The notes under the pieces: model-generated | The model's database searches: none | What the model was told of the DNA's origin: nothing | What the model saw: the letters and a program-made list of their open reading frames with translations, nothing else | Shown: piece by piece, positions 1-64,000 of the stretch | Numbering within the stretch: position 1 is the first letter of the stretch | Layout of the letters: each line of letters opens with the position of its first letter | Position numbers and translations under genes: made by a program | DNA from: an uncultured Nitrospiraceae bacterium | Lineage (GTDB): Bacteria; Nitrospirota; Nitrospiria; Nitrospirales; Nitrospiraceae | Assembly (NCBI GenBank): GCA_963706325.1 | Contig: CAVPLT010000004.1 | Span: 96,001 to 160,000 of the forward strand | Direction of reading: 5' to 3' | DNA: 64,000 nt

Positions 1-234
1 CCGTAACAGTCCGGTTTGTTCGCGAATGATCATGCCCTGTAAGCTGCGGGCGATCAGTGCTTGGTCGAGTCGAATAGGATGGCTTGCTTGAAACTGGCGA
101 TCGGGAAGACGATCAAGAAATACCATGCCTTGCGCGGATTCCTCGACGAGCCAGTCGACTCGCGAACCGATCGTACATCCTGCAGCTAAGAGGCAGCAGG
201 CCAAGGCGAATGCAACAGAGCGACGGCAGTCCAT
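1..234 (-). CDS. Lipoprotein of unknown function (5' part only; runs off the window edge), 'FQASHP' family
   Basis: Manual translation from ATG 234: MDCRRSVAFALACCLLAAGC-TIGSRVDWLVEESAQGMVFLDRLPDRQFQASHPIRLDQ... It has a lipobox LAAG-C and is open to base 1. Confidence 0.75.
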   Translation of the reverse strand, partial: MDCRRSVAFALACCLLAAGCTIGSRVDWLVEESAQGMVFLDRLPDRQFQASHPIRLDQALIARSLQGMIIREQTGLLR

Positions 235-323
235 GAGGTGATTCCTGTTTCAAGTTCAGGCTGGACGGGCCTAGTGTAACATAGACAACCGTCGAAACAG
301 GAAGACCTCGTCCCGTCTTATGC

Positions 324-353
324 TTGACAGCGATGCGTTCAAAAGCGTATACA
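324..353 (+). promoter_or_regulatory. Putative sigma70-type promoter TTGACA-N18-TATACA for the porin-urt-ure operon
   Basis: TTGACA 324-329 and TATACA 348-353. The same architecture recurs at 14529-14558 and 23571-23600. Confidence 0.65.
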
Positions 354-378
354 CCCCACCTGTATGCGTTGGCGGTTT

Positions 379-475
379 GGACAATGACGTCCTCATCTCA
401 TCGCAGACATCAATAACGCAGAGGACAATGACGTCCTTTTGGTCCGAAGGCTGGACCGGAAGGGCGTTTTTTTTT
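379..475 (+). promoter_or_regulatory. ANTAR-type dual-hairpin antitermination leader with intrinsic terminator
   Basis: P1 is GGAC-AATGAC-GTCC (379-392) and P2 is AGGAC-AATGAC-GTCCT (422-437). The P2 3' arm is part of terminator stem 431-445/453-467, followed by a T run to 475. Confidence 0.8.
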
Positions 476-536
476 GGCGCGTTGGCTCCTCCGGTCTGGT
501 TCATTCCAATCATATGTAACCAGGAGGGCGATCAGG

Positions 537-1928
537 ATGAGGGCACGAATGTCAGGAGGACTCATATGGGGGGCGGTCATGATGATGATCGTCGCCGCCA
601 CGGTTTCGGTGAGAGCAGAAGAGCAGAGTGCGGGAGAGCAGAGTGCGGGAGAGGCGGCTGGAGCTGGACGTCTCAGCCGGGAAGTGGAAACGCCCCCGGC
701 AGTGATTTGCGGAGGCTGTGTGAATCCCAGCTTTTGGACGCGAACTCAGGGCAAGGGCAGTATCGTCCCCTATGGCCGTATCGAATTGGATGCGATTTAT
801 AGCAATAGAAATACCAACCCACTCGATCCCGGTCAGTTCAACGGCTACGCGACCGCCGCCGGAAAAAGCAGTAATGCCTCCTCCACCCTCAACCCTCGTT
901 ATAGCGTGTTCGGCCTCCGAGCCGACCGGACTGACGGGAAACACACACTCACCGGTGTCGTAGAAGCGGATTTTTACAGCCAAACGGACAATGCCGGCAA
1001 TATTTCGCCCCGCCTGCGATTGGCCAACGTCAAGTACTCACCGAACAATAGTCGGACGACCATTACGGCAGGTATGGATTGGACGCCGATCATGTCGTCC
1101 CATCCGAATCTAATCGATTTTTCAATCATGGGCTATAACGGCAATCTGTGGCAGCGTCTTCCGCAGATCACCGTGAAGCAGCAATTCACCGAAAGCGTCA
1201 ACGGCCTCCTGACGGTCATGCGATTCGAACGCGGACTGTCGGCCATTCAACCCCAGACACAACGGCGGCCTTTTCAAGGCGCGGGCGCGGGGGCGGCGGC
1301 TCCCGGCAGTTGCGGGACCAGCGGCTTTGCCTGTTCCGAAAACGCCTTCAACGATCCGGTCCAGATGCCCTACGTGGGGACGCGATTCGCTTACATGGGG
1401 ACTGGTGATCAGGCGGGCTTCATGATGGCGCTGAGTGCGGCCGTTCGGCATTACCGCTCTGCGCCCACGCCTGGAGGTATTCCTGCCGGAAACGATATCA
1501 ATTCATACCTCGTAGGCGCGGAACTCGCGGTCCCCTTGACCAGCCGATTGAAGTTTACCGGTGAGGTGGGCTATGGCCAGGCGCTGGGAGTGGAATTTTT
1601 CCGCTTTGGACAGGAGCGGAACCTCGGCACCGGAAAGGCAATCCGTACCGTTGTCGGGTGGGGAGAGTTAGATTATGCCTACGATCGGCAGCTCACCCTA
1701 ATTGCAGGATATGGGTTCGACAACCCGCTGAATTCCGATCTGCGTGGCACCACCGCCGGGCCAGATACGCAGTATGTGCTCAATCATCGGACCTATCTGA
1801 CCGCCGTCCGCCACATCTGGGGAGATTTGTACGCGTCTTTCGAGTGGAATCACCTCATGACTGAATGGTCCACCAGCGAACATTTTGCCGGCGATAATTT
1901 CATGCTCTCAACTTGGTATAACTTCTAG
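537..1928 (+). CDS. Outer-membrane beta-barrel porin (DcaP-like), candidate urea/amide porin
   Basis: Signal peptide, porin-like motifs (YGRIELDAIY, VEADFY, PRLRLA, GxDWT) and C-terminal aromatic 'TWYNF'. First gene ahead of urtA; GGAGG upstream. Confidence 0.75.
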   Translation: MRARMSGGLIWGAVMMMIVAATVSVRAEEQSAGEQSAGEAAGAGRLSREVETPPAVICGGCVNPSFWTRTQGKGSIVPYGRIELDAIYSNRNTNPLDPGQFNGYATAAGKSSNASSTLNPRYSVFGLRADRTDGKHTLTGVVEADFYSQTDNAGNISPRLRLANVKYSPNNSRTTITAGMDWTPIMSSHPNLIDFSIMGYNGNLWQRLPQITVKQQFTESVNGLLTVMRFERGLSAIQPQTQRRPFQGAGAGAAAPGSCGTSGFACSENAFNDPVQMPYVGTRFAYMGTGDQAGFMMALSAAVRHYRSAPTPGGIPAGNDINSYLVGAELAVPLTSRLKFTGEVGYGQALGVEFFRFGQERNLGTGKAIRTVVGWGELDYAYDRQLTLIAGYGFDNPLNSDLRGTTAGPDTQYVLNHRTYLTAVRHIWGDLYASFEWNHLMTEWSTSEHFAGDNFMLSTWYNF

Positions 1929-1955
1929 CCGAGCGATGATGGCGAAAGGAGTCTC

Positions 1956-3323
1956 ATGATGAGTTCTCAAAAACCACAGGATGGAAATGACGCGATATCC
2001 GGTTCAAAGCCCGAGGTGCCTTCCTCGCGGCGCGAGTTTCTGCTCCACAGTTCGAGGACCGCGGTTGGCATTGGAGTCGCGGCATTACTGGGAAATCTCG
2101 GCCACTGGGCCCTTTCCTACGGGGCCGACAAGGAACCGATCAAGATCGGCGTGCTGCACTCGCTCAGCGGCACGATGGCGATCAGCGAAGTGTCATTGAA
2201 GGATGTCGTCTCGATGGCAGTTGAAGAGATCAATGCCAAGGGCGGACTGCTGGGGCGCCAGCTGAAACTGGTCATTGTCGACCCGGCTTCCAATTGGGAC
2301 CTGTTTGCGGAAAAGGCCAAGCAGTTGTTGGTGCAAGATAAGGTCGCCGTGGTCTTCGGCTGCTGGACATCCGTCAGCCGGAAATCCGTCTTGCCGGTGT
2401 TTGAAAAGAACAACGGCTTGCTCTTTTATCCCGTACAGTACGAGGGAGAAGAGTGCTCCCGAAACGTATTCTACACCGGGGCGGCGGTGAATCAGCAGGC
2501 CGTGCCGGCCGTTGAATATCTGATGAGCAAAGAAGGCGGCGGGTTTAAAAAGTTCTATCTCTTGGGGACGGACTACGTCTATCCAAGGACCACGAACAAG
2601 ATTCTTCGCGCGATGTTGCTGGCCAAGAAAGTGTCCGCAGCCAATATCATGGAGGAATATACTCCATTCCACCATCAAGACTATCAAACCATCGTCGGCA
2701 AGATTAAAAAGTTTTCGGCCGGTGGTGGCGCCTGTGTCATTAGTACGATCAACGGCGACAGCAATGTGCCGTTTTACAAAGAATTCGCCAATCAGGGGTT
2801 GCGCGCTGAAGATGCGCCGATCATGGCCTTCAGCGTCGCCGAGGACGAACTACGTGGGATGGACAAGACAGCCTTGGTCGGCCATTTGGCGGCATGGAAT
2901 TATTACCAGAGCGTCGACGCGCCTCAGAATAAGCAGTTTGTGGCAAGCTTTAAGGCCTATTGCAAAAAGAATAACTTGCCGGACGGAGACAAGCGGGTGA
3001 CCGACGATCCCATCGAGGCGGCCTATTTTGGGGTGCATGTCTGGAAGCAGGCGGTCGAGAAAGCGGGCAGCACCGATGTCGACGCGGTTCGCACGGCGGT
3101 GTATGGACAGAAATTCCTCGCGCCGGGTGGCGAGATCATGATGGATGAGGCCAACCACCATACAAACAAGCCGGTATTGATCGGGGAAATCCTCAAGGAT
3201 GGTCAATTCAAAGTTGTGTGGCGGTCAAGAGGTTTGGTCAAACCAGAACCCTGGAGCGAATACACCAACCCCGAAAAGGGATGCGATTGGGTCAAGCATC
3301 AAGGAACCTATAAAAAAGCCTGA
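1956..3323 (+). CDS. urtA: Urea ABC transporter substrate-binding protein
   Basis: Tat-like signal SRREFL; IKIGVLHSLSGTMAISE, VFGCWTSVSRKSVLPV and FYPVQYEG motifs. Confidence 0.95.
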   Translation: MMSSQKPQDGNDAISGSKPEVPSSRREFLLHSSRTAVGIGVAALLGNLGHWALSYGADKEPIKIGVLHSLSGTMAISEVSLKDVVSMAVEEINAKGGLLGRQLKLVIVDPASNWDLFAEKAKQLLVQDKVAVVFGCWTSVSRKSVLPVFEKNNGLLFYPVQYEGEECSRNVFYTGAAVNQQAVPAVEYLMSKEGGGFKKFYLLGTDYVYPRTTNKILRAMLLAKKVSAANIMEEYTPFHHQDYQTIVGKIKKFSAGGGACVISTINGDSNVPFYKEFANQGLRAEDAPIMAFSVAEDELRGMDKTALVGHLAAWNYYQSVDAPQNKQFVASFKAYCKKNNLPDGDKRVTDDPIEAAYFGVHVWKQAVEKAGSTDVDAVRTAVYGQKFLAPGGEIMMDEANHHTNKPVLIGEILKDGQFKVVWRSRGLVKPEPWSEYTNPEKGCDWVKHQGTYKKA

Positions 3324-3349
3324 CGGAGACCGTCACTCAGGCGTCGGCA

Positions 3350-4913
3350 ATGAATGAAGGTACGCTGCGAATGAATCTCGTCGTTGGGATGGTGTTGGTC
3401 TGGTGCTGTGTGGCATGGGGCGTGAGTGATGGGTTGGCGGCGGAGGCGCTCACGGGTGGCTCCCCGCCGATTCAGCTTGAGCAGGCGTTAAAAGACCTGT
3501 CCAGTGAGGAGGAGGCGACGCGAGAGCAAGCGATTCGTGCACTGATCGCACAGGGGGACGCGACCTGGCTGCCACGCCTGGATGAGTTGCGGGCCAACGC
3601 GGATCGAAGTCTGCGCATGGCGATCAAGCCTGTGGCGGATGCCTGGAGACACCGCGCCAATCTGAGCAGTCCGGATGTCGATACGCGGCGGTCGGCAGCG
3701 GCTGATTTGGGGGCCAGCGGAAGGACAGTGGCCCTTCCTTGGCTGGAAGCTGCGGCGGCGGCCGAATCCCATCGTTGGGTTCGGTATGCGATGGATGAGT
3801 CGGCCCAGATGTTGCGGCTCGCTTCCGAGGACCCGGCGGCGAAGACTCAGGCTGCAACGAAATTGGGAGAGATGCGCAGCCAGAATGCCGTACCGGCATT
3901 GAAGGAACTGGTCCAAGCGGCCGCTGAGGCAGATGGAAGCGAGCAGCAGAAGATTGTCGCGCGTGCGGCTGCTGCCGCCATCGATCAAATCGAAACATGG
4001 AACGTGTGGTCGACGGCAATCGAAACGGTGTTTCGCGGCATCAGCTTAAGTTCCATCCTCCTCATCATGTCCGTAGGGCTCGCGATCGTCTTCGGGTTGA
4101 TGGGCGTCATCAACATGGCGCACGGCGAGCTGATGATGATCGGCGCCTATGCCACCTTTGTGATGCAGGAATGTTTTAAACTCTATTTTCCTCCAACCTG
4201 GTTTGATGCCTATTACCTCGCGGCCCTCCCGGCTTCGTTTCTGTGCCGCGGCACTATTCGGATTGTTGCTAGAAGCGACGGTCATTCGATTCCTGTACGG
4301 CCGCCCGCTCGAAACGATGTTGGCAACCTGGGGAGTCAGCCTGATTTTGATCCAGGGAGCGCGCATCTATTTCGGTGATTTGACGGCTGTCTCCGCTCCG
4401 GCCTGGCTCAACGGCGGGACGCAGGTCATGGTCGGGGTGTTCCTGCCCTTCAATCGCCTGTTCATCATCGGCCTCTCCATTCTCTGTGTCACGGGTATTT
4501 ATGTGTTGCTGTTCCGGTCGAGCGTAGGATTGCGAGTGCGGGCGGTCACGCAGAACCGGAACATGAGCGCCTGTCTGGGCATTCCCACCAGGAAGGTAGA
4601 TGCCTACACGTTTGCGTTCGGTTCGGGGTTGGCTGGTATAGCGGGCTGGGCCCTGACCTTAGTGGGCAATGTCGAGCCGGGACTGGGGCAGAACTACATC
4701 GTGGACTCCTTTATGGTGGTGGTGACCGGCGGAGTCGGAAAACTTGCCGGAACCATTATTGCCTCGCTCGGCATCGGCGGATTGAACAAACTGATGGAGC
4801 CCAGTCTCGGAGCGGTCTACGCCAAGGTGTTGATTCTTGTGCTGGTGATTCTCTTCCTGCAGCGACGACCCTCGGGGCTGTTTGCGGTTAAGGGGCGTCA
4901 CGCCGAGGGGTAA
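3350..4913 (+). CDS. urtB: Urea ABC transporter permease with N-terminal HEAT-like periplasmic domain; frameshifted near 4243
   Basis: ORF 3350..4378 holds GLAIVFGLMGVINMAHGE. ORF 4203..4913 continues with RFLYGRPLETMLATWG...QRRPSGLF. The frame changes at tttctgtgccgcggca. Confidence 0.9.
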
Positions 4914-4929
4914 GGATAGAGCAGGAGGA

Positions 4930-6078
4930 ATGGCAGAACCATTGGCACCACAGTCGAATGCGGAGCGGAACGAAGGCACCCTCTTTTGGGTCGTCGGTTT
5001 CGTGCTTCTATTTGTGCTTCCCATCCTCAATGTGTTGCCGGAGGAGGATTCCTGGCTGCACCTTTCCGATTTTGCTCTGAACCGATTCGGAAAGTTCCTC
5101 GCCTTTGCCATTCTAGCGCTCGGCCTCGATTTGATCTGGGGATATGCGGGTATTCTCAGTTTGGGACAGGGCGTCTTCTTTGGGTTGGGCGCCTACTGTA
5201 TGGGGATGCACCTCATGCTCACCATCGGGAATGAGAGTGTTTACGGCAGCGCCCTGCCGGATTTCATGGTCTGGAATCAGGTCACTGAATTGCCGTTTTT
5301 CTGGAAGCCGTTTTATAGCTTCACCGCTGCCGTTGTGGCGGGTGTACTGGTGCCGGCCGGCTTCGCGCTCCTGTTCGGGTTTCTTGCCTTCCGCAGCCGA
5401 ATCCGCGGCGTCTATTTCGCCATCATCACGCAGGCTCTGGCGCTCATGGCTTGGCTCGTCTTCAATCGGAACGAAACGAATCTGGGCGGGACCAACGGCC
5501 TGACTGACTTCAAGACCATCCTCGGATTTCGGTTGTCCGAGCCTGGGACGCAACTGGCCCTCTATGTCGTCACGGTATTGTGTCTCGGGGGAGCCTATCT
5601 ATTCTGCCGCTGGATCATCGCCTCGCGGGCCGGTCGAGTCCTGATTGCCATTCGTGACAGCGAACAGCGAGTCCTCTTTTCCGGCTACTCGCCGGCCAAC
5701 TACAAACTGTTCGTCTTCGTGGTGTCGGCGGCGCTGGCCGGCCTCGCAGGCATTCTCTATGTTCCTCAAGTCGGCATCATCACCCCGGCGCAAATGGGGG
5801 TGCTTCCCTCGCTTGAAATGGTGATCTGGGTGGCGGTGGGAGGCCGCGCGACGCTTGTGGGAGCCATCGTCGGAGCAGTGGGCGTCAACCTTGGCCGCAG
5901 TATCCTCACGAACCATTTTCCGGAACTGTGGCCATTCTTTCTAGGCGGGCTCTTTGTCGTCGTCGTGCTGCTGTTTCCCGACGGCGTCATGGGGATCGCC
6001 AAGAGGGCAAGTGAGAAGATGACGGTGCGAGCCGACCGTATACGAAAGGCTCCGGCCGTGGAAGAGGAGCAGGCATGA
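4930..6078 (+). CDS. urtC: Urea ABC transporter permease
   Basis: LGLDLIWGYAGILSLGQGVFFGLGAY, LPDFMVWN and RGVYFAIITQAL motifs; GGAGG precedes ATG 4930. Confidence 0.93.
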   Translation: MAEPLAPQSNAERNEGTLFWVVGFVLLFVLPILNVLPEEDSWLHLSDFALNRFGKFLAFAILALGLDLIWGYAGILSLGQGVFFGLGAYCMGMHLMLTIGNESVYGSALPDFMVWNQVTELPFFWKPFYSFTAAVVAGVLVPAGFALLFGFLAFRSRIRGVYFAIITQALALMAWLVFNRNETNLGGTNGLTDFKTILGFRLSEPGTQLALYVVTVLCLGGAYLFCRWIIASRAGRVLIAIRDSEQRVLFSGYSPANYKLFVFVVSAALAGLAGILYVPQVGIITPAQMGVLPSLEMVIWVAVGGRATLVGAIVGAVGVNLGRSILTNHFPELWPFFLGGLFVVVVLLFPDGVMGIAKRASEKMTVRADRIRKAPAVEEEQA

Positions 6079-6842
6079 CGGAACACGGCTCCATCATCTA
6101 CTTGGAAGGCGTCACCGTCGATTATGATGGTTTCAAAGCCTTGAACAATTTGAATTTCATCGTGAACCATCGCGAACTCCGAGTGGTGATCGGGCCGAAC
6201 GGCGCAGGGAAGACGACATTGTTGGACGTCATCTCAGGTAAGACCAAGCCGGCAGCTGGGCGTGTCATCTTCGGCAAGGATACCGATCTCATCGGCATGC
6301 GAGAGTACGAGATTACGCAACTCGGCATCGGCCGAAAATTTCAGGCTCCGTCCATCTATGGCAATCTTACCGTCTGGGAAAATCTTGACCTGTCGTTGAG
6401 CCGTCCCAGCAAGGGCGTTTTGTTCACGTTGAGAGGCCAGTCCACAGCGGCAGAACGGCAACAGATCGACGAGGCCTTGGACACTATTGGATTGACCGCA
6501 CAGGCGCGTCTGCGAGCGGGATCGCTGTCTCACGGCCAGAAGCAATGGCTAGAAATCGGCATGGTGATTCTGCAGGATCCGGAGTTATTGCTAGTGGATG
6601 AACCGGTGGCGGGCATGACAGACGAAGAGACCGCGCAAACGGGACGGTTGCTTCAGTCGCTGGCGGAAAAACACGCAATTATCGTCATTGAGCACGACAT
6701 GGAGTTTGTGCGGCAGATCGCGCGTATCGTGACGGTGCTGCACGAGGGAACCGTCATTTGCGAAGGACCGGTAGAAAAGGTCCAGGCTGATGACAGAGTG
6801 AGAGAGATTTATCTGGGACGCCAAAAGGTGGCACATGCTTAA
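6075..6842 (+). CDS. urtD: Urea ABC transporter ATP-binding protein
   Basis: Walker A GPNGAGKT, LSHGQKQWLEIGM, DEPVAGMT. Confidence 0.95.
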   Translation: MTEHGSIIYLEGVTVDYDGFKALNNLNFIVNHRELRVVIGPNGAGKTTLLDVISGKTKPAAGRVIFGKDTDLIGMREYEITQLGIGRKFQAPSIYGNLTVWENLDLSLSRPSKGVLFTLRGQSTAAERQQIDEALDTIGLTAQARLRAGSLSHGQKQWLEIGMVILQDPELLLVDEPVAGMTDEETAQTGRLLQSLAEKHAIIVIEHDMEFVRQIARIVTVLHEGTVICEGPVEKVQADDRVREIYLGRQKVAHA

Positions 6843-6973
6843 CAGGATGGTGAAAAGCGCTCCCAGCGTAGTTCTCGGCTCGGCAAGGTCCTCAACGTAC
6901 CCGGAGGGCACGCCTCCGGTCTTCTCTCGCCGGCGGCGTTGTGGAACACTTTTGACCTCCTTTGAACATCCTG
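6843..6973. repeat. Intergenic structured repeat family A, copy 1 (MITE/REP-like)
   Basis: Ends CAGGATG...CATCCTG. Core CCTCAACGTACCC-GGA-GGGCACGCCTCCGG is shared with 9190-9312 and 11049-11165. Confidence 0.8.
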
Positions 6974-6995
6974 GAGGAGTAATCGAAGCAATACT

Positions 6996-7705
6996 ATGTT
7001 GCGACTAGAGAAGGTCAACGTCTATTACGGCGAAAGCCACATTCTTCGGAACGTCTCGTTTCACATCGAAGCCGGCCAGGTGGCGTGCGTGATGGGTCGT
7101 AATGGTGTCGGCAAGTCGACGACGCTCAAGGCCATCATGGGTCTTTTGCCGGTGCGCAGCGGCCAAGTCACTTTCGATGGAACGGATATTACGAAGGTGT
7201 CGACTGACCGACGGGCCAAGGCGGGCTTGCTTATGTTCCGCAGGGGCGAGAGATTATTCCGCATTTGACGGTGCATGAAAACCTCCAACTGGGGTATTGG
7301 GCACGCGGGAGCACCGGGAATGGAAATTCAGAAAAGGCCGCTTTCGACGAGGTCTATTCGCTTTTCCCCAAGCTCACCCAGATTCGAGAGCGGCCGGGTG
7401 GTGTGTTGAGCGGTGGGGAACAGCAGCAACTGGCCATCGGACGCGCAATTCTGTCGAATCCCAAAGTCTTGCTGCTCGATGAACCGACCGAAGGCATTCA
7501 ACCGTCCATCGTGGATCAGATCGAGGATGTGATCATTGGCTTCAAAACGGCGCGCCGGTTCGCGATTGTCTTAGTCGAGCAGGGCCTGCATTTTGCCGCC
7601 AGGCTGGCCGACTGTTATGTCGTGATGGCCAAAGGAGCGGTGATGGCGGCGGGGAAAAAGGATGAGCTGAGCGCCGAGATGGTAAAGCAGCACTTGACGG
7701 TATAG
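6996..7705 (+). CDS. urtE: Urea ABC transporter ATP-binding protein; frameshifted near 7230
   Basis: GRNGVGKST in 6996..7268; LSGGEQQQLAIGRA and DEPTEGIQPSI in 7265..7705. Adding one G at ggcttg^cttatgtt restores GLAYVPQGREIIPHLTV. Confidence 0.9.
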
Positions 7706-7964
7706 GCGGAAAGGTCTCACGAGACACCGCTGACTCGTTGGCGTCAGCCGCCCTATGCTTGTCATTCCTCGCCCCGCCACCTCGCAGCCGAGCACAAGAA
7801 GACCGTGCTGATTCCATAACCGCCAAGGAAAGCCCCAAGTGTGATACGACACCAGGCCGTAGCCTCTTGCTAAGCTGTCGAAAGGAGACGGTTGATCTGC
7901 TCGACCTCGGTCGCTACTATGTGTCCAGCATGTCGTGCTGTTTCCTTTTCCCGCCTGCGGAGGA

Positions 7965-8393
7965 GTGGTCCTGAAGGCATTTCCCAAGATACCAGTTGTG
8001 GTCTGCTTCCTCAGTTTGGCAGCTTGTGCAACAGGAAATTACACGCCGCTCGGGGAGGCTGATAAAGATCAGGTCGAGCAGCTGAAGGACAATGTCTACC
8101 GTGTCGAGTATCGCGTCAGCTCGTTCACGTCGCAGAAACAGTTGGATGCCTATTTGCGTCGCCGCTGCGCCGAATTGACGTTGCGGGAAGGCTACGATTA
8201 TTTTCACCTTGCGCAGCGCGCCGATGTCCTGGCACTCTCGCGCCGCACTTCGATGACGGTGACGATGTATAGGGGACAGATGCCCGCTGGCGCGGGTGAT
8301 CTCTATGATGCGAAGCATGTCTTAGCTGAGTCGGCGGCGGTCATTAAGAATGATTATCGAATGACGTGTGACGAGGTCCGGATATGCATCTGA
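7965..8393 (+). CDS. Small lipoprotein (CC0125/CC1285-like); start uncertain
   Basis: Lipobox LAAC and motif [18 protein letters not shown]; overlaps the ureA start. Confidence 0.6.
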
Positions 8394-8686
8394 CACCGCG
8401 TGAGCAAGAAAAGCTACTGATTTACGTGGCGGCCAAGCTGGCCAAAGACCGCAAGGGGCGAGGGCTGAAGCTCAACCACCCTGAAGCGGTCGCATTTATT
8501 ACGGCGGAGATTCTGGAGGGAATTCGCGACGGTAAGTCGGTGTCGGAACTGATGAGTCATGGCGCCACGTTACTCACACGACAAGATGTCATGTCAGGCG
8601 TACCGGAGATGATTCCTGAACTTCAGGTCGAGGGCACGTTCCCGGATGGCACGAAACTGGTGACTGTGCATGAGCCGATACGATAG
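8384..8686 (+). CDS. ureA: Urease gamma subunit
   Basis: [12 protein letters not shown]...[19 protein letters not shown]. Confidence 0.98.
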
Positions 8687-8694
8687 GTAATGGA

Positions 8695-9159
8695 ATGAAG
8701 AAGACCTCCAAGATTGGTTCGAAGAAGTCACTCTCGAAGATGCTCCCCTCAGCCGGTGCGGGCAAGAAACCAAAACCGGAGCCCATTATTCCCGGAGAAA
8801 TCATTCTCGGAGAAGGCGACATCCTGGCGTTGCATGGTCGGCCGACGCTGGATGTAACCGTGTCCAACACCGGCGATCGCCCGATTCAAGTGGGCTCCCA
8901 TTGCCATTTTTTCGAGGCCAATCGGGCACTGAGGTTTGATCGCGAGAAGAGCTACGGGTTTCGCCTTCGAGTGCCAGCGGGGACGGCGGTGCGCTTTGAG
9001 CCAGGTGAATCGAAGCGAGTGACGCTGGTCGCTCTCGGCGGCAGTCGCGTGGCCTATGGCATCAATGGATTGGTGAATGGACGCTTGGATGACGCCACGG
9101 TGAAGCAGCAGGCGCTCGACTGCGCTCGACAACTGGGTTTCATCGCGAAGAAATCTTAA
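8695..9159 (+). CDS. ureB: Urease beta subunit with Lys-rich N-terminal extension
   Basis: [27 protein letters not shown]. Confidence 0.97.
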
Positions 9160-9189
9160 ACGGGCAGTGAGTGTGTCACGAAAGGAGAA

Positions 9190-9312
9190 CGGCTGCTCAA
9201 AACGGTCATCCAACGAGGCACGCAGGCGAAGTCGGAGCCGGAGGCGTACCCTTGGGGTACGTTGAGGCGCTGACTAGCCGAGAACGAAGTTGGAGACTGG
9301 TTTCAGCAGCCG
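9190..9312. repeat. Intergenic structured repeat family A, copy 2 (opposite orientation to copies 1 and 3)
   Basis: Ends CGGCTGCTCAAA...TTTCAGCAGCCG. Bases 9238-9267 are the exact reverse complement of 11093-11122. Confidence 0.8.
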
Positions 9313-9318
9313 ATTAGC

Positions 9319-11046
9319 ATGAAGATTCCCAGACGCCAATATAACGACCTCTACGGGCCCACCATAGGGGACCGGATCCGCCTGGCCGATACGGACTTGC
9401 TGGTCGAGATCACGCGCGATCTGACCGTGCCTGGTGAAGAGGCCAAGTTCGGCGGCGGCAAGGTGATTCGCGACGGCATGGGACAGTCTCCAGCTGCCAC
9501 CAGGGCCAAGGGCGCGCTGGATCTCGTCATTACAAATGCGATCATCATCGATTGGTGGGGCATCGTGAAGGCCGACATTGGAATTCGTGACGGACGTATC
9601 GTGGGCATCGGCAAATCCGGAAGCTCCGACGTGATGGATGGCGTGACGAAGGGCATGGAGATCGGCCCTTGTACTGAGGTGTTGTCGGCTGAGGGAAAAA
9701 TCGTCACCGCCGGCGGGATCGACACGCATATCCATTTCATCTGCCCCCAGATCATCACCGAGGCGCTGGCGAACGGACTGACGACGCTTATCGGCGGAGG
9801 CACCGGCCCGGCTACCGGGACAAATGCGACGACCTGCACGCCGGGACCATGGAACATTCACCGCATGCTGGAGGCGGCGGATGGGTTTCCGATCAATCTG
9901 GGTTTTCTGGGCAAGGGCAACTCGTCGCTGCCGGAGGGATTGAACGAGCAGGTCGAGGCAGGCGCGATTGGACTGAAGCTGCATGAAGATTGGGGAACGA
10001 CGCCGGCCGCCATCGATACTTGCCTGAGCGTCGCGGAGCGTTACGACGTGCAGGTGGCGATTCATACCGACACGATCAACGAAGCCGGGTTCGTGGAGGA
10101 TACGATTAAAGCTTTTAAGGGTCGGACGATCCACTCGTTCCACACGGAAGGGGCCGGTGGAGGTCATGCTCCGGATATCATTAAAGTCTGCGGCGAGCCG
10201 AACGTGTTGCCCTCCTCGACGAATCCCACCATGCCGTTCACGGTCAATACGATGGATGAGCATCTCGACATGCTGATGGTGTGCCACCATCTGAATCCGC
10301 GTGTACCCGAAGATATCGCCTTTGCCGAATCGCGCATCCGCCGTGAAACGATCGCCGCCGAAGATATCTTGCACGATATGGGCGCGATCAGCATCATGTC
10401 ATCCGATTCGCAGGCGATGGGACGGGTGGGCGAAGTCATCATCCGCACATGGCAAACGGCGCATAAAATGAAAGTACAGCGAGGACATTTGTCGGAGCGT
10501 GGCACCGACAACTCAGATGGACAACACGATAATTGGCGTGCCCGGCGGTACGTGGCAAAGTACACCATCAATCCCGCCATCGCGCATGGGGTGGCCCATG
10601 AGGTAGGGTCGATTGAAGTCGGCAAATTGGCGGATCTCGTGTTATGGAAACCGGCTTTCTTCGGGGTCAAGCCTGAGATCGTCCTAAAGGGTGGGTTCCC
10701 GATGTCGGCGGCCATGGGCGATCCCAACGCTTCAATCCCGACGCCGCAGCCGGTATTGACGCGGCCCATGTTCGGGAGCTTTGGCCGCGCGCCCTTCTCC
10801 ACGAGTCTGACGTTTCTCTCTCAGAAGGCCTTGGAGCGGGAGGTGCCGAAGCAGTTGGGATTGCAGAAACGCGTCGTGGCGGTCAAAGGCTGTCGAAATA
10901 TCGGTAAGCAGGATCTGAAATTGAATGATGCGTTGCCACGGATTGAGGTTGATTCCGAAACATATGAAGTGCGCGCCGATGGGGAATTGCTCACATGTGA
11001 ACCGGTGGCGCTATTGCCGATGGCGCAACGTTACTTCTTGTTCTGA
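9319..11046 (+). CDS. ureC: Urease alpha subunit
   Basis: [48 protein letters not shown]. Confidence 0.99.
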
Positions 11047-11048
11047 CA

Positions 11049-11165
11049 GCCGCTGAAAACGCCGTCCAGCGGCGTTCTCACCTCGAACGCATCCTCAACG
11101 TACCCCAAGGGTACGCCTCCGGTGCGTTCGTCGGCTGCGGCCTTGCTGGGCACGTTTTGAGCGGC
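11049..11165. repeat. Intergenic structured repeat family A, copy 3
   Basis: Ends GCCGCTGAAAACG...CGTTTTGAGCGGC; core CCTCAACGTACCCCAAGGGTACGCCTCCGG. Confidence 0.8.
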
Positions 11166-11201
11166 CTATTGAACATAGCCAGTGGTTAGTGAGTTCCGAA
11201 T

Positions 11202-11888
11202 ATGAATACCATTTCTCTTCTGGCGGGTCTCCGCTTCATCGATAGCTTTTTCCCTTCCGGCGGGTACGCCTATTCTTCGGGGTTGGAAGCGGCGGTACAG
11301 GGTGGCGCGGTGCGTTCCGGGGACGATCTTTCTCTGTACGTCGAGGATATGTTTCGGCAGGGGGTGACGCACCGCGAGGCTGTGGCAGTGGCGGTAGCCC
11401 ATGAAGCCCTTACTCGCAATGACATCCAGGCGGCGTTGTGGATCGATCATGAACTGCATGCAATGAAAATCGGGCAGGAGTCGCGCGTCGCGAGTCAGCA
11501 GATGGGACGGCAGGTGGTGAAGATTGCGGTCGAGCCGCCTGACACCCATATCGTGTTGAGAGATTTTTATGCGGCGATGGAGGCGGAACGCACGCCGGGT
11601 CATCTTCCTGTCTCTTTGGGTTTGACGCTGGCGAATGCCGGTTGGGACAAAATGGAAGCCATTGCCGCTTTTTGTTACCAAACAGCTGTTGGGTTTGTGT
11701 CGGCGGGGTTGAAACTGTTGCCGATCGGACAGCGTGAAGGGCAACATCTGCTCGAGCGCTGGATGCCGATGCTCGATGATTGCGTCAGCCGTGCGAGTGA
11801 GGCACAGGCAATGACCGCTTGGACACCAATCCAGGATATCTATGCCATGCGGCACGGGCGCTTGGAGTCGCGACTCTTCCGGTCGTAA
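11202..11888 (+). CDS. ureF: Urease accessory protein F
   Basis: DSFFPSGGYAYSSGLEAA; C-terminal H..LESRLFRS. Confidence 0.95.
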   Translation: MNTISLLAGLRFIDSFFPSGGYAYSSGLEAAVQGGAVRSGDDLSLYVEDMFRQGVTHREAVAVAVAHEALTRNDIQAALWIDHELHAMKIGQESRVASQQMGRQVVKIAVEPPDTHIVLRDFYAAMEAERTPGHLPVSLGLTLANAGWDKMEAIAAFCYQTAVGFVSAGLKLLPIGQREGQHLLERWMPMLDDCVSRASEAQAMTAWTPIQDIYAMRHGRLESRLFRS

Positions 11889-11982
11889 GAGCTGGTGGCA
11901 GCAAAGAGCGAGAAGTGGATAGTATCCGAATCAGCTCTTTATATCGGCCGCACGCCATGTGCTATGTGCGGGTGAGGAACTG

Positions 11983-12654
11983 ATGCACCGTGAAGAAGAA
12001 CATTTCTGTGGGAACGGTTCCCCAACCAATGCGCGGGCGAAAGGCATTCCCATCATCGGGATTGGGGGGCCGGTCGGATCGGGCAAGACCGCGCTTGTGG
12101 AAGCACTCTGCCTGAAATTGCGTAATCACTACAGTTTGGCAGTAGTGACTAATGATATTTTCACGAAGGAAGACGCGGAGTTTCTGACGAAGCGGGGGGC
12201 GCTCCCGCAGGACCGCATTTTGGGAGTAGAAACCGGCGGCTGCCCGCATACGGCGATTCGCGAAGATGCCTCCCACAATCAGGCGGCGCTGGACGAATTG
12301 CTCAAGCGCCATCCCGATGTTGACCTGATGTTTGTCGAAAGCGGCGGTGACAATTTGGCTGCGACCTTCAGTCCTGAATTGGTCGATCGCGTCATTTATG
12401 TGATCGACGTGGCCGCGGGAGATAAGATTCCGCGCAAGGGTGGGCCTGGAATCACGCGCTCCGACTTACTGGTCATCAATAAGATCGATTTAGCACCGCA
12501 TGTCGGCGCCGATCTCGCGGTGATGGATCGGGATAGCCGGAAGATGCGTGGCGAGCTGCCGTTCATCTTCACCAACCTTCATGCGGGCCAGGGCCTGGAT
12601 CGGGTGATCGAATGGCTCGAAAAGGCGGTGCCATTGCGCGTGCATCGTCACTAA
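11983..12654 (+). CDS. ureG: Urease accessory GTPase G
   Basis: [29 protein letters not shown]. Confidence 0.97.
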
Positions 12655-12668
12655 GTAGTCAGGCGTCC

Positions 12669-13532
12669 ATGCCGACTCTGCTCCCCAATCAGTCGATCCT
12701 CTCCGAGGTCGGGCGTGTCGGGCGGCTAGACCTGCAGTACACACGGCAGAACCAGCGGACCATTTTGGCTCAGTCCCGCTGTTCCAGCCCCTGGCATCTC
12801 TTCCCGCCGATGTATTTGGATTCATCCGGCTGTGCCTTCACCTCTCTCATGAATCCATCCGGCGGATTCGTGGCAGGCGATCACCTTTTAATCCAGGCGG
12901 CCCTCGAGCGTGATGCGCATGTCGTGCTCTCAACGCCGTCGGCCAATCGTGTCTATCGCTCCCTGGGTGAAGAGGCCAGGCATACGGTACGCCTGTCTGT
13001 GGCATCCGGTGGCATACTTGAATGGTTCCCTGAGATGACGATTCCTTTCGCTGGGTCGCGCTTCGTCCAGACGATGGATGTACGACTCGCGACGGGCGCG
13101 ACCGCGCTGATCTGGGACAGTGTCGCTAGTGGTCGAGTCGCACGGGGAGAACGCTGGGCCTTTGCATCCTTACAGAATCACATCCGGATTACGACGTCAT
13201 CGGGAGGGCGGTTACTCGAACGATATGAGGCAAGGCCGCAGCCGGGGCAGGCCGGTCTGGTCTCCGCCTATAATTATGTTGCGTCACTCTTCGTTGTCAG
13301 TGAGTCGACCGATACGGCCATGTGGAGCGCGCTACGCGGAACGGTGGAAGAAATCCTCGATGGTTGGCCGGGCGATGTGTTGGGTGGAGTCACTGAACCA
13401 CCGCTTCCCGGGCTTGTCGTCAAGCTGGCGGCTCGATCGGCGCAAGGTCTTGCTGCGGCTCAAGATGCCTTGTGGCATGCTATCCGCAGCGGGCTGCTCG
13501 ATCTATCGAGACCCGAGTTGCGTCGGTATTAA
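12669..13532 (+). CDS. ureD: Urease accessory protein D/H
   Basis: NPSGGFVAGD, STPSANRVY, LEWFPEMTIPFAGS; C-terminal LRRY; follows ureG. Confidence 0.9.
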   Translation: MPTLLPNQSILSEVGRVGRLDLQYTRQNQRTILAQSRCSSPWHLFPPMYLDSSGCAFTSLMNPSGGFVAGDHLLIQAALERDAHVVLSTPSANRVYRSLGEEARHTVRLSVASGGILEWFPEMTIPFAGSRFVQTMDVRLATGATALIWDSVASGRVARGERWAFASLQNHIRITTSSGGRLLERYEARPQPGQAGLVSAYNYVASLFVVSESTDTAMWSALRGTVEEILDGWPGDVLGGVTEPPLPGLVVKLAARSAQGLAAAQDALWHAIRSGLLDLSRPELRRY

Positions 13533-13540
13533 ATGTCGAG

Positions 13541-14400
13541 CTAGGGCTGTGGCTGAGAGTTTCGTGGACTCCTTTTCGGTTTGGGTTTGCCCGCTCCGGA
13601 TTCTTTTTCGGCCAGTTGGCGCCGCGTCGATTCGAGCTCTTCTTTGACTCGCTGCAACTTTTCCGCTTGTTTGACGACCAAATCTTTCGTGGCTTGCAGC
13701 TCCTGCTGAAGGCGGGCCTGGTCGGGTGCAGCGGAGGGCTTGGCTAGCCGGGCCTCTTGAACGCTGCTAGCCTCGACTGCCTGCGGGGCAGCGGCGAGCG
13801 AAAGTTGGGTGAGCGCCTTGACGGCAATAGCAATGCGAGGCTGCGCCGGGTCGATGATCATCCAAGATTGCGGGGCATCGGCTTCTACCTTAGCCTCTTC
13901 AGGATGGATCGCGAGTCTGAATGACCCAAGTCGTGCGTCGACTTGCCCTGGCTGACTGCGGTAATGCGCGAGTGTAATTTGGAACACATTGCGGTACTAG
14001 TAAAGGGAGCCGCCCGTCACCATGCCATCATCTTTCACTAAGAATTTCACCCGTTGATTCGGCTCAGCCTCGGTGAGGGCTTTGCTGATGAGCGGAGCCA
14101 AGAACGCGATTTCTTCGTGCGAGAAGAGAGGATAGCCGCCCTGTACATCCGTGGTTTTGGCCCGTTCGACGCCTGAGATCAGCAATCCTGTCAGGAGCTG
14201 CGCAGTCTGCCCAGGCGAGATCTCTGCGGGATGCGAGGCTTGAAAGATGTTCGGCGGGCCGCTGAACCCGCAGTGGTGCCTCTGGTTCCCAACCGCTCAA
14301 GGACGACCGATCCCAAGGCCCATCCCCGATTCGAATGATGGTGCCGGTTCCGCTGCGGGTAGAGAGCAGTAGGCCGGAGAGGATGACGGCAAGGACCGAT
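13541..14400 (-). pseudogene. Disrupted paralogue of the 'FQASHP' lipoprotein at 1-234
   Basis: Pieces lie in three frames: ...GTGTIIRIGDGP / LGSVVLERLGTRGTTA / FSGPPNIFQASHPAEISPGQTAQLLTGLLISG...GSLY. An in-frame TAG (13997-13999) is followed by YRNVFQITL.... The 5' boundary is approximate. Confidence 0.65.
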
Positions 14401-14528
14401 CCGGTGGCGACTGGATGTCCGCAGGAAATGGCGCGCCCTGTAGGAACCCAAGCTGCATGGAGCCGGATTGTACCACAGGGGGGAAGCCGAACTGCATGGT
14501 TTCCCTGAGAAAAGCCTGGATCTAGTAG

Positions 14529-14558
14529 TTGACAGTCCATTCTGGCCGGTGATATACA
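14529..14558 (+). promoter_or_regulatory. Putative promoter TTGACA-N18-TATACA upstream of nadE
   Basis: TTGACA 14529-14534 and TATACA 14553-14558. Confidence 0.65.
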
Positions 14559-14574
14559 CCAGGCACCATTTTCC

Positions 14575-14677
14575 GGAGACAACGGAGTCTTCGACGGGCG
14601 CTTCGGTCGATTATCAAATGCAGACAGGACAACGACGTCCTCCGATCCACACCCGTGGGTTTGAGGACGTTTTTTTT
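14575..14677 (+). promoter_or_regulatory. ANTAR-type dual-hairpin antitermination leader with intrinsic terminator
   Basis: P1 is GGAGAC-AACGGA-GTCTTC (14575-14592) and P2 is AGGAC-AACGAC-GTCCT (14626-14641). Terminator ACGTCCTC...GAGGACGT is followed by T8. Confidence 0.8.
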
Positions 14678-14821
14678 CAGCATGCTGAAATCGGCCCGTT
14701 ACGTTGTTCTCATCCGCCGCTCAAGCACCTCGACGCGTAGCCCACTGTGCAACTGGGTGGCCGTGGTCCTGGCGGCTTCGTGGCATGACGGATTTGAGCC
14801 TGCTGGTACGGAAGCGCACTG

Positions 14822-16591
14822 ATGCGATCGATACGGATTGCGATGGCACAAATGAACACGACGGTCGGTGACCTGTCAGGCAATGTTCGCCGCATTACGG
14901 GCTGGATACGAGAGGCTCGTCGGGCACGCGCAGATTTGGTAGCTTTTCCGGAGTTGGCGATCACTGGGTATCCGCCGGAAGATTTGCTGTTCAATCCTCG
15001 CTTTCTTGATGAGACGTATCGTGCATTGAAGATGGTGGCGGCGGAGGCGCGCGGACTGGTTGTGGTGGTGGGGTATGTCGGTCGGGGAACGAAGACGGGG
15101 CCGTTTCCCGATCCGTCCTCTTTATCTTCCGTCGGTCGCCATGATTTGTACAACGCAGCGGCTCTGTTGTTCGGTCGTCGCGTGCTGGCCAGCTACTGTA
15201 AGCGACATTTGCCGAACTACGGGGTGTTCGATGAGAGCCGCTATTTTCAGCCCGGGCGTCGCCTCCCGCTCCTGGTGCTGAATGGCACCAGGATTGCGGT
15301 CAACATCTGCGAAGACATTTGGTTTCCTGAGGGACCCACAAGGATGCAGGCCGCAGCGGGAGCAGAAGTCATCGTCAACATCAACGCATCTCCATTTCAT
15401 ATAGGCAAATGCCGGATGCGTGAGCAAGTGTTAGCAACGAGGGCGCGGGATAACCGGGTCATTGTGACGTACACCAATACGGTCGGGGGGCAGGATGAGC
15501 TGGTCTTCGACGGCAGCAGCTTGATTGTCGATCAGACTGGCGAGATCATCGTGCGCGGGAAGGCGTTTGAAGAAGATCTGATCATTGCCGATCTTGATGT
15601 TGCGGCGGTGGGTCGGGCACGGCTGGCGAGGGGGCGTAAGAAGTCGATACCTCCTCGGGTGGCAGTTCTCGTAGACCGAATTGCCGTTCGGTTACCCGCC
15701 AGAAAATCACGGTCGCTGGCTGTTCCGGCGCTGAGCCCGCAACTGGAGCCGTTGGAGGAGGCCTATCGGGCGCTCGTCCTTGGGGTGCAAGATTACGTCC
15801 GGAAGAACGGCTTTAAGCGTGTCGTCATCGGTTTGAGCGGCGGAGTAGACTCGGCCATCACGGCAGTCATTGCGGTGGATGCCCTCGGCGCGGAGAACGT
15901 GCTCGGGGTCTTCATGCCCTCGCCCTACACCTCAAAGGTCAGCCGCGAGGATGTCGTCGATCTAGGCCGTCGGCTCCAGATTCAGGTGGACACGCTGTCT
16001 ATCACGTCGACGTTCAAGAGTTATCTGCGTACGCTCACCCCCTCCTTCAAAGGCTCGCGCCCCGATACGACCGAAGAAAATCTTCAAGCCCGTATCAGGG
16101 GCAACCTGTTAATGGCCTATTCGAATAAGTTCGGCCATCTCGTACTGACGACCGGCAACAAGAGTGAGATGAGCGTGGGGTATGCAACGCTCTACGGCGA
16201 TATGGCGGGCGGGTTTGCCGTCATCAAAGATGTGCCGAAAACCATGGTCTATGAACTCGCGCATCTGAGGAATGCGTTGGGGCCGTCTCCGGTGATCCCG
16301 AATCGTATTCTGGAACGCCCTCCCACGGCGGAACTGCGCCCCGATCAAAAGGACGAGGACAGTTTGCCGCCGTATCCGCTGTTGGATCCTATTCTGAAGG
16401 CTTATGTGGAGGAAGACCGGACGCTGGAAGACATTGTGGCCATGGGGTTCGATAGAGCGACGGTGGCTCGGGTCATGACCATGGTCGACCGAAGCGAGTA
16501 TAAGCGGCGCCAAGCGCCGCTGGGGATCAAGATCACCTATCGGGCATTCGGCAAGGATCGGCGCATGCCGATCACAAACGGGTATCGATAG
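14822..16591 (+). CDS. nadE: Glutamine-dependent NAD+ synthetase
   Basis: N-terminal nitrilase-like domain (FPELAITGYPPEDL, LPNYGVFDE, ICEDIW); synthetase domain GLSGGVDS, ENLQARIRG, TGNKSE, PTAEL. Confidence 0.96.
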   Translation: MRSIRIAMAQMNTTVGDLSGNVRRITGWIREARRARADLVAFPELAITGYPPEDLLFNPRFLDETYRALKMVAAEARGLVVVVGYVGRGTKTGPFPDPSSLSSVGRHDLYNAAALLFGRRVLASYCKRHLPNYGVFDESRYFQPGRRLPLLVLNGTRIAVNICEDIWFPEGPTRMQAAAGAEVIVNINASPFHIGKCRMREQVLATRARDNRVIVTYTNTVGGQDELVFDGSSLIVDQTGEIIVRGKAFEEDLIIADLDVAAVGRARLARGRKKSIPPRVAVLVDRIAVRLPARKSRSLAVPALSPQLEPLEEAYRALVLGVQDYVRKNGFKRVVIGLSGGVDSAITAVIAVDALGAENVLGVFMPSPYTSKVSREDVVDLGRRLQIQVDTLSITSTFKSYLRTLTPSFKGSRPDTTEENLQARIRGNLLMAYSNKFGHLVLTTGNKSEMSVGYATLYGDMAGGFAVIKDVPKTMVYELAHLRNALGPSPVIPNRILERPPTAELRPDQKDEDSLPPYPLLDPILKAYVEEDRTLEDIVAMGFDRATVARVMTMVDRSEYKRRQAPLGIKITYRAFGKDRRMPITNGYR

Positions 16592-16606
16592 CAGCGTGCG
16601 GTATGA

Positions 16607-16719
16607 TGACCGACAATGACGCCGGTCAGCGGGGCTGGCAATGGCGCCAGAGAATAAGACACGCGGCCTTAGACGGAGGCCGTCGACACAATGTTGTTAT
16701 TTCTTTGGGAGGTGCCATG
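16607..16719 (+). promoter_or_regulatory. ANTAR-type dual hairpin with an alternative helix over the RBS/start codon (putative translational switch)
   Basis: TGACCGAC-AATGAC-GCCGGTCA (16607-16628) and CTGGC-AATGGC-GCCAG (16635-16650), with a 6-nt linker. ATGGCGCC (16641-48) is complementary to GGTGCCAT (16711-18). Confidence 0.65.
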
Positions 16720-17547
16720 CAGGTGCTCGGAGGACAGTATGTGCGAGGGTGGATGCGTAGATGCATGATGGCACCAATGTTGTTGGTCGGCTCGAATGCT
16801 CAGGCGCAGGACGTAGAGGTCGTCGCACCCAAGGCAATAACAGCTAGATGGACAAGGACCAAGCACTCGGTGTCGGTGACGATGCAAGCGGACAGTTTTT
16901 CCGGCTCCAACCCATCGATTTATGGAACGTACGGACTAACCGACAATGTCGCGCTCGCCTTCAACTTCTCCAATCGGACCATGATCAGCAGAGTCGGCAT
17001 ACATGACAATGCGCCATGACTGGAAAGGGATGTGGGCTTGAATTTGACCTTCCTAGAGAAACGGCTGTCCATCACACCCATGATCGGGTTCGCACATGGT
17101 CAGCTCTTGTCGGCACGGGTGCATACTTTCCAAACGGCGGAGGCAGTGTGAACAGACGCACCACCGCGTTTGAACGCGCCATGCCGAATGTAACCATGAA
17201 TTACCTCGACAATCGGTTCGAAGGGGAGTTCTATCTGGGGTACTACAAGGTGATTCGGAGCGAAGGCGGAAGCGACAGCGGGGGAGTAATCAAATTGTGG
17301 CAATCCCGGCGATATGAATCGCCTGGGGTCGGCTCAGGCGGGTGGCAGGGGTACCTGAGACTTCTTGCACTTCTGGGTGAGCGCCGGAGTACGCGTGAAC
17401 AGCATGTGGTCGATGGGGGCGCATCACGAACATCTGCTGACGACCCGTGACAGCAGCGCACCGGGAGCTGCACAGGACTACTATCGCTGGATCGGGCCCT
17501 ATGTCGAAATGAACTTCCGGGCAACATGGCCTTCCGGTTTACGGTAA
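16717..17547 (+). pseudogene. Fragmented exported/outer-membrane protein gene
   Basis: GGAGG plus ATG 16717 and a signal-peptide-like end (SNAQA-QD). Amphipathic aromatic beta-strand-like fragments are spread over several frames (YGTYGLTDNVAL, FEGEFYLGYY, YYRWIGPYVEMNF). Confidence 0.5.
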
Positions 17548-17686
17548 GCAAAGACCTGACCGATAATCAGGATTTCTACAAATTGAATTTACCAAGGCCT
17601 TTTGATTCCGGCCAGCCGCGTGAGGCTCAGGACGAGAAGGGGTGTCCTTCTGGTCCCGAGTTTCCCGATGCGAAGGAGGCTCGATC

Positions 17687-19012
17687 GTGACCATATTGAA
17701 GCGTTCCGGCATCCTACTCTGTTCAGGGTTGGGACTGCTCATGGCGTTGCTGATTGGAATTTCTGACGCCGGGGCCCAGAGTGCGCCATTAAAAGCCGAT
17801 AGCGGGGATACGGCCTGGGTGCTCGTGTCGTCAGCATTCGTGCTGGCGATGCTGATGCCCGGGCTCGCGCTGTTTTACGGAGGATTGGTGCGCACCAAAA
17901 ACGTGCTCGCGACTATCATGCAGAGCATCATGATCTTGAGCGTGGTCAGCGTGCTGTGGGTCCTGTTCGGGTACAGCCTGGCCTTCGGACCGGATAAAGG
18001 CGGTGTGATTGGCGGCTTGGACTGGGTCGGGCTCAGCGGGGTGGGCGCCGAACCGCATCCAATCTACGGACCGACGATTCCTCACCAGGCCTTCGTGTTG
18101 TTTCAGATGATGTTTGCGGCGATCGCTCCGGCGTTGATCACGGGCGCCTTCGCCGAACGGAAGCGTTTTACGTCGGTCGTGTTGTTTGCGGGGATCTGGT
18201 CGCTCGTGGTCTATGTGCCGCTGGTACATTGGATCTGGGGTGGGGGATGGTTGGCCAAATTGGGCGCCTTGGATTTTGCCGGCGGCGCGGTCATCCACAT
18301 CAACTCCGGCGCATCGGCCCTGGTCTGCGCGATTATGTTGGGCAAGCGGCGAGGGTATGGGACTGATTATATGGCGCCCCACAATCTTCCGATGACGTTG
18401 CTCGGGACAGGCTTTTTGTGGTTCGGGTGGTTTGGTTTCAACGGCGGCAGCGCGCTGGGCGCGAATGGCATTGCCGTGTCGGCCATCCTCGCGACCCATA
18501 CGGCGGCGGCTATGGGTGCCATGGCCTGGTGTGGGGTCGAGTGGGCACATCGCGGCAAGCCTACCGTATTGGGGGTCGCAAGCGGAGCCGTCGCCGGGCT
18601 CGCGACCGTGACGCCCGCGGCAGGCTATATCAGTCCGCTTTTCGCGCTGGCGATCGGTACCGTGGCCGGTATGGCCTGCTATGGAGCGATTGTCTGGAAG
18701 GGGCGATTCGGCTATGATGACTCGCTTGACGTCGTGGGGATTCATGGAGTCGGGGGAGTGATCGGGATTCTCGCTACCGGACTCTGTGCCAGCAAGCTTA
18801 TCAATCCGGCCGGCGCCGATGGCCTGCTCTATGGCAATCCTGGTCTCTTGGGCATCCAGCTGCTCGTTGTGGTAGTCACGGCGATTTTCTCGATGGTCGG
18901 CACATTTGTCATCCTCAAATTGGTCGATTCCATGACAGGGTTGCGCGTGTCTCCTGAAGAGGAAGCGAACGGGCTGGATTTGAGTCAACATAACGAGCGG
19001 GCTTATTCGTGA
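17687..19012 (+). CDS. amtB: Ammonium transporter (Amt family)
   Basis: DSGDTAW, LMPGLALFYGG, FQMMFA, DFAGG, LWFGWFGFNGGS, DDSLDVVGIHGVGG, GLDLSQHNERAY. Confidence 0.96.
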   Translation: MTILKRSGILLCSGLGLLMALLIGISDAGAQSAPLKADSGDTAWVLVSSAFVLAMLMPGLALFYGGLVRTKNVLATIMQSIMILSVVSVLWVLFGYSLAFGPDKGGVIGGLDWVGLSGVGAEPHPIYGPTIPHQAFVLFQMMFAAIAPALITGAFAERKRFTSVVLFAGIWSLVVYVPLVHWIWGGGWLAKLGALDFAGGAVIHINSGASALVCAIMLGKRRGYGTDYMAPHNLPMTLLGTGFLWFGWFGFNGGSALGANGIAVSAILATHTAAAMGAMAWCGVEWAHRGKPTVLGVASGAVAGLATVTPAAGYISPLFALAIGTVAGMACYGAIVWKGRFGYDDSLDVVGIHGVGGVIGILATGLCASKLINPAGADGLLYGNPGLLGIQLLVVVVTAIFSMVGTFVILKLVDSMTGLRVSPEEEANGLDLSQHNERAYS

Positions 19013-19048
19013 ATGACGCCGTCGACTGAGAGCGGTCGCCGGTCCTAG

Positions 19049-19396
<348 letters not shown>

Positions 19397-19398
19397 GT

Positions 19399-22101
19399 AT
19401 GGCACAGCCACTGGATACGGGTTCGCAAATATTGCAGGAGTCAGCCCCCGCAGCGGGGGCGCATCGGCTGGCGGATCAGCGCGAGGCGATTCACCAACGG
19501 CTGCTGACCGGTGCGTCGGGTGACGAGGTAGTGGCGATGACCACGGATGTGGTCGACGGCTTGATCGTAGGACAGTACCGCACCGCGGCGCGAACTGGTG
19601 GAGAGGCATTCACGACCGCCGGATTTCAGCATTGCTGTCTGGTCGCGCTGGGCGGCTATGGCCGGCGGGAGATGGCGCCACACTCTGATATCGACCTGAT
19701 GTTTCTGTTTCACCCCGATGCGGCGAAGGTCATCCCAGAGCTGGTGAAACAGGTGCTCCATCCCTTGTGGGACAGTGGATTTCAGGTGGGCCATAGCGTG
19801 CGTACGATCCAAGACTGCGTGGATTTGGGGCTCGCTGATTTGACGGTTCGCACCTCGATGATGGAAGCGCGGTTTCTCGCCGGGAGCGCCGAACTCTTTC
19901 AGCAATTCCATGCGCGCTATGTCAGAAAGGTGGTGTCGAGACGGGCCGATGCCTACGTGGAGCAGAAGGTTGCCGAGCGACATCGCGAGTACCAGAAGTT
20001 CGGCGAGACCGTGTATTTGCTGGAACCGAACGTCAAGAAAAGCCAAGGCGGGTTGCGCGACCTGCACCTCCTACAGTGGGTCGGGTTGGCGCGGTATCAG
20101 GCGCCCACAATTCGTGAATTGTCCGACCGCGGGATTTTGTCCCAAGCCGACTACCAGGCCATCAAGGAGGCGCGGGAGTTTCTCTTGCGCGTTCGTTCGT
20201 TTCTCCATATTCGGGCCGGCATGGCGCAGGAAATTCTGACCTTCGATGAACAGGTCTGGTTGGCCACACAGCTCGGTTTTACCGATCGCCCGCATCTTCT
20301 CGCCGTCGAGCAGTTCATGCAGCAGTATTATCTTCATACCATGGGGCTTCATGCCGCTTCGATGCGATTCGTGGAACGTTGCCGTCGCCGCTCATTGTGG
20401 CAGCGGCTCGTCCGATGGTTGCCGTCACCGCGGCTCGATCAGTACTTCGTGGTTGATGGCCAAGCCTTGACGGTGCCCGTCGAGTTACGTTCCCAGGTGC
20501 TGGATCGGCCGGCCACGCTTCTGAGGCTCTTTGACCTGGCACGCTCAAAAAAAATGAGCATCGATCCGTCGCTGCTGGAAGACATTCACCGGCATGCGGA
20601 GATGTTGTCGGTCGAGGGGTTCCGTACGCCGGAGACGGCGCGTACCTTCCTGTCGATCTTGGCCGGGCCTGGAACAGCGCGAACATTGGAAGCCATGCAT
20701 CGCGCGCATCTGTTGGAAAAGCTGGTGCCGGCCTTCGCGCGCGTGCGCGGACTGATGCAATTCAATCAGTACCACAAGTACACGGTTGATGAGCATAGTC
20801 TCCTGGCGGTGGCCAAGGCGGAAGCCTTAGCTGACCATCAGGGTGTGTTGGGTGAAGTGTATCGGGAGATCAAGCGGAAGGACTTGCTGCATTTGGCCGT
20901 GTTGCTCCACGACCTGGGCAAGGGGCATGAGGAAGACCATAGCGAAGTCGGAAAACGATTGGCTGAAGATACGGCGGCCCTGTTGGGATTCGATGAGCGG
21001 GACACCCGAACGCTCGTCATGCTCGTCCACCGTCACTTACTGATGGCCCATACGGCGTTTCGCCGGGATCCTTACGATGAAAAAGTATTACTGCCGTTTG
21101 CCCGTGAAGTCGGCACGCCCGAGGTGCTCCGCAAGTTGCTGGCTCTGACGGCGGCTGATATTGCCGCGGTCGGTCCGGACGTGCTGACGAAATGGAAAGA
21201 GTCGCTGTTGATCGAATTGTATCTGCGGGCCATGCAGGAAGTATCCGGCGAGCGTGAGACGGTCGATGAACCGCAACGATTGGCGCTTGTCGTCGCTGAC
21301 GTGGCATCGCAGCAGGCTTCGGATCCGGATATTCCAACTGACAGAGTATGGATCCAATCTGAGTTGGAACAGTTTCCACTACGCTATGTGTATGGGACAC
21401 CTGCCCGGCGCATTGCCGCGCATCTCGCCGCGATACATGGACTGCAGGTCGGCGGAGTGATGGTCGATACCGATTTCAATCCCCAGCTAGGGACCTGTGA
21501 ATATGTGGTGGTCGCGCATAACGATCTGATTCCCGGTTTGTTTTCTAAAATTGCCGGAGTCATGGCGGCGGGGGGGTTGCAGATTCTGGATGCCCAGATT
21601 GTGACGCGAAAAGACGGCATCGTCGTCGATACGTTTCAAGTCGCCGACCCCGACTATCAAGGCGCTCCTCCTGCGGAACGACGCGAGTCGATCGGCCAGA
21701 GAATCACGGAGGTGTTGACCTGCCGCCAGACCATCGAAGCGATGATGCGTCGCGGGGCCAGGCTCAGCATGGGACGGTCATTTCCGGCGCATCGGCAACC
21801 CGCTGAGGTGCGGATCGACAATGAAACGTCCGACCGGTTCACCATCCTCGACGTGTTTGCTGACGATCGGCAAGGGTTGCTCTACGTCATCACCAATGCA
21901 ATTTTTCAGTTGGGATTGTCCGTCCATGCGTCACGAATTTCCACCCGCCTCGATCAGGTGGCGGACGTGTTTTATGTGACGAGTATGGAGGGCAAGAAGG
22001 TGGAGGAGGCTGGTCGGCTGGAATCGATCCGGACGGCGATCCTCAGCGCGATCGAGACGTTTCTCGGTGCCAATGCGGCGCAAGACGCAGGGCGTGGGTA
22101 G
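19399..22101 (+). CDS. glnD: PII uridylyltransferase/uridylyl-removing enzyme
   Basis: ALGGYGRREMAPHSDIDL, EPNVKKSQGGLRD, HD domain (YHKYTVDEH, LLHDLGKG) and two C-terminal ACT domains. Confidence 0.95.
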   Translation: MAQPLDTGSQILQESAPAAGAHRLADQREAIHQRLLTGASGDEVVAMTTDVVDGLIVGQYRTAARTGGEAFTTAGFQHCCLVALGGYGRREMAPHSDIDLMFLFHPDAAKVIPELVKQVLHPLWDSGFQVGHSVRTIQDCVDLGLADLTVRTSMMEARFLAGSAELFQQFHARYVRKVVSRRADAYVEQKVAERHREYQKFGETVYLLEPNVKKSQGGLRDLHLLQWVGLARYQAPTIRELSDRGILSQADYQAIKEAREFLLRVRSFLHIRAGMAQEILTFDEQVWLATQLGFTDRPHLLAVEQFMQQYYLHTMGLHAASMRFVERCRRRSLWQRLVRWLPSPRLDQYFVVDGQALTVPVELRSQVLDRPATLLRLFDLARSKKMSIDPSLLEDIHRHAEMLSVEGFRTPETARTFLSILAGPGTARTLEAMHRAHLLEKLVPAFARVRGLMQFNQYHKYTVDEHSLLAVAKAEALADHQGVLGEVYREIKRKDLLHLAVLLHDLGKGHEEDHSEVGKRLAEDTAALLGFDERDTRTLVMLVHRHLLMAHTAFRRDPYDEKVLLPFAREVGTPEVLRKLLALTAADIAAVGPDVLTKWKESLLIELYLRAMQEVSGERETVDEPQRLALVVADVASQQASDPDIPTDRVWIQSELEQFPLRYVYGTPARRIAAHLAAIHGLQVGGVMVDTDFNPQLGTCEYVVVAHNDLIPGLFSKIAGVMAAGGLQILDAQIVTRKDGIVVDTFQVADPDYQGAPPAERRESIGQRITEVLTCRQTIEAMMRRGARLSMGRSFPAHRQPAEVRIDNETSDRFTILDVFADDRQGLLYVITNAIFQLGLSVHASRISTRLDQVADVFYVTSMEGKKVEEAGRLESIRTAILSAIETFLGANAAQDAGRG

Positions 22102-22133
22102 TCATTTTCATCGGCGGTTGAAAGGAGGAGGGG

Positions 22134-23543
22134 ATGAACGTTCGTGAGGTCTTAGATTTTGCTAAGAAAAACAAGGTCCAGGTCGTGGACATGAAATTCG
22201 TGGACCTGATCGGAACCTGGCAGCATTTCACCATTCCGATCAGCGAACTGACGGAAGGCCTGTTCAAGGACGGCTCGGGGCTGGATGGCTCGTCGATTCG
22301 AGGCTGGAGAGCGATCAATAACAGCGACATGTTGCTCGTGCCTGATCCGTCAACCGCCTGTCTGGACCCCTTCTGCTCCGTACCGACCCTGAGCCTGGTC
22401 GGCAATGTGGTCGACCCGATCACGCGTGAAACCTATGATCGGGATCCGCGATATATCGCGCAGAAGGCGGAGAAATATCTGCAAAGCACCAAGATCGGCG
22501 ACATTTCCTATTGGGGCCCGGAAGCCGAATTTTTTATCTTCGATCATGCGCGTTATGACCAAACGAATCACAGTGGGTATTACTTCATCGATTCCGATGA
22601 GGGCGTGTGGAATATGGGGCAGGAAGGCGTGAACCTGGGCGGCAAGATCCGCCACAAGGAGGGATACTTCCCTGTGCCGCCGACTGACACGCAGCAGGAC
22701 ATCCGCACCGAAATGGTGCTGGAAATGGAAAAGGCCGGCATCGCCACCGAGAAACATCACCATGAAGTGGCCACGGCGGGTCAGGCGGAAATCGACATTC
22801 GGTTCGATAGCCTGGTGAGAACCGCGGACAAAATGATGATGTTCAAATACATCGTCAAGAACGTCGCGCGGCGGCATGGCAAGACTGCCACCTTCATGCC
22901 GAAACCCATTTTCGGAGACAATGGGTCGGGCATGCATACGCACCAGAGCATCTGGAAAGAGGGCAAGCCCCTGTTCGCCGGGAAAGAGTATGCGGGCGTG
23001 TCGCAGATGTGTTTGCACTACATCGGGGGCATCCTGAAGCATGCGCCGGCGCTGGCCGCCTTCACCAATCCCTCGACCAATTCCTACAAGCGACTGACGC
23101 CGGGCTTTGAAGCGCCGGTGCTGCTGGCCTATTCAAGCCGCAACCGGTCTGCCGGCATTCGCATTCCCATGTATTCACCCAGCCCTAAGGCGAAGCGGAT
23201 TGAAGTGCGTTTCCCTGATCCGGCTGCAAACCCCTACCTTGCCTTTGCCGCCATGCTCATGGCCGGCTTGGACGGGATCGAAAACAAAATCAATCCTGGC
23301 GAGCCGGCGGAGAAAGATCTGTACGATCTCGAAGCCAAGGAAGCCGCCAAGATTCGAACCATGCCGGGGAGTTTGGATGAGGCGCTCAATCACCTCGAGA
23401 AGAATCACCAATTCCTGCTGAAGGGCGGCGTATTTAGCGAAGACCTGATCGAGTCTTGGATCGCCTACAAGCGTAGTAAGGAAGTGGATACGATGCGGTT
23501 GCGGCCGCATCCGTATGAATTCTTCCTGTATTACGACGTGTAG
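22134..23543 (+). CDS. glnA: Glutamine synthetase type I (adenylylatable)
   Basis: [51 protein letters not shown] adenylylation site. Confidence 0.98.
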
Positions 23544-23570
23544 CCTGCCGACCCCGGCATCAACAATCCC

Positions 23571-23600
23571 TTGACGATGCTACAGGGGCGATGGTATACA
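23571..23600 (+). promoter_or_regulatory. Putative promoter TTGACG-N18-TATACA upstream of the FNT-cynS-nirA operon
   Basis: TTGACG 23571-23576 and TATACA 23595-23600. Confidence 0.65.
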
Positions 23601-23619
23601 TGGTCCTGCGGGTGAGAGA

Positions 23620-23712
23620 AGGCAACGAGGCCTAATTTACACCGGTACTACAATATGTACACGGACAAAGGCGTCCGTCATTCTTACAAGAGTGGCGGAC
23701 GTCTTATTTTTT
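23620..23712 (+). promoter_or_regulatory. ANTAR-type dual-hairpin antitermination leader, first unit
   Basis: P1 is AGGC-AACGAG-GCCT (23620-33) and P2 is ACGGAC-AAAGGC-GTCCGT (23661-78). Terminator stem 23671-84/23689-702 is followed by CTTATTTTTT. Confidence 0.8.
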
Positions 23713-23714
23713 AG

Positions 23715-23816
23715 CCGACGGCGAAGTCGGTAAAGTTAATCTTGGTGAGGCATGACAGCCTCGCCCCAGGACAACGACGTCCTCTTCCCAGCCGCGGGAT
23801 GAGGGCGTTTTTTTTT
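23715..23816 (+). promoter_or_regulatory. ANTAR-type dual-hairpin antitermination leader, second tandem unit
   Basis: P1 is CCGAC-GGCGAA-GTCGG (23715-30; loop position 1 is G) and P2 is AGGAC-AACGAC-GTCCT (23768-83). Terminator 23777-89/23796-808 is followed by T9. Confidence 0.75.
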
Positions 23817-23851
23817 GCACGTCGGTCCATCAATCACAGGAGGGATAGCTT

Positions 23852-24682
23852 ATGCATGCAGCAGATCACGAGCGAATCGCAGGAGTGGCAGCCAAGAAGT
23901 GGTCGTTTCTCGAACAATCACCAAGCGGATATCTCATCCTTTCAGTCCTCGCCGGGATTTATCTGGGATTTGGGATTGCGCTGATTTTCAGCCTTGGCGG
24001 CCCCTTGGCGGCTGCCGGGTCTCCCGCAGTGAAACTCATCATGGGGGTCTCGTTCGGAATTGCGTTGACGCTCGTGATCTTTGCGGGCTCTGAATTGTTT
24101 ACCGGCAACAACATGATCGGCGCGATCGGAGGACTGTCGAAAAGCCTCTCTTGGCCGCAAGTCGTTCAGCTAAATGCCTGGTCGTGGCTTGGCAACCTCG
24201 TAGGGTCGTTGGCATTGGCGTGGCTGGTCATTCAATCAGGTGTGTTTGCCAAGGGCCCGACCACGGATCTGATTGAGAAGGTGGCCGCGGTAAAAATGTC
24301 GCTTCCAGCCTGGGAACTGTTTGTGCGGGGAATTCTCTGTAACTGGCTGATCTGTCTGGCGGTCTGGATGGCGGCGCGGACGAACAATGACACGGCGAAG
24401 ATCCTCCTGATTTTCTGGTGCCTGTTTGCATTCATTGGCACCGGCTTCGAACACAGTATCGCCAATCAATCGTTCTTGGGCATGGCCCTGTTCCTGCCGC
24501 ATGACGCGGCCGTCAGCTGGGCGGGCTTTTGGTACAACCAAATCTTTGTGGTGCTAGGCAATATCGTCGGTGGCGGGCTGTTTGTCGGCGGGCTCTACTG
24601 GATGGTGAGCCCCTATCGCGTAAAGGAAACGCCGGAGGAGCCTGTCGCTCAGCCGGTCAGTGCGGCAGTCGTCGGGTCATAA
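23852..24682 (+). CDS. nirC: Formate/nitrite transporter family protein (NirC-like; nitrite and/or cyanate channel)
   Basis: AGIYLGFG, AGSELFTGN, GNLVG, RGILCNWLICLA, GFEHSIAN. Confidence 0.85.
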   Translation: MHAADHERIAGVAAKKWSFLEQSPSGYLILSVLAGIYLGFGIALIFSLGGPLAAAGSPAVKLIMGVSFGIALTLVIFAGSELFTGNNMIGAIGGLSKSLSWPQVVQLNAWSWLGNLVGSLALAWLVIQSGVFAKGPTTDLIEKVAAVKMSLPAWELFVRGILCNWLICLAVWMAARTNNDTAKILLIFWCLFAFIGTGFEHSIANQSFLGMALFLPHDAAVSWAGFWYNQIFVVLGNIVGGGLFVGGLYWMVSPYRVKETPEEPVAQPVSAAVVGS

Positions 24683-24728
24683 CAGTGAGATTTTTATTCA
24701 CGGGCGAATCGTTCTGAGGGAGAACAAG

Positions 24729-25169
24729 ATGGAAAAAGAAGCTATACGCAAGGCGATCAAAGCGCAACGGTTGAGCAAGAAGGTGACGATCGCCGAGGTC
24801 GCAAAGACGGTCGGAAAGAATCCTACATTTGTGGCGGCGGCACTGAACGGCAATCACCGCCTCACACCCGAGGAAGCGATGAAGGTCGGAAAGTTGCTGG
24901 ACTTGGATAAGGAACACATCGGCGCCCTCAGCGCTTTTCCTGTTCGCACCGATTTTCCTAATGCGACGGATCCATTCAAGTACCGGTTATTGGAAATCAT
25001 CGGTGTCTACGGAGATTCGATGCGTGAGCAGGCGAATGAGATGTTCGGCGACGGCATCATGAGTGCGATCGACTTCACCCTGGATATGGAAAAGGTCACC
25101 GGAAGTCAGGGGGAGGCCCGCTGCAAGATTACACTGAACGGGAAGTGGCTCGAGTATAAGACGTTCTGA
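24729..25169 (+). CDS. cynS: Cyanase (cyanate hydratase)
   Basis: N-terminal HTH-like domain; DPFKYRLLEIIGVYG, EMFGDGIMSAIDF, ITLNGKWLEY. Confidence 0.95.
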   Translation: MEKEAIRKAIKAQRLSKKVTIAEVAKTVGKNPTFVAAALNGNHRLTPEEAMKVGKLLDLDKEHIGALSAFPVRTDFPNATDPFKYRLLEIIGVYGDSMREQANEMFGDGIMSAIDFTLDMEKVTGSQGEARCKITLNGKWLEYKTF

Positions 25170-25221
25170 AACAGACGGCCATAGTGACGCTGTGACGGCA
25201 ATCAGACGAAGGGAGGACACC

Positions 25222-25419
25222 ATGAACACGAATGCAGAAACGGCTGTACTGACACTTCTGGAGAGACAGGCTCCCCAAACATTCGAAGAATTGATGGCCC
25301 TTTCCGGTCTGAGCGCGTCACAGGTGTTGCTGGTGGTGGATCGATTAAGCCGGGAAGGCACGGTGGTATTGAGGAAAACCGGACCGGACTATTCCGTCGC
25401 ACTGGGAGGCATGAGATGA
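25222..25419 (+). CDS. Small winged-helix-like protein (65 aa)
   Basis: GGAGG RBS; pattern LERQAPQTFEELMALSGLSASQVLLVVDRLSREGTV; stop overlaps the nirA ATG (ATGA). Confidence 0.7.
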   Translation: MNTNAETAVLTLLERQAPQTFEELMALSGLSASQVLLVVDRLSREGTVVLRKTGPDYSVALGGMR

Positions 25420-27023
25420 ACAAGATCGAGGCGATCAAGACGGAACGGGACGGGTTAACAGTGCGCGACATGATCGCGCACTATGCGCTAACCGGGTGGG
25501 AGACCATTCCCGAGGACGATATTCAACGGTTGAAATGGTGCGGGCTATTCCTGAGAAATCCCACTCCCGGCCATTTCATGTTGCGCGTGCGTCTTCCAGG
25601 CGGACGAACGACGTCGGCCCAGCTTGAATCGCTGGCAGGCATTGCACTGCAGTATGGCAATGGTGTGGTGGATGTCACCACGAGACAACAAGTTCAACTG
25701 CGCCACCTGACGATTGAGCATATCCCGGCCGTGTTCGCGAAGCTGTCGGACGCGGGACTCACCTCGCTACAAACCGGCATGGATACGGTTCGCAACATCA
25801 TGACCTGCCCGGTGGCGGGCTTGAATCCGAATGAACTGCTGGATGGAACCGACATCGTTCGCGCCATCAATGAAGAGGTGTTGGGCAATCCCGCCTATAC
25901 GAATCTTCCTCGTAAGTGCAATATTGCCGTGACCGGCTGCCCGGACAATTGCCTCCATACGGAGACGCAAGACATCGCGCTCGTACCGGCCTATCACGAT
26001 CTGGGGCATGACAAGTGCTACGGGTATAACGTGCTGGTCGGCGGAAAGTTGGGTTCAGGTGGTTACCGAATTGCCAGTTCCCTGGATATGTTCGTGAATC
26101 CAGCCGAAGCCCTCGACGTCTGTCGGACCATCCTTCACATTTACCGCGACCATGGGCCGCGCGAGAATCGTACGCAAGCGCGCCTGGCGTTCCTCGTGGA
26201 AGCCTGGGGTGAGGCGCGGTTGCGGCAAGAGGTCGAGGTTCGGATGGGACGGACCTTGCCGGGAGCAGGCACCGATGCGAGGGCGGCAACCGAGCGTGAC
26301 CACATCGGCATCTTCCGCCAAAAGCAACGCGGCATGAATTATATCGGACTCAAGGTATTGGTTGGTCGCGTCAAGGCGGCCGATCTTCGGAATATTGCCG
26401 CGTTGGCGGCTCGGTACGGCACGGGCGAAGTGCGACTGTCGCCGGCGCAAGCTTTCGTCATCCCGCATGTCACTGATCGGTTGGTGGGCGAACTGGCAGA
26501 AGAGCCGCTCGTCAAGCAATTCGCCTACAACCCATCCGCTCTGTACAAGGGGCTCGTGAGCTGTGTGGGAAGCGACTATTGCAATCTGGCAGTTATAGAA
26601 ACCAAGAGCCGGGCTGTCGACACGGCACGTGCCTTGGAGCGTAAGCTGGGCGATGGTCTGAAGCCGATCACGCTGCATTGGTCCGGTTGTCCGGCGGGCT
26701 GCGGCAACCATCTGGTGGCGGACATCGGGCTTTTGGGAAAGAAGGCGAAGGTGGGCGGCAAGGTGATCGATGCGGTCGATATATTCGTCGGCGGCCGATC
26801 GGGGCCTGATCCCAAACTTGCCACCAAGATCATGGAAGATGTTCCCTGCGACAAGCTTCCGTCCGTGCTGGAGACGCTCATGCCTTACCATACGCGAGAA
26901 AAGATGCATCGTGTGCGTGGAAAGGCACTGTCCAAAGCGACGGGGTCGGGTAAGCCGGCGGCATCCGGTACTGAGGCGGCCGGAATCATGCCGGACCTAA
27001 CGCCTCAACCGTTTCCCGCCTAA
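25416..27023 (+). CDS. nirA: Ferredoxin-nitrite reductase (siroheme, assimilatory)
   Basis: FMLRVRLPGG, TTRQQVQL, NLPRKCNIAVTG; siroheme/Fe-S Cys motifs SCVGSDYCNLA and HWSGCPAGCG. Confidence 0.9.
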   Translation: MNKIEAIKTERDGLTVRDMIAHYALTGWETIPEDDIQRLKWCGLFLRNPTPGHFMLRVRLPGGRTTSAQLESLAGIALQYGNGVVDVTTRQQVQLRHLTIEHIPAVFAKLSDAGLTSLQTGMDTVRNIMTCPVAGLNPNELLDGTDIVRAINEEVLGNPAYTNLPRKCNIAVTGCPDNCLHTETQDIALVPAYHDLGHDKCYGYNVLVGGKLGSGGYRIASSLDMFVNPAEALDVCRTILHIYRDHGPRENRTQARLAFLVEAWGEARLRQEVEVRMGRTLPGAGTDARAATERDHIGIFRQKQRGMNYIGLKVLVGRVKAADLRNIAALAARYGTGEVRLSPAQAFVIPHVTDRLVGELAEEPLVKQFAYNPSALYKGLVSCVGSDYCNLAVIETKSRAVDTARALERKLGDGLKPITLHWSGCPAGCGNHLVADIGLLGKKAKVGGKVIDAVDIFVGGRSGPDPKLATKIMEDVPCDKLPSVLETLMPYHTREKMHRVRGKALSKATGSGKPAASGTEAAGIMPDLTPQPFPA

Positions 27024-27085
27024 AAACAGAGGCTTGAGCCGTTGTGACAGTTAGGCTATTCTCTTGAGCTTACCAAGGAGGCAGC

Positions 27086-27862
27086 ATGGCCAAGAGAGTG
27101 AAATCAAGTGAGCAACCCGCCGAAGTTCTGACTCGGCATATCGAACAGATTCGTGAGACATTGGTGGCGTTCCAGCCGTTCCTATCCCGTCGAAAGGTAA
27201 CGGCCTCGTTGGACGGGTTCGATGAGCAAGCCGAGGAGGTACTTATCGAAACCTTCGGCGGAGCCTCCGAGGAACTCGAAGCCTATCAATACGCCAAGCT
27301 CGGCGAAGCCGCCATTGTGCCGGAGGAAGCGCAAGAGGCGGGGACGCACAATATAGACCGCGAAAGCCTCCATCAGCGGAAGCAGGTATTGGAAAGTTGC
27401 CTGGCGCAACTTGAGTTAAAGAAGACCGCCAGGGCGGGCCGGGATTGGCGAAAGACCGTCGGTGACCGGCTGGACGGCCGAACCGTGGCGGAGTTCATGT
27501 CCTCGGAGGTCCGGAGCGTGCATAAAGGCGCTCCGATCAAGGAGGCCGGGCGGTTGCTCCAAAAGTGGCGTATCGGGTCGCTGCTGGTGGATGACGGGTC
27601 GCGGTATATCGGCATTATCACCGACACCGACCTCAGCCGGAAAGCCGTCGCCAAGGGACTCGACCCGAATAGCGCGACGGTTACGTCTTGCATGAGCAAG
27701 GCGGTGGTCACCATCGAAGACAGCGAGCCGCTCATGGAAGCGCTTTCGTTGATGAAAAAAGAGAGCATCCGGCACCTGCCCGTCACGGAAGACGGCACCA
27801 TTATTGGAGTGCTGTCCGTGGGAGATTTATTGCGGGCCTATGAGAAGGTGCTTGAGCTGTAA
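27086..27862 (+). CDS. CBS-pair domain protein with N-terminal helical domain
   Basis: VAEFMS...IGSLLV...IGIITDTDL and IRHLPV...IIGVLSVGDLL. Confidence 0.85.
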   Translation: MAKRVKSSEQPAEVLTRHIEQIRETLVAFQPFLSRRKVTASLDGFDEQAEEVLIETFGGASEELEAYQYAKLGEAAIVPEEAQEAGTHNIDRESLHQRKQVLESCLAQLELKKTARAGRDWRKTVGDRLDGRTVAEFMSSEVRSVHKGAPIKEAGRLLQKWRIGSLLVDDGSRYIGIITDTDLSRKAVAKGLDPNSATVTSCMSKAVVTIEDSEPLMEALSLMKKESIRHLPVTEDGTIIGVLSVGDLLRAYEKVLEL

Positions 27863-27956
27863 ATTTGGCAGCGGTAGGTGTTCCGAAAGATAGTGCGCTA
27901 CACAGCAAAAGGAGCAAAATATCGCCGAACTGTTTCTATTGGGCCAAGAAGCGTTT

Positions 27957-29654
27957 TCATTGGGTGTGGTGAGGATAGGTGGTTTTAAGCGCTGCAATCG
28001 TACTAGCTAGCAGGGCAGGTCCTTTCGCTACTTGGTCAGTTCCGCCGAGTTGATCGTACTCTTTCTTTACGAGAGCGAGACTTTGTTCAATACGAGCGTT
28101 GTCGAGTTTCGACAAGTCCAGCTTAGCGAGATCCTCTCGCGTTGGTTCCGCTTTTCTAGCCAAGCTCGCAATCACATGCATGGCCACGTAGAACCTCAAA
28201 TTATTCCGGTCTTTTGTGACAAGGCCGCTTGAAGATGACTTCAAAAACTCCTCGACGCGTCTCATTGCCTCTGCGCATGTGTAATACAAGTGAATCGGAT
28301 AGTTATCGCTATACAATTTATCGTAGTCCTCATTCTTCTTTAGAAGCGAAGAGGGGCGCGCTCGCGCAGTATCAGGACGCTGAAGCAGGATAGCCATTAC
28401 TGCCTGTGCTAGATGCGGGATGCCGACGATTTTATCGCGAGACTTTCCCTCATTCTTATAGGAATTTTTGCGTCTGTCATAGAACAGCCCTTTCGGTCTG
28501 AAGAACTCTTCAATATCTCGGTGGATTTTATCGGTAGCCCGGAGAGATGCCTGCTGAACTGCCGTTTGGCTATTAGTGGCCTTAATGATCCGATCCCGAC
28601 TCTCTTGTTCCGTCGGAACGATTATGCGTACAAGAATTTTTCTATTGTCGGACTCAGTATTGCACTTTTTGCAGTAGTTAAAAATCTCCGTGGAAGTCTG
28701 GAGACCGTTCACTACCTGTGGATCCTCTATCGTGAGAGCTTTGCCGCTTTGCGATGCTTTTATTGCGATTATGGTGATGCCGTTATTAAGCCACCAAAAA
28801 TCCTCAGAGTGCCGCTCTTGGAGGGATTGCTGGATTTCATCATTTACTTCAGTTCGTCCTTGGTAGTCTCTTACATTCGCTTCAAAAATTTGGCGTCGGA
28901 GTGCCCCTGTGGTGTCGCTTATGAATGTGAAATAGTCACGGACCCGAACCAGGCATACAAAACCAACTTGGCCTTCGGATGAAATAGGATTTTCGGCCAG
29001 AGGAAGGGTGTAAGTCGTCTGCGGAGCTCGCCGTGCGAGCGAGAGAAGTTCAGATGCGCCTAGAAAGTTGAAAGCGAATTCGGCAGAAGGGAAATGCTTG
29101 TGGATAATGGCTTCCAGCTTCTCGACTTTTCGTTGGACATTGTTCTCAGGTCGCTCGCCTTTGCAGACGTAGAAGAACGAAACCCTCAAGGTGGGGAACT
29201 TTGCCGCTAATTGCTGGTGGACTAAGCGAAAGGCGCTAATCGCTTCAACGAGCGACTCGTTATACACTTTCATGAAGGAGCTTGTAGCCTTTGATAGGTC
29301 GAATATGTCGTCGCTGGCTGTAATAAATCGTTCGACAGGCGTTTCTTGAAATCCGGAACTCGTCTTCGCCTGAATTACAATGACATCAAGAATTATATTC
29401 TTTTTTAAGCGATTGTAATCGGGCTCCTCTTGGACAAGTTCCCCATTAACGAAAAGATAGATTGCGTCTATGCCACCATCCCCATTGGCTCCCACAAGCC
29501 CCGACTCGATTTCGTCATAAGAAAGATCAAAGTCCTTTAAAACTTGTTCGGATGTAAAGAGTTCAAAGAATTCTGAGGGAGTTGTTCCAGGATCGATTTC
29601 TGCCTGTCTTTGTTTCAAGATTTCATCAAGAATGATTCTGTCATTTGACGCCAT
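27957..29654 (-). CDS. AIPR family (abortive-infection phage resistance) protein
   Basis: DGGIDAIY, IQAK, IFEANVRDYQG, FWWLNNGITI, PQVVNGLQTS, ATNSQTAV; visibly more AT-rich than its flanks. Confidence 0.85.
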   Translation of the reverse strand: MASNDRIILDEILKQRQAEIDPGTTPSEFFELFTSEQVLKDFDLSYDEIESGLVGANGDGGIDAIYLFVNGELVQEEPDYNRLKKNIILDVIVIQAKTSSGFQETPVERFITASDDIFDLSKATSSFMKVYNESLVEAISAFRLVHQQLAAKFPTLRVSFFYVCKGERPENNVQRKVEKLEAIIHKHFPSAEFAFNFLGASELLSLARRAPQTTYTLPLAENPISSEGQVGFVCLVRVRDYFTFISDTTGALRRQIFEANVRDYQGRTEVNDEIQQSLQERHSEDFWWLNNGITIIAIKASQSGKALTIEDPQVVNGLQTSTEIFNYCKKCNTESDNRKILVRIIVPTEQESRDRIIKATNSQTAVQQASLRATDKIHRDIEEFFRPKGLFYDRRKNSYKNEGKSRDKIVGIPHLAQAVMAILLQRPDTARARPSSLLKKNEDYDKLYSDNYPIHLYYTCAEAMRRVEEFLKSSSSGLVTKDRNNLRFYVAMHVIASLARKAEPTREDLAKLDLSKLDNARIEQSLALVKKEYDQLGGTDQVAKGPALLASTIAALKTTYPHHTQ

Positions 29655-29700
29655 CACGTTCTCCACACAAGTAATAAAGTGAGCTATCGAAGTCTCTAAA

Positions 29701-31976
29701 TCACAGCTTCCCAAACGTCCTCTCAAAAAACTCTTTCGTCAACTTCATGTGCTCCTCGATATCCGTCTGCAGATGCCTGGCGCCTGCTTGCCAATCATCG
29801 GTCGTGTAGCCGACGCGGCGGGCGAGGAAGATGAACTCGTCTGAGTCTGACGGCGGAAGCACAAGATCCTTGGCGTTGCCCCGCACCATGCGCAGTCCAT
29901 CGATCAAATTGCGAATGAAGAGATAGGCCTTCCGCAAGTGTTCGCCGTCCTGCCTTGCCACAATTCCGCCTTCAACCAGCCCTGAGAGCGCCTGCATACT
30001 GTTGGGCGTACGAAGCACTGGATGCTTGTGACCGTGCATGACTTGGAGGTACTGGATGGCATACTCGATGTCGACGAGCCCGCCGGCGCTGTGTTTCACA
30101 TTCACGGTGCCTGGTTCGACAAGCTGTTTCAATTGTTGCCGCCGGAGGTCGAGGGCGATATCGAGATCCCAAGGCCCGCCGCCGTACACGTATCGATCTC
30201 GGTGAGCTTCGACCTGTTTCCCCAGCGCGGCGTCTCCGGCGACGGAGCGCAGTTTGATCATGGCCTGTCGTTCGAAGGGTGCGGCCAAACCGGTGGGGCT
30301 GTAGTAGCTGACGATCTCCTCCAATGGATTGGTGAGGGAACCCTTGCCGCCATGGGGGCGCAGGCGAATGTCGAGGTGGAAGATGCCTTCCTGCTTGGCC
30401 TCGATGCCTTGCAGGAGTTCTTGCGCGAGCCGCTCAAAATATTCGCTGTTTTCTATGCCCTGTTTCCCGTTGGTGCGCCCCATGCCGCCGTAGACGAAGA
30501 GCACTTCGATGTCCGAAGCATACCCGAGCTCACGGCCTCCGAACTTGCCCATGCCGAGCACTGCAAAGAGACAGGGTTTCTTGGTTGCAAGTTGCGGTGC
30601 GCCGTATTGTTTTTTCAGCTTGGCCTGGCAGTCTCGCAGGCTGCGCTCGACGATGACTTCTGCCAGTTCCGTCAACGCTTCTGAGAAATCGGCGAGGCTT
30701 GCGGCGTCGACCATATGCTTCATATCGATCCGAAAGAGTTCCTGGTCCTTGAATCGATTCAACGTTTCTTTGCGCGCCTCCTCCGTTTTTGCTTTGGCCA
30801 TCAGGCGGTCGAGCTCCTTGCGCAGCGCCGCTTGCGGCTTGATCAGCGGGGCGTCGCGGTAGTCCTTCAGGAGCGGCAATAGATTGCCGTGCTGGCGGCG
30901 AAGAAAGTCTTCCCACAGAAAGTCGCTGGTTCCGAGTAGGCGAGCAAGGATGGGAAAGGTTTTCTTGTCGCTGAGAAACGAAAGGGCCTGTTGCTGGGCC
31001 TTGCCTTTCGTGTCCTGCACGGTCAGGTCGAGAAACTGGTCGAAGGCCTCCAGCGCCTTGGCCGGGTCCGGCGCCCAGGTCAGGGCATGGGTGAATTGTT
31101 TGATGAGCACAGCGGTGAGGCGCAGCTGTTGTTGATCGACGGGATCGGTCAGCTTCTGGCCGTGACGATTGCGGACATAGAAACGGTCATGCAGCTTGCC
31201 GCCCTCGATCGAGAATTGTGCTTTGGCAATGTAGATGTTCCGCATCGCCAAGGCGTTGGCGAAGGCGTAGAGAAACGCAGGAGTATCATCCGACTGGATA
31301 TCCATGACGGTATCGGTCGGAGATTGGCTATTGTCGAAGGTGATCTGAACGGTGTGAAGGAGTCCGCTGAACGAACTGCGGCGTTTTCCGAGGTACTCGA
31401 CGAGTTGCCGGTTCACGGCTTGACGGGCTTCGTCGAACTGGTTCGGCATCCAGGAGCGTAATCATCTGCGTGAGTTCGGCGACTAGTCGGCTGCGATCGT
31501 CTGAATCGAATGTCGCACCGCGCACGGGTTGCACGCGAAAGACATCGACGATTTTTTTGCGGCTCAGGCCCGGGCGGATCTTTCGGGCGCGCGCGCGGGC
31601 TGTCCGTCCATGAGGGGCGCGCGGCAGCGGAGGAAGTTCCCTCGATAAATGTGTAGATCTGACCTTCTTCGATGTTCAACCCGAAGGCGGAGAGGAGGCC
31701 GCAGATCGTGGCAAATTCTGAAAAGTAGTCATAGGCGACGATGGTGATGGTGCAGTGATCGCCGGTGGTATCCTCGATGGACAGTTCGCAGGGGTGGTCC
31801 GGCGAGAGCGTGGCCGCCTGCTTGATGTGGGCTGCGAGAGTCTTCGGAGGGAATGCCGTGAAATAGTCCGGGTCCATCCGCGTGACGAAGTCTTGCAGAA
31901 TGTCGCTGGGCACGCCATGGCAGAGCGGCGTCAGGGTGGCGAGGATCTGGTCTCGGTCGGCGTCAGCTGGCGGCAT
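29701..31976 (-). CDS. glnE: ACT-domain + single GlnE-type nucleotidyltransferase protein; two apparent frameshifts (~31580, ~31441)
   Basis: The N-terminus is GlnD-ACT-like (RMDPDYF, IVAYDYFSEFATICGLLSAFGLNI; IQSDDTPAFLYAFANALAMRNIYI...DRFYV). The C-terminus has GMGKFGGRELGYASDIEVLF, DIRLRPHG, FERQAMIK and NVKHSAGGLVDIEY. It is split over ORFs 31413..32096, 31328..31534 and 29701..31449. Confidence 0.75.
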
Positions 31977-32046
31977 GATTTCTCGGGAGTATACCCGAAG
32001 CTCGTTTCGTTGTACCGGAAGAATTGCGCCAGTATAATGCGGCCCC

Positions 32047-35866
<3,820 letters not shown>

Positions 35867-36177
35867 ACCCAATCCTCCTTCTGGTGATGAGCGTCGAGCC
35901 CCAATGTACAGTTGTGTAAAGCTGGTAAATCAGCTTTGACGTGTTACCGCAGGGGCTACCTGCAGTAAACTCGATGCATAGATAGCGCTAGCACGAGGCA
36001 AGTCAATGGATGGAACTATAAAATTATTTCAGGGCGAGATGCAATGGGATAATAATTCGCAAACGCTTGATTCTATACGATATGGATCTTCATCGCTGTC
36101 TGTCATGAAGAAAAAACGACCGGACATCGATACCTGCAGCCTGTTCGACGCCTCCAATGCCAGAGGTGTTTGGCATG

Positions 36178-37731
36178 TTATGGGGCGAATGGCTGCGTGA
36201 TTCCGGCAACATACCTCAAGATTCGGTGCGTCATCTGCTGGGCAACCTCGCTGGACCGCGCGGTTCGCAATTGTGGAGCATTGTAGTCGTCGAGGCCCCA
36301 ACTCCATTGAATGGTCCCCGTTGCAAACACACGAGCTCCGCTGAGCGTTTCATAAACAGTCATGTCCCCGTACAGGGTTCTTCCGTCGCCTGGATAGGGA
36401 GAATGGGCAAGGACGGTCAAGCCGGCTGGTCCGTCGGGAAACGCCCGGTCAATTTCGTAGCCGAGTAGGCCTGGTAGACGATGGTCCGCCGGAAACTTTA
36501 TGCCGGCGAAGAGGGGGTGGGTTGGCAGGGTCACGAGGACATCCCCATCCACTGGCACCGTCTCATACATAACGCCTATCAGCCTATGTTCCGGTCGGTT
36601 CACCGGTTGGTCGCGCCATTGCACCGTGATCAAATGATCATTTGATGCATCCCTATCCAGAGCATAGGGATCCTCCGTCAGAGCCATCTCTTTGTACGCA
36701 ACCATGGTTCGGTTCGGCTCGCCGGTGACTGAGCTGGGCTCCAGCCGGATCTGCCAGTAGCAGGTATTGGCGGAGAAGAAGCCGAGCCCAACCCCCTGGT
36801 CACGAGCCTCTTCCACATGGCGCCGCATAGCATGAGACCAGTATTCATCGTGGCCCACCGACAGCCAGGCCTTGTGCCCCTTCCAGAAATCCGCGCGGCT
36901 ATGTGTGTCGATGTCGGTACTGTAAGTGACGTCGTAGCCATTGCGCTCAAGCCAACGCACCATATTGTATTCCCAGCCTGCCGTTGAGAGTGAGCGAGTG
37001 GGATGAATCGACATTGCGGTTAGAAACTCCCCGGCGCCGTTGCCGCTACCCCCGCGGGGATGTTGACTGTGGCCGTAAGGGCGGTTGAATGACACCATTC
37101 GAGCCCATTGTTCATTGAGGCTGTTGGAAGGGTACGTCGATTTGCCCCCCCAGTTGTTGTAGGCCTGGAACGTTGTGACGCTGGATTGAAAGAGAAAATC
37201 GGAACTCCGTTCGTCTTCACGGACGACGAAGATAATGTAGCTCTGTTTGCCGCTGGTCGTCCCAGTCAACTTGGCCAGATAGACGCCACTCAACCATTCA
37301 TGCGGATCGTCTGTCCGCGTGGACAATATATGGGACACGTGCCAATTGCACTCGATGAGTCCGGTCTCCGGGTCTGGTGCCGGCATGGGTTGCTGCACCC
37401 CGGGCAGGTCTATGCCCCCCTGTACTAATCGTGCACCGGTGCCTCCGTACCAGCCCATACGGTACAGCGCGATCGTCACATTCGGGTCGCTGCTGTGGAT
37501 GTACAGGTGAAGTGCATCGCCGCGCTGAATGCTAGTAGCCGAGGCATACCCCTCGACCTCGTGGTCGGCCGGGTCGGTGAGGACCCAGTCGGAGGTTCCC
37601 CGTCGCGCATTTTCCAGGGCGACCGGAGAGGCGGCTTGTGCTGGGAGGGGGTACAGAGCTGTGATGGAGGCGGTCAGTATCCAGACCGCCCCAAGGATGG
37701 AGCGAGCCGTTTTACATCCGAAGCCGGTCAA
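36178..37731 (-). CDS. Exported N,N-dimethylformamidase beta-subunit-like (DUF6605-type) protein; start uncertain
   Basis: Signal peptide ...PAQA; EVEGYASATS, YRMGWYGG, WLSGVYLAKL, TFQAYNNWGG, SVGHDEYWS, VFATGTIQWSWGL. Confidence 0.75.
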   Translation of the reverse strand: MTGFGCKTARSILGAVWILTASITALYPLPAQAASPVALENARRGTSDWVLTDPADHEVEGYASATSIQRGDALHLYIHSSDPNVTIALYRMGWYGGTGARLVQGGIDLPGVQQPMPAPDPETGLIECNWHVSHILSTRTDDPHEWLSGVYLAKLTGTTSGKQSYIIFVVREDERSSDFLFQSSVTTFQAYNNWGGKSTYPSNSLNEQWARMVSFNRPYGHSQHPRGGSGNGAGEFLTAMSIHPTRSLSTAGWEYNMVRWLERNGYDVTYSTDIDTHSRADFWKGHKAWLSVGHDEYWSHAMRRHVEEARDQGVGLGFFSANTCYWQIRLEPSSVTGEPNRTMVAYKEMALTEDPYALDRDASNDHLITVQWRDQPVNRPEHRLIGVMYETVPVDGDVLVTLPTHPLFAGIKFPADHRLPGLLGYEIDRAFPDGPAGLTVLAHSPYPGDGRTLYGDMTVYETLSGARVFATGTIQWSWGLDDYNAPQLRTARSSEVAQQMTHRILRYVAGITQPFAP

Positions 37732-38722
37732 AGTCCTTGACGTCTTTCTTGATGTACTCGCGAAGCCGCTTGATGATACGCGCTTCCAGCTGTCGCGTGC
37801 GTTCCTTGGTGATGCCATATTTGGCGCCCATATCCTCGAGTGTCAATGGGGTTTCAGAGAGAATGCGGTTGCGCAGAATATCTTCCTCGCGCTCGTCTAG
37901 GGTTTTCGTGAATTCTGCCAGTTTCCGTCGAAATAGCGCCTTAAGTTGCGTGTCAGCCAATTTCTCGTCCGCTGGCTGCTCATGAGCAGACAGCACGTCC
38001 ATCAACGTGCCGTCATTTTCTTGTCCGATCGGCTGATCGAGCGAGAGTTCCCAGCTACCCAGACGCTGGTCCATCTCAATCACGTCGCGCTCACGGACGT
38101 TCAGGCGGTCAGCCAAGAGCTTGCTGTCCGGTGCGAAGCCCTCACGTTCAAGCTTGGCTTTTTCTTTTTTTAAATTATAGAAGAGCTTCCGTTGGTCTTG
38201 TGTGGTGCCTATTTTAATCAAGCGGTAGGTGTTCAGCAGATACCGGAGAATATAGGCTCTCGCCCACCATGCGGCATAGGCATAAAATCGAACGTTTTTC
38301 GTGGGGTCGAACTTTTTAATCGCCTGCAGGAGTCCAATGTTGCCCTCCTGGATCAAGTCCATATGGTCGGCCCCGGTGTGGAGATATTCGGAGGCGATGG
38401 AGATGGACACCCGCAGGTTGGCGAGAATGAGCTTCATGGCCGCATCGCGACTGCCGCGCTGCTGATATTCCTCGAAGAGGCGAAGCTCCTCTTCCTTGGT
38501 GAGATAAGGATACCGCCGGATTTCCGTCAGGTATTGTTGGATTGTGGTGACAGGAACGAGAGAGGTGGAGAGCGGAGCTTCCACAGGTTCTTTTGACGCC
38601 TGCTGATCGGCCGCATCGTGCGCTTCCGTCACCTCTTCGTCAGTCGGCTCGAAGTGGTCGGGCTCGACGGCTTCTTCGGCTAGGTCTTCGTCGGATTCGT
38701 GGGTCTGCTTGCGCTCTGCCAT
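37712..38722 (-). CDS. rpoH: RNA polymerase sigma factor, RpoH/sigma32-like
   Basis: DLIQEGNIGL; RpoH-box-like KIGTTQDQRKLFYNL; region 4 TLEDMGAKYGITKERTRQLE. Confidence 0.8.
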   Translation of the reverse strand: MAERKQTHESDEDLAEEAVEPDHFEPTDEEVTEAHDAADQQASKEPVEAPLSTSLVPVTTIQQYLTEIRRYPYLTKEEELRLFEEYQQRGSRDAAMKLILANLRVSISIASEYLHTGADHMDLIQEGNIGLLQAIKKFDPTKNVRFYAYAAWWARAYILRYLLNTYRLIKIGTTQDQRKLFYNLKKEKAKLEREGFAPDSKLLADRLNVRERDVIEMDQRLGSWELSLDQPIGQENDGTLMDVLSAHEQPADEKLADTQLKALFRRKLAEFTKTLDEREEDILRNRILSETPLTLEDMGAKYGITKERTRQLEARIIKRLREYIKKDVKDFDRLRM

Positions 38723-38917
38723 GAAAATCGAAACCGTGGGTTGCCAAGGTGTGACTATACCAGATGTCAGGTACCGGACAACACGAGACTTGTCGCGACG
38801 ACGTGCGATCCCTTGCGTCTCTGAAATCCTGGCTCGTATATTGCGCCTGGTGCGCGAAATCCTGTCGGCATCGCGTGGAGCTTAAACTCCGTCGCATAAG
38901 GTCATAGAAGGTCGTAG

Positions 38918-40147
38918 ATGGCTGTGAACAAGCTAGGTGGAGCGCTCCGCATGGGACATTGGCCGACGCTGCTCGGCGCCTGGCTGCACCTCACTGTGAG
39001 TTTCATGGTGTGGCTGCTGTTCGGGGCATTGGCCGTCGCCATCGGAGAGGAACTTCAGCTCTCGGCGACCGAACGGAGTGTGTTGGTGGCGCTGCCCTTG
39101 CTGGGCGGCGCACTGCTGCGGATCATAGCCGGATGGGCCTGCGATTGGTATGGCGCGAAGCGGACCGGCCTTCTGGTGCTGGGGCTCCAGCTGATCGCGG
39201 TCTCGTGGGCGGTCGTCGGCGGAAACAGTTATGGCGAAGTGCTCGGCATCGGTGTTTTGCTCGGCGCCGGGGGAGCGAGCTTTGCGGTCGCCATGCCGGT
39301 GGCCAGTCGGGCTTACCCCACGGCGCATCAGGGCCTGGTCTTGGGATTGGTCGCCTCTGGCAATATCGGGACAGTCTTAATCCTCTTCTTGGCTCCCCGA
39401 TGGGAATCTGTCCTGGGGTGGCATGGGGCCTGTGGGCTCATGCTTCCCCCTCTGCTGCTCACTATCGCTTTATTCGCCTCAGTAGTGCGTCACGAGCCTC
39501 TTGCTCGCTCAATTCCCGGTGGCGCCTGGTGGCGGGCGGCGATAGAGATGATGCGTATTCCTTCGGTGTATTGGCTTTGCCTGATGTACGGCATTACGTT
39601 CGGCGGCTTTGTCGGACTGACGAGTTTTCTTCCCCTGCTCCTGCATGATCACTATGGCAGCGATCCCATTGTCGGTGGTTCCATCGCGGCGCTCTGTGGA
39701 TTGATGGGGAGCTTGATTCGTCCGTTGGGCGGATATGTGGCCGACCGGCGGGGTGGGCTGCGTGTGCTGGTGGCGGTGTTCGCAGTCCTCGCCCTGATGA
39801 GCACGCTTACGGCGCTGCTTCCTAGCCTGGCATGGGCCATTGGATTGTTTGCGGGGACGATTGCCGTGATGGGGTTCGGCAACGGGATCATCTTTCAGAT
39901 TGTCTCAGAATGGTTTCCCGCGGATATTGGTCTGGCGTCTGGCTTGGTGGGAGCGGCAGGCGGGGTTGGAGGGTTTCTCGTTCCTATCTGGCTCGGGTTG
40001 CTGCGCGAAAGCACGGGGACCTTCGTGCCTGGGTTTATCGGGCTCGCGCTGATCAGTATCGCCGCGGCGCTATCGGTGAATCCGGCACTGCGCTGGCGGC
40101 TGCGCAGGATGGCGCAGGCGCCGGACGTCGGCGGCTTTTCCCGTTGA
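38918..40147 (+). CDS. narK: MFS nitrate/nitrite transporter (NarK/NasA-like)
   Basis: GHWPTL...SFMVW, LLRI, GAGGASFA, YGITFGGF, RPLGGYVADR, GFGNG, GLVGAAGGVGGF. Confidence 0.75.
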   Translation: MAVNKLGGALRMGHWPTLLGAWLHLTVSFMVWLLFGALAVAIGEELQLSATERSVLVALPLLGGALLRIIAGWACDWYGAKRTGLLVLGLQLIAVSWAVVGGNSYGEVLGIGVLLGAGGASFAVAMPVASRAYPTAHQGLVLGLVASGNIGTVLILFLAPRWESVLGWHGACGLMLPPLLLTIALFASVVRHEPLARSIPGGAWWRAAIEMMRIPSVYWLCLMYGITFGGFVGLTSFLPLLLHDHYGSDPIVGGSIAALCGLMGSLIRPLGGYVADRRGGLRVLVAVFAVLALMSTLTALLPSLAWAIGLFAGTIAVMGFGNGIIFQIVSEWFPADIGLASGLVGAAGGVGGFLVPIWLGLLRESTGTFVPGFIGLALISIAAALSVNPALRWRLRRMAQAPDVGGFSR

Positions 40148-40250
40148 CAGGTGCGACGGGAAAAGGGTTAGCTGGGCGACTGAGGACAGACGCGAGAGTT
40201 GACCGTCGAGGTCGATTATCAAGAGACAAGCGAGGCAAGATTGAGGAGCT

Positions 40251-41459
40251 ATGGCGACACCGTTTAATTCGATCGAAGACGCGATCAAGGATATTAAGAA
40301 AGGAAAGTTCATCATCCTCGTTGATGATGAGGATCGCGAAAACGAGGGTGATCTTGTCATGGCGGCAGGCAAAGTGACGCCGCACGCCATTAATTTTATG
40401 GCTAAACACGCGCGCGGCTTGATTTGCCTGGCACTCACTCCGGAACGTGTTGAGGAACTGCAGCTGTCGCCGCAGGCGGTGGAGAACACGGCGACGTTCG
40501 GGACTGCCTTCACCGTTTCCATCGATGCTCGCAAGGGAATCACGACAGGCATTTCCGCTGCCGATCGCGCCGCGACGATTCAGGTGGCGATCGACTCTCG
40601 CTCAAAACCGGTGGATCTTGCTCGACCCGGTCACATTTTTCCGCTCAAATCACAGGTCGGCGGGGTGCTTCGACGCGCGGGGCAGACCGAAGGGTCGGTG
40701 GATCTTGCCCGTTTAGCCGGGCTCTATCCCGCAGGCGTCATCTGCGAAATCATGAACGAGGATGGCACGATGGCTCGTGTCCCGGAGTTGACCAAGTTCG
40801 CCAAGCAGCACAAGTTAAAGATGGTGACGATCAAGTCGTTGATCGAACACCGCATGCATCGTGAAACATTCGTGCGGCGGGCTGCCAGCGCGTTCTTGCC
40901 CACGATGTTCGGCGACTTCGAGGCCATCGCGTTCGAAAGTGAAATCGACGGGGCGACACACATTGCATTGCTGAAGGGGCAGGTGGATGCCCCCACACCG
41001 ATGCTTGTCCGGGTCCATTCCGGCTGTCTCACGGCGGATGTGTTGGGGTCGTTACGCTGCGATTGCCGCGAGCAACTCCACCGCGCGATGGAGATCATTC
41101 AGAAAGACGGTCGCGGCGTCCTGCTTTATCTCAATCAAGAGGGACGCGGGATTGGCCTGCTGAATAAGATCAGAGCCTATGGGTTGCAGGACCAGGGGAG
41201 CGACACTGTCGAAGCGAATCTGCAGCTCGGCTTCAAGGCCGATCTGCGCGATTATGGCGTCGGCGCGCAAATCCTGGTGCAACTCGGGCTGCATCGGATT
41301 CGCTTGATTACCAACAATCCGCGAAAGATCGTCGGTATTGAGGGATACGGATTGAAAGTTGTCGAACGGGTGCCGATCGAGATCGCCCCCCGCGCCGACA
41401 ATGAAAGATATCTCCGCACGAAGAAGTCCAAGCTCGGTCATCTGCTAAAAAAAGTCTAG
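40251..41459 (+). CDS. ribBA: Bifunctional DHBP synthase / GTP cyclohydrolase II
   Basis: [46 protein letters not shown]. Confidence 0.97.
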
Positions 41460-41618
41460 CCACGCCCATTCGGGTCACCGTTGTATCGCCATTCCCGAGC
41501 GGATCGTGGTTCGAAGCGACCGGAAACGTGTAGCCATTTGAGGCCTATTCCAGGTATGATCTCCGTTCTTTCTTCGACACACACAATTCATGAGACGTCC
41601 AAACCGTCACGCAATGTA

Positions 41619-42164
41619 ATGAAGCTCCGCAAAGGGTCCCATGACGCGACGGGTCTGACCTTCGGCATTGTTGCGAGCAAATTCAATAAGTTTGTAACCA
41701 GCCGGTTGCTGGCGGAATGTGTAAAGGCGCTGACCAGGGCCGGAGCGAGAGATGAGTCCATCGAGGTCGTGCGGGTGCCGGGCGCGTTTGAAATTCCGTT
41801 GGTGGCCCGCCAGCTCGCCCGATGCGGCCGATTTGATGCGGTGATCTGTCTTGGCGCCGTCATTCGCGGTGATACGCCCCATTTTGAATACATCAGTACC
41901 GAAGTCAGCCGAGGGATCATGCAGGCTTCCATGGAGGCCAATGTGCCGGTGGTGTTCGGCGTCTTGACGACCGAGACCGTGGCCCAGGCGATCGAGCGCG
42001 CGGATCCAATGAAAATGAATCGCGGGGCTGATGCAGCGAAAACGGCGGTCGAAATGGTGAATGTCATGCGGCTGCTTGGTAAAGAAGTGAGCGGGGAGGC
42101 GTCAACATCAACGGCTACTCCTCCGCGACGTGCCACGCGAACCGCCGCGAGGCAAAAGCGCTGA
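41619..42164 (+). CDS. ribH: 6,7-dimethyl-8-ribityllumazine synthase
   Basis: [27 protein letters not shown]. Confidence 0.96.
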
Positions 42165-42177
42165 CCGGCGCTGCACT

Positions 42178-42651
42178 ATGGCCTCCCGACATCAAGCCCG
42201 TGAACGGGCGGTACAGGTTCTCTTTCAATACGACATTCATGGCCAGGCGGGCCCGTGGCTGGACGATTTCTGGATCCAGTATCCCCTTGCCGAGGAGTTA
42301 CGGGTCTTTGCGGAACGACTGGTCGAGGGCGTCCGGACCCATAGAAAAGAATTGGACGCACTGATCAGTAGTTATGCGACCAACTGGAAAATCGGCCGTA
42401 TGCCGATCATCGACCGCAATATCTTGCGTATGGGCTGTTTTGAGTTGCTGCACCTACCCGAGGTGCCTGCCAAGGTCACGTTGAATGAGTCGATCGAGCT
42501 GGCCAAAAGTTTCGGCGATGAGGAGGCTTCTAAGTTCGTGAATGGGATTCTTGATAAGGTGCTCAGTTCTGATACCCGTCTGGAACGGAAGCGCGCCTTT
42601 CCCGAACTGCCGGTGGTGGGGAATGACCGCAACGTGAAGGGTGACGCGTGA
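42178..42651 (+). CDS. nusB: Transcription antitermination factor NusB
   Basis: [36 protein letters not shown]. Confidence 0.95.
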
Positions 42652-42712
42652 AGACTTCTGAGGGATGGCTCGTGTGTGCGTCCTCACGAAGTAGGAACGA
42701 CGAGAAACTACG

Positions 42713-44047
42713 ATGATTGATCGCTATACCCGTCCCAGGATGAGTGCCATTTGGGACATTCAGCACAAGTACGAAATCTGGTTGGAAGTGGAGCTGCAAG
42801 CCTGTGCTGCCTTCGAGCGCGAAGGGCAAATTCCCCGTGGAACGAGCGCCCGCATCCGCAAGAAGGCCATCATCGATGTGGCGCGCATTGCAGAGATTGA
42901 AAAGGTCACAAAGCACGATGTCATCGCCTTTCTGGAATCGCTCATGGACTCCGTGGGGCCGGAGCATCGCTTCCTCCACATGGGGTTGACCTCCTCCGAC
43001 ATTGTCGATACCTCGCTGGCGGTGCAAATGACCGAAGCGCTGGATCTGATCCTCGAAGATCTCGACGAGTTGATCGTCGTCTTGAAGCAGCGTGCGCTTG
43101 AGCATCGCCATACGGTGATGGTGGGACGCTCGCACGGCATCCACGGCGAGCCAGTGTCGTTCGGGTTCAAGTTGGCGATCTGGTATGAGGAAGCTTGCCG
43201 GCATCGGACCAGGCTCCAAGCGGCTCGAAAAGATATCGCGGTGGGAAAACTGTCGGGAGCGATGGGAACCTTCGCGCATCAAGGTCCGGACATCGAAGAG
43301 TATGTCTGCGTCAAGATGGGGCTGGCGTCGGACCCGGTCTCAAATCAAATCGTGCAACGCGACAGGCATGCGGCCTATGCCTCGGCCTTGGCGCTGCTGG
43401 CGGCCAGCATCGAAAAAATCGCCACGGAGATTCGCCACCTGCAGCGGACGGAAGTGTTGGAGGTAGAGGAATACTTTTCCGAGGGACAGAAGGGCTCATC
43501 GGCCATGCCCCATAAACGGAATCCGATCGCCTCGGAAAACCTCTGCGGCTTGGCACGCTTGGTACGCGGCAACAGTCTGGCGGCGATGGAAAATGTGGCC
43601 CTCTGGCACGAGCGTGATATCAGCCACTCCTCGGTGGAGCGGGTGATCATGCCGGACAGCACCATTCTGGTCGATTACATGCTGGCCCGTGTGACCGATG
43701 TGGTGAAAAATCTGATCGTCTATCCCGAGCGCATGAAGCGAAATATGGAACTGACCGGGGGGCTGGTGTTCTCTCAGCGGCTGCTGCTGGCGCTCATCGA
43801 GAAGGGGGCGCAGCGGAAAGAGTCCTACGAGGCGGTCCAACGCAACGCCATGACGGCTTGGAAAGGCGGGATCGGGTTCCGGGAACTGGTCAGCCAGGAC
43901 GCGTTCATTACGACCCATTTGAAGCCCAGCGAGATCACGGCATGTTTCGATCCCATGTATTATTTGCGGCACCTCGATCAAGTGTTCCGTCGCGTGTTCG
44001 GTGCCCGCGCGGTGACCTCGTCGCGGCGCAAAAGGAGGCGGGTATGA
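42713..44047 (+). CDS. purB: Adenylosuccinate lyase
   Basis: MIDRY, TKHDV, GLTSSD, GSSAMPHKRNP. Confidence 0.97.
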   Translation: MIDRYTRPRMSAIWDIQHKYEIWLEVELQACAAFEREGQIPRGTSARIRKKAIIDVARIAEIEKVTKHDVIAFLESLMDSVGPEHRFLHMGLTSSDIVDTSLAVQMTEALDLILEDLDELIVVLKQRALEHRHTVMVGRSHGIHGEPVSFGFKLAIWYEEACRHRTRLQAARKDIAVGKLSGAMGTFAHQGPDIEEYVCVKMGLASDPVSNQIVQRDRHAAYASALALLAASIEKIATEIRHLQRTEVLEVEEYFSEGQKGSSAMPHKRNPIASENLCGLARLVRGNSLAAMENVALWHERDISHSSVERVIMPDSTILVDYMLARVTDVVKNLIVYPERMKRNMELTGGLVFSQRLLLALIEKGAQRKESYEAVQRNAMTAWKGGIGFRELVSQDAFITTHLKPSEITACFDPMYYLRHLDQVFRRVFGARAVTSSRRKRRRV

Positions 44048-44838
44048 ACATGTGGGCGATGGGAAGAATGACGTTGATGGTGGCGCTGCTCCTGGCGGCG
44101 ACAGCTTGGCCGGTGCATGCGGCCGATCGGGACAAACTACTGACCGACCCTGGTGTGTACGGCACTTTCGCCGCATTTCAAATGGATCACGACTGGTGGG
44201 ATCTTCCGGGAGAGGCCCGTGTCATCGCGGTGTCGGAAGCGAAGAAGTTGATTGAGCAATTCTCGAGTCAGCTGGTTATCGAGTCCTATCTTCTCCGCGG
44301 GTTATCAGATCATGCCGATTTCATGTTCAGAGTGCACGCTCATGGCCTCTCGGATACCCAACAGTTTCTGACCTCACTCTTGGGAACTCGGTTTGGTCGG
44401 CATCTCGTCGCCACCAGCTATTTGCATGGCCTCACAAAAAAAGCCGCTTATGTGGCGGGGTTTTCCGACCAGATGAAGAAGGAGTTGCAATCGCCAAGCG
44501 AGGTGCCGACGAAACCTTATGCGATCGTGATTCCGATCAGAAAAGATGCGGATTGGTGGGCTCTGGACCAGGACACTCGTCGTACGCTTATGCAAGAACA
44601 TACTCAGGCCGCGTTGCCCTATATGAGCGCAGTGAAGCGAAAGCTCTATCACTCCAGCGGACTGGATGACTTTGATTTCATCACCTATTTTGAGACGGAA
44701 AAGCTGGAAGAATTTCACGCACTGATCCGCGCGCTCGAGCAGGTGAAGGAATATCGACACAATCGACGCTTCGGACATCCGACATTGCTGGGGACCGTGA
44801 GACCGCTCGACGACATTCTTGAATTGTTCGCGCGGTAG
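44044..44838 (+). CDS. cld: Periplasmic chlorite dismutase (Nitrospira clade I type)
   Basis: Signal peptide, then ADRDKLLTDPGVYGTF...; IPIRKDADWW, proximal EHT and distal Arg in KRKLYHS. It closely resembles the N. defluvii Cld sequence as recalled. Confidence 0.9.
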   Translation: MNMWAMGRMTLMVALLLAATAWPVHAADRDKLLTDPGVYGTFAAFQMDHDWWDLPGEARVIAVSEAKKLIEQFSSQLVIESYLLRGLSDHADFMFRVHAHGLSDTQQFLTSLLGTRFGRHLVATSYLHGLTKKAAYVAGFSDQMKKELQSPSEVPTKPYAIVIPIRKDADWWALDQDTRRTLMQEHTQAALPYMSAVKRKLYHSSGLDDFDFITYFETEKLEEFHALIRALEQVKEYRHNRRFGHPTLLGTVRPLDDILELFAR

Positions 44839-44851
44839 GGGAGGATAGAGA

Positions 44852-45565
44852 ATGACTGCCGAACCTACAGGCACCATGATTTACGAGGGGAAGGCCAAGA
44901 AGATTTTCACGACCGATCGGCCTGATCAGGTGTTGCAGTACTTCAAAGACGACGCGACGGCTTTCAATGCGCAGAAACGCGGCACCATTGTGGACAAGGG
45001 GATCGTCAACAACAAGGTGTCGGAACGGCTGTTCCGCTTGTTGGAGCAAGAGAATATTCCCACCCATTTTATCGACCGGGTGAGCGACCGAGAGATGCTC
45101 AGCAAAAGAGTGACGATTGTGCCGGTCGAGGTGGTAGTCCGGAATATTGTCGCGGGAAGTTTGGCCAAACGGCTGGGCTTAAAAGAAGGGGTAGTCATCG
45201 ATCCTGCAATCATCGAGTTCTATTACAAGGACGACGCATTGGGAGACCCGCTCGTGAATGACGATCACCTTCGCCTGCTGCATGTAGCGACGGCGGCCGT
45301 GTTACGGGAGATGCGTGAGCTGGGTCACAAGATCAATGCCGTGTTATTGCCGTTCTTCAAAGATCGACAGATGTTGCTGGTCGATTTCAAATTGGAGTTT
45401 GGCATCTTCCACAATCGACTCATCCTGGCGGATGAGATCTCTCCTGACACCTGCCGGTTTTGGGATCAGACCACCAATGAATCGATGGATAAAGATCGGT
45501 TCCGAAAAGATATGGGGAAGATCGAGGAGGCTTATCAAGAGGTGTTGAAGCGGGTGTGCGGGTAG
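44852..45565 (+). CDS. purC: SAICAR synthetase
   Basis: YEGKAK, FKDDATAFN, LVDFKLEFG, LADEISPDTCRFWD. Confidence 0.97.
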   Translation: MTAEPTGTMIYEGKAKKIFTTDRPDQVLQYFKDDATAFNAQKRGTIVDKGIVNNKVSERLFRLLEQENIPTHFIDRVSDREMLSKRVTIVPVEVVVRNIVAGSLAKRLGLKEGVVIDPAIIEFYYKDDALGDPLVNDDHLRLLHVATAAVLREMRELGHKINAVLLPFFKDRQMLLVDFKLEFGIFHNRLILADEISPDTCRFWDQTTNESMDKDRFRKDMGKIEEAYQEVLKRVCG

Positions 45566-45654
45566 GGAGAGTGAGGCGGACGTCTTTGCTGGCGCAACGC
45601 GTGGCCTTGAAAGCCCTCATTTGACGCGCGCAGGAGTCATCGGCTCCACTCTCC
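45566..45654. repeat. Intergenic structured repeat family B, copy 1
   Basis: Flanks GGAGAGTG...CACTCTCC. Core TGCTGGCGCAACGCGTGGCC...GCCCTCATTTGACGCGCGCA is similar to 46171-46253. Confidence 0.55.
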
Positions 45655-45688
45655 GCTTGGTCATCCCCACTGGTTGGATAGGGTAATC

Positions 45689-45925
45689 ATGGGAAAAGTG
45701 AACCGGTTTCTGCAGTTATTCCTTAACTACGGCCTGGTGGCGGCGATTTTGGTGTGGGCCGCGACGGTGGCGTTGATGGCCTATCACCTCAAGGAGTCAC
45801 CCTGGCGTTGGGTCTTTATTCTGTTGTCGCTGGCAGGGCTGGGAACGATCGGCGTCATTTTTTGGATTCGCACGTACATCAACAGAGTATCCAAAGGGCA
45901 GCAGGAAGTGGGGAAGGCAGGATGA
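45689..45925 (+). CDS. Small two-TM membrane protein
   Basis: Two hydrophobic segments; stop overlaps the purS ATG. Confidence 0.7.
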   Translation: MGKVNRFLQLFLNYGLVAAILVWAATVALMAYHLKESPWRWVFILLSLAGLGTIGVIFWIRTYINRVSKGQQEVGKAG

Positions 45926-46161
45926 AAGTCAAAATTTATGTGACCCTGAAGCAGGGTATTCTCGATCCGCAGGGCAAGGCGATCGAGCATGCGCTGGACT
46001 CGCTCGGATTTAAGAACGCGACGAATCTGCGGGTGGGCAAGTATATGGAAGTGGATCTGAATGAAACGGACAAGGCTAAGGCCGACTCACAAGTGAAAGC
46101 CATGTGCGAGAAACTGCTGGCGAATACGGTGATAGAGGACTATCGGTACGAGTTGCAGTGA
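45922..46161 (+). CDS. purS: FGAM synthase subunit PurS
   Basis: VTLKQGILDPQGKA, VGK, MCEKLLANTVIEDY. Confidence 0.95.
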   Translation: MKVKIYVTLKQGILDPQGKAIEHALDSLGFKNATNLRVGKYMEVDLNETDKAKADSQVKAMCEKLLANTVIEDYRYELQ

Positions 46162-46170
46162 GACGGATAA

Positions 46171-46253
46171 GGGCAGGCCGGGTTTCATGTTCGCGCCACG
46201 CGCGCCCGCGAGTGGCCTTCGTTCAACGCGCGCGATATAACCAGATCCTGCCT
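46171..46253. repeat. Intergenic structured repeat family B, copy 2
   Basis: Flanks GGGCAGG...CCTGCCT; core TGTTCGCGCCACGCGCGCCC...GCCTTCGTTCAACGCGCGCG. Confidence 0.55.
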
Positions 46254-46282
46254 CCCGCGACACAGAGGCGAAGGTAAGTGAT

Positions 46283-46993
46283 ATGAAAATTGGCGTGGTG
46301 GTGTTCCCCGGCAGCAATTGCGATCACGACTGCCAGTACATCTTTAAGGATGTGCTGGGCCAGCATGTGGAGATGATCTGGCATAAGCAAACCTTGCCGA
46401 CGGGGCTCGACATGATCGTGTTGCCTGGCGGGTTTTCCTACGGAGACTATCTGCGGACCGGCGCCATTGCGCGCTTCTCGCCCGTCATGGGTGCGGTGAA
46501 GGAATTCGCCGGCAAAGGCGGGCTGGTCATTGGCATTTGTAATGGTTTTCAGATTCTCCTGGAGGCTGGTCTTTTGCCCGGGGTGATGTTGCGGAACACC
46601 TCGCTGAATTTTATCTGCAAAGACGTCTATGTGAAGGTAGAGAATGCCGCGACCCGCTTTACGAATCGCTGCGAATCCGGTCAAGTGCTGAAAATTCCCA
46701 TCGCGCATGCAGACGGCAATTATTACACCGATCCGGTCACGCTCGGTGGCATCAAAGCTAATGCGCAGGTGATTTTCCGCTACTGTACGGCCGAGGGACA
46801 CGTGACGCCGGAGTTGAACCCGAACGGTTCGTTGGACAACATTGCCGGGATCATGAATGCCGAGGGCAACGTGCTGGGCATGATGCCGCATCCGGAGCGC
46901 AGTGCAGAAGCGGTGTTGGGCAACGAAGATGGTCGCCTGATTTTCTTGTCGATGTTGGAGACGCTGAAAAAACCACAGTTAACGGTGGTGTGA
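46283..46993 (+). CDS. purQ: FGAM synthase glutaminase subunit
   Basis: [33 protein letters not shown]. Confidence 0.97.
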
Positions 46994-47031
46994 CGTGTCG
47001 AGAGTCACACGGGATTCGGAATGAGTCATCC

Positions 47032-49278
47032 ATGAACACTGTAGTGATTACCAAAGCGGTCCTCGATCAACATAAGTTGAGTGATGAGGAATATAAGAAA
47101 ATCCTTGAGATTCTGGGCCGCGAGCCGAATTGGACAGAGTTGGGAATGTTCTCGGCCATGTGGAGCGAACATTGTTCCTATAAGAGTTCGCGTCTTCACC
47201 TCAAGAAGTTACCGACGACGGGCCCGCGGGTGGTGCAGGGACCGGGTGAGAATGCCGGGGCGGTGGATATCGGCGATGGCCTTTGCGCGGTCTTCAAGAT
47301 GGAGTCTCACAACCATCCCTCGTTCATCGAGCCCTATCAAGGCGCGGCGACGGGCGTGGGTGGAATCTTGCGTGATATCTTCACGATGGGCGCGCGGCCG
47401 ATTGCATTGTTGAACTCCCTGCGATTCGGCGAATTGGACGTTGCGAATACCCGTCACCTCCTCAAAGGCGTGGTGTCCGGTATTGCGGGTTATGGAAATT
47501 GCATGGGTGTGCCGACGGTTGGCGGGGAGATCGTCTTCAACGATATCTATGCGCTCAATCCTTTGGTGAATGTGTTCTGTCTGGGGATTGCCAGGAAGGA
47601 TAAGATTTTCCTGGGCAAGGCGGCGGGAGTCGGCAATCCGGTGATCTATTTCGGCTCGAAGACCGGGCGTGATGGGATTCACGGCGCCACGATGGCCTCG
47701 GATTCGTTCGATGACCAAGCCGCGCAGAAGCGGCCCACCGTGCAGGTCGGCGACCCGTTTACCGAAAAACTCCTACTTGAAGCATGCTTGGAACTGATGT
47801 CCGGCGATTTATTGGTCGGGATTCAGGACATGGGGGCCGCAGGGTTGACGAGTTCGGCTTGTGAAATGGCGTCGCGAGAAGGGACAGGCGTGGAATTGGA
47901 ACTGGCGCATGTGCCGCGACGCGAGCCGGGCATGAAGCCCTACGAAATCATGCTCTCCGAATCTCAGGAACGTATGTTGATGGTGGTCAAGGCCGGCCGT
48001 GAGGACGAGGTGATCAAGATTTGCCGGAAATGGGACTTGGATGTGGCAGTCATCGGGCGGGTGACGGATACGGGCAAGGTGGTTCTCAAGGACGATGGTC
48101 AGGTTGTGGCGGAGATTCCGGCAAAAGCTTTGGCTGACGAAGGCCCGCGCTATGACCGGCCCAGCGCGCCGCCGGCTTATCAGGAGATGCTGCAGGCGTT
48201 GAACTACGACGCCTTACCGGATGTGAAGGATGCAAATGCAGCGTTGCTGGCGCTGTTGGATTCACCCACGATCGCCAGCAAACGCTGGGTCTATGAACAA
48301 TACGATCACATGGTACGGACCAATACAATGGTGCGCCCTGGTTCAGATGCAGCGGTTGTGCGCATTAAAGGAACGGACAAGGCTCTCGCGTTGTCCGTCG
48401 ATTGCAATGCACGCTATTGCCTGCTCAATCCCTATGAAGGCTCTAAGATCGCCATTGCGGAATGTGCGCGCAACCTGGCCTGCTCTGGAGCGGAACCGAT
48501 TGGAGTCACCGACTGCTTGAATTTTGGGAACCCGCAGCGCCCCGAGGTTATGTGGCAATTCGTGCTCGCCATTGAAGGATTGAAAGATGCGTGCGAGGCG
48601 TTGAGCGTGCCCATCGTGAGCGGTAACGTGAGTTTGTATAATGAGACCAATGATTTGTCGATTTATCCCACACCGGTGATTGGGATGGTCGGATTGATCG
48701 AGCCAGCCGACTGCGCGGTTACCCAATGGTTCAAGCAAAATGGCGACGTTATTATTTTGCTGGGAAGCACGCGCGAGGATCTCGGAGGTACCGAATATTT
48801 AAAAGTGCTCCACCATCGCGAGCAAGGCTCCCCACCGTTGCTGAATCTTGACGCTGAGAAGGCGGTGCAGACCTGCACGATTCAACTTATTCGCGAGAGG
48901 CTCGTACAGTCGGCCCACGATTGCTCCGACGGCGGATTGGCTGTTGCCCTCACCGAGTGTTGCATCTCTGGCTCAGACGAGCGACTGGGGGCTGTGGTAC
49001 ACTTATCGCTCAATGGTCTTCGTCGCGACGCATTGCTGTTCGGGGAGAGCCAATCGCGCATCGTGCTTTCTGTGGAGCCGGAGCACGTGGAACGAGTTCT
49101 GAGCCTTGCAAGTGATGCTGGTGTTCCTGCCGTGCGGGTCGGTTCCGTCGGAGGAAATCGACTCGCGATGCAGCTAGAGGACGATAAGTCTGGTGTGGGC
49201 TGCCCAATTGATCTGGAACTGACGACATTGTATGAGCATTGGGCAATGGCTATTCCAAGAGCGTTAGGTCAAGACTAG
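47032..49278 (+). CDS. purL: FGAM synthase subunit PurL (small type)
   Basis: [41 protein letters not shown]. Confidence 0.97.
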
Positions 49279-49289
49279 GTTACAAAGCG

Positions 49290-50720
49290 ATGTCCAAAGA
49301 GTTACCGCTTATTTCTCCCGACAAATTTCACGACGAATGTGCCGTCTTCGGCATATACGGCCACAAAGAAGCCGCCAATCTTACCTATCTTGGCCTCTAC
49401 GCGCTCCAACATCGCGGACAGGAAGCGTCTGGAATGGTGTCCAATGACGGCGAGCAATTTCATATCGAAAAAGGCCAGGGCCATGTCGCCGATGTCTTCT
49501 CCCAACAAGCGCTGGCGCGTTTGCCGGGGACGATGGCAATCGGACACAACCGCTATTCGACGGCAGGCGGGGCCGGGCTTAAGAACGTGCAACCGTTAAA
49601 TGTCAATTTTGCCTTTGGCAATCTGGCCGTGGCGCACAATGGTAATTTGATTAATGCCACCATGCTTCGCAGCGAGCTGGAGGCCTATGGCGCGATCTTC
49701 CAATCGACTTCTGACACGGAAGTCATTATTCATCTCATCGCGCATTCGCGGGCAGATACGTTGCTTGAGCGCGTGGTTGATTCTCTGACCCAGGTTCGAG
49801 GGGCGTTCTCAGTGGTCCTTATGACGGATCAAGGTGTAATCGCAGCGCGCGATCCGCATGGGTTCCGTCCCCTCTGTTTGGGACGGCTTCGCGATGCCTG
49901 GATCGTCGCTTCCGAGAGCTGTGCGTTTGACTTATTGGACGCTGAGTTTGTGCGGGAAATCGAACCAGGTGAACTGGTCGTGCTGGATCACCAGGGCGTC
50001 ACAAGCTACAAGCCCTTCGCAGCCACCAAGCCGGCGATGTGCGTGTTTGAGTATGTCTATTTCGCTCGACCGGACAGCCGGATTTTTGGAGGGCGCGCTG
50101 TTTACTCGATTCGCAAGGCGTTCGGGCGGCAACTGGCAGAAGAATCAATCGTGGAAGCGGACATTGTTATTCCGGTGCCGGATTCGGGTGTGCCGGCGGC
50201 GTTAGGCTATTCCGAAGGATCAGGGATTCGCTTCGAGACCGGACTTATCCGGAATCATTACGTGGGCCGTACGTTTATCGAGCCTGAACAGTCGATTCGT
50301 CACTTCGGTGTAAAGGTAAAGCTCAATGCTGTTCCCGAAGTGCTCGAAGGCAAGAGAGTCGTCGTCGTGGACGATTCGCTAGTGCGGGGGACGACGAGTC
50401 GAAAGATTGTGAAGATGCTGCGTCAGGCTGGGGCGAAAGAAGTGCACATGCGCATCAGCTCTCCGCCGATTATCTCGCCTTGCTTTTACGGGATCGATAC
50501 GCCTACCAAAAAGGAATTGATTGCCTCGAGTCATACAACGGAAGAAATACGCAAGTACATCACGGCCGATAGTCTGGCGTACCTGAGCTTGGATGGGATG
50601 CTGAAGGCGTCTCCAGGCATTCCGGAGCAGTATTGCAATGCATGCTTTACAGAACGCTACCCCATTTCCTTTACACGCGCAGAAGAGTTGCAGTTAGGCC
50701 TTTTCGAAGCCTCTCGCTAA
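49290..50720 (+). CDS. purF: Amidophosphoribosyltransferase
   Basis: Propeptide then ECAVFG; LQHRGQE, GHNRYST, PRPP motif [12 protein letters not shown]. Confidence 0.97.
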
Positions 50721-50793
50721 GTATCCTTTCTTCTTTACGCCTGTGAGGACAGACGATCGTCCGGCTTTTTCTTCCCGCCTTCACCTTCGTCAA

Positions 50794-51092
50794 ATGTCCA
50801 TTGTCAGTAAATATCGTTTGATTGCCGACCTGGGACTCGTGGTGGTTGCGCTTCGATTAGGGCCGTGGATGGTCAGTATTCCGCGGCTGCTGTCTGGTTG
50901 ACCTGCAAGCCTGTAGCAGGAACTCACGAGCAAGTAATGAAGGACGAAGAGGCACTTGAGGGTCATGCGTGGCTCATGTTTGAGGGGGATGAGTATTTGG
51001 AGCCATCTCCGCAGTGGCGTGCCTTCAGCCTGCCGGTCAGGCGTCCACTCAATGGCCATCCCACCGAACCCTGCGCTATCGAATACGAGTAA
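50794..51092 (+). pseudogene. Remnant of lasso-peptide B2-like (transglutaminase-like core) gene
   Basis: MSIVSKYRLIADLGLVVVALRLGPWMVSIPRLLS, then after a frame change WLTCKPV...LEGHAWLMFEGDEYLEP. The catalytic Cys segment appears to be deleted. Confidence 0.5.
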
Positions 51093-51568
51093 GCGGTTTT
51101 CTCTCCGTCTGGGCAGATGCTTTTGTTTCCTAACCTCAATCATCCCTCTCCGAAAATTTTCCATCGAAATAAGCATTATCCAGTGATTCGGGGGGAAATT
51201 GCTTTCCGTCACCCAGCCGGTCTGGTCTTGAGCAATTTTGCAGACCCGGACCCCCAAAAGAGAGATCCTTCCTGCCTCCATGGGATAGAGAAGGTGGGAG
51301 TGAGAAGGTATCTTCGCCTCTACCCGACGTCGTTCGAACCTGGGGCTTGGTCGATCGAACTGTCATGAATCGTCTCAGAGTGGCCTGAAAGATTGTTCAG
51401 TGGAATGAGACGTGATTTATCAAAAGTCTTATCAGAAGGTGCTTATGCTCCTGAGTTTGTCGAGTAGACGGACTGCTACCGGCTTCACTTTGGTCGCAAT
51501 GTCATGTACTTGCCTTGGCTCGTGACGCCTCCCTCAGAAAAAAATACAAGCAAGTCGAGAGCCCTAAA

Positions 51569-52864
51569 ATGAGAAAGAATCTGAAGCCTAAGGCCGCGAG
51601 ATGGAAGCATGTGCATCAAAACAAGTCCTTCTTACATCGGGTGAAAACTTCCCCCGTGGTATCACAGATGCATCCGGAAGGGCGCTTGCTCGTACTCTGC
51701 GCACGACTGACGACCAGCGAATCTATTCGAGTGGAAATAGAGGATCTGGTCGGTGGAGGTCTTGATTGGGACCTGCTGTGGAGACTGACGAGAACCAACG
51801 GCGTGACGCCTCTCGTATATCGAACACTGTCCACAATCTGCCCGGCAGCAGTGCCTTCTGCTATCCATGATGCGTTTCGCCGGCACCTCCAGGTTAATGC
51901 GCTCCTAAATACTGTGCTTGCCAAAGAGCTGGTCGCTGTACTCGACGCTTTAGCGGCGAAGGGCGTTCGCGCTATTCCCTTCAAAGGCGTGACGCTGGCT
52001 CAAACTGCGTATGGCGATCTCAGCTTGCGTGAATGCGCAGACTTGGATCTAATTGTGGATCAAACGTCGATCCCACAGGCCAGGCAAGCCCTTTGGTCAC
52101 AGGGATATCAACTCACTGGTCAAGATGTGGGGGGTAAACAGGAGTCTGATGAGCCGTATCACTTCTTCCAAAAGAAGAATGGCATGGTCGCTGTGGATCT
52201 TCAATGGATTATGGCCCGACGCCATTTTGGCTTTCGATTGGATCGATGCGCATTCTTGGACAGACTCAAGCCGGTTCATTTGCCGACAAGAATGGTAATG
52301 GGCCTCTGTTCGGAGGATTTATTGATTCTGCTCTGTGTGCACGGATCGAAACATGCTTGGGAACAGTTGAAGTGGACTTGCGATGTGGCCGAGTTAGTTC
52401 GTCGCCGACCGACATTAGATTGGAGTCGGATACTATTTCAAGCGGATCAATGGGGCTGCCGACGCATAGTGCTGCTGGGTTTGGGTATGGCGAAGCATCT
52501 CTTCGGCATTGTCCTGCCCCGTGCCGTTCTTCACGATATAGAGTCCGACTCAGACATCCCCACTCTTGTTCGTCTCATGCCGAAACAGCTGTTGAAGAGT
52601 TGTGATGAGGGCATCGATGAGGCTTGCGCGGAAGCCTTATATGTGACTCTCAAAGATTCCTGGTGGGAACGGTGGAAGCTTGGTGTCGCTCTGTGCAGGG
52701 CTGAGTCGGAAGCAATTAGCAAGCCATTGCCCTGGTTTCGGTTCCAGAGGAGGCTTCGAGGGTTATTTTTATGTCTCAAGCCCTTGCATTGGTTGGCCAG
52801 AAAGTGTGTCCCGTCCGTTCGTCTGCGCCGAGCTGTTGACCGGTGGCTCCAGAGCACTCATTGA
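51569..52864 (+). CDS. Uncharacterised nucleotidyltransferase family protein (NTP_transf_5-like); start uncertain
   Basis: LDWDLL, IPFKGVTLAQTAYGDLSLRECADLDLIV, VDLQW, LLCVHGSKHAW..LKWTCD. Confidence 0.8.
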   Translation: MRKNLKPKAARWKHVHQNKSFLHRVKTSPVVSQMHPEGRLLVLCARLTTSESIRVEIEDLVGGGLDWDLLWRLTRTNGVTPLVYRTLSTICPAAVPSAIHDAFRRHLQVNALLNTVLAKELVAVLDALAAKGVRAIPFKGVTLAQTAYGDLSLRECADLDLIVDQTSIPQARQALWSQGYQLTGQDVGGKQESDEPYHFFQKKNGMVAVDLQWIMARRHFGFRLDRCAFLDRLKPVHLPTRMVMGLCSEDLLILLCVHGSKHAWEQLKWTCDVAELVRRRPTLDWSRILFQADQWGCRRIVLLGLGMAKHLFGIVLPRAVLHDIESDSDIPTLVRLMPKQLLKSCDEGIDEACAEALYVTLKDSWWERWKLGVALCRAESEAISKPLPWFRFQRRLRGLFLCLKPLHWLARKCVPSVRLRRAVDRWLQSTH

Positions 52865-53058
52865 GAGCGACTTTTCATCCATGAAAGGATCCTTCATCGT
52901 CAACCTCTAATTTCCCTCCTTCCTAAGTGGTTGCTCCAGAAAAAATTCGCGTGCTAGGATGCCTCGTGTCTCAATCAAGATTCGATGTTGGCTGGTGAGT
53001 GCCAAATCGGGGGGAGCGTCCGATTCTTCGGAAGTTCACCTTCAGGAAGGAGCTACTA

Positions 53059-53604
53059 ATGAAGCGCTTTGTGATAGCGATAGCACTCGCACTCGCACCC
53101 TTTTGGGTGACCCACGTGATCTGGGCCGCTGGGTTCTTTAAGGTGGGTGAAAAGGCACCGGGCTTTGCCCTGACTTCCGTAACGGGCGATGCTGTCGCGC
53201 TTGAGACTCTGAAGGGCAAGGTAGTCGTGCTAGGACTGTTCCATATCTGTGACCCTTGTATGATGCAAGGGACGAATTTGCAAAAAGTTCATGAAGCGAC
53301 CTTAGGCAAAAATGTCGCCGTCGTCGGCATTAATTCATCCGGAAATTCCAAGCGAGATGTGGGAGAATTTTTGAGCGCATTCCCGGTCAAAGTCACATTT
53401 CCATATTTGCTCGATCCGAATAAAACCACTGACAAATCCTATGGCGGTGGCAAATTCATCCCCAATGTCTATGTGATTGATCAGCAGGGTGTGATCCGTT
53501 GGCAACGCGTGGGTAATATGGAGTTAGCCGGGGACGAGGTGATTATGCAAGAAGTAAAGAAACTGTTAGCTTCCGTGCCAGCTGAAGGTGCAGGAGCCAT
53601 GTAG
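53059..53604 (+). CDS. Exported TlpA/redoxin-family thiol-disulfide oxidoreductase
   Basis: Signal peptide; GEKAPGFAL, CDPC, FPYLLD, IPNVYVID. Confidence 0.85.
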   Translation: MKRFVIAIALALAPFWVTHVIWAAGFFKVGEKAPGFALTSVTGDAVALETLKGKVVVLGLFHICDPCMMQGTNLQKVHEATLGKNVAVVGINSSGNSKRDVGEFLSAFPVKVTFPYLLDPNKTTDKSYGGGKFIPNVYVIDQQGVIRWQRVGNMELAGDEVIMQEVKKLLASVPAEGAGAM

Positions 53605-53619
53605 GTGGAAGAGGGATCA

Positions 53620-53859
53620 ATGGACGAATGGGAAGAAGGTAAGCAGAAGTTTCTCGAATTGGTGCATGAAATTAACGGAACTGTTGAGGTTGTGATCCCG
53701 ACGAAGCCGACGAACAGCATGTTTCTCATCTCCTTGACCAAAGGCCCAAATCGTAAGTTCATCACCGTATCAGAAGACGACATAATCGATCTTCCAGACG
53801 AAGTCACCATCCGTGCGCGCGTCACGAAGACCTTGCAGGATGCGATTGCAGCGTTGTAA
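53620..53859 (+). CDS. Hypothetical protein
   Basis: 79-aa ORF with RBS, tightly packed in the operon. Confidence 0.65.
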   Translation: MDEWEEGKQKFLELVHEINGTVEVVIPTKPTNSMFLISLTKGPNRKFITVSEDDIIDLPDEVTIRARVTKTLQDAIAAL

Positions 53860-53881
53860 TTCAACAGCACGAGGCGACAAC

Positions 53882-54478
53882 GTGAAACAGCTTCTGTCCG
53901 GTATATGGCAATGGTCTTGGTTCTCCGAGGAGAAGCAGATTGATTTTAATGGACTGTTTCTCAATGTTGGCGAGCATAAGATTCTGATTGACCCTCCACC
54001 CATGACTGCAGAGCTCAGTACTTTTATTCGACGCCAGGGAGGCCTCGACTACATTATTGTCACCAATCGGGACCATGCTCGGGACGCCGCGACATATCAG
54101 GCTGAATTTCGTTGTCAACTACAAGTGCCTGACCTTGATGCACCGCACATGGATGTAAAACCTACGAGGACCTTTAAGGATGGCGAACTCCTGCCTGGAG
54201 GTATTTGGGTAATTCAACTGAACCATCAGAAATCTCCAGGTGAATCCGCATTATATATTCAGCAGGGAAAAGGTGTGCTCATCGTCGGGGATGCACTCAT
54301 AGGGAACCCATCGGGAGATTTGAGACTATTAGAACCGAAGAAATACAGTGATGCGGCGAAGGCAAAGGAGGGATTGCAGCGCCTGCTGAAATACAACTTC
54401 GACTCGATTCTTGTCGGGGATGGCGCTAGCATCGTAGGTGGAGCCAAAAAAGCAGTGGAGCGAGCTCTGCAGGCTTAG
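53882..54478 (+). CDS. MBL-fold metallo-hydrolase-like protein (degenerate metal motif)
   Basis: ILIDPP, IIVTNRDHARD, KSPGE, LIVGDAL, ILVGDG. Confidence 0.7.
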   Translation: MKQLLSGIWQWSWFSEEKQIDFNGLFLNVGEHKILIDPPPMTAELSTFIRRQGGLDYIIVTNRDHARDAATYQAEFRCQLQVPDLDAPHMDVKPTRTFKDGELLPGGIWVIQLNHQKSPGESALYIQQGKGVLIVGDALIGNPSGDLRLLEPKKYSDAAKAKEGLQRLLKYNFDSILVGDGASIVGGAKKAVERALQA

Positions 54479-54484
54479 GGAACG

Positions 54485-55309
54485 ATGGCCCTTCGAAACG
54501 GACTCTCAGAGGAACTGAATCGCCAAGGCAACGAGCACTTTGCCCGCGGGCACTATACCGATGCCTATGCCTGTTATGCGAAGGCGCTGGAATGTGATCG
54601 CTTGACGGGCGATCATCGAGCGCTAAGCGCGACATTGGGCAATCTTGGAAACATTTGTGCGGTTAGTGGTCGTCGCGAATCGGCACAGCGCTATTATCAG
54701 GAAGTGCTGGAGTTGCAGAAGGTCTTGGGTGATGAAAAGGGTATCGGCACAACCTTGGCCAATCTGGGAAATTTGCGCGCCGATGCCGGGGAATGGGACC
54801 GCGCAAGAGCCTACTATCTCGAGGCGCTCGACATCATGACGCGCGTGCATGATGAATTGGGAAAAGCCGTGTTGTTTTCAGATCTTGGTCTTGTGGCGCG
54901 AGAGACCGGTCAGTTCGAGGATGCCCTTCGATTCTATGAGCAGTCGCTGGTGCTCATGCGCCGGTTAAACAATCAAGGCGGTGTGGCCGATGCTTGGCGA
55001 ATGATGGGACGTACTTTTGCCATTCAGAAGCGGTATGAAGATGCTATTGCCTGCTGCCATACCAGTCAATCAATAGCGGAGCGGAGTCGTGATGAGTTGC
55101 GTACGGGCGGAGCTCGTTACGTCTTAGCCCAATGTTATGAGGATCTCGGTCAGTTGCAAGTGGCCGTGGAGTTGTTAGAGCAAGTTGTGCGCATGGATCG
55201 AAAATACGACCTGCCAAAATTGGCTGAGAATACCACCAGACTTGAGCGGCTTCGCGCTCGCCTGGCCGCGGAAGATCCGACTCCTCAACCTCGGCAGTCA
55301 CGCGCATGA
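54485..55309 (+). CDS. Tetratricopeptide repeat protein
   Basis: Repeated A..LGNLG.....G....A..YY..AL pattern. Confidence 0.85.
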   Translation: MALRNGLSEELNRQGNEHFARGHYTDAYACYAKALECDRLTGDHRALSATLGNLGNICAVSGRRESAQRYYQEVLELQKVLGDEKGIGTTLANLGNLRADAGEWDRARAYYLEALDIMTRVHDELGKAVLFSDLGLVARETGQFEDALRFYEQSLVLMRRLNNQGGVADAWRMMGRTFAIQKRYEDAIACCHTSQSIAERSRDELRTGGARYVLAQCYEDLGQLQVAVELLEQVVRMDRKYDLPKLAENTTRLERLRARLAAEDPTPQPRQSRA

Positions 55310-55743
55310 CTATCGTCGCCCTGCCATCATGGAATCAGGTTCGGTCACACTTGCTGGCCACTGTCCCAGAATTTTATGAGCTGGAGCCTAAAGGCGCCCT
55401 CGCGCTTGATCTAGGAAATGGCGACTGGTTGTTGGAAGTCAGGTCGGATGGGCAGTTCCTTTGTCAACACGGAATCGATATGGACGATGTGAAGAGTCTG
55501 ATGTGTGACGGGACGCCAGAGGATTTGGGAACCGATGAAGTGGCGAAACAAGCCAAGTATTTTTTGGGTCCTGCGGTGTCAAAAATGCGTCCAACTCTCC
55601 GCAATGCCGGTTTTGTGGAGCAGACAGATATGAATGATGATTTTGTTGCCATTATTTTTCATAAAACCGTTGATTTTCAGCGACCCGACGAGATTGTTGC
55701 TGCCGTACGCTGGTGCCAGAACATCTTCGAAAATCGGGCATAG
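55306..55743 (+). CDS. Hypothetical protein
   Basis: 145-aa ORF coupled (ATGA) to the TPR gene. Confidence 0.7.
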   Translation: MTIVALPSWNQVRSHLLATVPEFYELEPKGALALDLGNGDWLLEVRSDGQFLCQHGIDMDDVKSLMCDGTPEDLGTDEVAKQAKYFLGPAVSKMRPTLRNAGFVEQTDMNDDFVAIIFHKTVDFQRPDEIVAAVRWCQNIFENRA

Positions 55744-55974
55744 CGAAAATCGGGCCGTCCTCGCATCTGCATGATGCCTCCATCACGACCCTGGACCCTT
55801 TCGCGCCGCTCTGCCGCTTATTACCTCTCGGGACAGTATGACCTATTGCGGTATTTCAATGTGCTCCACTCTTAGTGCCCGACGAAGCTCAGGCACTGCT
55901 TCGGCATTTCGCAATACTCATTGAGAAATACTGCTAAGTGGCTAAAAACGGCCGGATACGTAAGATGAGACGGA

Positions 55975-56391
55975 TTAGGATGAAGCAGGCGACTGAAGAC
56001 TGGGATGCCGGCCTTCTGGAGGTTGTATGTCCGGCCTGAGCCTGAGGGCGTAATGGCCCCCGAAGACCATAATCAGAAAATTTATCAAGCTGCTCAACGC
56101 AATGAGTATCAACACTGCTAAGTGCGGTGAAGATTGGCTGGATTCTTGAACAATAGTTGCCAGGTCTAGCGCGAGTGCGATGGTACTGTACATCACCAGG
56201 ATCATGGCAATCCACTGCTGACGGATCACAAGAAGCCCTCCTATCAGCAGTGTTGGGAAACCGAAGAGAAACCCCACTAGGACACTCTTTTTAATGGTTG
56301 AGGGGGGAGAACTCGAGCCTAGTACAAATAGGCTGACTTCCACCATGATCAATACAACGAGTAGTCCAATTATCGGCCGGGCTGGTCTCAT
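55975..56391 (-). CDS. Hypothetical four-TM membrane protein
   Basis: Four hydrophobic segments after MRPARP. Confidence 0.6.
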   Translation of the reverse strand: MRPARPIIGLLVVLIMVEVSLFVLGSSSPPSTIKKSVLVGFLFGFPTLLIGGLLVIRQQWIAMILVMYSTIALALDLATIVQESSQSSPHLAVLILIALSSLINFLIMVFGGHYALRLRPDIQPPEGRHPSLQSPASS

Positions 56392-56464
56392 AGCGGCACT
56401 ATAGCTACCGCCTAAGTCCACTGCAAGCTGCCTTGTTCCCAATTTCTTGGTGATAGCAATTTTT

Positions 56465-56878
56465 ATGGATAAGGCAAAAAGGGACAGCCCAATATCCCAG
56501 CACCAGTCCTGTACAGTCATTTATGACGGGCAGTGTCGATTCTGTGTGAAAAGTAAGGAAGGAATTGAACGGCTGTCTCGCTCAAAGCAATTAACTACGG
56601 TCCGATACATCCCCTATCAAAGCCTGGAGGCCGAACTGGTGCTTGGCTCTGAGTATCGGCCTGGCCGACCGGAGGTTGCTTACTGGGTCGCCGCCGACGG
56701 GCAGATTCGACGAGGGCTAGATGCTATTTTGCCTTTACTCCCAAGAATTCCCGGTGGTCGATTGCTCGCTGCCTTTCTTGCAATGCCTGTTTTCAAGCCG
56801 ATGGGTTCTTGGCTATACAGGTTCGTCGCTCGTAATCGCTATCGTTGGTTCGGTGCCGTTGACGGGAACCCTCGATAA
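56465..56878 (+). CDS. DCC-family thiol-disulfide oxidoreductase (DUF393)
   Basis: VIYDGQCRFC; YRFVARNRYRWFG. Confidence 0.88.
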   Translation: MDKAKRDSPISQHQSCTVIYDGQCRFCVKSKEGIERLSRSKQLTTVRYIPYQSLEAELVLGSEYRPGRPEVAYWVAADGQIRRGLDAILPLLPRIPGGRLLAAFLAMPVFKPMGSWLYRFVARNRYRWFGAVDGNPR

Positions 56879-57021
56879 ACAGCCTCTTTACCTCCTTTCT
56901 TCCCAACCTCATCAATAGTTCAACCGAAAACCCATCTTTAGCAGGGTTGGCCACAGCCCGTGTGTCATTTACTGCATGGTGTGAAGCGGGTGAGAATCCG
57001 TTTCACACTAGGGAGGCACAC

Positions 57022-57978
57022 GTGGCCCAATATCCATTTCTAAAAACAGTTGTAGCTAGAATCATTCGACGGAAACAAGGCAGCAATCAGCAGGATAAAG
57101 GTCTTGGATTACCGCAGAGGCGAATGGCCTTCATGGCGTCGCCGGTGGCTGTCATCCTGTTCGCGTCGACATATTCCGTTGCTACTCCTATTCATTTCCC
57201 TATGGAAACTTGGCCCATCATAGAAATGGATGGAGTTACAGTAACGCAATCGCCTGCAGCTCATTCCGCTTTATTGGCTGCTGCATTTGGGTTTCAGTCA
57301 GTAGGATCTTCAACCATCACAGTTCGAACGTATGATGGGCCCACGGGAGCGATATTATCCGAAGATGCATTTGATGTGAATGTCAAAGAAGAGGGCGTGG
57401 CGGAGCACGATGAGAATAGAGGACGGATTTTTGCCGGTGGGATAGGGACCAACTCGGAGGGAAAATCAAAATTTATGTTACGGGTATATGACGCGGAAAC
57501 CGGACGGTTTCTCTGGGAAGGGCAACTGAATTTGCTGAAATTTGGGGAAGGAGCAATGACGCGGGCGAGCGCTGTACTCATCCCGAATAACCCTGTAATA
57601 GTTCAAAACGCCGCCATTGTTCAAAAACCTCTCCAAACTCTCTTCTCCGTCCGAGCCGTGAACTCCAGGACTGGCGGGCTCGTGTGGCAGGACCAGTTTG
57701 CTCCTGGCAGTCGAAGTCGGACAGAGGGGGAAGGTGCGCTATTTGATATGCCGAGAACGATGCCGATCCATGAACCGATCGGGCATATATTTGATTTGGT
57801 TGTACGAACCTACGACCGCACATCCGGAACGTTACTATGGGAGGATTCCTTCGAGCAACTGGACCGCATTGAGGAACCTGAGGGTGAGCCAGAGATGCAT
57901 GCCTACCCTCAGGCGATCCCGTCTTGGATCCCTATTGGATTCGAGGGGGCCAGAAGCCATCGGACGGCGCTGCGATAA
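57022..57978 (+). CDS. Hypothetical protein with repeated beta-propeller-like motifs
   Basis: GGAGG plus GTG 57022; four repeats of (V/L)RxY/VD/NxxTGx(I/F/L)(L/V)(W/S)E/Q. Confidence 0.6.
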   Translation: MAQYPFLKTVVARIIRRKQGSNQQDKGLGLPQRRMAFMASPVAVILFASTYSVATPIHFPMETWPIIEMDGVTVTQSPAAHSALLAAAFGFQSVGSSTITVRTYDGPTGAILSEDAFDVNVKEEGVAEHDENRGRIFAGGIGTNSEGKSKFMLRVYDAETGRFLWEGQLNLLKFGEGAMTRASAVLIPNNPVIVQNAAIVQKPLQTLFSVRAVNSRTGGLVWQDQFAPGSRSRTEGEGALFDMPRTMPIHEPIGHIFDLVVRTYDRTSGTLLWEDSFEQLDRIEEPEGEPEMHAYPQAIPSWIPIGFEGARSHRTALR

Positions 57979-57982
57979 CAGG

Positions 57983-59422
57983 TTAAGACTTCGGCTGAGC
58001 CAGCGTGGATCCCAGGCTGTCGGCCCATTGTTGTTGGAAGTGGTCGTAGGACAGTAGAAGCCTGTCTTGCATGGCGGCGGCGATGGTTTGACGGGTTTTC
58101 AGGTGGAGGAGCAGCTCGTGCACCTTCGGCATGCCGAATCGTTCAATCAGATAATGGGTGGCGGTATTGGCTTCCATGTAAGCGGCGCTGGCCTTGTCTG
58201 CCGGTAGGCTTTCCCAGCTTCCCTCAAGTGCAGTCAATGGAATCAAGCTGTACTCTCCGGGAACCATGCCCTTTAATTCCTGCCAGGGATCACCGGCCAA
58301 TTGCATCGCCAAGCCTTCATTGAGCCATGTGGGAATTGTCCCGCCGGTTGCGCCTAATTCATCTTGGATGAGGGCATGGACAAATTCATGTCGCAGTACG
58401 CGAGTCAGCCACGCTCGATCCGTTGCAGCTCCTTGAGTGGGGATTTGAATGCGTCCGAGGACAGGGTCGAACAGTCCGTCTGCCCAACTGGGGCTACCCG
58501 TAACACTGGGGAACTGATTCTTCGTGTGGAGAACCACAATGATCGGTCTTGAGGGGAAAAAGTTAAATTTCTGGCCGATTTCTCGATAGGCCTCTTCGAG
58601 AACATCAAGGACGGTGGTCCATGTCGAGGGATCTTCATTCCCATCGTATTTCACTGTGAAATGAACGCTGCTGTGGGTAGAAAACTTTTCGTCGATCTTC
58701 CCGGCGCGGTGGACTTTCGCTGTAACAGCCTTCAAGTAAGATTGCAGGCCAGGGTCTTTTTTGATTCGCTCCTTTGCCTTGTCCAGGTGTTTATCAGCTT
58801 CTGCGAGCTGACCTTTTTCTTGTAACAGGTCCGCAATGGCAACATGTGGGAATGGTTCGTCCGGGGCCAAGCTCAACACCTTTCTTAGGAAACCTTCCGT
58901 GAGTGCGGGATCCCGAAGGCCCCAGTAGGCATTGGCGAGGTTGAGATGGGCAACCGGGTTTTGTGGGTCGAGGGCGACGGCTTTCTTAAAGGCCTTCACG
59001 GAAACTTCAGTCCCACTGATCTTTTCTTGAAGGATGCCTAGATTGTTCCACAAGATGGCCACGTGTCGTTTGGTGGCCGATTCCGTAAATAGTGATGATG
59101 GTAGCTCCTCCAGTTTCGTTTCAGCCACGGCCAGGTTGCGCTTCTCCAGCTCCTCATGAATCGCGCCGAGCAGTTCCGAGTGCCTCGGAACCGGAATACT
59201 GACAGGATCGATGGTCCGAGACCGTTGGATCTCCACGGCGACATGTTCTTGCGGCGGTGCCAGAGGAGCTGAGGACGCAGTGGGCTGCTGTTCAATGATA
59301 ACCTGCGAAGGAGCCGGTGTTTCGTGGAAATAGTGAGGCTTCAGCCAGGCTTGATAGACGATGAAGAGCGTGATCATAATGAAAAGAGGGCCCAGGATGT
59401 GTTTAATATTGCGCCGATACAT
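57983..59422 (-). CDS. TPR-containing peptidase MA-family zinc metalloprotease
   Basis: N-terminal TM and TPR repeats; HEFVH followed by PTWLNEGLA. Confidence 0.85.
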   Translation of the reverse strand: MYRRNIKHILGPLFIMITLFIVYQAWLKPHYFHETPAPSQVIIEQQPTASSAPLAPPQEHVAVEIQRSRTIDPVSIPVPRHSELLGAIHEELEKRNLAVAETKLEELPSSLFTESATKRHVAILWNNLGILQEKISGTEVSVKAFKKAVALDPQNPVAHLNLANAYWGLRDPALTEGFLRKVLSLAPDEPFPHVAIADLLQEKGQLAEADKHLDKAKERIKKDPGLQSYLKAVTAKVHRAGKIDEKFSTHSSVHFTVKYDGNEDPSTWTTVLDVLEEAYREIGQKFNFFPSRPIIVVLHTKNQFPSVTGSPSWADGLFDPVLGRIQIPTQGAATDRAWLTRVLRHEFVHALIQDELGATGGTIPTWLNEGLAMQLAGDPWQELKGMVPGEYSLIPLTALEGSWESLPADKASAAYMEANTATHYLIERFGMPKVHELLLHLKTRQTIAAAMQDRLLLSYDHFQQQWADSLGSTLAQPKS

Positions 59423-59584
59423 GGGTCTCCTTCTGCATGTCCTACGCAAATCACTCTAGCACTGAGCCGGGGAAGCACCAAGGAAAGTCACAAAACCAGC
59501 GGCCGACCCATAGTTGTCTTTCCCTTCTCAACGGAGGTGCCTCGTTGAGCAGCAGACATTGCTGTGGTACGATTCCAACCCAGG

Positions 59585-62125
59585 ATGCCACGTCCTGATT
59601 CGCGCGACTCTCACGACCCCTTTAACGCTTTCCTTCAACGTGTGGCCAGACCGATTGAGTTTGCCTGCCGAGATGCCTACGCCCATCTTTCGACGGTCAA
59701 AAACCTCGAAGGCTTTGTGTCGGAACAAGTCATTGGGGTGCTTGGCGAGCGAGTATATCCGCGAGCGCTTGAGACGGAATTACTATTGCTCCGCAATCTG
59801 TTCGTTGGTTTCCACACGCATCTGTCATCTCAGGAACAACAGGGTCGGCTCTCTCGGGCACTGGACCTCCTTCGTCGTCTGCAGCGAGGGCAAAGTGTGA
59901 TCAATCCGCCGAATGTCTTGTTGGGTGAGGAACAGCCCGCAGCTGACCCAGTTCGTTCAGATTCTGCACGACCGTTGTGGGAGATACCGATTCAGTTTGC
60001 GAAGGGAGTCGGTCCGAAACGGAAGATCCTATTGGAGCGCCTGGGAATCTCCACCATAGAGCAGGCGCTCTGGACCCTGCCCTGGCGGTATGAGGACCGT
60101 TCGGTGGTGACTGCGATAGGTAGACTCGTTCCGGGAGCCACCCACACCATCTGCGGGGTGATCGTTCAAGCGGAGCAGACTCGAGCGCGGTCCCGCCGTT
60201 TGTCTATTCTGGATGTGGTGGTTGAAGATAGTACAGGGATGGTGCATGCCGTATTTTTCAATCAGCCCTATTTGGAAGAGGTCTTGAAACAAGGCGCGCG
60301 AGTCATGATGGCGGGGCGTGTGACTGCCGGTCGGCGCGGATGGATGGACGTGCGGCTAGAGCCGACGCAATTTGAAGTGTTGAGCGGAGCAGAGGATGAG
60401 CTGCTGCATGTGGGCCGGATCGTTCCAATCTATCATGAAACGAAAGGGTGGACGTCTCGTCACATGCGTGTCCTCATCCATGGACTGCTGACGGAATACG
60501 GGGCCAAGGTGGAAGAAGTGCTGCCACTTTCAGTTCGCGCGCGCCACCGCCTGTCGCCGATCAGCGCCGCGATTCGACAGGTGCATTTCCCACCACCGAA
60601 GACAGATCTTGCCGCCCTTGACCGAGGAACGACAGCCGCCCACCGCCGTTTGGCCTTCGAGGAGCTGTTTCTGCTGCAGGTGGCTTTGGTGCTACGTCAG
60701 CGGGAGACCAAAGAAGAAGTTAAGCCATTCCGTTTCGATCCCCATGTTCCACAGTTGAAGCAGCTCGTGCAACTGTTGCCTTTTACCCTCACCTCTGCAC
60801 AGGAACGCGTGTATCGGGAGATTCAAGCCGACATGGTGACGTCGCGGCCGATGAATCGGTTGGTGCAGGGTGATGTTGGCTCCGGAAAGACCGTGGTTGC
60901 GCTCCATGCTCTAGTCATGGCCTGTGGATCGGGTTGCCAAACGGCACTCATGGTCCCGACAGAAATCTTGGCCGAGCAGCATTATCTGAATCTCAAACCG
61001 CTGCTGGAGGCGGTGGGTCTGCACACGGTGGTTTTGACGAGTGGCGGTAAGGTCAAGGAGCGGAATGAGAAATTGAAGCAAGTGGCGTCAGGCACGGCGC
61101 ACGTAGCCATTGGAACCCATGCGTTGATTCAAAAGAACGTGCACTTCTCCAAGCTTGGACTTGTGATCGTGGATGAACAGCATAAATTCGGCGTACTGCA
61201 GCGAAAAATGCTGCTCGACAAGGGATATCGGCCGGATGTTCTGGTCATGACCGCCACGCCGATTCCGCGCACTTTGGCCATGACCGTGTACGGGGATTTA
61301 GATCTGTCAGTGATTGACATGCTGCCGCCGGGCCGTATGCCGGTGCGGACGTTGCTCTATAGTGAAGGTCAACGGCACAAGGCGTGGCAGCTGGTCAGGG
61401 ATGAGTTGAAGGCCGGCCGACAGGTCTATATCGTCTATCCCTTGGTGGAGGAGTCTGAGAAGGTCGATCTCAAGGCGGCGATCCAGGGGGCGGAACATCT
61501 GCAGCGCGACGTCTTCCCGCAGGCACGGGTGGGATTGCTCCATGGAAGGATGAAGAGCGCTGAGAAAGAACGTACTATGGCGGCCTTCAAGGCCGGGTCG
61601 ATTCAGATTCTCGTGGCGACCACCGTGATCGAGGTCGGGGTGGATGTTCCAAATGCGGCAGTGATGGTGATCGAGCACGCCGAACGGTTTGGCTTGGCAC
61701 AATTGCATCAATTGCGCGGACGGGTCGGCAGGGGTGCTCATCAATCGCTTTGTCTGCTCATGGCTTCTTATCTCGCGCGCGAGCCCCGAGCGCGGGTTAG
61801 TCGTGATGGGGGGGCGGAGCAGGCTGTTTCTCACGCACAACAGCGGCTGGCGGCGCTGGTCAACTCGAACGACGGATTTCTGATTGCCGAGCAGGATCTC
61901 CGGATCCGGGGCCCCGGTGAGTTTTTGGGGTTGCGGCAGTGGGGAGTGCCGGAGTTTCGGGCAGCCAATCTCGTGCGTGACGTTGACCTGTTGGAACAGG
62001 CCAGGCAAGAGGCCACTACGTTACTGGAACAGGATCCCGTTCTGACATGGCCTCAGCACCGCGCATTCAAAGGGGCAATGCTTCGACGTTGGCATGCTAA
62101 GCTCGCGTTGGGGGATGTGAGCTAA
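59585..62125 (+). CDS. recG: ATP-dependent DNA helicase RecG
   Basis: QGDVGSGKT, PTEILAEQH, DEQHKFG, MTATPIPR, QLHQLRGRVGRG, DLRIRGPGE. Confidence 0.97.
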   Translation: MPRPDSRDSHDPFNAFLQRVARPIEFACRDAYAHLSTVKNLEGFVSEQVIGVLGERVYPRALETELLLLRNLFVGFHTHLSSQEQQGRLSRALDLLRRLQRGQSVINPPNVLLGEEQPAADPVRSDSARPLWEIPIQFAKGVGPKRKILLERLGISTIEQALWTLPWRYEDRSVVTAIGRLVPGATHTICGVIVQAEQTRARSRRLSILDVVVEDSTGMVHAVFFNQPYLEEVLKQGARVMMAGRVTAGRRGWMDVRLEPTQFEVLSGAEDELLHVGRIVPIYHETKGWTSRHMRVLIHGLLTEYGAKVEEVLPLSVRARHRLSPISAAIRQVHFPPPKTDLAALDRGTTAAHRRLAFEELFLLQVALVLRQRETKEEVKPFRFDPHVPQLKQLVQLLPFTLTSAQERVYREIQADMVTSRPMNRLVQGDVGSGKTVVALHALVMACGSGCQTALMVPTEILAEQHYLNLKPLLEAVGLHTVVLTSGGKVKERNEKLKQVASGTAHVAIGTHALIQKNVHFSKLGLVIVDEQHKFGVLQRKMLLDKGYRPDVLVMTATPIPRTLAMTVYGDLDLSVIDMLPPGRMPVRTLLYSEGQRHKAWQLVRDELKAGRQVYIVYPLVEESEKVDLKAAIQGAEHLQRDVFPQARVGLLHGRMKSAEKERTMAAFKAGSIQILVATTVIEVGVDVPNAAVMVIEHAERFGLAQLHQLRGRVGRGAHQSLCLLMASYLAREPRARVSRDGGAEQAVSHAQQRLAALVNSNDGFLIAEQDLRIRGPGEFLGLRQWGVPEFRAANLVRDVDLLEQARQEATTLLEQDPVLTWPQHRAFKGAMLRRWHAKLALGDVS

Positions 62126-62162
62126 GCGGCAGGGAAGCTGTCGATTTGGTGGAGGCCGACAC

Positions 62163-62489
62163 ATGGGAATGTTGCAACGCCTGAGTCATGATTTGCGCGC
62201 CGGCTGGGTGACCCTGCGGCATGGAACAGCCAAGGCTGCCACCCGCGCGTTGGAAGAGGGGGAGTTGCTTCACTATCGTTTGGAATTGCGCAAAGTCGAT
62301 CAGCAACTCGACGACCTGCACAGTGACATCGGCGAACGAACGATCGAGTTGCATGATCGTGGTGAAACAGCCGATCGCATTCTGTCCGATTCGGAAGTCA
62401 CCCGCATGATGCAACAGGTGCGGGCTTTTCAGGACGAGCGGACCAAACTGTTGCTCGAAATGAATGATATCGCGTTAGACGCGGAATGA
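62163..62489 (+). CDS. Hypothetical coiled-coil protein
   Basis: GGAGG RBS; 108 aa, helical. Confidence 0.7.
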   Translation: MGMLQRLSHDLRAGWVTLRHGTAKAATRALEEGELLHYRLELRKVDQQLDDLHSDIGERTIELHDRGETADRILSDSEVTRMMQQVRAFQDERTKLLLEMNDIALDAE

Positions 62490-62499
62490 GGCAGAGGGC

Positions 62500-63456
62500 A
62501 TGACCGTCTCACCGAGCGCTTCGGTACGAATTCTTGCCGGTGTCGATATCGGCACGTTGACCTGTCGCTTGCTCATTGCAGAAATTTCCCCGTCCGGTGG
62601 GCTTCGAGCACTACGATCCGATCGGCGCATCCTTCGGCTCGGGCAGGGCGTCGATCGGGATGGTGTGTTGCGTACTGATGCCATGGAGCGGGTGGTTGCC
62701 ACGCTGAAAGAGTGGCGTCACCTGATCGACGACTGTCAGGTGGAAAGCTCAGCGGCGGTGGCGACGAGCGCGGTGCGCGATGCGAAGAATCGAGAAGAAT
62801 TTCTTCGCCGAGTGAGGATTGAAACCGGTTTTGAAGTTGAGATCATCTCTGGTGAGGAAGAGGCGCGCCGGACCATGCTCGGTATTCGTTCCGGCTTGCC
62901 GACCGGCGTGACGGAGCTGTTGGCGGTAGATATCGGTGGAGGGAGCACGGAGTGTATTGTGGACCGTCCCGGCCGGCCGACGATGGCCCGGTCAATTGAT
63001 ATCGGCGTGGTACGGCTGAGCGAAAGGTTTCTCCATGGCGATCCTCCGACGACTAAAGAAATTCAGCAAGCGCGTGAGTGGGTGAGAAATGAAACCGTGG
63101 CCGCTATCGCTGGCATGCCTCGTCCGAACGGACTCACGTTCGTCGGCACGGCGGGAGCAATCACATCACTGGCCGCAATGGCCCAGCAGTTGCCGACCTA
63201 TGAACCGACTAGGATTCATAATTATTTGTTGAAGCTGGAGACGGTTAAACAGTTAGAGCAGCAGTTGCTGAGCCGCTCGAAGGTGCAGCGAGAAGGCCTG
63301 CCCGGTCTCGAACGAGGCCGGGAGGAAGTCATCGCCGCTGGCGCCATCATCTTGCGTACGGTAATGGAGACACTCCAACAGACGGAGTGTCTGGTCAGCG
63401 ATCTGGGGCTACGTGAGGGCGTGCTGATCCATCTCGCGCGCGTCGTCAGGCTGTAA
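62500..63456 (+). CDS. ppx: Ppx/GppA family phosphatase
   Basis: GVDIGT, ATSAVRDAKN, ISGEEEA, DIGGGSTE, GLREG. Confidence 0.9.
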   Translation: MTVSPSASVRILAGVDIGTLTCRLLIAEISPSGGLRALRSDRRILRLGQGVDRDGVLRTDAMERVVATLKEWRHLIDDCQVESSAAVATSAVRDAKNREEFLRRVRIETGFEVEIISGEEEARRTMLGIRSGLPTGVTELLAVDIGGGSTECIVDRPGRPTMARSIDIGVVRLSERFLHGDPPTTKEIQQAREWVRNETVAAIAGMPRPNGLTFVGTAGAITSLAAMAQQLPTYEPTRIHNYLLKLETVKQLEQQLLSRSKVQREGLPGLERGREEVIAAGAIILRTVMETLQQTECLVSDLGLREGVLIHLARVVRL

Positions 63457-63571
63457 TTTTTTTCATGCCGTCATTTCAGGTGACCCCCTCCAGGTTTACT
63501 TGCTTCCACGCGTAGATCAAAGTTCGGATAATCCTACTAGCGCTGATTAAAACTCAATGATATAGGGCGCG

Positions 63572-64000
63572 TTACCGCTGCGAATACCAGCGGAGCCCGC
63601 TCTTCTGTTCGGTGAAGCTTGCAGGAGGGGTGCCGCCTGGTTTTTCCAGGAGCAGCACTTTGAAGTCGATGAGCCCGAACCAGGCTGGGTCGGCAATGTC
63701 GTGATAGTGGCAGCCTTGCAGCTTGGGAAGCATGCCGCCCAAAGTTTTCGTGAGTTCCCCTTCGCTATAAGCACGCACGGCGAAGTTCTGGCCGAGACCC
63801 AGACAAAAGCGTTGGATTGTGTAGGCCGCTCCAGTGCAGAGGACCTTGGTGTCCGGCTTGATCTGCAAAAACTGCGGAAGCGACAGGTACCGCTCCTGAA
63901 AACCGAGCCACCGAACCGCTTGCCGTAGGTGGCTGTACTGCACTTCATATTCCGTGTGGTGTGGGAGTTTGACGGCAGCTGGCCAGCCTTCTTCGATCCC
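63572..64000 (-). CDS. 3' part of an uncharacterised protein (start outside the window)
   Basis: The frame of ORF 63572..63943 stays open to the window end (GIEEGWPAAVKLPHHTEYEVQYSHL...). Confidence 0.6.
   Translation of the reverse strand, partial: GIEEGWPAAVKLPHHTEYEVQYSHLRQAVRWLGFQERYLSLPQFLQIKPDTKVLCTGAAYTIQRFCLGLGQNFAVRAYSEGELTKTLGGMLPKLQGCHYHDIADPAWFGLIDFKVLLLEKPGGTPPASFTEQKSGLRWYSQR

Follow-up and report, generated by a model that had tools for sequence, protein, structure and literature searches.

How bacteria of the Nitrospira group control nitrogen acquisition is the question raised by this locus. Nitrospira are major nitrite oxidizers and complete nitrifiers of soils, waters and treatment plants. 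The DNA analyzed here, a stretch of 64,000 nucleotides from an uncultured Nitrospiraceae bacterium (hereafter the window), carries genes for the assimilation of urea, ammonium, cyanate and nitrite. The nitrogen-assimilation cluster of Nitrospira has been described, as has one instance in which ammonium represses it (PMC6311188, PMC6606698; statements on published work refer throughout to the accessible parts of the sources), and no regulator named for this cluster was found in the literature searched. A preliminary description of the window had proposed that five leader hairpin pairs are the targets of one ANTAR-domain antiterminator.

Paired hexaloop hairpins in the leaders of nitrogen operons

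The features of the locus are listed below in window coordinates, except for the first, which lies upstream of the window.

G000:C4:94008-95267, plus strand: GAF-GAF-ANTAR gene, 419 aa; its end lies 733 bp upstream of window base 1
324..353, plus strand: sigma70-like promoter TTGACA-18-TATACA, with the first loop 30 nt downstream; similar motif in 13/13 orthologous leaders
379..476, plus strand: element 1, urea-operon leader; P1 379-392 (loop 383-388, AATGAC), P2 420-439 (loop 427-432, AATGAC), overlapping terminator 432-476
537..13532, plus strand: porin-like gene (537-1928), urtA-E, lipoprotein gene, ureABC, ureF, ureG, ureD
14529..14558, plus strand: sigma70-like promoter TTGACA-18-TATACA, with the first loop 23 nt downstream; 20/20 orthologous leaders
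14574..14678, plus strand: element 2, nadE leader; P1 14574-14593 (loop 14581-14586, AACGGA), P2 14626-14641 (loop 14631-14636, AACGAC), terminator 14636-14678
14822..16591, plus strand: nadE, glutamine-dependent-type NAD+ synthase with nitrilase-like and synthase domains (NF010588 above cut-off)
16608..16719, plus strand: fifth element (third in order), DUF6733 leader; P1 16608-16627 (loop 16615-16620, AATGAC), P2 16635-16650 (loop 16640-16645, AATGGC); no terminator
16717..17605, plus strand: DUF6733-family gene, a pseudogene here, start codon at 16717
17642..23543, plus strand: amt, glnB (PII), glnD, glnA
23571..23600, plus strand: sigma70-like promoter TTGACG-18-TATACA, with the first loop 24 nt downstream; 15/16 orthologous leaders
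23620..23712, plus strand: element 3, first of two tandem attenuators, nirC leader; P1 23620-23633 (loop 23624-23629, AACGAG), P2 23661-23678 (loop 23667-23672, AAAGGC), terminator 23670-23712
23714..23816, plus strand: element 4, second tandem attenuator; P1 23714-23731 (loop 23720-23725, GGCGAA), P2 23768-23783 (loop 23773-23778, AACGAC), terminator 23778-23816
23852..27862, plus strand: nirC-type transporter gene, cynS (cyanase), nirA, CBS-domain gene

All five hexaloop pairs of the preliminary description were located on re-reading the sequence, and its loop rules hold: the closing pair is C-G in 10/10 loops, G4 is present in 10/10 and A1 in 9/10, the P1 loop of element 4 (GGCGAA) having lost A1 and retained G4. 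Two hairpins with 6-nt loops and stems of at least 3 bp were found in 4/5 elements. Folding confirmed that the 3′ arm of P2 doubles as the 5′ arm of a U-tailed terminator in four of the five pairs. In these four leaders, the terminator hairpins have energies of -23.8, -21.8, -24.1 and -19.0 kcal/mol, and the terminator fold beats the forced two-hairpin fold by 9-16 kcal/mol. A1, G4 and the overlap of P2 with the terminator agree with the ANTAR consensus (PMC8934654), as had been proposed for this architecture. A1 of the P1 loop is present in 104/123 collected elements, a collection for which G4 and the A1 of P2 were selection criteria. P1 and P2 are separated by 21-56 nt, counted from loop to loop, and their linkers have no sequence in common.

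Element 1 leads the porin-urtABCDE-ureABCFGD operon, in which urtB and urtE each carry one 1-nt indel in this assembly. Porin-family look-alikes were seen for the porin-like gene (537-1928) and are taken as a lead. The nirA product (ferredoxin-nitrite reductase) scores 548 bits, under the cut-off of 594. No ANTAR element belonging to amt, glnB, glnD or glnA themselves was found in the window. A conserved TTGACR-17/18-TATA motif lies 23-30 nt ahead of P1 in three leaders, putting the elements between putative promoters and the first genes. A strict-consensus promoter scan (9 sites versus 6.5 expected) reported none of the three motifs, and the promoter assignment is based on their conservation in orthologous leaders.

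Specificity, conservation and covariation

The word GGACAANGRCGTCC occurs five times in the 4.2-Mb genome, each time in one of these leaders (5/5). With a hand-made descriptor demanding A1 in both loops, three genome sites were obtained, all in the window, versus 0-2 (mean 0.5) in six shuffled genomes. Relaxing the demand to A1 in at least one loop gave six sites, four of them in the window, and 1-6 in the shuffles; the loose count is within chance, so that the case rests on clustering and conservation. A covariance model, R1, gave four matches at 65-76 bits (elements 1-4) and nothing else above 16.1 bits; as its training set included those four elements, it is the lack of further matches that carries information.

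The pattern is conserved in the orthologous leaders of the urea operon (13/13), of nadE (20/20) and of nirC (16/16 for the first element and 15/16 for the second). Over 49 aligned leaders, 95.7% of the antiterminator cells are paired, with two-sided changes in 6/11 pairs (score 0.440 versus 0.140 shuffled); for the terminator, 94.6% are paired, with two-sided changes in 8/12 pairs (score 0.601 versus 0.231 shuffled). These counts mix four paralogous leaders and related genomes, which overstates their independence. Compensatory changes that preserve the structure were seen in P1 and in the terminator. The earlier statement that stems vary and keep pairing applies to these two and fails for P2, which hardly varies: three of its five base pairs are identical in 49/49 rows, making its invariant core uninformative.

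A single GAF-GAF-ANTAR protein encoded beside the cluster

The ANTAR protein predicted to lie outside the window was found just upstream of it. A PF03861 profile search of the genome returned this single ANTAR protein (68-71.5 bits versus a Pfam cut-off of 27.3). Pfam assigns it GAF and ANTAR domains only and detects no receiver domain in its 419 aa; judged by sequence, the regulator is outside the receiver-type ANTAR subfamily of EutV and GnfR. NasT and AmiR are, like these two, receiver- or pseudo-receiver-type systems with a partner kinase or sequestering protein. The coiled-coil-ANTAR part of the regulator spans about residues 325-419. Few homologues of the same length (42-51%) appeared among the matches listed in a search of representatives, where multi-GAF giants prevail.

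The RNA-contact residues of EutV align to the regulator without gaps. Seven of the twelve are identical, including R142, K143, K149, E160, M172 and R175, and two are conservatively replaced (K147R, Y164F). The remaining three are altered (R168Q, N173D, R177S), which counts against the proposed antitermination.

Co-occurrence of the protein and the RNA elements

The ANTAR gene is present in 39/39 genomes of the genus and in 162/221 of the family Nitrospiraceae. Within another genus (g2), all 16 ANTAR-positive genomes hold 3-9 elements; among the 47 amoA-positive genomes, none has the ANTAR gene, 44 have no element and two keep relics. One group of ammonia-oxidizing relatives is devoid of both the ANTAR sensor and the RNA signals. 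Elements also track nitrogen genes when gene order changes, as at an extra amt (G004), a BBP2 porin-amt locus (G217/G266/G442) and cynS (G442/G431), and they precede nadE and glnA in distant families. Exceptions are G391 (110 contigs) and G470 (260 contigs), with strong RNA matches and no ANTAR match, G318, with one intact orphan element and no ANTAR, and G362, with ANTAR and no RNA match. Beyond the family, 19/50 ANTAR-positive genomes gave no RNA match, and several matches consist of P2 and the terminator only.

On this evidence, ANTAR-dependent antitermination of the nitrogen operons by the 419-aa protein is very probable. Protein-independent attenuators or riboswitches, or constitutively leaky terminators with the ANTAR gene as a bystander, could account for the strong elements in three genomes without detected ANTAR, and ANTAR-RNA binding is here a prediction. 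Such leaders are nonetheless highly improbable: no Rfam family was found at gathering scores at any of the five elements, the variable P1-P2 spacing without a common linker is unlike an aptamer, and the elements are gone or decayed where the ANTAR gene was deleted. The sole Rfam match at gathering scores is 5_ureB_sRNA, within the urease alpha gene.

A family search found no AMO genes in this genome, its search controls being silent; the blank is meaningful because the same family matched 78/221 relatives and the genome is 96% complete. Control of amoCAB by the regulon in amoA-positive genomes was rejected for G477, where the sole element near amoA was seen: it is located downstream of amoB but on the other strand, where it precedes a carbonic anhydrase-like ORF.

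The fifth element and its target

The P2 hairpin of the fifth element has no overlapping U-tailed terminator in the orthologues folded, which fits an ANTAR-binding RNA and not an antiterminator. The element scores 28.6 bits with a second model, R2, whose training set contains it. Its P1 has an A.C mismatch (16613/16622) beside the closing pair, a position paired in the other 17/18 aligned sequences, and both loops retain A1/G4 in 18/18 genomes. In an alternative helix, positions 16641-16648 can pair with 16711-16718, a segment that runs from the end of the GGAGG site through the spacer to the first two bases (AU) of the start codon.

Because P2 competes with this conserved helix, which covers the ribosome-binding site and AUG, we lean slightly toward a translational ON switch, in which ANTAR binding would free the ribosome-binding site. 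An RNA-stability element, a Rho-linked signal or a relic with incidental start-codon pairing is a serious possibility as well, if one falling short of an even chance. When both hairpins are forced, the RBS-AUG region becomes only slightly more unpaired (mean 0.34 before, 0.44 after, in 18 genomes), with no rise in 5/18; variation in the 8-bp masking helix consists of one-sided wobble changes, without two-sided covariation; and the element was not seen ahead of the DUF6733 gene in G203. Against these other roles, the SD-to-AUG spacer, where variation is normally tolerated, remains complementary (8/8 pairs in 17/18 genomes, 7/8 in one), the consensus fold selects the masking helix unprompted, and both loops keep A1/G4 throughout.

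Regarding the target, the DUF6733 gene (orthologue match of 188 bits) is disrupted here by two TGG-to-TGA stops and several indels relative to two orthologues. Its product is possibly an outer-membrane barrel.

Candidate signals for the GAF domains

We infer control by nitrogen status. N. moscoviensis transcribes its nitrogen cluster when given nitrite alone, and N. japonica expresses its assimilatory ONR with nitrite but not with ammonia (PMC6606698), a physiology consistent with the proposed antitermination regulon. The top structure match of GAF1 is 3e0y, a 'conserved domain' GAF of unknown function (E 1.9e-24), followed by two PtsP GAFs (E 2.6e-23 and 3.3e-17, TM 0.85-0.87, ~30% identity). 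The PtsP GAF domain senses glutamine and 2-oxoglutarate (PMC13104625, PMC4848567). Direct sensing of these metabolites leads among the candidate signals because the PtsP GAFs are the closest functionally named structures; we put at about even the chance that intracellular glutamine and/or 2-oxoglutarate acts at the PtsP-like GAF1, glutamine switching the regulator off. In PtsP (EI-Ntr), the GAF controls a phosphotransferase, whereas here it is joined to an RNA-binding domain (PMC13104625, PMC4848567).

The same antitermination could be governed by PII, through a GlnB/GlnD relay acting on the GAF domains instead of a bound metabolite, a scheme that we consider doubtful. Its attractions are glnB and glnD within the cluster, the distribution of glnD in genus g2 (19/70 genomes, including all 16 ANTAR-positive ones) and a structure match to the activator Nlh1 (GAF, E 1e-9), which we take to be NifA-like. 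Some NifA GAF domains are under PII control. The three other glnD-bearing g2 genomes are, however, amoA-positive and ANTAR-negative, glnB is retained in 7/7 ANTAR-negative loci examined, neighborhood and amt loss explain the co-loss of glnD equally well, and PtsP-type GAFs outscore Nlh1 by far.

It is unlikely that the GAF pair senses a specific cue such as nitrite, cyanate, urea, a cyclic nucleotide or redox state. Specific substrates do trigger other ANTAR systems (PMC12591593), and the best matches in a fold search with the whole protein are tandem GAFs of cyclic-nucleotide enzymes, but at 13-20% identity, reflecting the tandem layout. Moreover, genes of general nitrogen scavenging, nadE, amt and glnA among them, are the targets across genomes of differing urease content, and N. 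moscoviensis expresses its urea and cyanate genes without urea or cyanate (PMC6606698).

Comparison with known systems

ANTAR antitermination is already known as a core mechanism. The eut leaders bound by EutV/EutW in Enterococcus faecalis share with ours the A1/G4 dual hexaloop, the overlap of P2 with an intrinsic terminator, multiple elements per locus and conserved RNA-contact residues; EutV is a kinase-activated receiver-ANTAR protein, whereas two GAFs are fused to ANTAR here (PMC3369931, PMC8934654), and our targets, unlike those of the eut system, are nitrogen-scavenging genes. GnfK/GnfR of Geobacter sulfurreducens also acts by antitermination under nitrogen limitation, as predicted here, and the GnfR site CAGGCAANGGCGCC agrees with the Nitrospira loops and stems. 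GnfR is a second tier beneath RpoN and GnfL/GnfM (PMC2995071), whereas in our case the promoters look sigma70-like, no NtrC scores above the curated cut-off in the genome and the sensor lies within the antiterminator. NasR of Klebsiella is likewise a one-component sensor-ANTAR protein with ligand-released RNA binding, but with a NIT domain responding to nitrate/nitrite at the nasF operon, versus GAF-GAF and three or more operons here (PMC12591593).

Multi-operon ANTAR nitrogen regulons resembling ours have been predicted in Desulfotomaculum and Pelobacter, covering PII, ammonium, urea and nitrite transport, nitrite reductase and glutamine synthesis; GAF- or PAS-ANTAR proteins were uncharacterized as of that paper, and Nitrospira and Thermodesulfovibrio are absent from its text and the seven supplement files searched (PMC3369931). 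The mycobacterial ANTAR-target RNAs of Rv1626 act at translation initiation, as proposed for the fifth element. In those RNAs the RBS lies within the hairpins and binding is repressive, whereas the hairpin at 16608-16719 competes with an RBS-masking helix and binding would activate; RNAs with alternative pairing are also mentioned there in a supplementary figure (bioRxiv 10.1101/660928).

A search confined largely to openly accessible literature found no paper on ANTAR antitermination in Nitrospira, and the term 'ANTAR' has no occurrence in the accessible parts of PMC6606698 and PMC12342949. Gene clusters specific to individual clades are listed in the supplement of PMC9714041, where the absence of the ANTAR gene may be recorded.

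A model for the regulon

In the proposed mechanism, transcription would start at the three sigma70-like promoters. By default, the leader folds, as folding and covariation show, into the intrinsic terminator using the P2 3′ arm, and transcription would halt ~100-150 nt in. Under nitrogen shortage, the GAF-GAF-ANTAR protein, presumably a dimer, would bind the P1 and P2 hexaloops through G4/A1 and keep P2 folded, allowing readthrough into the urea, nadE-amt-glnB-glnD-glnA and nirC-cynS-nirA operons. Binding and readthrough are proposed by analogy with EutV, NasR and GnfR and from the co-occurrence of protein and RNA. With its two serial attenuators, the nitrite/cyanate operon would be under the tightest control, and the same binding would unmask the ribosome-binding site at the fifth element. 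The genes amt-glnB-glnD-glnA would belong to the regulon only if co-transcribed from the nadE promoter. The idea of one ANTAR protein for the whole cluster withstood two of the three refuting conditions named with it, and is supported by the single ANTAR gene and the conserved elements, with the amendment that the fifth element would work differently. The genome encodes 25 NtrC-like activators under the cut-off, candidates for an additional control layer.

More speculatively, and with the balance against the scheme as a whole, the nitrogen-starvation response of Nitrospirales may act mainly after transcription initiation: the GAF-GAF-ANTAR protein would sense glutamine/2-oxoglutarate via its PtsP-type GAF, replace NtrB/NtrC, and act by antitermination and RBS unmasking. 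In one comammox group, the regulator would have been lost along with the attenuator, so that nadE-glnB-glnA would now follow a housekeeping gene directly.

For the proposed regulon, the protein, the exact RNA sites and the bases to mutate are all specified, and each can be tested in vitro or in E. coli with no need for Nitrospira genetics. It would offer a natural target set for the uncharacterized GAF-GAF-ANTAR class and, with the fifth element, a possible example of an ANTAR protein activating translation. The ratio of leader to gene reads in metatranscriptomes could report nitrogen status in situ. Comammox groups differ in their Rh versus Amt transporters, and the presence or absence of ANTAR would be a regulatory difference between the two groups parallel to that split.

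Hairpin pairs and terminators of the nitrogen cluster

Reading of the sequence bore out the positions and loops of the five hairpin pairs (P1 and P2) proposed in the preliminary description. Among the ten window loops, G4 (loop position 4) is present in 10/10 and A1 (position 1) in 9/10, and a C-G pair closes every loop, as claimed. The overlap reported for four pairs was also correct: the last P2 loop base and the 3′ arm form the 5′ arm of a terminator with a U-run at its end.

379-476: element 1, leader of a porin-like gene, urtABCDE and urease genes
14574-14678: element 2, leader of nadE, followed by a DUF6733 gene, amt, glnB, glnD and glnA
16608-16627 (P1) and 16635-16650 (P2): fifth element, third in order, leader of the DUF6733 gene
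23620-23712 and 23714-23816: elements 3 and 4, in tandem upstream of nirC, cynS and nirA
27957-29726, minus strand: gene of an AIPR-family protein, between a CBS gene and the glnE region

Folding of the four leaders favored the terminator over a forced two-hairpin fold by 9.3, 10.2, 16.4 and 10.0 kcal/mol, so that the leaders are predicted to be OFF by default. All five genomic copies of the 14-mer GGACAANGRCGTCC fall within these leaders. A strict descriptor retrieved three genome sites, all in the window (0-2 in six shuffles), and a looser one six, not above chance (1-6 in six shuffles). Genome searches with covariance models from the window leaders and relatives yielded no additional strong site. 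Because the genome-wide search with one such model, R2, missed the fifth element (28.6 bits with filters off), other terminator-less sites were possibly overlooked.

A TTGACR-17/18-TATA motif, which we infer to be a sigma70-type promoter, lies 23-30 nt upstream of the P1 loop in three terminator leaders and is present in 13/13, 20/20 and 15/16 orthologous leaders. No NtrC was found in the genome at the curated cut-off (best score 459.5 versus 558.6), below which 25 weaker NtrC-like activators were recovered.

The gene order matches the syntenic nitrogen region known from canonical Nitrospira, according to passages of PMC6311188. No amoA was found in the source genome or in 30 other genomes of its genus. 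Relative to intact orthologues, frameshifts occur at 4244 (urtB), 7221 (urtE) and ~31445-31925 (GlnE-like gene, minus strand); those in urtB and urtE are single-base indels, which may be errors in the assembly or signs that the urea transporter is beginning to decay. Related inverted repeats of ~120-150 bp were noticed by eye between cluster genes (6840-6990, 9170-9315, 11045-11190 and 14680-14800) and in relatives; they resemble a dispersed family of miniature repeats. Coding similarity probably explains an Rfam 5_ureB_sRNA match (9464-9760, minus strand) that runs antisense inside the urease alpha gene.

A GAF-GAF-ANTAR regulator adjacent to the cluster

An ANTAR protein had been predicted outside the window, and the sole PF03861 match in the genome is a 419-aa GAF-GAF-ANTAR protein (G000:C4:94008-95267) ending 733 bp upstream of it. 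The preceding gene is, from its sequence, presumably aroB-like. In the predicted structure (pLDDT 84, pTM 0.53), the two GAF folds are accompanied by a long helix and, at the C terminus, a bundle of three helices. The regulator aligns with EutV over 62 residues in ranges of equal length; of 12 EutV residues named in passages of PMC8934654, it shares 7, replaces 2 conservatively and differs at 3. Its named homologues (81-85% identity) belong to Nitrospira and Nitrospiraceae. ANTAR matches were found in 39/39 genomes of the genus, 162/221 of the family (the 221 include two unpublished genomes, G429 and G448, used for no other result), 42/43 of the sister family and 153/401 of the phylum sample. 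The cluster genes lie downstream of the ANTAR gene in 19/20 genus genomes fetched, the twentieth contig stopping after 1.6 kb.

The solved structures nearest to GAF1 are an unannotated GAF (3e0y) and two PtsP GAF domains; the PtsP domain senses glutamine and 2-oxoglutarate, according to parts of PMC13104625 and PMC4848567. Published expression in two other Nitrospira (sections of PMC6606698) shows urea and cyanate genes active on nitrite in N. moscoviensis although neither substrate was present, and ONR of N. japonica active on nitrite but silent in the presence of ammonia. Given the PtsP-like GAF1, the general scavenging targets and this published expression, our best guess, held with middling confidence, is that the regulator senses nitrogen status directly. 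Its control through a PII relay seems rather improbable, and a response to other cues slightly more so.

Conservation and spread of the RNA elements

The expected conservation of the hairpins was found by pattern in orthologous urea (13/13), nadE (20/20), first nirC (16/16) and second nirC (15/16) leaders, the element of the sixteenth being visible in the sequence. The fifth element occurs in 19/21 loci (18/20 genomes), both misses carrying another gene after nadE. Covariation was assessed on 49 rows, of which 46 came from the 64 collected terminator leaders and three were extra elements. Two-sided changes affect 5/6 P1 pairs and 8/12 terminator pairs, and slid controls lower the paired fraction to 32-52%; the shuffle figures are not probabilities because the rows pool paralogues and kin. 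The statement that stems vary thus holds for P1 and the terminator but not for P2, which is nearly invariant across the rows.

Elements accompany moved or added genes: an extra amt in G004, a BBP2 porin with amt in several genomes, and a second cynS. In distant families they precede nadE or glnA. Pfam recognized nothing in many of the ORFs downstream of matches, and chance seems to account for a few weak matches (integrase or unannotated downstream). Outside the family, the leader-trained model R1 matched 31/50 ANTAR-positive genomes (sister family 14/14, other classes 8/22).

Several fetched loci show further arrangements. In other families (L128, L131, L136), ANTAR-type elements precede stand-alone sigma54-interaction activators with no recognized N-terminal sensor, possibly a second regulatory tier. 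In the sister family (L118-L122, L127, L129), the ANTAR gene is followed after a short distance by an attenuator. There nadE starts at most a few bases past the U-run, so that the terminator 3′ arm contains the likely ribosome-binding site; joint control of transcription and translation is possible. The glnA or nadE leaders of L133-L135, L137, L138 and L141 (other families or classes) display a clear P2 and terminator with no obvious P1, possibly a single-hairpin variant. In G477, an element (L088:9268-9365) whose leader is similar to the porin-amt leader precedes a carbonic anhydrase-like ORF; it is located ~2 kb downstream of amoB, encoded on the other strand. In two amoA-positive genomes of genus g5 (L105:15575-17806, L089:12769-14835), a PAS/HisKA_3 kinase module is inserted upstream of the urea operon, with the first element before it. 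A 320-aa lipoprotein-like ORF with no Pfam match (L001:1706-2668, minus strand) recurs beside ANTAR-type leaders on the opposite strand, and paralogues follow nadE in several genomes.

The fifth element and the DUF6733 gene

No terminator was found in the fifth element. Its P2 loop and 3′ arm (16641-16648) can pair with 16711-16718, comprising the GGAGG end, the spacer and the start-codon AU. This masking helix keeps 8/8 pairs in 17/18 genomes and 7/8 in one, and the consensus fold picks it. ANTAR binding would release the masked ribosome site, making the element a candidate translational ON switch, in contrast to mycobacterial ANTAR RNAs, where binding represses (parts of bioRxiv 10.1101/660928). 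Against such a switch, changes in the masking helix are one-sided wobbles, predicted unpairing with both hairpins forced rises only to 0.44 (0.34 otherwise), and the single other-genus orthologue inspected showed no such element.

In the source genome, the DUF6733 gene (16717-17605) carries two nonsense changes and several indels and looks like a true pseudogene. The P1 of its leader has the only mismatch among 18 sequences; this fits relaxed selection, although a single base is involved. The gene is intact in relatives and occupies the pre-amt slot where other genomes carry a BBP2 porin; its product has barrel-like look-alikes and is a candidate outer-membrane channel tied to ammonium uptake.

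Joint loss of regulator and RNA in amoA-positive genomes

In genus g2 of the family (70 genomes), an ANTAR match was found in 0/47 amoA-positive and 16/23 amoA-negative genomes, and all 16 ANTAR-positive genomes have 3-9 RNA matches. RNA matches are absent from 44/47 amoA-positive genomes, the exceptions being G258 (two weak matches), G507 (one weak match, unlike an element) and G318, which has a single intact element followed by no ATG-started ORF of at least 80 aa within 1.5 kb. At 6/7 amoA-positive loci examined, the aroB-like gene abuts nadE, with regulator, promoter and attenuator absent. The G318 locus retains a match to regulator residues 1-58, and G258 has decayed tandem attenuators after glnA and fragments of glnD and nirA; some of these breaks are perhaps assembly errors, since glnA is also frameshifted there. 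glnD is present in 19/70 genomes, namely all 16 ANTAR-positive ones and three others. The joint loss probably reflects one or few events, not 47.

Genus g5 has an ANTAR match in 30/30 amoA-positive genomes and RNA matches in 22/23 searched. Two AmoA score groups, together with the published Rh versus Amt split, suggest that the g2 amoA-positive genomes are comammox clade A and g5 clade B. G431, of a separate genus (310 contigs, amoA with a g2-like score), is an exception in having the regulator. Co-occurrence fails in G391 and G470 (RNA, no ANTAR match) and G362 (ANTAR, no RNA).

Relation to known ANTAR systems

Both the RNA structures and the protein domain of ANTAR antitermination are present, and the system is predicted to work like EutV, GnfR and NasR; the regulator is not a member of the receiver-type systems. 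The analysis establishes the structures, their conservation, the adjacency of the ANTAR gene and the co-occurrence of protein and RNA, whereas promoters, termination, binding, the signal and how far the operons extend are deduced. A 2012 study (PMC3369931) had predicted ANTAR nitrogen regulons spanning several operons; Nitrospira is absent from its text and from the 7 supplement files searched. No ANTAR antitermination in Nitrospira was described in the literature covered, which omits most subscription papers. Three features make this system a variant and not just one more member: its GAF-GAF input, a candidate ON switch at the level of translation, and the combined loss of regulator and RNA.
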